From the human T2T-CHM13v2.0 reference genome, Homo sapiens: a DNA stretch of 64,000 bases. Below, in pieces: positions 1-64,000 of the stretch; positions within the stretch are counted from its first letter, which is position 1; every line of letters begins with the position of its first letter. Under the pieces are notes generated by a model that saw only the letters and a list, made by a program, of their open reading frames with translations, was not told the origin of the DNA and did not search any database. The stretch is taken from assembly GCF_009914755.1 (NCBI RefSeq), contig NC_060932.1; one strand, 5' to 3'. The position numbers were made by a program, and so were the translations under genes.

Positions 1-475
1 GATAATGCCAGTGTGGCAGAGTCACAATAATTTCAGAACTAATTATTTAGGTTTTAAAGTCCAGCAATTTCATCAAGTCAGGAGTAGGACACATGGTTCT
101 CTTGACCAAACAGTATTCAAGTTTATGGAGAAGGGAAAACCCTGAGCCAACCTGCGTTAGTTTGAATTCCAGCTCCAGCATTTTTGAATCAAGAGACTTG
201 GACAGATGATTTAATCTCTTTGAACCTTGGTGTCCTCATTTTTTAAAAGGAGTAAGTATGTGACTAATGCTAGAGGTCTATTTTTCAATTTTGTGTCCCT
301 CAACAGGCTCTGTATAGTCCTGAGAGCTCATGACTAAAGCTCTTCTTTTGGTGTTTTCTTTATGGATTCTTTCCTACCTACCACCTTCCCTTAGGCTAGA
401 GCTTTTTGTGACTAGGTCAATACTTGATAATACTTTCAGGCCTTCACTTTTCTTCATTTGCAACGAAGGAACTAA

Positions 476-1340
476 TTCATTCAATAAATGTTTATTGAGT
501 AAATACTATTTTCCTGGTACTATTCTAGACACTGTGGATGCATGAATGTTGTATCAGACTGATGCAGAGCTACAGGGTGTTGCTTATTCTACAAGGTGAC
601 ATGTGAGCAGAGACCTACAAGAACAGAGCCAGTAATCCAGAAAGATATTTGAGCCATTAGTTTTTTAAGGGAGAAATAGCAGCAAGTGCAAATGCCCATT
701 AGTAGGATTAGTAGGATCGTGTAGGATCCTACTAGTAGGATTAGTAGTAGGATCATTCTTGGTGTTCACTGCATCCCAGAAGCCAGTGTGTCTGAAGCAA
801 AGTGAAGGAAGAAAAGTGATTATGAGGCACTAAGGGATGAGATCATGCAGACCTTCATAAGAAATGTGGCTTTTACTCTGAGTGAAGTGTGAAACTATTG
901 AAGGGTCTGAGAAGAGAAGCAGCATGATCAAACATGGTTTAAAAAAGAAACAAAACAAAACAATCCTTTGACTATTGTATTACACACAGGTTATAGTAGG
1001 ATAAGTGTCAATGCAATAAGTGTATTACAAATATCTAAGCAAGAAATAGTAATATCTTGAACAAAAGTAGTGAAACTGAAGATAGAGAACAAATTTGGGT
1101 CTACATACACAGCATCTGAGAATAGAACAACAGGATTTGTTCACAAATTCGATGTGGATGTGAGAAAATGAAAGAGGTTAAAGACTACCTATTTTTTTTT
1201 TTTTTTTGCTACAAATATCTGGGAGAATGCAGTTGATGTTTAATGAGGTGGAAAAATTGTGGGATGGGTAGGGTTTGGAGAATCAGGGAGAATCAAGTTG
1301 TGAATTTGCCTAAATTTGAGATGACTATTAGATATTTATG
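476..1340 (-). mobile_element. L2 LINE 3' fragment (old, degraded)
   Basis: TTCATTCAATAAATGTTTATTGAG...CTAGACACTGTGGATGCA is the reverse-complemented L2 3' tail; purine-rich L2-like body follows. Right boundary approximate. Confidence 0.65.
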
Positions 1341-1514
1341 TGACAGTATTAGGAGGCAGTGGAGTAGAAGGTCAAAGTGTGGTTACTCAGGGGTGGACTC
1401 CTCATTTTCATGCATATGCCCATTATTTTCATGCATTGACCCCATATTGCTAGTCATCTCTCTCATTACATCCATGCAAGTAAATATGACAATAAGTAAT
1501 AAGAATTTCCTTTC

Positions 1515-1862
<348 letters not shown>

Positions 1863-4800
1863 TCATCTCTGTGAGCAAGATGGATGGCTGCCTGGGGCAA
1901 GGTACAGGGACAGCCTTGCCAACTCTTGGTTCCATTTTTTTTTTTTTTTGCCACCAGTCCACATTTAGACATTATTCTCCTTACATTATATCTCTGTATC
2001 CACAATTCATTGTACTTCATTCTCATAGGCAGCAAAATGTATAGGGTGATTATTGACCCTGAGCAGAAGAATAAAAAAGAAAACAAAATAATTGACTAAT
2101 TTTGACCATCCAATTTAGTCAAAATGGTGATCCCTGCAGATGAAAGTGAGCATAAAATCATGTTCATTTCATCAGTCCAAAGGTAAATGTTCCTCCTATT
2201 ACCAGTTTTTACTTTTTCCCTTGGACTTATTCTTACTTTTAATGTCTCTCTGGCCTGTTCTAAGTATATTTAACAACATGAAAATGGAATTTTATTTACT
2301 CCTGAGTATTCTGATGATTCATTAGCTGAGATTATATTGTATGCTGCATTAATGTGCTTGTTATTACAGACTGTAAGATAAAAGCATGTTTTTTTATTTA
2401 AAGGTTTTTTCTAAATATGCACAAAGTCACATGCAATGCCTGCGAGAACTAGAATAACTACACGTTGTATTTCATATATTTTCTTTTCTTGCTATATCTG
2501 CTCTTTCTCTCATTATGTCATCTTTTAACTAATATAACTATTTCTAACTAGAGTTCCTTTTTTTACGCTAGAATGATGCCTCTAAATTCTTCAAATTTTC
2601 AAAATCCACTAAACATTTACTACACAATGATATCCATTCTTTGGAATGTCTCTGAAACAATTCATGTTCCACACACCAAATCAAAATATGCATACCACTA
2701 TCCCTGTATTTCCAAAGCTGTTTCTGATTACTGGTTGAAAATTCCCCTGTTCTTCATTAAAGACTGAGATTCTTTTAAAATGCTTATTTACGGCTGCATG
2801 GTCCTCAGGGGCGGACTGTGGATTTAATCGCCTACAGCACCAAATCTCTTTTAACATTTGGCCAACTGAACATTAGGTAACTTGTTGGCTGAGGGGCACC
2901 ACGTTCCTACTCAGTGTGTGGATAAGGTAGCCACGATCCGATATGCTTCATTTACTTCCAAGTATTATTAACGCTAATGAGCATTACATCCACACATCAA
3001 GAAAAGATACAGAATGGAGTCACTGCTTCTCAAACTTCATTAAGCACAGTATTATTTTATTCAGGGGCAAGTCTCTAATACTAGAATGTTCTCTAAAGAC
3101 GGATGAAAACAAATATGCTGTAATTAATAAAAAAGTATTTCTTCCCTGTATAATACGTGGCATGTATTGAGATCCAACTGGAAATTTAAAAAGATGCTTC
3201 CTGAGGGTGAAAGGAAGAGATAATTAGTGCACTATAACAGAAAATAATTCATTAAATTACAATGAGTTTTATTTTCTCTTGATATAAGGAAAGCCGGCAG
3301 GTGTCCACATTAATTTTGTATGTTTTTTTGTGACTGTAGTTTACAACATGTTTCTCATTTAGATGTAATTTTCATTATGTGATTAATATTATGCTATTTA
3401 CTGTACATGTTTATATGCTTTTAGCTCTGCATGTGCAATATAAAATTAAAAGAAGTCTTTCCTCTTGGAAATGTCAGTTTATTTTATTTTTTTTACTCTA
3501 AATCCAGAGTATGTTTTCAAGGTCTCTTCTAAAACGATAACCTTCATATGAGTCATAGGCATTTAAGTACATCTGTGGATTAGTCTGGCTTCAGTGAGGT
3601 TAAACGCAGGAAGAGTGTGCCTACAAAGAGATACGATAAGCAGTTATAATGGGTATCACTCAACACAGCACCAAATATAAATCAAAACTAACAAACACCC
3701 TCCCTCACAAATACTCTCAAGTGAGGTTCCTCAAATTTAATTATTACAGCAAATGGTAATGTAACAAGGGTGTCTACTCTCAGGAAAAATATGTTTAAAG
3801 CAGATGTGAACCATATAAACCATATGTGAAACACATGTGATCCACAGCAAGGTCACAGGACCCATTGAAAGAGCACATGTGGAGTACTTGAACCACATGT
3901 GGACACATGTTGCAAAATCACATGTTTCTGTTCATTGCCAAGATTCAGATCATATTCTAAAGAAATCAGGGGCACTTAAATAAACTTTGTACTTCTTAAG
4001 GTAAATGGATACCTTTTTGTTTAAAAATCCTTTAGTGTAAGCAGACAAGAGTCCTCAAATCTAACTCTGTGCTTGAAAGTACTCAAATCTTTCTCTCACT
4101 CCTGTTTTCCTATTCCAGGGTAATTCAGTTGATTATTCCAACAGAATAAAGAGTCCTTTCTTGCCCACAGCTAATTCTTTGAGGATGCCATAGCTTAAAA
4201 TAAAACCAAAGTAAACAGAGCCTAAGTGTGAGAATTACGAGCAAGTATGACTAAAATGGGCTTTGTCTTTCTTAAAACAATCAAACTAGCAAGGTACTGA
4301 TGCTTTATCTTATGTATCCAGAATTAAATTAAACTCTTCCACACTAATAAACAATAGTCAAAGTGTAAAAATCCAAGGAGAATGTTTATTTTATAATATG
4401 AAGCAACACGATAACAAATTTGTTACATGTCTTTCACTCTTATTTCCCAGAACATGATAATAATAACAGCACCTTATTCATGAGCATTCATATACTTTGA
4501 AGCTAAATATATTATTTAATTTGATTACCTCCACAATCCTAAAAGAAATGTAGTACAATTAGAAATAGGGATGGTAACTGCTTGTTATTGTAGAAGGAAC
4601 ATAGCATAAAACAACAAAGAGAGTAGTCATAATTTGGCTCCCTTAGCTTTTAGACCCATGGCTTCAAAGTATATACTTTCTTAAGTCTCAGCTTTTGTGT
4701 TAAGCAACATGTAGATTATACCCTTATTTACCTGGTAAACTTGTTATAAATTTTACAAATTATCGTATGCAAAATCCTATTGTAAACAGCAATATATGTT

Positions 4801-4907
4801 TACATGTTAGTTATCTTTGCCTACAATTTTATACATGAGAAACATTGAGATGCAGAAAGATAAGATGATTGTCACATGAATACTAATGAGTAGGACTAAG
4901 ACTAGAA

Positions 4908-4909
<2 letters not shown>

Positions 4910-4943
<34 letters not shown>
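4910..4943. repeat. (CA)n microsatellite
   Basis: Uninterrupted CA run. Confidence 0.95.
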
Positions 4944-4946
<3 letters not shown>

Positions 4947-7900
4947 GGTTCCCTTATTCTCCTTCAAAAGGCAAAGTTGAGCAGAGTGTGTTTTCTATTA
5001 ACAGGACATTCATTCTAACTTTAATTAAACAGACATGTATTGATCTCATAGGTAATCATTATTATAATAATATCACATTCACATTTGTGGTATTTTAGAT
5101 TTTCCAATGTAGAGAAATACCCAGGGAACATTTGTCTTTTCCACTTTTCATATTAGATAAGCAAGAAGTATTCTTGATTTTCTATAGATTAAAATACTAA
5201 GGATCTGAGCATACAATAGGTTAAGTTCACACACTTATTAAGAAACAAAACTATTAATCACATTCAGGAGATGAATAAAATTCTAAGTTTAAAAATTATT
5301 TTCCACTAAGCAAAAATATTGAAATATAAGATTGGCAGGCTTTTAATAATATCTATCTGTATACTTTTATGCCAAATAATGTTTCTAATGATGCTGCCAT
5401 TCAGAATGACAGCCTGATGGAAGAAAAGCAAAGGAATTAAGAAAACACAATTTAGCACTGAATGGAAGAGAAGATTTTTCTTTGTTACTATTTCTGGCAA
5501 AATGCAGTAGACTATCCAGCACATTTTGAAAAGATGGATACTCCAAGCTACTTATTGCACTTCAAGTGTATCTCTTCCTACTTAGTGGTTTTTGTTGTTT
5601 TAAAAGTAATACTACATTAGAGCTGAATATTCTTAAACTATTTTCAGAGATATATTTTTGAGCTACAATGTCTTTGCAAGTATGACTTTCTTCTTTAAAG
5701 GTGGCTCACTGTCATTCGTACTTCAATAAAAAAAATTCTAATATAACCACTGTGAATCCTTCCTGGAGGATCCCATACAGTTGCTTCCATCTTTCTATGG
5801 AACTTGCCACATTTTGTTACAAATTATCTATTTGTATGTCTATCTTTTATCTCTACTTGTCTGCAAATTCTTCAAGGACAGAGTTATCAGTTTTATTAAC
5901 TTTATATCCACGGTGTTTAGTAAAGTTTTTTAAAATGGCAAATTATGAGTAAGTATAAAACGAATGAATAAATGATACTTTGTTGCCTTTCCATCCTGAT
6001 ATTAGTTGATTTAGAAGTTCACATGCTCAGTTCAGGTGCAATGTAGTGACCAGCCATACTGAATACTAACTCATTTTCACCCTAAAATAAAATAATTCAA
6101 GTAAGCAGTCCACTGGATTTGCACTCATTTCTCTTAAGTTGTCTAGTTTATGAAACATTCCTTAAAATAAGTGGCCAGATATGTTGTCTGTCTCTTTTAG
6201 GTGAAAATGTGTTACACATTATATACCACCATTTTTCATGAGACATGCCCTCCATGAAGCTGGGAAGAATATTTACGTCAGGATAAGACATAGACTTGTA
6301 GACAATATCACTGCATCGGGTTGGAATTATTTTTCTGGATTTTGACACTAGATTGTGTACAGACTTTTACTACAGCCTGTATACTCATTAGGAGTACAGA
6401 AATGAGTAATACTTTGTCATTCCAATTTGCTACAACCCACTGACATCTCATTAGAGACGTGGAGCTGAAAATGCGAGTCTCGACCCTTTCTGTATCATTT
6501 TAATAAGCCATGAGGAATGAGACTTAACATTTTGTCTGTACATTTTTTACCACGTGCAAGACAGACACAGCATCAGCCAGCCTTCCAGAGGGTATGCTGA
6601 TCTTGCATGCTTTCACATTTGATCAATGCAAATTTGGTACTATACTGCTTTGTTTTGTCCAAGGTTGGGTCTTATATGTTGCATTACAACAGGAATAAAG
6701 TTTCCAACTCAATCAGAACTGATTGTTCTATTTCTCTTCTCCCATCTATATCTCTCCCTATCATAATTTCTGCACATCCGGATGACCAAAATCATGTTCA
6801 ATATGTTTCATAACTTTCAATTATGCATAAGGTGAGGTAGAAACTACTTTTTACAATACAAATGATTTGTTCAATCTAGACCCAATCTATATTATCATGC
6901 TTATCTTTAACCATTTTTTTCAGTCTCCTCTTACCTTCATGTTCCAAACACATGAAGTTTGTGTGGCTTTGAAATATGAGTTCTATTTGATTGGCTGGCT
7001 TCTCCAATAACCACCTCTGCCTGTAATAATTCTCACTGATTCCACAATGATGAACTAACATTTTACCTACTCTGTGAATCTCTTCTTTGCAATGCTTTCT
7101 TAGCACTTTGCACTACTTCCATAGAATAAATCACTATATTGTAATAAAAGTATTTGCTTATGCATTCTTTCTTGTGCTAGACTGGAGAATTTGTGACAAA
7201 AAGGAATTATATCATATTCATATCCCATATTCTTTTGTATCCACCAAGTGATTTAAAAAGTACATGGTAAGGGCTTGACACATCATAGGAAGCAATGGAG
7301 AGAAGGAGCACCTTCTCGTATATGATGAGGTGCAGTTACTGCACACATCCCTAAATATGGTTTAGATGAGAATTTAACATATGTCATTGTTAATCTCTTG
7401 AGATTCCTTTTTAGATTAAATATCCCTGAAGATATGGGATATCCTTTAAATTCTGAAAAGATCTGTTTCCATTTTTGTAAAGTATTGTGTGTGTTGGGTG
7501 GAGAGCTCTTTTCCGGTATAGAATGATTTTTAACTTTTACTTTTATTACGACATCAGATCCCAATATTTGACCAATTACTAGAAGCAAGAAATATTTGTG
7601 TTTATCTTTTTTTTCTTTGTGTATATCACTATCATAGTCAATGTATCACTGAATTTTGTCTCGCTTACAGAATCATGAAGGTGAGCCTCAGGAACTCACT
7701 TTAGGATAATATCAGACAAAGCATAACTTGCCAAAGTGTCACTTATGTAATAAATAAACAAATACAAACTGAGTGTTCACAATGTGCAAGGTATCTTGAT
7801 GAAGAATAACTCCATGAACGATGTGAGATCCTAATGGTTAAAGAGAAATCCTGAAGACCATTTATGAATAGTTAAAAGTTATTTTTTTCTGACAGTGTTC

Positions 7901-8891
7901 TGAGGTTGTGGATGCTGAATGGTGCAAATGTGAAGGAATTTTGATTTGAGGAACTCCCAGTGATAGGATTGTTCTCCAAAATAGAAGAGTCTGCAGTCTC
8001 CGTATTATGTGTTATGCCCCAAGGTAATTCTGTACTGTGCCCAAAATAACACACGTGCATACATACACTCATTAGGGCTTTCCCTTTATTTCTGAAATTC
8101 ACAATGAGATTTAAGCCAAATAGACGAAGTGCACTTTTTAAAATCCCGAAAGCCCATAAGAGAAGTGACGTTTAATCCCTGGAAGTTTAAATGAATTTAT
8201 GTTTCAGAGAAAGTTTGTTAAGAAGCAGGCTGAAAAAATGCATAACAGAAATTGGGGAAGGAGCAGATAACGGTAAATTAATGTAGATCGAAAACACTTT
8301 ACCTTTGTCACAGTGTTCCTATTGGGAGAAACAGTACTCTCCTCTATCTAGAATTACCAAACCTGAGAATTAATAGAAACATGAACAATCACAGCCAAAA
8401 AGACTTTCTTCAAATCCCCCCAGCAAAATGTAGGGAACAATACTTTTTAACACAGATCCTACAGGTTCCACAGTATTGTAGCTTCTTTCGATGTGTGGTA
8501 ATTTATCCTATGGCGACTAACTACCCCTTTCCTGGACTAACAGCAAATGTTTTTGTGGCCCTTCTATTACTAATATCTTGAGTTTTTTTGATGATAAACA
8601 AAAATCCCCTACTAATATTTCCCCGTAGAAGCCCATAGTATGTTCCAATACAATAGAATTTACATTTTAAAGCAAGTTAAACGTTGTTATGTGAGAAAAG
8701 GTGTACTTCTCATGAGGATACACAAAACAATTGATTATGAATCATCAGAGGGAACAGGGCAAAGGAAATGGAAGAAGAATTATTTGTTATAAGGGTAATA
8801 TGTTTGATTTTAATTTCATTTTTTTCTTATTGGCTTTTTCCATAGGGCACTTTAGTGAAGGGCATCTAAAATATGTACATTAAGGCTTTAA

Positions 8892-9224
<333 letters not shown>

Positions 9225-9770
9225 TAGGATTCTTACTTGAAAATTAACAACTGCACAGAGAGTGAATAGGAGACTACATTGTTTTAAAGCAATTTGTGAA
9301 AGAAATTTTTGTGTCTGCACTATTCAATGAGCTAAATTGATTTTGTCTATGTCTCTCAAAAGAAAGCACGTGTTTGGGAGTATTTGGAAATTATGTCCCA
9401 AAATTTTATTATGTTGAGGTTTTTGTAATTTTCTTGTAAAATCATCTATAAAAATTATCTTATGTGCTAATTTAACTGCAATTGATTTTTAAAGAAATAC
9501 CAAAGATTCCTTAAAACAAATCGGAACTCCCTTTTCCCTATCACACACAGACACATACACACACACACACACACGATTGATAATGTAAACATATTGATTT
9601 TGAAATTCAGTCTTTTATAAAGAAAGCAAAGTGCACTGAATTGTGCACTGAAAGCTACATGTGCACTTAATTGTGCCTGAAATATAAGACTTGCTTTTTC
9701 TCAAAGCTCTCTACATTATACTGTGAGGTTCATAAACAAAACATTTAAAACAATTAGATCATATCAAGCC

Positions 9771-9860
9771 ATATATATATACGTATATATGTATATATAC
9801 ATATATATACACGTATATATGTATATATACTTATATATGTGTATATATTTAAATATATAT
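9771..9860. repeat. TA-rich compound microsatellite
   Basis: ATATATAT(ACGT/GT)ATATAT units. Confidence 0.9.
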
Positions 9861-11674
9861 AATTGAAAATATGCTATCAACACGCATTCTTAAAACCAGG
9901 AAGCGCTAGATTGTGAAGGCACTGCTTACTGTAGTGTCACCACCTTTCAGTAACCTCTGCAGTCTTCAAAAGGATTTCACCGGGTCAGAAACTAAAATGG
10001 AGTTACTTGACTAAGGTTTGCTCTGTTGGAATACACTAGGGTATTCCTGATGACAATGTGCATATCTAAACCTTTATAATGTTGAAAGGATGTGAACATA
10101 AGGCACCAGAAGGATGTTTATCTTGATATTGTTTGATGCTACCATGGTTTAAAAGCATTCTCGTAAATGAGGCTGGAAGAAATATTTCCAAGACAGTGTG
10201 TGAAAATTAGGCACATAATTCTGACTACAATAGTGGGAGTGGTAAATTTAATTCCACCCACACATCCTTATTAACTGAAACCATTATTTCTAAGCTGCAA
10301 TACTTCAAATTCCTGGTTCCAGCAGCAATATTGTCCACCAACATCCCATACAGCTTTATTTCCCCAAGGTTTCTGTGATACGAGAGGATTGGATGATACT
10401 CAGTTCCTAACTTCCCCTGTGTACATTCATTGTTTGTATTTTTATTGTTCTGTTAATTATCTATACATAGATATTAATTCCAGAATGTACAAATATGCTC
10501 CTATGTGATTTCTCCACCACACTTTATATGATAACATCACTTATGAATTCTAGTTGCAAATTTCCAGCCAGATGTGTGGTTGAACTAAGTCTGTGGGACA
10601 ACAGCATGTAGATATCTGCTTTCAATTTGTGTGCATGTTTTCCCCTGTTATTTTCTCTTTTTATGACTGTATTAATTGTTACCAGAACTCTCTGTGAAAT
10701 GACTGAGCAATTCAACAATGGAATGTAGCAGATTAGAAATTATTGTTTTGCTCTGTCCGAGAAACGTGTTAATGCAGCCTACTCCTTATGTCTTGGAGAC
10801 ACTCATGGAGTGTTACACCACTTGATTCTCAGCATGTGGACACTAGCTGACCACTGGGACATGAACTGTCCTAATGTTGATGCTTTTATCGATTCATTTG
10901 ACACTGATGATACTTGCTGAAATTATGAAGAGAAAACTAACCCATCACTAAGGGAAACGGGACATAAGGGAATTGGCATGTTGCAGCTCACTAAGTCCTA
11001 AGGCACTAAGGCTAAGGATTAATCCAAAGTCTAAAGTCTGTAGCTGGCATCAAAGCCATATACTAGCAGCATTTCTCAGTGACCTAGCAGCAGAATGGGG
11101 AGCAAAGAGCCCTGAAGTCTAATCCGTGGGCATTCAGTTACTCTTTGGCCAGGTTTAATTCCATAAATGTTTTTTTTGGCACAGTACAATATGTTCTTTT
11201 ATCTAAAAGAAGAACTTTTTAAAAAGTATAAATAAAATTACCAGTCAGCTGGAATCATGATTTAAAAGGAAATAAATAAAAACCACAATTTGTAATATAT
11301 GTAACTCCCATGGATCTAGACGGGAAGACCCTAGCAAAGTTACAGTGGGTTAAACACTAGAGTTTTGGATGCAATCAATTAAAGAGTATGGCATGGATCT
11401 TCAGTTTGAGTGGAAAGTGTAGTTTGATTTAGTTAATCAAGAAATAACATGGCAGGGAGATACCTCAGAACCCTCCCTAGTGTGATATTAATTGTTACTG
11501 TCACCTCAGCAAACAATTGGAGTGGACATATAACTTTCTTTTAATGTAGAAAAAGGAAGCAATAATTAGTTCCTGTTGTTGCTGTTGTTCTTCTTTTTCT
11601 TCATCCTCCTCCTCCTTTCTCACTCCTCTCTTTCTCTCTCTGTTTTTCTCTCTCTCTTTCTGTTTTAACCTTAC

Positions 11675-11860
11675 CAATTTTTCTTAATACCGGTTGCATA
11701 CTAGAAATATCCAAGAAGCATTTAAAATACTGATGCCTAGACACCAACAAGAAAAATAAACTCAAACTCATCGGAATCTTCATGGGTGTGACCCAGGAAT
11801 GAGTATTTTTTAAAACTCTCCAAGTGACAAAAATGAGCATCCAACACTGGGAACATTTTG
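11675..11860 (+). mobile_element. MER5-type hAT-Charlie MITE
   Basis: TTTAAAATACTGATGCCTAG...GACCCAGGAATGAGTATTTTTAAAACTCTCCAAGTGA matches the MER5A/B core. Confidence 0.6.
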
Positions 11861-12364
11861 GAGATACTAATCAACAGCTTGCTCCGTGTAAACAGCAGCA
11901 TGAAATATGTGATGTGTGTGTGTGTTTCTATGAACAAATCCTGGAGTAGATGACAAGCTCCCACATAATAATTTGTTCCAGAGTACTGTAATGTTAAACA
12001 GTCATTGCCAACTACTTAGTAGTAATGCTATGCTTGACTAGCTTTTTTTGGCCTGCTTTCCATCTTTCCCCTTTACTTTCTCAACCAAATCAGAGGGAGC
12101 ATGCCTCCAACTTTCTTTAAAAATCATGTTTGATTGACAATACCACACTTTTGCGTAAATTTCTTTGACAGAAAAATGTTTCTGTATTGTGCTACTGGGT
12201 GACAAATGGCTGTCATTGCCTTACTAGGTACAACTCTCAACACCCACCTACAAAGTCAACTACTATTTTCAACTCACTCGTAAAATCAAGAGTTATTTTT
12301 TTCCTTATGTCTATACAGGCTGTTAGCTAGCTACATTCACTCAGTACTAAAGGTGGATATGCAG

Positions 12365-12695
12365 TAACATGGGGTCTCAATGTTTTTGTCCCCTAGCCCA
12401 AGGTGATGGACTTAGAAGATGGGGCCTCTGGAGAGATGATTAGGTCAGGAGGGCAGACCCCTCATGAAGGATGTTAATACCCTTATTAAATAGGCCCAAA
12501 GGAATTCATTTGTCTCTTCCACCATGTGAAGACACAGCAAGAAGTTGCCATCTGTGAATCAGAAAGTGAGCCCTAACTAGACACTGAATCTGCCAGCACC
12601 TTGATATCCCAGACCCCAGAAACGTACATGTGAGAAATACATTTCTGTTTTCTCCCAGCTTATAGTATTTTGTTATAGCAGCCTGGACAAACTCA
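12365..12695 (+). mobile_element. MaLR solo LTR (MLT1A/MST-type)
   Basis: GATTAGGTCAGGAGGGCAGACCCCTCATGA...CCACCATGTGAAGACACAGCAAGAAG...TATAGTATTTTGTTATAGCAGCC are characteristic MLT1A/MST blocks. Confidence 0.85.
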
Positions 12696-12859
12696 ACAGC
12701 AATAAATGTTGGCTGCTGGTTTTTGCCTTCGTGTGCATTCCAAAAAATGTTCACTCAAAAAATATTAAAGAAATGTTTACTGAGTGCCTATTATATGCAC
12801 AAGAGAAGACCATATTGGATTCTGTTAGGTGACTCCATGAATTTACACTCTGAATTATT

Positions 12860-15800
12860 CTGGGAAGCCAATGGCAAGACAGGATTAGACTTGTGAGACG
12901 ACTTAGGGCAAGGAGCATGAAAGGTAAGAAGGACCTTCAGAAAATGATATGGACTTGATACCCATTGAAGGATAAGGGAAAGGAAGGGAAATTGAATAGA
13001 AGAGTTTCAGACTACATCATATTTCTAGGAAAGGTTTGGTAGGGCCAATAGGGCATCCTTGAGCCCAAGTCACCTGTTGAAGCAATCTCATATTTCACAG
13101 AAATGGTCAACCTTACTGCCCATAAACAAGCTCAGCCCTATGCTGCGGGTACCCTGTACAAAGTGTAGCAGTAACTGGAGCCATTGGTCAATAAGATCCA
13201 GGAGTCATGTTTCCAAGCTACCACAGTCCATCCCTTATGCCACACACATCCATCACATCCATTTCCCCATGATGTTTGGAGGAAACATCTCTGTGGTTCC
13301 TGTGGGCCTCTTTTTCAGAGGGGAGTCTTAAAAGTAGAAGGTCAATGAGATGACTACAGTCCCTCTCTCTACAAATGGTCTCAAGGCTACAACCAGTACT
13401 CATCCCTGCTCTTTTTCAGTATCAACTCTAAAAATCCCTTACCTGAAAATGTTGGCCAGATGTCACCTGAATGTGCAGGGATTGCACCACAGTAGAGAGC
13501 CTCTGAAATTATGACACTTGGAGCTTATATAGGGTGGCTCACATATTTCTTATTCTTCCTCTCTGGAAGGGAGAGAGGGGAGCAGGTAGGAGGAGAAGAA
13601 GAACAGGAATAAAAAGAGACAAAAGAGAGAGAGTTGAACTTCAAGGTATACACATCTTCTCTCTTTTCAGAATTCTACCCTGAATTGCAATCAAATGGCT
13701 CTGGGAGAGGTAAGAAAAGAGTCTCCTGGTTTATACATTCTATTAAAATAGAATGCAAGAAAATGGCTCTGTAGCAATTCACAATCTCTAATTTCCAAGG
13801 CATGTTTGTCATTCAAATAGGCTTTACCCAGATTTCTAGTAATCTTTGCTCAGAAAGCTCTGACTTTAAGAAATATGAAAGTATTCATGTAAACTTGTTT
13901 CCCACTACCACTTCAAAATTTCTTGGTAGTATGACTCAAACTTTCATTTCTGAGATTCTGAGATTTTGTTAATTATACTTTTCTCAGGTCAGAGCTCCTA
14001 AACATATCTGTTCACTACTACAGTGGGGCTAGGGAGTACGAAGAAGTGCTCAAGGTTATTCCACTGGGTTTCCACATGAATTTGTCCTTGACAAAATCTT
14101 GTGAAAATAAACCTAATCCCTTCTGCTGATGATTGATTACTCCTACCATGATGGTTTCTCCTCATCACACCTGCTGGTCATCTAAATGTCCTGGCAATAT
14201 TGGGACCATGAAGTCATATAAAACATACACTCTGATTTAATGCATACACTGCATCCCAAAAAGATAGTATCCTATCCTTTAAGATTTGCCTTCAAGATGA
14301 TGTATCCATGCCTTTAGAAGGCCATTTAACCATTCTGTGGAGCCAGATACTTCTGGCTGATGTACCATATGAGGTGACTAGTGGATTCCACAGTCACAGG
14401 CCCACTCTTGTGCTTCCTTCAATATAAAGTTAGACTTCTGATCAGATGCTATGTTGCATGGAGTTCTATAACTATACAGGCATTATATACTCCCCCAGAG
14501 AGTTTCTCTGAGACCCTGAAAACACAAAAGGCAAAGTCACACTCAGAATAAGTATCTATACCTGTGGGGATAAATAGCTGGCCCATCTTGAAAATAAAAC
14601 AGGTCCTCCACAGTCAATAGTGGCCAGCTGGTCTTTTAGAACAATAGAGCCATGTCAAAGGTTCAGCATTGGTCATCTTTTTTTTATACTTTTAAAAGCC
14701 TCTCTAGCAATGAATTTGACCAACTTCTAGAGTTTCCTGTCAGGGTGTTATACCCCACTCTCAGAGAATGTTTCTAAGTAAACTAATTCTTACTTACCTA
14801 GTCTTAAATTTCAACCCTCTTGATCAAGCAAACACCTTCAAAATCCAATCCCAAGGTTGGTTGCTTTCTTGGCCCCTGCAGTCCATACCAGCTAATTTTT
14901 GTGTTTTCTCTAGTATATCATCTCTTTTTTTTGTTTTCAACCCTTGCATGTTCCCAGTCAAGTTATGCTGGAATTTAATCTTAGTTATTAGCATGAGAGT
15001 TAGCAAAGATGCTATTGGAAGTTACTGAGAGGTTCCATGTCTCCTCGTGAAGGAGACGCTTCTGCAGCATCTTCCAAAACTGGAAAAGTGCTAGTTCAAA
15101 TGAGGAAAAAAGTGGGTAACCTCTAAAAATATTGACGGTTGGTTCAGGAGTCTGCATAGCCACATTCTCAGGGACATATTTCCAGAAGCTTTCATCCACA
15201 GTTTCCAAATGTCTCTGGAGCTCTGCTCTACTCTAGTAGATCTATGTATGCTGCTCAGCCTTTACTATGGAGAAAAGGGCCTTTTTTTGTAAGCTACCAA
15301 ATAGGGGTTTGTCTGTCATACATAGCTTTTATCTATTTGTTCATTGCCATTGGTTTGTCATTTCTCTACAAGGCATCAATACAGATTAGCAGGAACCAGC
15401 AACTCTACTTTCTTCACAAGCATAGTTCCAGGCGTTTTACATATGGCTGAATTAGCTACAACTTCAGGCATTTCTCTCCACCAGCATAGTTTTCCAGGTC
15501 TTAATCAGGGAACTGTTTAGCAAGTGGGTGACCATCTTTTGTCAGGGGGTAACTATATCCCAGTTACCACTCAGGATGGGGTGCTTTTCATCAGCATTGT
15601 GAAGAGTGAACAAATTCAAAATCTGCATCTTACCACCTGTTTTCTTGGACCATTCTAGTTATCACTTGTATTAGTTTGGATTCTCCAAGAAGCAGATAAC
15701 AAGATAGAATTAAAGATGCAAGTGAGATGGAGGAGCAACAGAAGAAAGTAAAGAGAACCTTCAGCCTATGATATAAATATGAGTTCTATGTAAAAAAAAA

Positions 15801-16108
15801 AAAGAGTGATGTAATGAGGATTGTAGTAGAGGAGTCTCACATTGTAGCACAATTCCAGGAATGCTTCAGTTGGGTGGTTTTGTGCTCTTGGAACATATCT
15901 GTGTCTTGGAGGAGCCATACTTTTCACTGGAATGGATCTGTCTTAGTCCCTCTACTGTGTTCAGACACTGATCAGGAAAAAGCTATGGAAAACATGGCCT
16001 TAGTGCTAATGCAATTGTGAATTCATACAGGCAGCAATAGGGACCATTGGACAATTACATTCCTCAGAAAGTAATGTCTGAGCAGCATATTTTCATAGCC
16101 ATCATTTA
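12860..16108 (-). mobile_element. Ancient ERVL provirus remnant (LTR16/ERV3-16A3-like): two LTR-like blocks (~12860-13225, ~15667-16108) with deleted internal region
   Basis: Both ends share LTR16-like blocks (...ACAAGATAGAATTAAAGATGCAAG / GCAAGACAGGATTAGACTTGTGAG; GAACCTTCAG; GAGTCTCACATTGTAGCACAATTC / GAGTTTCAGACTACATCATATTTC). Degraded ERVL-like internal sequence lies between. Boundaries approximate. Confidence 0.55.
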
Positions 16109-19100
16109 CCCTATTTCTACGTATAGATCTAAGTAAGCTACTCACGTAGGTTCCTGTTAGTAAAACCAATGAAGGAAATTCAGAATGTGCCAAATAGACA
16201 GAATATTGAGAAGCAGAAAAGCACCATGGGAAATAAACTTTACTCTTACATTGAGAAGTACGCATACCATTCCCATACTTTTGGCAAGACTCCCAAGGCC
16301 ACACCTACTCAGAGATAAAAAGAGAGAGAGAGAATTACACTGGACACATATTGGGTTCAAGGTACTGGTAGAAATCTGAAATACACGGTCAATATTCTAA
16401 TGAGAATTGGAAAAGTGGAAAGCAAGCTGGAGATATAATTCTGGAGAAGCAAATCCACTCCCTATCTTCTAGTGTAGATGCTTTGGCAGAATGCCTAGTA
16501 GATGTAAGGATTCAAAAGACTGATGTAAATACTGTGGGTGGGGGGCAGGGGGACAAAATTTGGCATAACCAATTTAATGTCATAAATTCTAATAAATTAA
16601 AAGTTGGCATGCAGAGAACAGTTTGCAAATAGAAAAATAACATGATACTTTGAATAAGATTATTTTTAGTCCCCAAAATTGTTTATGTATGGAATTCTAA
16701 AATAAACAATGTTTTGAGACACATTAGAAGCTGGGAAACAGGCTACATCCTTCAATAAACACATTTTCAAAGAAAATAGATACGGAAGCATCCCTTTTAA
16801 TTTCTTATTTTGACAAAAACATTTTAGTTAACCATAGGTAGAACATACTCAATATTTCTGTTTTAGAAAAACAGATAGAAAAACATGTACCATTGAAGAA
16901 GCATTTCATCACATGATAGAAAACATGTACCACTGAAGAATCATTTCATCACTCCTAAAACCGCAGACAAATCTAGATCAACACATTGTAATGCAGAATA
17001 AATTACTGTGGCCAAGAGACAAGTTTGGAAAAGTCATTGCAGCACTAGTAACATTAGCGAATTCTCTTTACAAAATACGCAAACACAACACAAATACAAA
17101 CACACACACACAACCACAAATATTCATATGTAAGTATACATATTAATATATATCTATTCATGAGAATTATTAATAAGATTTTTTGTTTGAAACCAGGACG
17201 TAAGTACATGAAAACCCTACAAAATATATGTAATGCAAAGGTTTTATGATAGAAAAGTCTCAAAAATATTTCAGTCCTGGAAATAGAGCAAATAGGGCAT
17301 TTGAAATTTTCAGGTATGTAAATGAAAATAGACAAGCTTAAAGGGTGAAAAAAGAAAGCCAGTTAAAAGCATCTTCTCAAACATTCTAGGGTGCCCTAGG
17401 ATGAACCATTTAGAAAGCCAAGATCAGAGCAGATCTGTGAATATAGATCAACTTTTATCAAAGGCAACTGCTTGGTCTGCAAGTGGAACAAAAGGCACAG
17501 TTTAACAAATGCAGAAATAATGAGGGTTTCAGATTTCTAACCTAGGCACCAAAAGATACTCTAGTCTAAAATTTCAAAGCATGGGAGTTCACAACTGAAA
17601 CTGCACCATTGCCACATAGAATTTCTGCATACCATTTGGCAGGATTTGTAAAAGCAAAAATTTCAGTCACTGCCTCTCTACATTTCTATAATGAGAAGAA
17701 AATGTATGCTAGATCAAACCTACAAGAAATTTGCAAATTCTAGTCTTTATGTTGCTTGACCAAGGAAGGGTGTTTATTCCATGGAAAATTAAACTCATTA
17801 CTTATCTTGGGGATTCTCAAGATTAACTAAAGTTTGAAACGCTGGCACACGTCACCAATGACCATTTCAAAGTTTCAGATTTGAAGCTGTAATTTGGTTG
17901 ATGCTAATGCATTACAATGGGATGTAAAAGTTAAATAAGTAAATAAAAGTAAAGCTGTCTTTTTTTCTTTGTATGATCCCCAAGGTAATTTTACCATCTT
18001 CCTTATTCATACTGGTTAGGAGCATGGGAAATGGAATGAAATCGACATCTTCGTGGATGGGTATGCTTGATCTTCCCCTTGTTATCTAGAAGACTTAATC
18101 CATGTAAATCTGTTTCCACTTGTTACAATTGAGAATACTATTTTTTACCTACAGTGTAGGACTACTGTGACATTAACATGTGACCTTTCAACTAAACTAC
18201 TGTGGCTTACTGTATGCTTTTTAAAAATGTAGTCATCATGATTGCATTAATACAATTACATTAAGTATATAGCAATTTGAAAGTTCAAATAATCATATAA
18301 TGACTTCCACATTAAATAATTATGCATTTTCTAGAGTATATCCCTTTTGAAGGTGTCTCTTGGCTGCTAAAATGGCTGGACCTTTCAAAACATACAAAGC
18401 TATACTTACTCAATATTAATATGAATAAAATCTTGTAAAGATGTGAATTTGGGGTCAATGAATCTAAATGTTAAAGAAGCACTGCAGATATTTTGATATA
18501 GACTGCGTTGGGATAATAGTTATAAAAGAGTTTACTGAAAAATTTACCTAAAGTACAATAATTGGTGTTCCAATGTAAACAATAATACATTTGAACAAAT
18601 AAACCCAAAGTGTTTGTTCTACTTAAAACATGGAAATATAGATGGTAGAACAATTTAAATTATATATTCTAATTTCTGAATATATTGATTTTATTTTTAT
18701 CTCCCTTTTCACTTCTATGTCTTCCATCATGTGTTTTTAACCAACACATTTAATTTGTTCTCAAGAATTTTACTTTCTTTTACTTGATCTTTCCATCATC
18801 ACACACAGGGAACAATGTGCTTAAGTCTAGATTGTATATTAGAATTTATGATTGTTATTCAATTTTATTTCAGCCTATATATTATAAAGTGTGAACAAAT
18901 GCCTGCACAAACATTTTAAAAATACATTTTTAAAAAGAAATTTTGATAGAAAACACTTGAATTCAAATGGCAAATAAATTCACAATAAATTTAATGGTAA
19001 ATATTATTAAATGCCTCATTTTCTACTACTTTATAGAATAATATTAAATTTTTGAATTATTTTTCCATCTTATATTTTTGTAAGTTTAGTTTGATAATGT

Positions 19101-19197
19101 TGCTTGAGAAGAAGTTGGCTGGAATACACACACACATGCACACACACATATTTGTGTATATATATGTTTGTGTGTATGTGTGTTATGTATGCATATA

Positions 19198-19524
19198 CAG
19201 AGATAATTCCTGACTTACAATGGTTTGTCTTACAATTTTTCAACTTTACAATGGTACCCTTACAACCATTGTTTTTTACTGTCAGTACAATATTCAAAAA
19301 ATTACATAAGATTCAATAATACATTATAAAATAGGCTTTTTGTTAGATGATTTTGCCCAACAATAAACTAATACAAATATTTTGAGCACATTTAAAGTTG
19401 GCTGAATTAAGAAGCTATGTTGTTCAGTAGGCTAGGTGTATTAAATGCACTTCTGATTTAAAATATTTTCAATTTACAATGGGTTTATCAGGACATAATC
19501 CTATAATAAGTCAAAAAGCATCTG
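19198..19524 (-). mobile_element. MER47A (TcMar-Tigger MITE)
   Basis: Terminal inverted repeats CAG..GACTTACAATGG / ATAAGTCAAAAAGCATCTG flanked by TA; internal GATGATTTTGCCCAAC and GGCTAGGTGTATTAAATGCA match MER47A. Confidence 0.85.
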
Positions 19525-20167
19525 TATTCCTTCTCTCCATTGCTCAGAATCCTCCTCCTCCTCCCATCTTCTTCCTCTTTCTCCTTCTTTGCAAACAATG
19601 TCTAAAGCTTATAACTCTACTTAGTGGAAGATTTAGAGAGAAATGTGTCTACTCCATATCATCTTTGACTAAAGGACTTTGAAATAAGAAAATGCTCTAA
19701 ATTGCCAATAAAAATACACAGCACAGTTATAAATGAGCATACACTTTTGTCTATCTAGTGATATGTTCATTAACATTGAACAAACAGCAGTGTGGGATTT
19801 AACAAAAAAGAAAAGAAATACTACCACAATGACCTATTTTAAAATATCAACATGATACTATGTCAGTAAGACTGAGTCCAGCATAGCACTGGTTCTACCT
19901 AGATTTAACTTCCAAACATCAGCAATAGAAACAATATCATTCTTCCATCCAATATAATGAGACTATCCCTCACAAAAATTAAGATATTTAACAATCTCAT
20001 ACAAAGTTCATTCATTTACAACACTCATTTTTGGCCTACTTTTTTGTAATGCTACCGTCTTTTATTTATTTTTTTCCATGTAAGCTGCAAGTACTAAACT
20101 GTGCCCCCAGAGAAGATTCTGTCTTTCAGACATACTCTTCTAATTCCCCTTTGTGGCTACAACACTA

Positions 20168-20497
<330 letters not shown>

Positions 20498-21476
20498 CAC
20501 AACACTATTTTTAATTGCTATTCAGGATCAGTCATCTCAGCCATTATGGTGGCTCCTTCCTTGCCTATTGATTTAGTGGGATGAGGAGTCCAAATGAGCC
20601 AGGTGGCAGTCTCTGGATCCAGTGTATTGAACATATTGCTGTATCTTCTTGATAACTGGCATCTGTAACTGTAAGAGTCCCAAATTCTAGGGAGTGGAAT
20701 TAAACCTATAGAAATGTTCCCTAGATCTATATCCATCTATGGCCACTGTCACTGTAGAATCTCTCCTCACCTCCCACCAAGATTACTGAGACAGGCCCTA
20801 ATATTCATTTCTTTTTCTGTTTTTCTTATCAAATTAATCTTCCATAGAACATCTACTGATATATTAAACACACATACACGTGCGTGCACACACACACACA
20901 CACATTACTCCTCTGAACAAAACCCTTCAATAATTTTCCATGATGTCATGGAAAATTTCCACACTTATTAGAAGCTGTGGCACATTTGATACTTACCAGA
21001 CCAGCATCTTGACCTCCTCCTTTGGGGGGTATCAGCCTTTTCATTCTTTAGAGGAAGTTTCTGCTCATCTCCATATGATTCTAGTAAACATCATCAATTC
21101 CTTTATGCTCAGAGAGGTTTGCTATATAAGAGAGAAACTGAACCAATCATATCGCTCCCCTGTTTGGCCTCAAAGACATATCCAGATATTGTCAAATGAC
21201 CCGAGTAGAGCCAATCAGTGCTCCTGCATAAAATGTTACTAACTGAACTCTCTGGGGAACACTGTCCTGCCTCTTGTATCATGCAGATGAAAAAAAGTGA
21301 ATACTTGTAGTCTTGATTTTATTATCTGATGTAACCATTCTGTTTTTTAAAAACAGTAAATCAAAATTCAAGAAATAATAGAGAAGAAAAAGAATTCCGC
21401 CCTTGGCTCTATACATACTTATGCCATTGTCTTTCTCATTGTTTGGATGAGAGCAAATGACTCATATGAATTGAGT

Positions 21477-22821
21477 CAATTCAATTCAGTTTAAGTCAGT
21501 TTTGTTGAGTTCACATCATTTCAACAGCACATATTGAACATTTACTATGAGGCATACAGTTTGTAGGCACAACAGGAGATAACAAATATAATGAATTATC
21601 TATACACAAATACTAACTTTGGTGAAGCATGTAGGAATAGAGTACACACTTTTGCATCTGCATCTCAAAGTTCAGTTTATATGCAAACATGCATATACAT
21701 ATATATGTATATATACATTGTTGTATGATTTCTGTTCTCATTAAAATCTTTGTGAAAATAAAGAAAACAACTTGAAACTGAGAAGTTTCTTTGTACTTAA
21801 GATTGTTTGATTTTAAATTCTTATCATAGTATAAAAAAACCAAAACCAAACAACAAAACCACCTGATTAATACCACAATGCAAAAGAAAGTTAGTGATCT
21901 AGATATGCAGTTTCGTGTTTACCAAGTTTATGTATCTTTTCCTTCTGTGGGATGTTTTTTCTGTTCCCTTTATCCTCTTATCTTGATCCCACATGCATTT
22001 CTTTTAAGAATGTGCTCAAGTGTCATCTTTCCATAATCTTTCCCCCCTCTCTCTCTCCAGGCAGATTTCCTGTGCATATTTCCAACACTATCCTTACCAT
22101 AATATATTATGATTTATTCCCTTTTATGTATGGACCTCTCATACTTACTTACATATCATCCTTTGCGGATCTTGGAAGGAAAGGGCCATCTCATTTGTTT
22201 TTCTATCTACTAGGAAACTATTTTACACAAAGTAATTGTTCAATATCTGTTTGTTGAATAAATTAATAAATGAAGGAAAGTGAGGTACACCATGTTTATA
22301 GAAAAATATACTTTTTCATATTTTTCTAAGGCAGTATTTAATTTTTCCATTTATTAGTCGATTTTTAATATGTAAAATTTTTAGCGTAATTTGTTCACAC
22401 ATTAAATATTAACTTAAAAAAGAAATTAACCATCATGTATATCTGTGGTAGTGTATTAATTCAGGTACCTGACCCACACTTTTTTCACTTTTATTTCTTT
22501 CTGCATATTAATATTTGTAAAAAATTATAAATGACTAACAATAAAATATATTTGCCAATGTGAGGGTCATAGCACAAAGACCAAATGCTAACTCACAGGG
22601 CCAATTGCTTAGAAGCAATTCAATTCTATTCAGTTGTAATCAACTTCGTTCTATTTCACGTCATCTCAACAGCATATTTTGAACATTTACTACAAGGAAT
22701 ATAGTTAGTTAAGCACAACAGGAGACATAAATATAATGAATTATCTGTAGACAAATACTAACTTTGGTGAAACGTAGGGATAGAGATCACACTTTTGGAT
22801 CTGTGTCTCAAAGTTCAGTTT
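21477..22821 (+). repeat. Pair of diverged ~200-bp direct repeats (21477-21678 and 22616-22821)
   Basis: Both read CAATTCAATTC...TGAACATTTACTA...GCACAACAGGAGA...ATATAATGAATTATCT...ACAAATACTAACTTTGGTGAA...CACACTTTTG.ATCTG..TCTCAAAGTTCAGTTT. Confidence 0.9.
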
Positions 22822-23829
22822 TGAAATACTTGCCCTTCCTAGATCAACATATTTCAAATAGATCATTAGTAAGTTCAACCAATAACTGGTCAAGGTTTAT
22901 AAGATTTGAAATCGTGCAATGCAGTACATTGATGATTTTAATATATGTAAGCAAACTATTACAATTGTGACAAAGCAAATTGAGCAATGACTTTTACATT
23001 AATATGTACTCATTTGTAGCTGCCTCCAACTGTTTTGGCAAGACTTTCAAATGTTTTCTTGCTCCATCATCTTCCAGCAAGAAAGCCAATAACTGTGGCC
23101 AAGGCAATATTTTTGGCAGTGGTAGTGCCCAGATGACAACCTCTGGAGTACGTCTCCTCAGCAGTAGCAGTGACATCTGGATTACTTTATCCACTTGAGA
23201 CTATCTTGGCTCACTTCCACATGTACAGCTGTGGAACCATCTCCAGTGCTATCTTCAAGTTGGAAAGCAGTATTGTGAGACAAAGATATTTCTATGATGT
23301 CCTCTGATTATGAGACTATTCCCAGTGCATGTATGTATGTGAATGCATAATTGTGTGTTTGTCCTTTATAGGTAGGGTTTAGACCATAGTTTGTTCAAAA
23401 AAATAAAAATATAAAATACACTCAAAACTTTTAATGCATTTATATTATGCCCCTATATACAGATATATGTGTATGTGTTTGTATACATACATGCATAACT
23501 TTTGAGTCAATGATTTAGATAATCATTATTTGAGAGCTTTTGTCTACTATAGGATATAATTATTGTCTTTATGAATTCATTTGGTACATAGATACAATGT
23601 ATTTACTGGCAAACTCTAGATACTTTGAGGAACAAACAAGTGAAGATGCAGATTATTTAGACATATTATAGCTACTATTGAGATGATAGTCTTGCCACTG
23701 GAAAAAGGCATAAGAAATTCAAAAGAACTGGTAAACAAAACAGCACTTCAAAACATCCATTATGCAAAAGCCTTGAGCTACAACATCTATTTTTAATTAC
23801 AATTACAGTTCCCATTTATCTATCAAGAA

Positions 23830-23995
23830 TTGTGCTAGTCATTATACATAATTTATCTTATTTAATTCTCACAACAACCCTGTAGAGTAGATATTATTTC
23901 CTTTTGTGGATGAGAAAAATGAAGCTCAGAGGTATCAACACAACTCATAATTGGTGAAGTTGAATTCCAAACCCACATCTGTCTGCTTCCCAAGG
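23830..23995 (-). mobile_element. MIR SINE
   Basis: TTTAATTCTCACAACAACCCTGTAGAGTAG...GATGAGAAAAATGAAGCTCAGAGG MIR core. Confidence 0.75.
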
Positions 23996-25344
23996 TCACA
24001 ACTGTGTTTCCTTACCTACGAATACAGGAGCTTGCAGTCAATACATTTTCTGAAATATATCCTATTTTAAACATTCAATCTGTAGAAATACAAAAGCAAG
24101 AATTACGGAAGGATTTCCAATCAAAGTAAACTCTTAAAGTGTAATAGAGAAAAATAGGGACAAGAGTTTCCAGGTAAAAACATTTCCCACTGATAAGCAA
24201 ACAAGAAGTTAACAAGGCAGGTTAGCAAGGTAATTGGCTAGTCAGAAACCACAGGGCCCAAACACACATTTTGATACCTGTATTCATTGAATGACACCCT
24301 CTGGACTATCCCTTTTTTGTAGTAGTATTCTATTATAAAGTTTTTAATTTCTGACAACTATTGTTATCAGATCTAGTATTCCTTTTTTTCCCCTCATTTT
24401 GCAACTATTCCCAGCGAAAATGTGAGTACCCTGCTTCACAAATTCCAATAGAGTCATGTGTGAAGTTGTTTCACTCTCCCTTTTATGCAAGTCACTTTTC
24501 ATTTGCTCTCGGTTTCTAAAATTTATTTCTGATAGAGAGACTTCACTTATAACACTGAGGAAAAATTGGTGATATACATTATTGGATAGTTTTTACTAGC
24601 CCAACTAACAAATAATAATCCCTAAAATTACACAAAAACAGTTTTCTGTTTTAAACAAAAATATTAAAAGACCTAGATTTTTAAGATGATATACAATGAT
24701 ATAGCTTTGAGTCAATTTGTGTCAAAATGGAAAGTAATACATAAAATCAATACAAATTAGACTAACAGACCATCTCAGCATTGAATTCAGTATTACAGGG
24801 AGTTTACAAGCACGTGCCTTTATTTTACTGTCTGTGTTCTCAAGGTCTCACATTTACCCGTCTAGAATTTGCTCATTAAGGCCCTGTCCAGTCTCTCCTG
24901 AGTGTCTGTGTAGCCTCGTCTATGCTGTAACCTTCCAGTTTAGGATTCCATCAAGGCTGGCTTTGACTGTCTTATTCTCCAGGTTTCTCTGTTAAATTTC
25001 TAGCTGATCTGCTAATCTATTGCTTACCCTGATCATTTGCTGCTAAGATCTCTATTGGTTTTGGCAATACCCCAGGTCATGTCATTTTTAGCATCCTTCT
25101 CCAAATAAAGTGAGTCTCCTTCTGCTTTCTTGGTACCACTTGTGTCATGGATCTGGATCTGGGGGTTGGGGATGGTTGAGAGTAGACTCAGACTAAAAAG
25201 TCACAGACTCCCACTGTTCTTATTGAGGCTCAGTTTTCTTGAAGAAATACTTCACATTTTGCTACACAACTTTGATCAATTTCAGACTCTTTAAATGGCT
25301 ATTTTTGATAATTTTAGATGATTTAAATTTCATTTTGAAGAAAG

Positions 25345-25900
25345 TGAGAGGTGAAGCCAGCTGGACTTCTTGGTCAGGTGGGGACTTGGAGAACTTTTCT
25401 GTCTTATAAGAGGATTGTAAAATGCACCAATCAGCACTCTGTAGCTAGGATTGTAAAACGCATCAATCAGCACCCTGTGGCTAGTGAGAGGTTTGTAAAA
25501 TGTGCCAATCGGCACTCTGTAAAAATGCAACAATCAGTGCTCTGTGGCTAGCTAGAGGTTTGTAAAATGGACCAATCAGCACCCAGTAAAATGGGCCAAT
25601 CACTGCTCTGTAAAATAGACCAATCAGCACTCGGTAAAATGGACCAATCAGCAGGATATGTGTGGGGACAAATAAGGGAATAAAAGCTGGCCACCCCAGC
25701 CCGCAGCGGCAACCCTCTTGGGTCCACTTCAATGCTGTGGAAGCTTTGTTCTTTTGCTCTTCACAATAAATCTTGCTGCTGCTCACTCTTTGGGTCCATG
25801 CCATCTTTAAGAGCTGTAACACTCACCGCGAAGGTCCGGGGCTCCATTCTTGAAGTCAGCAAGACCATGAACCCACCAGAAGGAACCAACTCTGGACATA
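25345..25900 (+). mobile_element. LTR12 (5' LTR of HERV9)
   Basis: Starts TGAGAGGTGAAGCCAGCTGG; tandem ACCAATCAGCACTCTGTA units; AATAAAAG TATA-like box; ends GAAGGAACCAACTCTGGACATA. Confidence 0.93.
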
Positions 25901-28900
25901 TCTTGGCAACCCAGATGGGACTATCTCCAAGCAGTGAGTACCACTGGACCCCTTTCACTTGCTATTCTGTCCTATTTTTCCTTAGAATTTGGGGGCTAAA
26001 CACTGGGCACCCGTCGGCCAGTTAAAAGTGACTAGTGCAATCGCCGGACTAAAGACACAGGTGTCAGGCTTTCTGGGAAAGGGCTGTCTAACAACCCTCG
26101 ACTCTTCAAAATTGAGAGCATTGGTTTGTCTGGAACCAGCTTCCACTTTTTCTGTACTTCTGGGCTGAGATGAGGATTGACAGAGAGGAAAGCCATTCAG
26201 CTCTGCAGTCCCAACAAAGAGTTGGTTGACCCTGCAGCCATGAGCAGAACTCTCAAAGTCATGTCGCCCAAGTGAGACTCACCCATCTATCCTATCTATC
26301 CTGACCCTTGCCTCCTGGGTCCTAACGCCTGTCAGACAAACTTCCTCCCACCTGTCTTCTCCGAGGCTAGTCCCACTTCTAAAAACCACTCCCTGTTTCT
26401 GGTGCTTTTCTAGTTTCTCCTATAAGAATGATTTCTAGTATAAATTTCGGGACCCTGTTCCTTTCTTTAGGCAGCCAGGCTCACCAATTAGAAAGACATA
26501 ATTTTTGCCCAAAACCCCAGTTTGGAGGGGACTATCTGGAATTTTAGGATCCCTACTCAGACTAGCAGGCCTAACAAAGGCTATTTCCGAAGCTAGGATA
26601 TGGGGAGCTCCAGAAATGATATCCTTCCTATTTGTATGATGAGAAGTGAGGACAAGAGGCATCACTCTTCCAACCCTGGAGATCCCTTCCCTCCCTCAGG
26701 GTATGGCCCTCCACTCCATTTTTGAGGCATATCATCTTTATACAACAGGGGTAAAGTCCCAATACTAACAGGAGAAAATGCTTAGGACTCTAACAGGTTT
26801 TTGAGAATGCATCAGTGAGGGCCACTAAATCCAACCTTTCTTGGTCCTCCTTGTTGTCTAGGAGGAAAACTAGTGTTTCTGCTGCTGTGTCAGTGAGCGC
26901 AACTATTCCAATCAGCAGGGTCCAGGGACCGTTGCGGGTTCTTGGGCAAGGGGGGAACAACAAACAAACCAAAACCATGGACAATTTTTTTCTTTCACAT
27001 GGGAAACACTTAGTCATCAACGGGCTCACCCTTGAAATGCATCCTAAGCAATTGGGACCAATTTGACCAGCAAACCCTGAAAAAGAGGCAGCTCACTTTT
27101 TTCTGCACTACAGCCTGGCCCCAATATTCTCTCTGATGGGGAAAAATGGCCACCTGAGGGAAGTATAAATTATAATACTATCCTGCAGCTTGACCTTTTC
27201 TGTAAGAGGTAAGGCAAATGGGGTGAAATACCCTATGTCCAAGCTTTCTTTTCATTGAAGGAGAATCCACAACTATGCAAAGCTTGCAATTTACATCCCA
27301 CAAGAGGACCTCTCAGCTTACCTCCATATCCTAGCCTCCCTATAGCTCCCCTTCCTATTAATGATAAGCCTCCTCTAATCTCCCTCACCCAGAAGGAAAC
27401 AAGCAAAGAAATCTCCAAAGGACCACAAAAACTCCTGGGCTGTCAGTTATGTCCCCTTCAAGCTGTAGAGGGAGGAGAATTTGGCCCAACTCGGGTACAT
27501 ATCCCCTTCTCCCTCTCTGATTTAAAACAGATCAAGGTAGATCTGGGAAAGTTTTCAGATGATCCTGATAGGTATATAGATGCTCTACAGGGTCTAGGGC
27601 AAACCTTCGACCTCACTTGGAGATATGTCATGCTATTGTTAGATCAAACCCTGGCCTTTAATGAAAAGAATGCAGCTTTAGTTGCAGCCCGAGAGTTTGG
27701 AGATACCTGGAAAGGAACAAATTCCCTACCAGTCAGCAAGCCATCCCCATTATGGATCCCCACTGGGACCTCGACTCAGATGATGGGAACTGGAGTTGCA
27801 AACATCTGTTGACCTGTGTTCTAGAAGGACTAAGGAGAATTAGGAAAAAGCCCAGGAATTATTCAATGATGTCCACCAAAACTCAGGGAAAGGAAGAAAA
27901 TCCTTCTGCCTTCCTCAAGCAGCTACGGGAGGCCTTAAGAAAATATACTCCCCTGTAACCCGACTCCCTCAAGAGTCAATTGATCCTCAAAGATAAGTTT
28001 ATTACCCAATAAGCTGCAGATATCAGGAAAAAGATCCAAAAGCAATCCTTGGGCCCTGAACAAAATCTGGAGGCATTATTAAACCTGGAAATCTCAGTGC
28101 TCTATAATAGGGACCAAGTGGAACAGGCCAAAAAGGAAAAGTGAGATCAGAGAAAGGCCACAGCCTTAGTCATGGCCCTCAGACAAACAAACTTTGGTGG
28201 TTCAGAGAAGACAGAAAATGGAACAGGCCAATCACCCAGTGGGGCTGGTTATCAGTGTGGTTTGCAAGGACACTTTAAAAAATTGTCCAAAAAGACATAA
28301 GCTGCCCCCTCGCCCATGTCCATTATGCTGAGGCAATCACTGGAAGGCCCACTGCCCCAGAGGACAAAGCCTCTCTTGGCCAGAAGCCCCAAACCAGATG
28401 ATCCAAAAACAGGACTGAGGGTGCCCGGGGCAAGCACCAGCTCATGTCATCACCCTCACTGAGCCCTGGGTACATTTAACCATTGAGGGCCAGGAAATTG
28501 ACTTCCTCCTGGACACTGGTGCAGCTTTCTCAGTGTTAATCTCCTGCCCCGATGGCTGTCCTCAAAGTACGTTACCATCCGAGGAATCCTGGGACAGCCT
28601 GTAACCAGGTATTTCTCCCACTTCCTCAGTTGTAATTGGGAGACTTTGCTCTTTTCACATGCCTTTCTTGTTATGCCTAAAATTCCCACACCCTTATTAG
28701 GGAGGGACATATTAGCCAGAGCTGATCTACATGAATATGAGGAAAAAGTTACCCATTTGTTATCCCCTACTTCAGGAGGGAATCAACCCTGAAGTCTGGG
28801 CATTGAAAGGACAACTCGGAAGGGCAAAAAAATGCCCACCCAGTCCAAATCAGGCTAAAAGATCCCACCACTTTTCCTTATTGAAGGCAATATCCCTTAA

Positions 28901-29212
28901 GGCCTGAAGATCATAAAGGATTACAGGACATTGTTAGACATTTAAAAGCTCAAGGCTTAGTAAGAAAATGCAGCAATCCCTGCAACACCCCCATTCTAGG
29001 AGTATAAAAACTAAATGGTCAGTGGAGACTAGTGCAAGATCTTAGACTCATCAATGAGGCAGTAATTCCTCTATATCCAGTTGTACCCAACCCCTATACC
29101 CTGCTCTCTCAAATACCAGAGGAAGCAGAATGGTTCACTGGTCTGGACCTCAAGGATGCCTTCTTCTGCATTCCCCTGCACTCTGACGCCCAGTTTCTCT
29201 TGCCTTTGAGGA
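25901..29212 (+). mobile_element. HERV9 internal region (leader, gag, pro, 5' RT), disrupted and 3'-truncated
   Basis: gag ATG GGA AAC ACT at 26999; CA-like [14 protein letters not shown] and QGKEENPSAFL; zinc-knuckle remnant QCGLQGHFKK ~28250; protease LLDTGAAFSV ~28505; RT WRLVQDLRLINEAV...DLKDAFFCIPL. Many stops and frameshifts; ends abruptly at GCCTTTGAGGA. Confidence 0.93.
25904..25921 (+). promoter_or_regulatory. Retroviral primer-binding site, tRNA-Arg
   Basis: TGGCAACCCAGATGGGAC is one CpG-type mismatch from TGGCGACCCAGATGGGAC, the complement of the recalled tRNA-Arg(CCG) 3' end. Confidence 0.75.
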
Positions 29213-32200
29213 AAATCTCTTTCCCCGTGGATAATCTGTGATCTGACCAGTAGTCCTTATTTAAGTTCCGTTCTCAAAGTCTAACCTAGGCTGCATAGGG
29301 TCAGCTCAATGGATACACGAATAAAGGGTAAGTAAAGAATTTCAAAAGGGGGGCACTTTTCCAAGCTTCTTTCTCTCCACAACCTCTCTGGTATTTTCTG
29401 GCACACTGGGATCATCTTTTTGGTTCTCTGGCCAGAAAGGTAGGACTTTACCCTGATCTTCTGTGTACCTTCCTACAACTCTGGGACAAACAATGAGAGG
29501 TCAGAAGGAAAGAAAAACAACATGGATATGCACAACACTCTTGGAAACACAGCTCTTCCAATTAGAAAGAAGGCTTCCCTCCTTTAGAGTTACAGGCTCT
29601 TGAAGTCAAAATGATGCCTGTGCCATAAAAATGCTTGGCGGCTAAGGAAGAAGAGAATAAAGGAAAGACAAACAACAATGGGGAATTTACTTCAGAAGGT
29701 TGTCACCATTGATATTCAAACTCTACTTACTCAACTCTGCCTATGCATATGCACACACACACACACACACACACACTCAAAACATACCTAGAAACACATC
29801 AACATTGTTTGACAAGGTTTTACATAAGGTCTTCTTTATCCTTTTCCACTAGAGTTTAATCTGAGGACAGCATTGTCAATCCATAGGAAAAAAATTGTGA
29901 ATGTAAGTGAACTCTTTTGGTTATGAGATTGGCAGATAGAAAACTTTCACTCCTTTTTTCAGCATGCAAGCCTAATTTTTCCTGGAATTGGTGCCAATTT
30001 ACTCATGAAAGGATAACTATACGAATCCTTCCTACCCATCCCCTGTAGTGGAATGCATTCGCTCTAAATCATGATGTTCCTGCCAAAAAATATATTTTTC
30101 TGAGGTACGATTATTTGCAAAATACGTGATTGTAGCCTGTAGCTTGAAAACCATCATGTCACTTTCTTCTGTCTAGGTATTTGACAAATTAATCACTGTG
30201 AATAGTTTAACTCAGTGAATAGCCAGAATGCTGATTCTTTTGGAGGTTAGGCAACTCGGAAGGACTTGACATATTTTTTAGGCATGATGATTTCTGTAAT
30301 AGCTGATCCTATTATTTATAAGCTTTAAGAGGCAGTGACATATCAATAAACAAATGCCTTAAAAATCAGTTTCCTTTGGATCCAGAATGTTTTTAACAAT
30401 TTTCTATTAAAGAACATGGCATATACAAAATCTGTTTTATTGGTATTTTCAAATATCACCCCCAAGTTTCAGTATTTGCAGGACATTTGGAAATGTTTAT
30501 AAGCAAAATTTTTGTGTCTCTAAATGAGCATAATAAAATCTAAAATAAAAACACACTTGTTGGCACAAAAGCTGTCATGTTTCATGTAGCTTTTCCTTTC
30601 CTAATTGGAAGAGAAAAATATAGAAATTGCAGGGTAGTTTGCATCCATCTTCACAAAAGGTGTTGAAGGAATAATTTTGGAAAATCAAGTTTATATACAG
30701 TTCTCTTGGTATTTAGCATTTCTTGCACACATACACATGTTCATGATTATGGACTACTATTTGCCAATAGTAGAAAATATTGATTTGATTTACCTCGTCT
30801 AAGAAAAAGAGAAAGAACTCAGACTGTGAATATTTTAGAATGACAAAATGATATTTTAGAATTATGATTAAAGTTGTGACTTGTTTTATATCCAATATAA
30901 ATTTACTTAAAATGTATTTCTTACTTCTTGATATAAAACTTTATGTTGTAAGCTTTATGGTAAATCTTTTCAGAGAAACTGGGACATGCAGCAGAGATGG
31001 CTAGTGGCTTGTCCACTATCCATTCTTATGTTATTTCTTTTATTATGGATTCCCTATGTTCTTAGAAGATCACAACGAACCTAGCTAAAAATTTTCCATC
31101 ATTAGGTAAGTCTTTTGTGAAAGCTCCTAAATATGTCTCTGGTAACAAATTCCTTCTTTTTCTCTTGCTAATTTCTCCCTTCATTCAGCATGAATTACAT
31201 GCATAAATACTGGACCTCCAGCGATCATCTTGAGGGTGTGAAAAGAGCTTGCAGATGCAAACTACATAATAAGAAAACACAACAGAAAGATGTAAGGAGC
31301 CATGGTCAATTAGGTCATCGTGATACCACATTACAATGCTGGGCTGCTTATCACTGCAATTTTATTATGAAGAGGAGAAAAAAATAAATTTTATTGAAGT
31401 TGTTTCATTGTATCTCTGTTATTGTATCAGCCAAATTGATTTTCTAGCAGATACAAGATATGTAGTGTATACCAGTTGTTGTCTTTCTATAACAGTAATT
31501 TTCCTTTGGTGGAAAAGTTTGCTTCCACTATGCATGATTTTAATAAATATAATCTTTCTTTGGAGCCTGTCTTTCTTTCCATTATCGATCAGCTCATAGT
31601 GTACATTTGAATTAAGCTCTGTAAAACAGCACAATTCATCCTTACCCCCAGCCTAAATATTCATCTTACAGTGAGCATGTGTATAAATTGTACCTGTTGA
31701 AAGATTTTCAGGATCTGTGCACTTAGCATGAGAGAGAAAGATAGAAAAAAAAATTATACTCTCTCCCATAGGTGGTGTTATGAAGAAAGATGGGGTCTAC
31801 TAGGGGCCCTATTTCCTATCCAACATAGAGCAGACCTGAGAAAATGAAGTATACTCAGAAAGAAATCAGGTTTAAGATACTGGAAGAAAAAGGAGAGTTC
31901 TGGTATTTTTCAAGTCCTTAGTGCCAGTTGTCCCTGAAGCTAAATTACACTTTTTTACAATAGATTCCATCTTGTATTTCTTTTACCTAAGCTTCTTGGG
32001 ATGCAGGTACTTGTCATTTGCTTTCAAAACATAATAACCTAGTAGACTAATTTGAATCATTTTCATTGTTTACATAGAATACAAATGCATGTTCATTTTG
32101 GTTTAGAGATTCCTTGATTTATAACTTAACTTGGACAATAAGTGATTGACTCTTAAATTAGCTCTTGCCAGAGGCCTTCATTGTTGAAAAAGTTTAAGAT

Positions 32201-33042
32201 GTTGTTCATTCTTATTCACATTCTGAGGTCAGTATTTTATCCCAAGTCTTACACTTTGTCTTGAATTTTGTATTCTTTCTCAATATCTGAATTTTGTTTG
32301 TTTGTATGTTTACATTTTCTTCTTCACTGTGTGTTTGTTTCCTGGCCGTCTATCTACTTGACTCAATATGAAGGGGGAAGACATGTTCTCTCATTATTCT
32401 ATATTTATTTACCTAACTAAAAATTCTTAGGTGTCAATGAAGGGACCAAATGAGGCAGGCGATTACAAATATGACCAAGACACAGTAATAGAGTGATTAC
32501 TTTTAATGTGCTTAAAGACAAGTGCATACAGTTATGTAAAGATAAATGCCAATAAATACTGATGCTAGAAACAATTACAAGGAGCCATGGGGTATGAAAA
32601 AGGAAGTGGTCAATTTACCTTAGAATGGAGGAGTGTTCAGTAAAGACTTCAAACAAAAGCCATACTGGAACAAAATCTTCAAAGATAAGTGGAGATAAGT
32701 GGTTAAGGCAAATTGTTTTCTTCATAGAATTTTCAATAGTTTATCCAGTCTGAAGATTAGGGTAAATTTTGGGGATGGGTGACAAATCAAGAAATAGCAT
32801 TGGGTAACTAAGCAGCAGCAAGATCATAGATGCAGTGGTATACTTTGCCAAGAATGGATATTTCCCTATTAGGAACCATTGAATGGTTTCAACAAGTTGA
32901 CCCTGATTACAATGTAGCTTAATTAAGTTACGTGTTTTGAAAGCTGGAGTAAGAATGTGCCAGTGCGGATGAGCGGAGTGGATACATTTAAGAAACCATA
33001 AGGATACTAGAAAACCAGAAACTATAATACTTAGTAGACACA

Positions 33043-33329
33043 TGTGGTTGATCAAACATGGCCACAGATTCTTTGCATCTACTCAGAGTTGGAGTTTCCT
33101 GTCTTTCAATATGGGTTTGTCTGTATGGCTGATTTGACTAAAAGAGTGCAGGAGACGTGATACAATGCTATTTTCATACATAGGCCTTGGGGAAAATAAT
33201 GTGTTACTCCCTGATCCTTGGAACACCCTCTATGAAAGCACTGAGCTACATTGTAGGCAGTCCAACCACTCTAAAATCACAAAACATAGATGTTCTGATA
33301 AACAATTCCATCAAGCCCAGTTTTCTAGC
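33043..33329 (+). mobile_element. MLT1G-like MaLR LTR, 5' part, interrupted by HERV-L
   Basis: TGTGGTTGATCAAACATGGCCACAGATTCTTTG start; CTGAGCTACATTGTAGGCAGTCCAACCACTCT; stops mid-element at AGCCCAGTTTTCTAGC. Confidence 0.7.
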
Positions 33330-33716
33330 TGTGATAGTTAATACTGAGTGTCAACCTGAATGGATTGAAGGATGCAAAGTATTGATCCTGGATGTGTCAA
33401 TAAGGATGTTGCCAAAGGAGATTAACATTTGAGTCAGTGGGCTGGGAAAGGCAGACCCACCCTTAATCTGGGTAGGCACCATCTGATAAGCTGCCAGCAT
33501 GGCTAGATATAAGAAGCAGGTGGAAAACTGTGAAAAGACAAGACTAGCCTAGACTCCTAGCCTACATCTTTCTCCCATGCTGGATGCTTCCTGCCCTGGT
33601 ATATTGAACTCCAAGTTCTTCAGTTTTGGGACTTGGACTGGCTCTCCTTACTCCTCAGTTTGCAGACAGCCTATTGTGGGACCTCGTGATCCTGTGAGTT
33701 AATACTTAATAAACTC

Positions 33717-33754
<38 letters not shown>

Positions 33755-33756
33755 GA
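33330..33756 (+). mobile_element. MLT2A 5' LTR of HERV-L (U5 end lost, replaced by (TA)n(GA)n)
   Basis: TGTGATAGTTAATACTGAGTGTCAAC...GGCAGACCCACCCTTAATCTGGG...GAGTTAATACTTAATAAACTC. Followed by Leu-type PBS remnant TGGTACAGGAGTGGTTC at 33762. Confidence 0.93.
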
Positions 33757-36700
33757 GTTTTTGGTACAGGAGTGGTTCTAGAGGAACAGAATATTAAGAA
33801 TGGAGTTCTTTCGTTGGTTCTGGGGTTTTAGGAGTTGGCTGCTTAATATGATTAGACCCCAAAATGTTAAGGCCTCTACTTCTAATAGTATGGAGAACAC
33901 TGATAGTCATTGGCAGGCATTAACTGTTTAGAGAGTTATGCAAAATAAATGCATTTGACACTCGTGATTCACTGCTCATGAGTGGCAAGGAGTTTAATGA
34001 CTCCATACATAATAACTTTGACCATATGTGAAGAACCAAGGAACATAATGAAGCTGGTTGGTTGCTCCTAAGTTCAGTGGACAAAGTGATGAAAGACAAT
34101 GATGAACTCAGGATTCCATCTCCTAGCTTCAGAAGCAGATGCTGAGCCTGACATCTGCTAAGATTGCCCTGAGTGAGAGTCTTATCTCCTGTAGAGAAAG
34201 AGCTGAAATTGTGGAAAAACAGATACAAACTCTTATCATGTGAGTGGCTGACCTGCAATGAAAGGTGCATGCACAGCCTCACCAGGTATCTACTGTTACA
34301 GTAAGGGCATTGATTGGAAAAGAATGGGACCCAGCAACTTGTAACGGGGATGTGTGGGAGGACCCTGCTGAAGCTGGGGACACTGAGTTTGTAACTCTGA
34401 TGAACATTTCTGCCAGAAGAAACAGCTTCCCCATCCCCAGTAGTGGCAACATCCCCTCTTTGACCCATGCTGCCATCAATCTTTTCACCTTTGCCTAAGA
34501 AATAAACCCTGCGCTGCCTGAGACAACAGTGATGGCCTTCTCTGAGGCAGTTGCCAGGAAAGATAATGTAAGTTCTCCTTGGGAACCACCCACAACACCC
34601 CTGTTTGCTTTTAGACCTATAACTAAAGTCTCGGCAGGCCCCAAGAGGTGAGTTTGAGAGTGTGACCCATGAGGAGGTGTGCTATACTCAAAAAGAACTG
34701 CTTGAGTTTTCTAATTTTGAACTGCTTCTGTTTCCCAGAAATCTGTAGAACAGGCATGGGAATGTATATTAAGGGTGTGGGATAATGGAGGAAGAACATA
34801 GAGTTGGATCAGCCTGAATTTATTGATTTGCATCCACTAAGTAGGGACTCTGCATTTAATGTTACAGCATGGGGAGTTAAGAAGGTTCTAATAGTTTATA
34901 TGCTTTGTTAGCTGAAATATGGATTAAAAGATGGCCCATTGTGAATGAGCTGGAAATGCCTGATCTCCCTTGGTTTAATGTAGAGGAAGGGATCCAAAGG
35001 CTTAGGGAGATTGGGATACTCTTCCCAACTGGGAGGGTCCTGAAGATATACTCTTCACTATTGTCTTGCAAAATAGATGTATGAGGGTAGCACCTGCATC
35101 TTTGAAGAGCCCAGTAATTGCTCTTCTCTGTATGTCAAATCTAACAGTGGGAACCGTGGTCACTCAACCACAAAATTTAAATACAATGGGAATAATTAGA
35201 TCCTGAGGTGGCAGGGACTAAGTGGCAGCACTCAACCGTCAAAGGCATGGTGGGCATAGCTACCGTAATGGACAGCAGAGGCAAAGTGGGAATCAGAATA
35301 GTCTGACTTGTGTAGAGCTCTGGCATTAGCTAATTAATCACAGTGTTCCTAGAAGTGAAATTGATAGGAAGCTGCATTTCCTACTTAATTAATACAAGCA
35401 GAAAACTTCTAGGTCGAATGGACAAAAGACTAATTTAAATTATAAAAACAGAAATCACAGCCCCTCAATCAATTTCCAGACTTAAGCCAGTTTACAGAGC
35501 CAGAACCCCTTGAATAAAGTGGAGGCCGGGTCCCCTTAAGAAAGGACACCACTACATTAGTAAAAATTTATGCTGTCAATCTTTCTCCCATCCTTCCTCA
35601 ACGAGACCTCTGGCCTTTTACCAAGGAAACTGTCCATTAGGGAAAGGACAAAGACATTTCAGGGACTACTGGACACTGGCTCTGAGCTGACATTGATTCC
35701 AGGGGACCCAAAACATCATTGTGGTCCTCCAGTTAAGGTTGGGGCTTACAGAGGTCCAATAATTCATAGAGTTTTCGCTCAGGTCCAACTTACAGTGTGT
35801 CCAGTGTACCCCCGGACTCATCCTGTGATTATTTCTCCAGTGCCAGAATGCATAATTGGCACAGACATACATAGCAGCTGATAGAACCCCATATCGGCTC
35901 CCTGACTGGTAGGGTGAGGGGTACTATGGTGGGAAAGGCCACTTGGAAGCCATTAGACCTGCCTCTAGCTAGAAAAATGTCAATCAGAACCAATATCTCA
36001 TCCCCGGAGGGATTGCAGAGATTAGTGCCACCATCAAGGAATCAAAAGATGCAGGGGTGGTGATTCCCACCACTTCCCCATTCAACTCTCCAATTTTGCC
36101 TGTGCAGAAGACAGATGGATCTTGGAGAATAACCGTGGATTATTATTAGCTTAACCAAGTGGTGACTCCAATTGCAGCTGCAGTGACTCCAATAGCATAT
36201 GTGATTTCATTGCTTGAGCAAATTAACATATCTCCTGGTACCTGGTATGCAGCCACTGACTTGGCAAATGTCTTTTTCACCATTCCTGTCCATAAGGACC
36301 ACCAGAAGCAATCTGCCTTCATCTAGCAAGGCCAGAAATGTACCTCTACTATCCTACCTCAGGAGTATATCAACTCTCTGGCTTTGTGTCATAATCTTAT
36401 TCAGAGAGACCTCAATCGTTTTTCGCTTCTGCAACATATCACACTGGTCCTTTACATTGATGACATTATGCTGACTGGATCCAGTGAGCAAGAAGTAGCA
36501 AACACTGGACTTACTGATGAGACATTTGCATGCCACAGGATGGAAAATAAATCCGAATAAAATTCAGGGACCTTCTACCTCAGTAAAATTTCTAGGGGTA
36601 CAGTTGTGTGGGGCCTTTTGAGAAATTCCTTCTAAGGTAAAGGATAAGTTGCTGCATTCGGCCCCTCCAACAACCAAGAAACAGGCATAAAGCCCTGTGA

Positions 36701-36960
36701 ACCTGTTTGGATTTTGGAGGCAACACATTCCTCATCTTGTGTTACTCCAGCCCTCTATTTATTGAGTGACCCGAAAGGCTGCCAGTTTTAGTGGGGTCCA
36801 GAACAGGAGAAGGCTCTGCAATAGGTCCAGGCTGTTGTGCAAGCTGCTCTACCACTTGGGCCATACGATCCAGCAGATCCAGTGGTGCTTCAGGTGTCAG
36901 TGACAGATAATGAAGCTATTTGGGGCCTTTGGCAGACCCTCACTGGTGAAACACAAAGAA
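33757..36960 (+). mobile_element. HERV-L internal, 5' part (gag, protease, RT), defective
   Basis: gag VRALIGKEWDPATCNGDVWED; protease LLDTGSELTLIPGDP (~35665); RT YIDD (TACATTGATGAC ~36453); tether LGPYDPADP. Ends at ...GAAACACAAAGAA. Confidence 0.93.
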
Positions 36961-38690
36961 GGTTGTGCACTTTGCATGGGAGGAGAAATGGCCAGATGTG
37001 TGATCATATACTAATTCACGGGCTGTAGCGGGTGGTTTGGCTGGATGATCAGGGACTCGGAAGAAGCGTGATTAGAAAATTGGTGATAAAGAAATTTGGG
37101 AAAGATGTATGTGGATGGATCTCACTGAGTGGTCAAAAACTGTGAAGATGTTTGTATTCTATGTGAGTGCTCACCAATGGGTGACCTCAGCAGAGGAGGA
37201 TTTTAATAATCAAGTGGATGTGATGACCAGTTCTGTGGACACCATTCAGCCTCTTTCTCCAGGCACCCCTGTCATTGCCCAATGGGCCCATGAACAGAGT
37301 GGCCATGGTGGCAGGGATGGAGGTTACAAATGGCCTCAGCAACATGGACTTCCACTCATCAAGGCTGACCTGGCTATGGCCACTGCTGAGTGCCCAATTT
37401 GCCAGCAGCAGAGACCAACATTGAGCTCTCAATATGGCACCAGTCCTTGGGGTGATCAGACAGCTACCAAGCAGCAGGTTGTTATATTGGACATCTTTTC
37501 TTATAAAAAGGGCAGAGATTTGTCCTCACTGAAATAGACACTTACTCTGGATATGGGTTTGCCTATCCTGCATGCAATGCTTCTGCCAAGACTACCATCC
37601 ATGGAATCACAGAATGCCTTATCCACCATCATGGTATTCCATACAGCATTGCTTCTAACCAAGGCACTCACTTTACAGCTAAAGAAGTGCAGCAGTGGGC
37701 TCATGCTCATGGAATTCAGTGGTCTTACCATGTTCCGCATCACCCTGAAGCATCTGGATTGATAGAATGGTGGAATAGCCTTTTGAAGTCACAATTACTG
37801 TGCCAACTAGGTGAAAATACTTTGCAGGTCTGGGGCAAAATTCTGCAGAAGGCCATATATGCTCTGCATCAGCATCCAATATATGGTACTGTTTCTCCCA
37901 TCACTGAATTCACGGGTCCAGGAATCAAGGGATGGAAGTAGAAGTGGCACCACTCACCATTGCCCCTAGGGATCCACTAGCAAAATTTTTTTCTTTTTTT
38001 TTTTTATTATACTTTAAGTTCTAGGGTACATGTGCACAACATGCAGGTTTGATACATAGGTATACAATACTTTGAAGTTAAGCTGTTGCAATGTAATCTC
38101 AAATGATTCTAAGCCCTGGAAGTGTATCCTAGAGATGATGAAGTCTCGTTTGTCACATGTACTTACAAGGAAACAGGTTCCTTTAGGTGATGTGACTCAC
38201 CTCAAATTGCAGTGCTTTGTGTTAAGATCTAATTTAAAATGTTGTACTCGTTACAATCAAAAAAAGTCACTGAAAACCATGAGTAAATTCTGTAAAAAAT
38301 AACTGGACAATTTATCATATGTATACTGATTAGTACTATCATTTTCTTTCAAAAAGATTAATAAAATGTAAATACAAGCTTCATATACAAACATACTTTC
38401 CACATATGCTTAAGTCAATCCTCATAATACAAGTAGAATATAAATTTCAACTTATGATGAAATGAAATTACAGAAAATATATATTTCCTGTAAATTAGAT
38501 ATTGTATCATAAAGTAATGCACAAGAAATTGGCATAATTTAGTTGTACTGAGTACCTTTAAAGGCTGACTTCTACCTTGTAACTCAGACTCAAAGAATTC
38601 CATTTGAAAAGCTCCTCCTTAGAAGAGTGTGTATTTATTACATTTAATTTCCTCTAATATCCGTGTACACATATTTTTATATTTCTCCAG

Positions 38691-38813
38691 AAACACACAG
38701 ATGTCCAGAACAACATATCTACAAAGAATGTGGACCCTCCAACCCTGCAACTTGTTCTAATGTGGCTCCTTTTCAAGACAGTGAATGTGTGAGCGGCTGC
38801 ACCTGCCCAGAAG
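38691..38813 (+). pseudogene. MUC19: Orphan 123-nt exon encoding partial TIL (trypsin-inhibitor-like cysteine-rich) domain, gel-forming mucin MUC19-like
   Basis: Acceptor TTTTTATATTTCTCCAG| then (E)[40 protein letters not shown](G): open frame, 7 Cys in TIL spacing, phase 1-1. Followed by ATAGTA instead of GT. Gene identity is from recall of MUC19/submaxillary apomucin sequence, not a search. Confidence 0.75.
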
Positions 38814-38938
38814 ATAGTACACCAATGAGAGTATTTACACTAAAACAAAACAAAAGCTAAAGACAAAGTGGGACTCAAGTCATGTCAGAGTGGTGTCTTA
38901 TTTATAGCATGACATTCCCACAATTTAACTATTTCTAA

Positions 38939-39299
38939 TGTAGGGACATGGATGAAATTGGAAATCATCATTCTCAGTAAACTATCGCAAGGACAAAAAA
39001 CCAAACACCGCATGTTCTCACTCATAGGTGGGAATTGAACAATGAGAACCCATGGACACAGGAAGGGGAACATCACACTCTGGGGACTGTTGTGGGGTGG
39101 GGGGAGGGGGGAGGGATAGCATTAGGAGATATACCTAATGCTAAATGACGAGTTAATGGGTGCAGCACACCAGCATGGCACACGTATACATATGTAATTA
39201 ATCTGCACATTGTGCACATGTACCCTAAAACTTAAAGTATAATAATAATAAAATAAAATAAAATAAATAACTCCTTAAAAAATAAAAATAAAAAAAAAA
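38939..39299 (+). mobile_element. Young L1PA (PA2/PA3-like) 3' fragment with double A-rich tail
   Basis: TGTAGGGACATGGATGAAATTGGAAATCATCATTCTCAGTAAACTATCGCAAGG...GGGGTGGGGGGAGGGGGGAGGG...TAAAACTTAAAGTATAATAA, then (AAAAT)n CTCCTT A-rich run. Confidence 0.92.
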
Positions 39300-40155
39300 T
39301 TCTCTCTAACTCTCCTCTGCAGTTTCCACTAGCAAAATTTTTGATTCCTGTTCCCATGGCATTAGTTTCTGCTGGCCTAGAGGTGTTAGTTCCAGATGGC
39401 GGAATGCTGCCACCAGGAGACACAATGATTCCATTAAACTGGAAGTTAAGATTGCCACCTGGACACTTTCCGCTCCTCCTATGTTTAAGTCAACAGGCTA
39501 AGAAGGGAGTTACAGTCCTAGCTGGGGTGATTGACCCAGACTCTCAAGATTAAATCAGTCTACTACTCCGCAATGGAGGTTAGGATGAGTATGCACAGAA
39601 TATAGGAGATCCTTTAGGGGTCTCTTAGTATTACCATTCCCTGTGATTAAGGTCAATGGGAAACTACAACAGCCCAATTCAGGCAGGACTACAAATGTCC
39701 TAGACCCTTCAGGAATGAAGGTTTGGATACTCCACCAGGAAAAAAAAAAACATGACCTGCTGAGATACTAGCTGATGGCAAAGGGAGTACAGAATGGGTA
39801 GTAGAAGAAGGTAGTCATCATTACCAGCTGCAGAAACGAGGACTGTACACATTAAGAGTATTTCCTCCTTCTTTTGTGAAAACATGTTTGTGCACGTATA
39901 CACGTGTACTAAGAAAATATCTTCATTTTATTTCCTTTCTCCTTTATCATATGACATAAGATTTATTGACTTCTTATCAGCATTTAAGTATTGTTAACTT
40001 TATGTAACAAAAAGTTGGGGACTGGTACATTTCTGGTTGTATGAAGTACAGTTTTATTATGTTAGGTGTAATTATGATCTTATTATTCACCATATTTGAA
40101 GATTATTTATGATCCCAGAAGATGTGTATGGGTTTAAGTTGACAAGGGGTGGACT

Positions 40156-40891
40156 TGTGATAGTTAATTCTGAGTGTCAACTTGATTGGATTGAAAGATA
40201 CAAAATATTGATCCTGGATGCTTTTGTGAGGGTGTTGCCAAAGGAGATTAATATTTGAGTCAGTGATCTGAGAAAGGCAGATCCACCCTTAATCTGGGTG
40301 GGCACCATCTGATCAGCTGCCACCATGGCTAGAATATGAAAAGCAGGCAGAAAAATATGAAAAGATGAGACTGTTCTAGCCTCCCATTCTACCTCTTTCT
40401 CCTGTGCTGGATGCTTCCTGCCCTGGAACACTGGACTCCAAGTTGTTCAGTTTTGGGAATCAAACTGGCTCTCCTAACTCCTCAGTTTGCAGACAGCCTA
40501 TTGTGGAACCTTGTGATCATATGAGTTAATACTTAATAAATTCCCCTTTATATATATATACACATATATATATGTATATACACATATATATATATACACA
40601 CACACATATATATACACACACATATGTATATATATAAAGCACAGAACTCCCCTTATATATATAATATATAATTTATATATACATAAATATATATATAAAG
40701 GACAGAACTAATAGTAAATACATATTTTTTTCTCTAGACAGGGACAGAACTAATACATATAAAGCACAGAACTAATATATATAAAGCACATAACTAATAA
40801 CTATTATATATATTTATATATTATATATAAATAAATATAAATATAAATATATATATATATATGTTCTGTCCCTCTAGAGAACTCTAATACA
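40156..40891 (+). mobile_element. MLT2A 3' LTR with ~310-bp TA-rich expansion
   Basis: TGTGATAGTTAATTCTGAGTGTCAACTTGATTGGATTG start; ends GTTCTGTCCCTCTAGAGAACTCTAATACA; TA/CA-rich insert 40548-40862. Confidence 0.93.
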
Positions 40892-40995
40892 CAGACTTTA
40901 AAGACTAGAACATTTAAAAGTCACTGCATATATTGGAAAAGCAAGGACATCACATGCAATACGATCACAAGTTATACAATGAAACAGGAAAGTTT

Positions 40996-41033
<38 letters not shown>

Positions 41034-44000
41034 CATTCCCCAAGAAGAAATATATGGCAGACCTAGTATACAATGACTTTTAAATAGCTGTCTTAAAAGT
41101 GTCCAAAGAACTAAAGGAAAATGCAATGGAAGTCAAGACAATAATATATGAACAACATGTAAATATCAATAAAAGAAAAAGAAGAAACCAAAAAGAAATT
41201 ATAGTGTTAAAGAGCATAATAATTGCAATAATAAATTTACTAGAGGGATTCAAAGGCTGCTGTTAGCATACAGATAAAGAATTAGTGTACTTGATGATAG
41301 AACAGTTGAAATTATTGAGTCTAAGGAATATATGGGAAAAAAGATGTAGAAAAGTGAACAGAGTCTAAGAAACTTGTGGAATATCATCAAGCATAATTGA
41401 TGTGATGCACATCGAGGGAATTCCAGTAGGAAAAGAGAGAGATAAAGAGACATAGAGATTATTAAAGAAATAATGGCTCAAAACTTTCCAACTTTGATGA
41501 TAGACATAAATATCAAAGAAGCACACACACACAACAGAACAAAATTAGAAACAACGAAAGAAGGCCCACGCTGAAACATTATAATCAAAAGGGAAAACCT
41601 TGAAAACATAGAGAAATAAGTGACTCACCACATACAATTGACATTCAATAAGATTATAACAGATTTGTTTAATACAAACTTGGAAGGCCAGAAAGCAGTG
41701 GGCTAATATCTTTAAAGTGCTAACAGAAAAAAAAAATGTCAACCTAAAATGCTACTTTTGATAAAACCGTATTTTGAAAGTGATGGAAAAATTATGACAT
41801 TCCTGAACAAATTAAGGCTAATGTAGTTTATTACTACAGGATTTGTCCTGCAAAAAGTGCTAGAGTTCTACAGGTTGAAATAAAAGGATGTTAGACAGCA
41901 ATTCAAAGAAATATGAAGAATAAAACATAAGTAAAGGTAAATACATGGGTATGTATAAAAACTAGTATTACTTTAGCATAATTTGTAACTTCACCTTTTG
42001 TTTCCCACGTGATGTAAGAGATTAACATATTAAGTATAATTATTAGGCTAAAAGCTAGTATTAGTGTAACTTTGGTTTATAACTCTATATTTTGTTTTCT
42101 ACATAAGTTACTAATGCATTAAAAATAATTAATTTATGTTTCAAAACATGTTTAAGTTTTGTGACATGAATAATTGAAATTTGTGACATCAATAACTGAA
42201 AGGGGCAAGGATGGAACTGTAAAGGGCCAGATATTTTGTATGTTATAGGTAAGCTGGTATAAATCCAAATTAGAGTATTGCAACTTCTGGATTTTAATGT
42301 AGTCTTAATGTTAACCACAAAAAATAGTTATATGTAGCATATATACAAAAGCAAATGATAAGTGAATTGAAACCTTTCACTACAAAAAAATTAAGCGTAA
42401 AACAACACATTAATGCAGAAAAGGAGAAATAAAAAAGCTGTAAGACATATAGAAAACAAATACCAAACATGAAATAAGTAAATCTCTTATTATCAATCAT
42501 TACATTACATGCAAATGGATTAAACCTTCCAATTAAAAGACAGAAATTGGCAAGAAAAAAATTAAAAAAAAGGCCCAATTCTGTGCTATTTACAGGGACT
42601 TCCATTAGATAAAAAAACACAGGTTGAAAGTGAAAGAATAGAAAAAATATTCTGTTTTAATACTAACCAAAATGGAATGAGAGTAACTAGGCTAACATCA
42701 GAAGGAAAAAAAGCTTTTAATGAAAAAAGTATGCAATAGACAAAGAAGTCATTGCATATTAATTAATGGTTCAATAAGATAAGAATATATAATAATTATG
42801 AACATTCATATACACTCATGTATCTGATAATATATCATCAAAAAATGTGAAACAAAAATTGACAGAATTACTGTGAGAAAAATACTGTTGTATAATAGTA
42901 TTTGGAGATGTCAGCACCCCACTTTCAATAATAGGCCAGACAAAAGATAAGAAAATAATAGAGAATTTAAACAACATAGTAAACCAACTAGATCTAGCAG
43001 ACATATATAGAACACTCTACTCAAGAACAACAGAATATCCATTATTCTCAAGTGCATGTAAGTCATTTTCCAGGATAGACTATATGTTAGACCACAAATT
43101 AATTCTTAATATATTTAGATATATAGAGCTATATATATTATATAAAGTATAATTTCTAATCATAAAGGATAAAGTTAAAAATCAACAACAGAAGAAAAAC
43201 TGGAAAATTCACAAATTTAATATTAAATATTAAACAATACACCCTTAAACAACCAATGGATAAAAAAATTATGGGACATGTAGATATTACTACAATAGGG
43301 ATAAATGAGAATGGAAACACAACATACCAGAATTTATGGAATACAACAGAAGCAGTGCTGAGAGAGAAAACCATAATTATAAATGTTTACATTAACTTAC
43401 ATTTTAAAAGAGAGAACTCAAATCAAAAAAGAAACTAGAAGAAAAAATGAAACCCAAAGCTACCAGAAGAAAGTGAATAATAATGAATAAGCAGAGATAA
43501 ATGAAATAGAAAGTAGAAAACTACAGAGAAATTTTCTTTAAAGCTGCTTCTTCAAAAAGATAAATAGAATTTACAGCCATTTAAGAAGATTTACTAAGAA
43601 AAAATACTAAAATCAGAAATGACAGTGGGGACATTCCTACTGAATCTACAGAAATTAAATGGATTATATGAACAACTATCTACCAAAAAATCGGATAACC
43701 TAGATTAAATGGAAAAAATTACAGAAACACAAAACTTACCAATACTGAAATAAAAAATGAAAATTCTAAGTAGACTTATAGCTAGTAAGAAGATTGAATC
43801 AGTAATCAATAATTTTCTGACCAATAAAAGCCCTGGACCTATTACCTTCACTTGTGGGTTCTACCAAACATTTAAAGAATAACTAACTCTGCTTTCTCAA
43901 ACTTTTTCAGGAATTTCAAGACGTGGGAACGTAAACACTTTCTGACTCATTATATGAGGCCAGCACTGTCTTGATACCAAAGCCATAAAAAAATAGTACA

Positions 44001-44491
44001 CAGGGAAAAACAAACTAAGTAAACACCCCCCCAAAACTGCCGAACAATATACCTTATACTCATTGGTTAAAATATTCTTATCAAAATACTAGCAATCCAA
44101 ATTCATCAGTATATTAAAAAGATTATATATCATGATGAGTGGGATCTATTCTTGTAATGTAACGATGGTGCAAACTATGAAAATCAATTAACATAACACA
44201 TCACATTAACAGAATGAAGAACAAAATCCACATAATAATTCCACTGGTGCAGAGTAACCATTAGACAAAATTCAACGTCTCTTTCCAGGAAAAAAAAAAG
44301 GTTAATAAACTAGGAACAGTAGTAAGCTAACTCAACATAATAAAAATTATATATAAAAGCCAATAATCAAGATCACACTCAATGATGAAAGACTAAGAGC
44401 TTTTTCTCCAAGATCAGAAACGAGACAAGGCTACCTGATTTTACCACTTCTATTTAGCACAGTACTAGAAGCTCTAGCCAGAGCCAATAGT

Positions 44492-44566
44492 CAAAATAAA
44501 CAAATAAATAAATAAATAAAATAAAATAAAGAAAAAGAAAGAAAGAAAGAGAAAGAAAGAAAGAAA

Positions 44567-44614
<48 letters not shown>

Positions 44615-44625
44615 AACAAACAAAC
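44492..44625. repeat. (AAAT)n(AAAG)n(AAAC)n compound microsatellite inside L1
   Basis: Directly visible. Confidence 0.95.
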
Positions 44626-45319
44626 TGGAAAGGAATAAGAATTATCTCTATTCTCAGATAATATAATCTTATATGTAGAAAACCCTAAACATTCCACCAA
44701 AAAATCCCCTGTCAGAATAAATAAATTTAACAAAGTAGCAGGTTACACAGTCAAAATGCAAAATTAGTTGCATTTGTATACACTAATGATGAACAATTTG
44801 ACAAAGAAGTAAAGAAAGCAATTCCATTTACAATAGCATCAATAAGAATAAAATACTTAAGAATTAACGAAGATAGTGAAAGATCTGCACAATAAAAATT
44901 TTAAAACATTGCTAAAAGAAATTAAATACGACATAAACAAATGGAAAGATATTCCATGTCCATGGATTGGAAAACTTAATATTGTTAAAATTTCAATACT
45001 ACCCAAAGTGAACTACAGATTAATTGCAATCTCTGTCAAAATTCAAATGGTGTGGAATTTTTTGTGGAAATAGAAAAATCTATCCTAAAATTCATATTTA
45101 ATCTCAAGAGAATCCAAATAGCCCAAACAATTTTGAAAAAGAACAAAAGTTAAAGATCACACTTCTAGATTTTAAAATTTTTTTTCAAAGTTACAATAAT
45201 AAAAACAGCATTGTACTGGAATAAAGATAGATATATAGGTAAATAGAATAGATGGAGAGCAAGAAATAAACAATCACATATATGGTCAAATGACTTTTAT
45301 TTATTTTTTAATTTAACTC

Positions 45320-45453
45320 TTTTTTTTTTTTTTTTTTGAGACAGGTCTCACTCTGTTGCCTAGGCTGGAGTGCAGTGACGCAATCTTGGCTAACTGCAAC
45401 CTCCACCTCCTGGGCTCAGGGAATCCACTTATCTCAGCCTCCTCAGTTGCTGG
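45320..45453 (-). mobile_element. Truncated Alu (right arm, AluJ-like)
   Basis: Poly(T) GAGACAGGTCTCACTCTGTTGCCTAGGCTGGAGTGCAGTG...CTCAGCCTCCTCAGTTGCTGG, then L1 resumes. Confidence 0.9.
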
Positions 45454-46109
45454 CCACCACAATGGTGGGAATGTTGGTGAAAATGTAAACTGGTACAGCC
45501 CCTGTAGAAAACAGTATGGCAGCTCTTCATAAAGCAAAAATATAATTACCATATGATCCAGTCCTTCCACTTCTGGATATATACCCACAATAATTTAAAG
45601 CAGAATCTTGAAGAGTTATTAGTACAATCATGTTCATAGTAGCACTATTCACAATAACTAAAGGATGGAAACAACCCAAGTGTGGACAGATGGATGGATA
45701 AGCAAAATGTTGTATACACATACAGTGGAATGTTATTCCTCCTCAAAGGTAAGGATTCTTTGACATATGTTACTACATGAATGAACTTTGAGGATATTAT
45801 GCTAAGTGAAATAAGCCAGTCATGAAAGTTCAGATACCGTATGTTTTCACTTTATGAGGGCACCCAGAGTAGTCAAAAGTTATAGAAACAAATAGTAGAG
45901 TGGTCATCGCCAGTGGCTGTTGGGAGAGGAATGGGATTTATTGTCTAATAGGTATGCAGTTTCAGTTTTATGAGATGAAGAGTACTGGAGAAGGATGGTG
46001 GCAATGATGCACAACAATGTGATTGTACTAAATTCCAATGAACTATACTATTAAAAATGATTAGGACAGTAAATTTTATGTATATTTTATCACATAAAAA
46101 TTTGAAAAT

Positions 46110-47175
46110 ATTTTCCATAAAAATGCAAATTGTCAAGCATAGCCAAGAAAATCTGAAAAAAAGAAGAAAGCTAGAGACACCACCAGACGAATTTAAAGCT
46201 GTAATAATTAAAGAATGAGATACCTGTGCAAACAAAGAAATAGATCAATGGAAGGAAATACAGAGTTCAGAAACAGACTTTATATATACATCGATATGTT
46301 TTATGAGAAAAGTGATGCTGCAATACATTAGAAAGAAGGTAATTATTTCAATAATAACCTGTGCTGATTGTTTTCTATATGGGGACAAAACATATCAAAC
46401 CCCTATCTCACACCATACACAAAAATAAATTCCAAATAGATTGTGTATTAAGCGTAAACCTTACATAATAAAGTTTTTAGTAAGCAACTGGAAACATATC
46501 TTCCTAAGTCCTTGAGAAGACAGATATCTTAAAATCGACAAGATGTTGTAAATATACAATTTTTTAAAATGGGTAAATCGATCTATTTTATAATTTACAA
46601 CTTACACTCATCAAATGTCAATGAAGAATTTATTATAATTTACAACTTTTACTTACCAAATGTCAATGAAGAGAGAATTGGGGATAGTTTCTTCTCCAAT
46701 CACATTTATCTGAGAAAGGAACAAACAAAGGACTCCCGCAAATTTGTAAGAGAAACATAGATAACCCAATAGAAAAATAAAGACTTTAACAGACACTTCC
46801 TGAAATGATATTCAAATCCCCATATTAACATATAAAATAGATGCCCAACTTCATTAACCATTTTACAAATGAAAGTTAAAGTTATATTGAAATACTAATG
46901 TAAACCAACTAGAATCACTAAACTGCAAAACGTGGAACAATTCAAGTATTGTTGAAAACGTACAGCAGCTGGTACGCATTTTTAAAAACTCTGAGCATCT
47001 GCTAAAATTGAACATATACAGAGTCGATGATTCAAAATTTCCCCTATAAGGTATAGTACCAACAGAATATATTCATATTTTCAGTAAAAAACGTGTATCA
47101 AAGTATGCATAGAAGCCAATTCACAGAGTTGTATACCTTTCTGTATTTATATTATTATTCAATAATAAATAAAAT
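46110..47175 (+). mobile_element. Very old L1 (L1MD/ME-type) ORF2 3' and 3' UTR fragment
   Basis: ATAGCCAAGAAAATCTGAAAAA, ATAGATCAATGGAA, CCCTATCTCACACCATACACAAAAATAAATTCCAAATAGATT. Confidence 0.7.
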
Positions 47176-47867
47176 TCTCTGGTGAAACTCCAGAATGTTC
47201 TAACTTGTGAATACATCTTGCATGAGCCTTACTTTTCTGACCGTCTCTTAATCCTTTAGACACATCTCCTGTCTCTTCTTTTCCCCATCTTATTATTCTG
47301 TATTCGTGGAATTCTATACTTTAGCAATAGTGAATTTCTTATATTTCCCCAAATGAATTATGCTGTAGTATTTGCTAAGTTATATTTACAGGCTCAACTT
47401 TTCCTATTACTCTTCACACTTTCATTCCACCTCATCTTTCTAACTGCTGTCTTCCAAATTCATTATTTGCTTTAATATTTTAACCTGCCTCTTCTGATAA
47501 ATTTTCCTTCACATCTTTTCACACTGTCTCACTCAAATATAAGCATGTACTGTTCCTATGCCTATCTCTGTCACCTTTTGTACATAAATACCACAACACT
47601 CATCATGGCTTAGTGTCTCATCATTTATGTGTACAAGTATTTTCTATCAGAACATAAATCAATTGAGGGAATGTTGGGGGAAGGGTTCATGGACACATGT
47701 ATTTATTTTTGGACCACCAGTCCATTGTCCTATATCTGTTAAAAATAGTTATTAAATAGATATTTGCTCAATGAGCAAGTGAATTATTAAAAGATGCATT
47801 TCCTTAACTAAGGAATAGAATTGGCTGTTTCAATATAGTTTTTACTCTGTCTAGGAAATGTATGAAT

Positions 47868-48171
47868 CTTTTTTTTTTTTTCGAGATGGAGTCTCACTCT
47901 GTTGCCCAGGCTGGAGTGGGATGGCATGATCTTGGCCCCCTGAAACCTTCGCCTTCTGGGTTCAAGCGATTCTCCTGCCTCAGCCTCCCAAGTAGCTGGG
48001 GTTATAAGCCCGTGCCACCACACCCAGCTAATTTTTGTATTTTTTTTTTTTTAGTAGAGATGGGGTTTCACCATGTTGGCCAGGCTGATCTCGAATTACT
48101 GGCCTCAGGTGATCCACCCTCCTCTGCCTCCCAAAGTGCTGGGATTACAGGTGTGAGCCGCCATGCCCGGC
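47868..48171 (-). mobile_element. Full-length AluS
   Basis: Poly(T) GAGATGGAGTCTCACTC...GTGAGCCGCCATGCCCGGC; degenerate TSD GGAAATGTATGAATCTT / GGAAGTGCATGAATCTT. Confidence 0.95.
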
Positions 48172-48244
48172 GGGAAGTGCATGAATCTTATCCTTCGATT
48201 CAAAACAATGATCCAGAATTAAATTAGAACAACAATTTCAATAT

Positions 48245-48632
48245 GCTGCTCAGAGACTCCTGGGGGTCTGTAAGGCTAAAACAATTCTCATAATAATACT
48301 AAGACATCATTGCCTTTTTTTATTCTCATTATTTCACAAGTAGAGTTTTCCAGATTGTATACCTCCTGAGATTTGTAAAAATGTGAAATAATGCCAATTT
48401 TATCCTTGATATTTTTGTCCTTGAAAATATGGTCATTTTTATGAAACTACATTATTTAGACTTATATGTAATAGACTTCTTATTTTTAATTGAATTAACT
48501 TTTAAAAATTGATCTATTTTATAATTTACTAAAGCTGTTTTAATTTCAATGGAGAAAATATTAATAAAACCCACAAAAACTAAAGTAGGATCTTCAACAA
48601 AAGTGTAATAAAGTTCTTAGATTGCTAATCTA
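48245..48632. mobile_element. hAT-Charlie DNA transposon fragment (MER119/Charlie-like)
   Basis: GGGGGTCTGTAAGGCTAAAACAATTCTCATAATAATACTAAGACAT and GAGATTTGTAAAAATGTGAAATAATGCCA blocks. Confidence 0.55.
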
Positions 48633-49547
48633 GAAAATTCAATTAACACTCAGGGCTCTGATTTGATGTACTTCAGTAATATGAAGTTTAGTGATAACTT
48701 TCTGTAAATATGTCCATTGTGTTACTTGGAAGGGAAAAGGTAGACACTTTCCTGGGGAGATATTTACTTTACAATAATAATTTTTAAAAATACTACTGAA
48801 CAAAATAATACTTTCAAACACAAAGAAACATGGAAATAAGTTTACATTATCCTCTAGAAAGTGCATTTACAGCTATATAACACAAAATGATTTTGTCCTC
48901 TGTTTTTCCCTAATTTTGTTGATAATTTGAATATGCATAAGAACAATATTGGTTATGCTATTTTACACGAGCTGCTCTGAAGTGTGCTGAAGATATGTTT
49001 TATGTGCTACATGCATGGAAATTGTCATTTTTTGTCTTTCAAGTTAACCGTGCTGTATCTGTAAAGCCCTTTGAACTTTCATGTGAAGGTATTTTTCTAT
49101 TCTGTTAAATATAGAAAAAGAATTTCACAGTTCTGTTTACACACAATAATACAAATTGACCATTATTTTCTGAGTATTTTGAGAATTACCCAATTTAATG
49201 TTAGTTATTCCTGTTTCAATGATTACTAGCTCTTTGATTCTATAATCATAAAATATAGTACACTTTAATATTGATTTCTTGCCAAGGTGAATAATAAAAT
49301 CTCATTTTTAGAGTTATGTTTTAAGTAATTATATTATTCTGAACCACAACTTGTGTTTATACATTAAGGCTGAACAGTCTAGTAATTTCATGACATATTT
49401 TTCCACTTTATCATAAATTTTGGGAAAAATTATCCTTATTTATTAAATTTTCTACCTTCCAGTATACTCTTTAGTTTAAGTAGCATAACAGCTTATTTCC
49501 TTTTGACATTTATATAGTAGATTTGAATTTTAAAATTATTCAGGTTT

Positions 49548-49783
49548 GTGGGAATTGAACAATGAGAACACATGGACACAGGAAGGGGAACATCACACAT
49601 CGGGGCCTGTTGTGGGGTGGGGGAGGGGGGAGGGATAGCATTAGGAGATATACCTAACGTTAATGACGAGTTAATGGGTGCAGCACACCAACATGGCACA
49701 TGTATACATATGTAACAAACCTGCATGTTGTGCACATATACCCTAAAACTTAAAGTATATAAAAATAAATAAATAAATAAATA
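49548..49783 (+). mobile_element. 5'-truncated L1PA (PA4/5-like) 3' end
   Basis: GTGGGAATTGAACAATGAGAACACATGGACACAGG...TAAAACTTAAAGTAT plus (AAAT)n; 16-bp TSD AAAATTAT(T/G)CAGGTTT at 49532-49547 and 49784-49799. Confidence 0.93.
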
Positions 49784-50319
49784 AAAATTATGCAGGTTTC
49801 AAAGACAGAGCAAGAATAAATGCAGAAGAAATTATACAAATTTGTCTGTTGAACTTTGAATCCTGTGTTGTATTTTTCAAATATTATTTTTAGATTTAAT
49901 AATAAAAATTTCTAAAGCATATCAAAGTAGGAATAATGATACAATGAGTTTTACATGTCCTTTCCCCAATTTAACATTTACGAAAATTCTGCCACATTGT
50001 CTTCCATAATTTTCTTTGTCTTTTCTTCTTTGTTGGAGTTTGTACAATCAGAACTTAAAAAAAGTTAATGCCCATAAAAATTACTTGAGGATTCTCTTAG
50101 AATGAAAATTATGATTCAATATATCTGTGGTGGATATTGAGATTCTGCATTTCTAATAAGTCTACAAGTAGGGCTGATACTACTGGTCTAAAAACCATAT
50201 TTTAACATATTTATAAAACATACATCAGATAATATGCTTTGTCACCTCTACCTAGTTCACTATGCATCTCTAAAAATGTGTACATTTTCTTACACAACCA
50301 CGTGCTATTCACACACTAG

Positions 50320-50590
50320 TAAATTAACACAAGAACAGAAAACCAAATACTGCATGTTCTCACTTATACGTGGGAGCTAAGTGATGGCAACACATGGACA
50401 CACAGAGGGAAAAAGCACACACTGAGGCCTTTCAGAGGGTGGAGGGTGGGAGGAGAGAGACGATCAGGAAAAATAACTAATGGGCACCTGAGTGATGAAA
50501 TAATCTGTACAACAAACCCCAATGACATAAACTTACCTATGTAAGAAACCTGCACTTGTACCCCAAACTTAAAACAAAAGCTTAAAAAAA
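50320..50590 (+). mobile_element. Older L1PA (PA13-16-like) 3' fragment
   Basis: ACAGAAAACCAAATACTGCATGTTCTCACTTATA...GAGGGTGGAGGGTGGGAGGAG...GATGAAATAATCTGTACAACAAACCCC. Confidence 0.85.
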
Positions 50591-50879
50591 CCCTAAAAAT
50601 AATTCTTTAGTATCATCTAATTCCAAGCCCATAATCATATTCACCCAATTATGTTAATAATTTAGTTTTCTCAATTTGTTCAAACTAAACTTAGGACAAC
50701 ACAACACACAATTTGTTTTGCTTCTTGAATTCTTCTTGATATAGGGCAGTCTCTCCATTCATTTTACCTAATTCTGAAATCCACTGACTGGTGGCAGTCA
50801 TCCTACGGAATAGAACTCATAGTGTTGGTATTTTCATGACTTCCTTTATCAACTTTCTGTTCTCGAAAGTTCAGTTTTT

Positions 50880-51266
<387 letters not shown>

Positions 51267-53178
51267 TTACCCATATTCAAAGTAATAAGTTGATTCTCTG
51301 TTTTCTTCTAAAGGTGACCAACCAGGATTTTGTTGCTATTGTTGTTTCTTAATAGCAATAATAAACTCCATGAATTTAAACAAGTTTGATATGTTTCAAT
51401 TTAATGTATTTATTTATTTTTTAGAATTATTATTCCATACTGATGCATTTATTTTTAATGATACTTAAATTGTGCTTTATCCATTTTCAATTTATAGAAA
51501 TTAGCTTTTTGAATCTTTTTGACAAAACAATAGTAATTTTAGATGGATTCCTTACTTTGTTGTAATAATGAGTAAAGAAAGCTGGATCTTTGGGGAAAAA
51601 CATTGTATAAAATATATATTTTTAATTTCTATATTTTTGCATGCCATGGGGTGATGTGGAAAGCATGTTTAAGTAATTGTATTCAATAAAAGAAACAAAA
51701 GGAAAAATGGTGCAGTATCTTTAATTTATCAGTTTACATGAGATTCTTTCTGGCAGTTGCCTTTGGATAACAGCTTGCAGTTCTTCTACCCAATAACATT
51801 CTAATGTTTCACTTACGAGCTATATACCAAATTCTCACTTCCATATAGGTCAAGTTTCATGGGACATATGCTTCAGTGGCTCTATCTGTAATTTTTTTTT
51901 TACTAAACTCAACTTGGTAACAAAGCCATTGACTGTATGATAAACTGTTTTCACTCAATAGTATACCAAAGAAGCTGATTTTTCTAATAATTAAACCGGG
52001 CTACTTAGGTACAATGGCTTCCAATGAGCTTAAAGCAACTTCATAAAATATTCTAACACACCTTACCATGTGATATATAAGGTTCCTATTTTATTAAAAC
52101 AAATACGTTTATCTATTCCTCATTTTCTCTTCAGGCAGGGAAAGTTTTTCTCCTGAAGGAAATTTTGACTAGCTTTAATAGTTGTACATATTTAGTAAAA
52201 TATATACAATTTAGTGCCTTAGAAATCATTTGTCAAATGGAAGTTCAAACCTAAGGAGACTTTTAAAATGGAAAACATTGTTAATACAATACACTGTGTC
52301 TACATTATAGGTATCAATTATATCATAATGGGAATCATTAAAATAAAGTGGAAATATTGCATCTGCTATAAAATAATCAATTCTAGTTTGTTTTTCTTAT
52401 ATTTCCACTGGAAAGACTTCCTTTTAAGAAATATTTCTCAAAAAAGCAAAATAGCTTAAAGATGTACTGAGAGGTTATTGTTCAAGTTGCTCCACTAAAG
52501 TGCTGAAATAAGAAATAAGAAAAGCAAGATAACATAATAATAAGTATATATCTAAGTCGATCATTTAGCTGAACACCCACGACATATGCCTCTGCACTGT
52601 TTTAAGTGCATTTGATAAAATAAACGATTAGAACTGAGTTCTTCCCTTATATACTTTACTATTAATACATTAGTCTGCTGTTTTCATCCTTTCAACCTAT
52701 TTTCAGTGCAAATAAACTCTGAGATTTTATCTCCAGTTGAGTGATGCTTGGTTTCTTCTAGGGGAAGAAACAGCTGAAACCTCTTTACGTTTACAGTTGT
52801 TATCCAAGAAATGATTTTTCAATAGAGAAAATATGGTTGATCATTGTAGGAGAATTGCCATTGACACGGCTAGTAATTAGTCTCAAATTATCTCCAGCTT
52901 AGCTAACAGTCACACCTCATGAAACCAAAAATGGGAGTCTTAGACAACAATCCAGGCAGAAGATTATTAAGATTCCCACTGTGACATGCTACGTGAAACC
53001 TTGTAGATTCACATTAGTCATCTTTTTTTTTCTGGATTTTACACTGTGGAAGGTAACAACTCATTTTGCAAACTCACAGCTGTTACACACTTATGACTTG
53101 AGTGGTTGCTGCATATTTCCATTAAAGAATTGCACTGCGAGTTTTCTAATATGCTTCATTAATAAAGGTCAAACAACC

Positions 53179-53363
53179 TTCTGGGGTTTAAGGACCCTTT
53201 AGAGTATTCCTATTGGTTATACCCTATGTTAATTGAAGACTTGGCCCACGACCAATCAGAGGCTGAAGTGAGGTTGCACACTATTCAAATAAAGACTTGT
53301 CCCATGACCAATTGGAGGCTGAAGTGAAGGCTCCTTGTCTCCAGATCTTATTCTCCTGCATCA
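53179..53363 (-). mobile_element. MER51/MER61-family 3' LTR (U3 only; R/U5 deleted)
   Basis: Aligns with 58305-58522 (GAAGACTTGGCCC..ACCAATCAGAGGCTGAAGTG..TGTCTCCAGA..TATTCTCCT). Purine tract on the minus strand at 53364-53375. Confidence 0.85.
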
Positions 53364-53789
53364 TTTCCTCCTGAGAGATGTGATCCCCATAAATCTTTAT
53401 GGGAGGCAGAGTGACTAACTGTTTTTCTTCTGTAACTGCTTCATTCTAATTGGGGAGCAGTTCCTACCTACTGGGGACAATGGTACTCTTTCTACTGGGG
53501 ACAAGGTGACTTCTTGAGGGCCAGGGCTGGCATCATCACCTGAAACTGGCTGAAAGACCTACTGCATGATCATTTGAAGCCTAATGGTTTTTAGGTGAGA
53601 AGAAATAAATCTGGTTAAAAGATTTAACATGGTCCAAAAATTAATGCAAGTATAATTATTAAAAATGGGCTGGCTAGGGGAAGAAGACATGAAGCTCAAC
53701 TAAGTGCCCTTTACCAGGAGCCCCATAACTCAGACAGCTGTGTTTATATTTTAGAGGCCTGGTGAGTGATTTTCATGTGACAGTTTTTA

Positions 53790-54120
53790 CTAATCCTGAT
53801 GGTTGACATAAAAACAACATTCTTCTTCTAGGAAAAGATATAAGCCACTTTTTTTTTTTTAGCAGTTAGGAGATCCAGTTCCCTTCTATTTTGTAAAGCA
53901 ACTATTGCCAAAGAGTCGATCTGATTTCGTAAGGTGACAATATTTTGGGCAATGTCTTCCAAGCTGTCTGAGATATCCTTGGACAAGTGTTGGTAACAGG
54001 GTAGGGAAACTGCAAGCCCACTAACTCCTGATCCTACTCATGCAGTTAATCCTAGCCCTACCAAAATGGGTATGAGTTAGATGGCTCTTTTGTGCCTGGT
54101 GTTTGCAGTAGAGACTGGCT
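53790..54120 (-). pseudogene. Degenerate gammaretroviral env SU/TM junction and TM ectodomain
   Basis: Furin site RHKR (54086-54097), fusion peptide AI*LIPILVGLGLTA*VGSG, heptad, ISD LQNRRELDLLTA, then after an A-run frameshift LFLEEECCFYVN. Confidence 0.85.
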
Positions 54121-56344
54121 ATTGTGGAAGCTATATTGATTTGGTGGGCTAAACAAACACTTGTACAGGTTCCAGTTCAATTGGCTGATAAACATAAGCA
54201 GGAACTGGTTGCATACAGGAAAAAGACTCATTGTTTTTCAAAACAAAAAATTTTTCTCTATGGTGAACATATGAGTTAGCTTGTTGTTTTCGCTTTCCCA
54301 AGTAGTTAAGGTCCCTGCTAAGGTGGCCCCTGCTAAGGTGGCCCCAGCTAAAGGCTGGAAAGGGCCTTAGGAAGTATCTGGAGTTGCCCCAGCAGTTCTG
54401 TTTTCCCAGTGGAGGTAGTTACACTTAGTGTCCACCAGCAACTACCAAGAGGTATTTTCGTACTGGGGCACCAAAAGGCAACTAGATGTCTCAGGGTTAG
54501 TACAGTCTTCCTAAGGGAATATGTGAACACTGCTAGCGGGTCTACCTTGAAAGTACTTAGACTGTGTATCCTCTGAAGTGCCCTTAACTAGAGATGGTTT
54601 CCATGAAAACTGTATAAGTTTTCTAAATGATGCAGCCTGGCAATTGCATGGCTTACATGATCATGTGACAGATTAATCTCTAGGGGGTAGCTTTTAAGCC
54701 AATTAATTAGAGTTACTTTATATAAACATCACACACACAGCACTTGTATACAAAGGAAAATCCAGCAGTTATTAACTTTTTCTTTCCCATTTTATGAATC
54801 TTATCACAACTTCCACAGGCCATCTATGACATGCTTGGATTTTCTGACCTATCCTATATTTCCCTCTTTCCTAAATAATTAGTTATTCTACTTTAGGACA
54901 AGAATTTGCCATACAAGATCCTTTCTCATATAAAATTTCTTTTCTTCATAAACTTCCTTACCATAAATACATATTCATATCCATAACTTTCTTTATATCT
55001 TTTTCCCCTACTAAAGTAATTTCTGATGCTCTCAAAAGTCAAAAAGGTCAGGTAACATGATGCAAAACAGAGCAGAGCCTTAGATTTTGAAAGGGACCTG
55101 TCAGTTTAAAGTTCTTGGGGTTCCATGAGGAAAACAGAGTTTTCTCCTAAAATAATTTCTGTGGTGTCTTCTGTTTTTTCTAAGGAGCCTCCTGCTGTTA
55201 GAAATTACCTTAGTTCTTCTCATGTGGGCATCGAGAGTGGCAAGAAGACAGACTGAGGAAATAACCCAGTCAACTGAGAAGAAAAGCAAACAAAAACTTA
55301 GTACTATCCCCATTGTAAAGATGGATAAATGGTGGCACTATATAGTTTAAATATTCATGTTCACATAGAGTTAGACTCCACAGCTCACTCCCTTAACCAT
55401 CCTGTAATTCTCCCTACTCTCCGCCCAGTCGCTGATGCACATGGTTGGTAGTTCATGGTGCACTTAACACTTTTCCTGCCCCCTTAGAACATGGTTTTTA
55501 TTTTCTGCTCTACAGCTGTATAATTTAACAATTTTTATCTTAATGTGTTGTATTTCAACCCTATATATCTCAAATTTTATTAATATTACTGAATCTTAAA
55601 AGGGGCTGTAACGTTTTTAATCCTTACAAATATTAGCCTACAAACAAATACATATGGTTAAACAGTATTCAAATTTTTATATGCTTTAAAACATTGAGGC
55701 AAGGTATTGAGAACCACACCAAAGAAATCGCAATCAATCTACTCTGGACAAAAATTTAGAGAATCTCTCTTCAAAATAAGCTAGCTAGTGGTATTTATAT
55801 GTATTCTCACATATAAACAGTATTTTACATGCTTATAACCTTAAAATAATTGAAAAATATCAAAATTATAGGCCTTATACATTTCTTTGGGCTTGAAAAT
55901 GATACGATATAGATTATTTGTTTATTTAAAGCATCGATAAAATATATAAACTTCCGGATAGAGTAATCACTTAAAAAAAAGACTTCATACTGGAGGTAGT
56001 AATACTAGGAATAAAAGAGGGCTCAACACCGCCTTCTGAAAAGGAAGGGTCCAGATTGGTATATTTTCTAAAGGCTTCCCCAGCCTGCAATAAAATATGG
56101 CTGGATTTTCCTCCTTGCCTGTGTAACCTCCTTTACTTTATTATAATCTACCAACTTATTCTTTTTTTCATTCCTCCAATAAGAGCCTCAAGAAATTTGG
56201 TCTGGTTGTCCATTCCTATGGAAGTGTTATTGTCCCAATTAGGATCAGTAGTGGTGACTGTGTCTGAGCCTGGGTAATTGCCCTGAGGGTTTCGGGTGAA
56301 TAAATTGTCTGCTTACCAGTGGGCAGCCTCAAAGATTCATTTCT

Positions 56345-56580
56345 GAGGCTGAAGCAGGCGAATCACTTAGGACCAGGAGTTCAAGACCAGCCTGGCCAAC
56401 ATGGCAAAACCCCATCTCTACTAAAAATACAAAAATTAGCCAGATGTTGTGGTGTGTGCCTGGAGTACCAGCTACTCAAGATGCTGAGGCAAAAGAATCA
56501 CTTGAACCCAGGAGCTGGAGGTTGCAATGAGCAGAGATTGCACAACTGCACTCCAGCCTGGGCAATAGAGTAAGACTCTG
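56345..56580 (+). mobile_element. Internal Alu fragment lacking 5' end and poly(A), inserted in ERV gag
   Basis: GAGGCTGAAGCAGGCGAATCAC...CTACTAAAAATACAAAAATTAGCC...GGGCAATAGAGTAAGACTCTG followed by CTTTTTTT. Confidence 0.9.
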
Positions 56581-58089
56581 CTTTTTTTAAACAAATGTTC
56601 CCTTTTCAAGGAGGTGCAACAGGTTGCTAGAATGAATTGGACGTCTTTCCATGAGAGAACAAAGACTAAGGTCAAAGTTTGGAACCATCTGCAGATTTTC
56701 TGCAGTTCTGTGAATAGCTTCCTAGCTTTTCTTTGCATTGTTGTATGTCAGTTAGGGAGAATGAGCATGCACTTAGACTTAACCCTCGGCTCCTGCGACT
56801 TCCCTAAGGTGTAATAGGGCTGGAGTGGGAGTTGAATAGTTTTTTTCCCTCTGAGTGGGATGAGAACTTAGTATTATTACGCTAATCCCTTATAATGGGA
56901 AGGGGACTCCCATTATTCCTGGCTGTCCAGCTGATATTGGAGCCATATAGTATTACAGTAAAAAATCAGATGTTTTCTCCTTAGATTATCAGGGTTAAAT
57001 TGATTCCAATTGTTGAGGATGCAGCCAAGTGAAGAATTAGGTGGAATGTATGGAAAGTTGTCCATAGTGGTCTGGAAGAAAAAAGTGTGTCTAGCTTATT
57101 TGGCGACCCAAATTCTACCTGGGGTGTCCCCCTGGAAAAATTCTGGGCCCCGAGGTCCCCAAGGGTGTCCTTATTTAGGCCTTCATCTTAGTGTGTCAGA
57201 CATCCCTGACCTTAGATGGGAGCCAGTACCAATTTGGGAAGGTTCTCTCCACCATTGATGGCCCAGTATGAGCTTTCCTTTTGTCCATAGATGAAGGCCT
57301 TGACTTCTAATGTCCCTATAATTTTATAAGACTATGCTTTCCCATGCTTCCCATTCCACTAGAGTGTTACCTATAAACTTTAATGACAGGACCTGGAGGC
57401 TGGTTGAGTTTCTTTTCTCATGGAGATTATGACTAATTTCTCAGGTGGATTTTGGTCATGAACATTGAAAGAGTAGGGTTGACTATTCCACTCAGGCCCT
57501 GGACAAGAGAAGGAATGTTTAAAAATCCACCACCATGACAGTGGGTCTTGTGCAAGGGCAGGCCAATCTATACAAATAATATGATGATACCAAAAGAGAC
57601 AAGATCCCTTCAGTGGAGGTCCAAGATGTAGAACGTATTCTAAAGCTTGCGGGCCCCAAAGATCCTCAGCCAAGTGAATACATTGAGTAGGAGAAGGGTG
57701 GTCAAAACACCTAAGAGACACTATATTTTGCCATTACAGGCTAATCCTATAGGAGAATTTAGCATGAGAAACGAGGGTTTAAGTCACCCTAAACATGTGT
57801 GAGTTCACACTAGATGAGCTACCTCTGTCAACTGCATCACATGTAGGGATCATGGACTATAACCAGGAAAGAAAAGAGTCTTTCCCCCCTCAGGGAAGGG
57901 CAGCTATCCCCATTAACTCACTGGGCGTCAGGTAACAGCAGAGAATGGACCCAGCCAGTTGCCCTCAATTACCAAGGAGCTACTGGGAAACAGATGCTGA
58001 AAGACTGAAAAAAAAGTAAAGGACAGAAACAAAAAGGCAGGGGGGAGAGGAAAAAATAAAGAAAAAAAAATCCCAGAATTTTGGCTTGC

Positions 58090-58107
58090 CTTCTGGCTGG
58101 CTCACCA
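58090..58107 (-). promoter_or_regulatory. Primer-binding site, tRNA-Arg
   Basis: Minus strand TGGTGAGCCAGCCAGAAG, 16/18 to TGGCGAGCCAGCCAGGAG (complement of the recalled tRNA-Arg(ACG) 3' end), just inside the LTR. Confidence 0.7.
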
Positions 58108-58112
58108 AAATA

Positions 58113-58522
58113 TATTGCTGGTGAGGGAGGGTCTTGACAAGAGTTGTCCAGGTTCTTGGTGAGTTAAACACAGAATTGAACAAAAGACACAAACAAAACA
58201 ATAAAAGAAGGAATCAACAAAAACACACATTTATTGCAGCAAAACTACACTCCACAGAGCAGGAGCAGGCTCAAGCAAGTGGCTCAAGAGTCCCACTTGC
58301 AAATCCTCTGGGATTTAAGTACCCTTTAGAGGTTTCCTATTGGTTACACCCTATGTAAATGAAGACTTGGCCCGCAACCAATTGGGGGCTGAAGTGAAGG
58401 CTTGGCCCATGACCAATCAGAGGCTGAAGTGGTTACACCCTATGCAAATAAAGACTTGTCCTGTGACCAATAGGAGGCTGAAGTCAAGGCTCCCTGTCTC
58501 CAGAACCTATTCTCCTCCTTCA
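58113..58522 (-). mobile_element. MER51/MER61-family 5' LTR
   Basis: Minus strand TGAAGGAGGAGAATAGGTTCTGGAGACAGGG start, repeated CCAAT units, AATAAA, ...CCAAGAACCTGGACAAC...CCAGCAATA end. Confidence 0.85.
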
Positions 58523-61300
58523 CAACCATAAACATATAAATGAATTCTTCTAAGTACTTGATACTTGTTTGCACTTAAATCACAGAAACAAGTTCTTTCC
58601 TCAAGCCTAGAATTGAATATAGGTTTCCCTAAATAAGTTATATAGCTCCAAATTATCTATCTAACGATCACTTTTTTAAGGCAATGAGATTTAGAAGTGT
58701 AGATCAGCCATGTAAATTTTTTTTAAATCCCCTAGTAACAATCCCAGTTCATATTGTTAAATGTCAAGTGACGTGTTGCTGAAGAGGGAAAAGCAATTCT
58801 AACATGCTATTTCTCATATTTATAGCCCAGCATCCTAGCTTAAAATCCTTTCTGGCGGTTATATGGGAAGAGTTTGAAGGAGATCTGGAGACTACCAGAT
58901 TACAGCACACAGGGAATCTTTAACATAGGTAACCTCTTGAATCCCTCAAAAGAGACAGGTCATGTGTTCCTGAGGCCAACAGAATGAAAAATTTGATTAG
59001 ATAGGGTTTTTTTTGACGAGATCCTCCTTTTCCCACTATTGTTTACAAAGTATAGCCCAGTCCATAATTAAATAACATTCATTAGAAACTACATAGAACC
59101 TACATATACTGAAAATCAAAAGGAGAAAGTTAAGCAAAAAGCAGATGAAAAGCATATATAAAAAAGGAATAGCCCTCAGAGAACAAACATTTATCAACAA
59201 TATATGCTTTCTAATAAAATAATAATAGTGTACAAATGTAGAACTAATATAGGCTCTTATAAGAGCAGAAACGTTGTTAGAAGACATCAGTATAAAATTA
59301 GAAAAAATAAATAATAATATGATTCCAATAATATAAAACATTAGAGAGTGAAAATAGTATGGATATGACTTAAATGATATGGAATATAAAATGTATTTAG
59401 CCTATGCCCAATTGAATGAATATAGATCTTAAAAAAAATAGAGGTAGAGCTAGGGAGGAGGGAGAAGGAAGAGAAGCAATAAAGTGCATGGGGTAAATGT
59501 TTAACAATGAATGGGTGTAAGTAAGATCTGTATGAGGGAATAAATATGCTCAATATACTGTTTTTATAATTACAAATATTCTGTAAAATTTTATTTATTT
59601 CTAAATAAATAACCTTCCAGGCAGAGTTTCTGATTTTTTAATTGCAATTAAAAAATAGTTTAAAAAATTATCTTTCACCCTGCTTTAGGAATGATCAAAC
59701 ATGACCAATTGTGGTTTATTTATATCTTTACACACTTACATTCCTCTTAAATAACGGCTGCGAAGCAATCCTAGACACAGAGATTCTGATGTAAATTTAG
59801 GGAGTTGGGTCCAAGCACAAAACTTTTAAAGAACTTTTTCCAATTGATTTGAAGCCAGGTTTGGAAAACGATACCCTATATCCTTTTAAATGTATCTATT
59901 AGTCCATTTGATCTGAAAAATATACCACTATGAATGCAGTATTTTTAATCAACTTTCTATGTCTAATAATTTTTACTTTATATATTTTTGGATATGTACA
60001 AAGACAGTCCTTGGATAAAGATTAAGTTACATTTCATTTCTGGTGAACTATAACTTTTATTAATTTTCCTCCTAAATAGGGCAAATCATATATCATTGTT
60101 ATATTAAGTTGTATTCTTTAATTATTAATACAGTTGAGTGACTTTGTTTTTTTTTTCTTTGTGAATTGGCTATTTATTTTTGCCTATTTTCCTATTGGTT
60201 TGTTCTTTCTTAAGTAGGAGCAGATATACTTTATATATTATGAACACTAAACTTAGTCTTTATGGAAGTTGCAGACATGGTCCCCAAACTTAAACATTTT
60301 CATATTGTACTTTCCACCAAAGATTTTAATTAGTACAAAAACAATATTGCAATCATTAGTTAGAAATAGGGTACCAAATTAACTTGGCCAATTTTAAATG
60401 GAGACACATAATTCACTTACAACTTAATTTTATAATCTTTAAAATTGACGTATATTCAATTTCCTTTTGTACTATTTTTTTTTCTTGTTGGCTTATGGCT
60501 ATGTATTTTAAAGTTTTCAATCTTATCCATGAGGCCAGAATACTTGAGACTAGAGAGGGGAAGAAGTAGAGAGAACCAGGGAAGGCAGTATAGGAGCAGG
60601 AATGACACTGAAGCCAGGGCAGTTGAGAAGAGATAAGACCCAAGGAAACTACACGCACTTGAATGCCCTGATGGGGAAGTAAAGATGGCATACATTTGAT
60701 TTGTCATGTACTGGTTGTGATTAAATCTGGGGAGTACCTGAGATGCAACTTTGGTATCCTAGTGGTGTTGCTCTGAGATTTCCCCTTTAATCTAGAATAT
60801 GTTTCTGAATTCTGGGCAGCCAGAAGTTCAGAAGTACCTTCACAGGGTATTTCAGTTTCCTTTTCACAATTGGCGTATTGTGTCATTGATACATGAAATA
60901 AAAATTGAATTCAAGTAGGATTGAACAGTGAAAAGAAATAAAACATATTGGGTGGCCATAGGGAGAGAAAAGACACCAGATAGACAATGATTTTGGTCAT
61001 CAACATCATTCCAAATGTGATATATGTATATATTTGTATTATTTGTATTTGTAGTTTACATCTCAATTGATTTAGGTTTAGCAATTTTTGCTATTGATTA
61101 CTCCCTTCTTTGGGAAATCTGCTCTATGTTAAAATATTACTCCCTAATGTTTTGTCTTAATACCTCCTCCATATTAAGTGCTTTTTCTGATAACTCCAAC
61201 CATTTTATAATTAAAAATAAGATATAGAAATTTGCTCACTCGACTGAGTCAGAAATGTGGAAATTTTCTTAGACTTTTCTTTCTATTTTATCTCATATAT

Positions 61301-61358
61301 TGTCATGGTTACCCATTACTATGCAACATACTACCCCAAAATTAAGTAGTTTAAAACC
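61301..61358 (-). mobile_element. MLT1G-like LTR 3' terminus (~60 bp)
   Basis: Minus strand GGTTTTAAACTACTTAATTTTGGGGTAGTATGTTGCATAGTAATGGGTAACCATGACA resembles the MLT1G end (GTTTTAAGCCACTAAGTTTTGGGGTAGTTTGTTACGCAGCAATAGATAACC..ACA). Confidence 0.7.
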
Positions 61359-64000
61359 ACCAGGTGTACTGCTGGAACTTCTGCCCACTGGGAAGATTTT
61401 CCTTCACTGCTGTCCTTCAGGGATATTCTAGAAGCGGGCTGTAGTGCTGCAGCTGTCCACTTTCAGGTGGTGCCTGCAGATCGTGCATAACCATCTGTGA
61501 ACCAGGCTGTAGCCTTCTCTTCCTCTGTCAACTGATCATAGGGAACTCCCCATGAGGCCATTGGAGCAGGCTAGGGGAGAGAAGGCACGGTGGAAGGAGC
61601 GGAAACCAAGGGCATTTGAGCCACTTCCCCATGTACTTACTTGTGCCTTCAGGACCTGTTCGAGCCCGATCACGTATATACCACTTACATTTGATGATGG
61701 AATGCCACTGTGCACAACCCACTTTATGGTGAGGTTGGTCCAAAAGCACCTAGTTCATAATAGGCAGTTCAGGTCACATGGTGACTTGTTGACCCATAGT
61801 CAAACGTTCAGTTTCCACCAAAGCCCAGTACCAGGTCAAGAGCGCTCTCTCAAAAGTAGAGAAGCTATCTGCAGAAGATGGCAGGGCTTTGCTCCAAAAT
61901 CCTAGAGGTCTCTTTTGTGATTTACCTATGGAGGCCATCCAAAGTCTCCAAACAGCATCCCTATATGCCACTGACCCTTAAGTACCATTGGATCTGCTGG
62001 GTCATATGCCCAAGTGGCAGAGAAGTTTACACAACAACCTGGACCTATTGTAGAGCCTTCTCCTGTTCTGGACCCCACTCAAAACTGGCAGCCTTTTGGG
62101 CCACTCAATAAATAGGCTGGAGTAACACACCCAGATGAGGAATGTGTTGCCTCCAAATCCAAATAGCCCCACTGGCCATTGTGCTTCTTTCTTGGTTTAG
62201 GAGGGGCCAAATGCAGCAACTTATCCTCCACCTTAGAAGGAATATCTAGACAGGCCCCACACGACTGGACCCCTAGAAATTTTACTGAGATTTATTTCCC
62301 ATCCTCTGGCATGGATGAGTCTCACCTATAAGTCCAGTGAGTTTGCTTCTTCTTGCCCACTGGATCCAATCAGCATAATGTCATTAATGTAATGGACCAG
62401 TGTGATATCTTGCAGAAGAGAAAAGCAATCAAGGTCTCTCCACATAAGATTACTACACAAAGCCGGAGAGTTGATATACCCCTGAGGTAGGACAGTAAAG
62501 GTATATTGCTGGCCATGCCAGCAGAAGGCAAATTGCTTCTAGTGGTCCTTATGGACAGGAATGGAGAAAAAGGCATTTGCCAAGTCAATGGCTGCATACT
62601 AGGTACCAGCTGGTGTGTTAATTTGCTCAAGCAATGAAACCACATCTGGTACAGCAGCTGCAATTGGAATCACCACTTGGTTAAGTTTATGATAATCCAC
62701 TGTCATTCTCCAAGATCCATCTGTCTTCTGCACAGGCCAAATGGGAGAGTTGAATAAGGATTTGGTTGGAATCACTACCCCTGTGTCTTTCAAGTCCTTG
62801 ATGGTGGCACTAATCTCCACAATCCCTCCAGAGGTACAATATTGTTTTTGATTTACTATTTTTCTAGGTAGAGGCAGCTCTAATGACTTCCATTTGGCCT
62901 TTCCCATCAAATAGTCCTCACCCTACCAGTCAAGGAGCCAGTATGGGGGTTCTGCCAGCTGCTATGTATGTCCATGCCAATTATGCATTCTGGCACAGGG
63001 GAAATGGCCACAGGATGAGTCAGGGGACCCACTGGACCCACTCTAAGTCAGACTTGAGCTAAAACTCCATTAATTACTGGACCTCCATAAGCCACTACTT
63101 TAACTGGAGGACCACAATGACGTTTTGGGTCTTCTGGAATCAACCTCAGCTCAGAGCCAGTGTTCAGTATTCCCTGAAATTTCTGCCATTTCCTTTTCCC
63201 CAATGCACAGTTTCCCTGGTAAAAGGCCAGAGGTCTCATTCAGGAAGGATGGAAGAAAGATTCACTGCATAAATTGTTGGAAATGTAGTGGGGTCCTTCC
63301 ACAAGGGGACCCAGCCTCCCTTTCATTCAAGGTTTTCTGGGTATGTGAGCTAGCTCAAGTCTGGAAATTGATTGAGAGGTCATGATTCTTTGTTTTTATA
63401 ATTCAAATTAATCTTTTGTCCATTTAATCTAGAAGATTTCTGCTTGTATAAAAAAAGTAGGAATGCAGTAGGCTTCCTGTCAATTTCACTTCTAGGAACA
63501 CCACGATTAGCCAATGCCAGAGGACTAGATAAATCAGGCTATTCTGACTGCCACTTTGTCTTTTCTGTCCATTACAGTGCCTTTGACGGTGGAGTGCTGC
63601 CACTTGGCTCCTGCCACCTCAGGGTTCAATTATTCTCATTGTATTTAAATGTTGTAGTTGAATGACTGTGGTTCACACTGTTAGATCTGACATACAGAGA
63701 AGAGCAATTACTGGGCTCTTCAAAGATGCAGATGCTGCCCTCACAAATCTATTTCATAAGGCATTGGTTAAGGGTATATCTTCTGGGCCCTCCCAGCTAG
63801 GATGTGTAGATCTAAAGTGACTAATACACTCCAACATCCCAATCTCTCTAAGCCATTGGATCCCTATTCCTACATTAAAACAAGAGAGATCAGGTCTTTC
63901 CAGCTCACTCACAGTGGGCTATCTTTTAATTTGTATTTCAGCTAACCAAGCACATAACCCATTAGAACATTTTTTAACTCCCTGAACTGCAACATTAAAT
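61359..64000 (-). mobile_element. Second HERV-L internal region (gag 3' part, protease, RT, N-terminal RNase H); runs off the window, truncated at 61359
   Basis: Protease LNTGSELRLIPEDP; [23 protein letters not shown]; tether PLGFWSKALPSSAD; RNase H AWFTDG and SSQWAEVPAVHL, after which homology stops. Confidence 0.93.

What the first reader, a model, noticed from the sequence alone, without database searches (positions are those of the whole stretch)
36961..61358. Cryptic ~24.4-kb inversion with deletion, read from a split RNase H domain and a split MLT1G LTR
Seen: the plus-strand HERV-L jumps at 36960/36961 from the tether (…GAAACACAAAGAA) straight to GGTTGTGCACTTTGCATGG (VVHFAW…). The minus-strand HERV-L stops at 61359 with …GCAGTACACCTGGT (…WAEVPAVHL). 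These ends are contiguous in HERV-L RNase H (AELRAVHL-VVHFAWKEKWPDVRLYTDS), overlapping by GGT. Where the minus element stops, it joins an MLT1G-like 3' terminus (61301-61358, minus), while the MLT1G 5' part (33043-33329, plus) lacks its 3' end. Flipping 36961-61358 restores the RNase H and puts both MLT1G halves in the same order and orientation. Inference: one event inverted the block and deleted the 3' half of the left provirus plus part of MLT1G, using GG/TGGT microhomology rather than NAHR at homologous positions. MLT1G outer flanks ACACA / ATATA give only weak TSD support.
Basis: partly seen in the sequence, partly recalled or inferred. Interest (0 to 1): 0.8.

Follow-up and report, generated by a model that had tools for sequence, protein, structure and literature searches.

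The report
Fossil inversion between two retroviral relics
About 20 kb of gene-free DNA on human chromosome 8 lies flipped between two broken, oppositely oriented retrovirus relics, as three split repeats show; it is likely an old, fixed event made by a mix of homology-guided and microhomology repair, an ordinary kind of rearrangement with no known effect.

Summary
The inversion is real. Positions 61359 and 36961 are adjacent in 26 of 29 other proviral copies; about 549 nt are missing at 36960/61; the MLT1-type LTR is split with about 177 nt lost. One part of the reading needs correction: the LTR at 40156 is the sequence sister of the left LTR (33330), not of the far LTR whose flank it carries. 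So 36961-40891 is probably not simply the right provirus's 3' half. Host DNA certainly inverted: 40892-61358 (20.5 kb). Not listed in two human inversion tables or a gibbon map, so likely ancient and fixed. No gene within 100 kb. A new member of a known class (transposon-mediated inversion with deletion); low interest.

The parts
33043..33329 (+). 5' part of an old MLT1-type LTR (MLT1G by recall), interrupted by provirus A
   Evidence: aligns from the start of 14 of 14 fetched copies
33330..33755 (+). 5' LTR of left provirus A; 5' flank CTAGC; last ~45 nt replaced by (TA)n(GA)n
33756..36960 (+). 5' internal half of provirus A (gag, protease, RT to the tether; labels partly recalled), decayed: longest stop-free stretch 105 aa
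   Evidence: 82.5% identical to the minus-strand element over 33329-36957
36961..36962 (+). left visible junction, GG microhomology, about 549 nt of pol missing
36961..40155 (+). 3' internal proviral half (RNase H end, integrase), origin A, B or hybrid; carries a younger 1.35-kb insert
   Evidence: Pfam rve E 2e-12, Integrase_H2C2 weak; origin test leans to A, inconclusive
40156..40891 (+). 3' LTR: sequence sister of the left LTR over its first ~340 nt, but followed by the flank of the right provirus; TA tract expanded; a hidden homology junction or conversion boundary is inferred at 40496-40891
40892..40896 (+). CAGAC, target-site duplication of provirus B
   Evidence: partner beyond the window at L003:3533-3537; 5-nt overlap in L1 copies L038, L049
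40892..61358 (.). inverted host block, 20,467 nt; begins with the 3' continuation of the split old L1 (plus strand, traced to ~42285)
61301..61362 (-). 3' tail of the MLT1-type LTR; about 177 nt of its middle lost
61359..61362 (-). right junction, TGGT microhomology between provirus B and the MLT1 tail
61359..64000 (-). 5' internal half of right provirus B, ending in the RNase H region; longest stop-free stretch 107 aa. It runs on beyond the window: internal part to L003:3094, 5' LTR at L003:3095-3532 (65095-65532 in continued numbering), then the second target-site copy and the 5' part of the split old L1 at L003:3533-4035 (65533-66035), all minus strand
   Evidence: Pfam RVT_1 E 3e-7 at 62329-62538

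Best explanation
The 20.5-kb block 40892-61358 is inverted between two decayed, oppositely oriented proviruses, and it likely flipped in one old repair event that used their homology at one join and a short microhomology at the other. Shown: two proviruses, A (plus, inside an MLT1 LTR) and B (minus, inside an old L1); L1 halves and MLT1 halves on opposite strands; about 3 kb missing. Inferred: one break in the RNase H region of B and a second just beyond A in the MLT1 LTR. On the left, the resected 3' half of A and the freed 3' half of B, which are complementary from the RNase H break to the LTR end, annealed or exchanged strands; the product kept mostly A letters but B's flank, which hides a junction in the last part of the LTR at 40156-40891. 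The 549 nt of A that had no partner upstream of B's break were lost and closed at GG. On the right, B's 5' half was joined to the MLT1 tail at TGGT. This explains in one event why both visible junctions fall on the same RNase H position and why the 3' LTR is A's sister.
For: TSD and L1 continuity; RNase H adjacency 26 of 29, about 0.001-0.002 if two breaks were independent; MLT1 split; microhomologies. 3' LTR is A's sister: 5 vs 1 rare letters, 1 vs 2 discordant common sites, where 8 true pairs give 0-3 and 0-1 and 51 of 56 non-pairs give 2 or more discordances; clade 98/80; four of the shared letters also mark a solo LTR elsewhere, L093, so they are a lineage and not noise; 30-mer in 3 places genome-wide, two of them these LTRs. 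The internal 3' half scores +6.1 towards copies with A-like LTRs, above all 12 held-out copies with B-like LTRs (max 3.6). A and B share 13 rare letters in their common internal span (max 10 in 153 control pairs), 6 of them in the last 267 nt before the left junction (control max 3), as strand exchange would leave.
Against: An AU test does not reject the 3' LTR plus far LTR as a clade (p 0.35). The classifier of internal sequence is poor (13 of 22 held-out copies right; without CpG sites the score falls to +2.7 and 1 of 12 B-like copies exceeds it); copy-by-copy correlations and branch lengths do not separate A from B origin. The clustering near the left junction is not significant by Fisher's test (p 0.07; 0.24 without the last two columns), and A and B have longer branches than the control copies. 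The 30-mer was chosen after seeing the alignment. The model needs three junctions and an inferred loss of an unpaired stretch. No pre-inversion allele was seen.
Confidence: 0.45

Rival explanations
1. One reading: 36961-61358 flipped as one 24.4-kb piece through two microhomology joins (GG, TGGT), deleting A's 3' half; separately the 3' LTR was overwritten by an LTR of A, most simply afterwards, when the two LTRs had become a direct repeat 5-7 kb apart.
For: Only two junctions; explains the RNase H adjacency, the TSD and both split repeats. Conversion between LTRs of one provirus is documented (review PMC8781664, passages seen).
Against: Needs a second event covering at least 340 nt; the two LTRs share no letter absent from all 40 other copies, so it must have come very early; the internal 3' half leans to A and A and B share extra rare letters next to the left junction, neither of which this model predicts.
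Confidence: 0.35
2. One reading: the 3' LTR is B's own and its likeness to A's LTR is chance parallel mutation.
For: AU test p 0.35; the far LTR and the 3' LTR have the longest branches of the tree; 1 of 56 non-pairs also shares 5 rare letters.
Against: Four lineage letters shared by A's LTR, the 3' LTR and L093, each in 1-3 of about 65 other LTRs and none in the far LTR; identity to the far LTR 83.0%, below all 8 true pairs (86.7-92.2%), though the left pair at 86.0% is also just below them.
Confidence: 0.08
3. Plain NAHR inversion with the crossover near the end of the two 3' LTRs, followed by two unrelated deletions (549 nt in A; RNase H to MLT1 tail in B).
For: Explains the A-type 3' LTR and the lean of the internal half; most transposon-mediated inversions have homologous junctions (73% of 15; PMC9675761, passages).
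Against: Two independent deletions must end within 3 nt of each other, about 0.001-0.002 by chance; the left deletion is not a recurrent one (0 of 39).
Confidence: 0.07
4. No inversion or an assembly artefact: independent fragments that happen to fit.
For: MLT1 outer flanks match only 3 of 5; MLT1 elements are common; no outgroup was seen.
Against: Three independent split features agree, one of them predicted blind; no inversion is called here against this assembly in two human tables.
Confidence: 0.03

Closest known systems
Transposable element-mediated rearrangements, inversions with complex breakpoints (PMC9675761; passages seen)
   Same: Breakpoints in two oppositely oriented elements of one class; deletions at the junctions; mix of homologous and non-homologous repair.
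   Different: Their inversions are polymorphic, Alu or L1 mediated, median 2.5 kb with 38-251 nt lost; ERV events were set aside. This one is ERV-mediated, 20-24 kb, loses about 3 kb, appears fixed and is read from repeat fossils.
'Inv and Del' class of the 1000 Genomes SV map (PMC4617611; passages seen)
   Same: Inversion with adjacent deletion; 14% of their sequenced inversion sites.
   Different: Defined there by two alleles in living people; here the other allele is inferred.
HERV-mediated NAHR (PMC4195946; search listing and start of abstract only)
   Same: Two proviruses as recombination substrates.
   Different: Recurrent events with junctions at matching positions (recalled); here the visible junctions are at non-matching positions and the elements are now 82.5% alike.
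Gene conversion or ectopic recombination of ERV LTRs (review PMC8781664 citing Johnson and Coffin, Kijima and Innan; passages seen)
   Same: LTR kinship that departs from what one insertion predicts.
   Different: Here the mismatch is tied to a visible inversion and both parent proviruses can be identified.

Membership tests
TE-mediated rearrangement (TEMR) | Breakpoints in two different elements of the same class | tested here: met
   Left junction in provirus A, right junction in provirus B, 82.5% alike and opposite; the right join partner is an MLT1 tail
TE-mediated rearrangement (TEMR) | Two alleles compared (reference and rearranged) | not testable with these tools
   No other primate or human genome can be searched; ancestral state inferred from split repeats
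Inversion with deletion (Inv and Del) | Block in reverse orientation relative to both flanks | tested here: met
   L1 halves and MLT1 halves on opposite strands
Inversion with deletion (Inv and Del) | Sequence lost at a breakpoint | tested here: met
   About 549 nt of pol, one proviral 3' half (about 2.3 kb, inferred) and about 177 nt of MLT1 absent
Simple NAHR inversion | Two reciprocal chimeric repeats joined at matching positions, nothing lost | tested here: not met
   549-nt offset on the left, right element cut off
Microhomology-mediated joins | A few nt shared by both joined sequences | tested here: met
   GG left (25 of 29 copies), TGGT right (3 of 7 MLT1 copies; the locus's own MLT1 middle is gone, so inferred); 2 nt can be chance
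One provirus = far LTR + LTR at 40156 | Same target-site duplication | tested here: met
   CAGAC on both
One provirus = far LTR + LTR at 40156 | LTRs are sequence sisters | tested here: not met
   1 rare letter, 2 discordant sites, 83.0%; not rejected by AU test, p 0.35
One provirus = left LTR + LTR at 40156 | Same target-site duplication | tested here: not met
   CTAGC versus CAGAC
One provirus = left LTR + LTR at 40156 | LTRs are sequence sisters | tested here: met
HERV-L with MLT2A LTRs | RT and integrase between TG...CA LTRs, 5-nt TSD, high copy number | tested here: met
   Pfam RVT_1, rve; 1270 and over 4000 first-look candidates
HERV-L with MLT2A LTRs | Best match to the Dfam/Repbase family models | not testable with these tools
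Polymorphic human inversion | Both orientations in people | tested here: not met
   None of 10 chr8 rows of Table S1 of PMC10150506; no id starting chr8-785 and only an SNV for chr8-786 in the held, cut supplement of PMC12350169

The most novel reading that the evidence does not exclude
A fossil of a hybrid repair event: single-strand annealing or strand exchange over about 2.3 kb between two inverted, slightly diverged proviruses at one end and microhomology joining at the other, in a primate ancestor, leaving a provirus whose two LTRs are true sisters but whose flanks belong to two insertion sites. Such events older than the ape radiation are invisible to ape-versus-human catalogues and could be mined genome-wide from split repeats and TSD-versus-LTR discordance.
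Probability: 0.4. Interest if true: 0.42.

Novelty: new member of a known kind. Interest (0 to 1): 0.24.

Why it matters
It shows that an old inversion can be proven and its mechanism argued from one genome, by target-site duplications and split repeats, and it is a caution for dating and annotating proviruses: the left element looks like an ordinary provirus with an internal deletion and sister LTRs, yet its 3' flank belongs to another insertion. There is no gene within 100 kb and no annotated functional element in the window (hub annotation), so no biological effect is expected.

Tried and rejected
LTR 3'-terminus length (short in the 40156 LTR, long in the far LTR) first looked like a lineage mark but differs within both true pairs where both ends were read (L013, L017): dropped. 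The chrX copy with the shared 30-mer carries only part of the A haplotype and L093 has no internal sequence beside it: no A-lineage internal sequence was found. A first multiple alignment of internal copies was spoiled by unrelated flanks and was replaced by pairwise projections; these show a near star-like family with little power. An inherited 549-nt deletion was rejected. A DNA search with the MLT1 5' part found only itself; a pattern search found 21 others, of which 14 were fetched. Two of 10 fetched 5' LTR windows missed the LTR and were left out. The 34-aa RNase H end and the tether piece gave no Pfam match. Inversion tables of the ape T2T paper (PMC12058530, PMC11312596) and the macaque map (PMC7605249) were too large to read and could list this locus. 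Nine literature searches listed no paper whose title or abstract start names this locus; they cover open-licence PMC and bioRxiv text only.
Full report
Setting. The window is G000:C8:78554001-78618000; I fetched 18 kb further and continue window numbering beyond 64000. The hub annotation lists no gene within 100 kb and no functional element. Pfam confirmed reverse transcriptase at 62329-62538 (minus) and integrase at 37507-37938. All proviral pieces are decayed (longest stop-free stretches 105, 153 and 107 aa).

Observation. A self-comparison shows one long inverted match, 33329-36957 against 65533-61914 at 82.5%, and three LTRs: 33330 (plus), 40156 (plus) and 65532 (minus). I took the best 29 of 40 other genomic matches to the end of the right element and aligned each window piece to them separately. 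In 26 of 29 the places of 61359 and 36961 overlap by exactly 3 nt; a median of 549 nt lies between the places of 36960 and 36961. None of 39 other scored matches, of 1284 candidates, spans the left junction. GG at 36961-62 fits both sides. The tail 61301-61362 aligns to the 3' end of copies found with the 5' end of the MLT1-type LTR: better than all 200 shuffles in 5 of 14 copies (14 of 21 hits fetched), with 177 nt between the halves in the 2 best-aligned copies; TGGT is in register in 3 of 7.

The blind prediction. The far LTR is followed on the plus strand by GTCTG at 65533-65537, the reverse complement of CAGAC at 40892-40896. The next 500 nt are the 5' part of an old L1 on the minus strand: 28 of 29 other copies (of 40 matches) hold that part followed by the sequence that starts at 40892, and in L038 and L049 the two alignments overlap by exactly five bases. 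The right provirus therefore inserted into this L1, and the L1's halves now lie 24.6 kb apart on opposite strands. With the split MLT1 this shows an inversion whose host part is 40892-61358.

If 36961-40891 were the right provirus's 3' half, its LTR would be the sister of the far LTR. The data say otherwise. Against 40 other LTRs (20 best hits of the far LTR, 20 further top hits of the left LTR), the 40156 LTR shares 5 rare non-CpG letters with the left LTR and 1 with the far LTR; 780 pairs of other LTRs share at most 3. The only starred clade in the tree is left LTR + 40156 LTR + L093 (98/80; bootstrap not fully settled). A 30-mer covering two of these letters, chosen after the fact, occurs 3 times in the genome: in these two LTRs and once on chrX. 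Eight true 5'/3' pairs (of 10 fetched) share 0-3 rare letters with 0-1 discordant common sites at 86.7-92.2% identity; left/40156 gives 5, 1 and 86.0%; far/40156 gives 1, 2 and 83.0%; 1 of 56 non-pairs reaches 5. Four of the letters are also in L093 and in only 1-3 of about 65 other LTRs. Against this, an AU test does not reject far + 40156 as a clade (p 0.35), and the LTR terminus length proved useless. The A-like letters run through the first 340 nt of the LTR; the rest is uninformative.

Origin of the internal 3' half. Using 22 copies typed by their 3' LTR, 36961-40155 scores +6.1 towards A-like copies, above all 12 held-out B-like copies (max 3.6), but the classifier is right for only 13 of 22 and the score drops to +2.7 without CpG sites. 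Branch lengths and copy-wise correlations are uninformative. A and B share 13 rare letters over their common span (153 control pairs: max 10), 6 in the last 267 nt before the left junction (max 3), but Fisher's p is 0.07 and the two elements are more diverged than the controls. This leans to strand exchange between A and B; it does not prove it.

Mechanism. Any model must explain an A-type LTR with B's flank and two junctions on the same RNase H position (chance about 0.001-0.002). Best (0.45, inferred): a break in B's RNase H region and one just beyond A; A's and B's 3' halves annealed or exchanged strands on the left, keeping A letters and B's flank; the unpaired 549 nt were lost at GG; the remaining ends joined at TGGT. 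Chance likeness (0.08), NAHR plus two independent deletions (0.07) and no inversion (0.03) are unlikely. All inversion models lose the same 3 kb or so.

Age. It postdates both insertions; most elements of the MLT2 subfamilies studied in PMC11319637 inserted after the tarsier split and before the simian ancestor (parts 1-2 of 3 read). No inversion is listed here among the 10 chr8 rows of Table S1 of PMC10150506 or in the held, cut supplement of PMC12350169. The 15 chr8 rows of the gibbon map's Table S2 (PMC9712629) have none between 65.5 and 84.3 Mb (26 of 58 places not seen). Absence from lists is weak evidence, and the ape and macaque tables could not be read, but an old, fixed event is the likely reading.

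Comparison and verdict. Inversions with adjacent deletions made up 14% of sequenced inversion sites in PMC4617611 (passages); transposon-mediated inversions with deletions at the junctions are described in PMC9675761 (passages); LTR conversion is reviewed in PMC8781664 (passages); PMC12058530 curates 1,140 ape inversions over 10 kb (passages); PMC10028934 passages gave nothing on this locus. Nine searches listed no paper on it. It is a well supported new member of a known class, neat as genome palaeography, without a sign of function. Interest 0.24.

Noticed in passing
window 37973-39342: A 1.35-kb insert inside the integrase region with an 18-nt target-site duplication (37973-37990 / 39325-39342): poly(T) and an L1 3' end on the minus strand, then 875 nt that are 97% identical to G000:C12:40378930-40379805 and include a cysteine-rich exon piece (Pfam TIL, E 2.5e-5; MUC19 region by recall), then an L1 3' end with poly(A) on the plus strand. 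Looks like an L1-mediated templated insertion, much younger than the proviruses.
   Followed up: partly
window 40546-40862: The TA tract of the 3' LTR has grown to about 300 nt and contains several reverse-complement copies of the neighbouring LTR end, as from repeated fold-back copying; it lies in the zone where a hidden junction is inferred.
   Followed up: no
window 33716-33755: The left LTR lacks its last ~45 nt; a (TA)n(GA)n tract runs straight into the internal sequence.
   Followed up: no
window 40958-40964: The old L1 lacks roughly 200-500 nt here compared with most other copies.
   Followed up: no
L003/L004 (continued coordinates 70112-71177 and 79509-80566; 80546-80644): Beyond the window: a 1.07-kb inverted pair at 74.5% identity and a 100-nt near-perfect palindrome.
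   Followed up: no
L130/L155 and L134/L156: In two other proviruses the 5' and 3' LTR termini differ by a 4-nt indel, in opposite directions, so this indel recurs or LTRs are often exchanged in this family.
   Followed up: no
window 53180-53363 and 58307-58522: Two related LTR-like segments with short tandem CCAAT-box repeats, 74% alike, inside the inverted block; another such array at 25416-25674.
   Followed up: no
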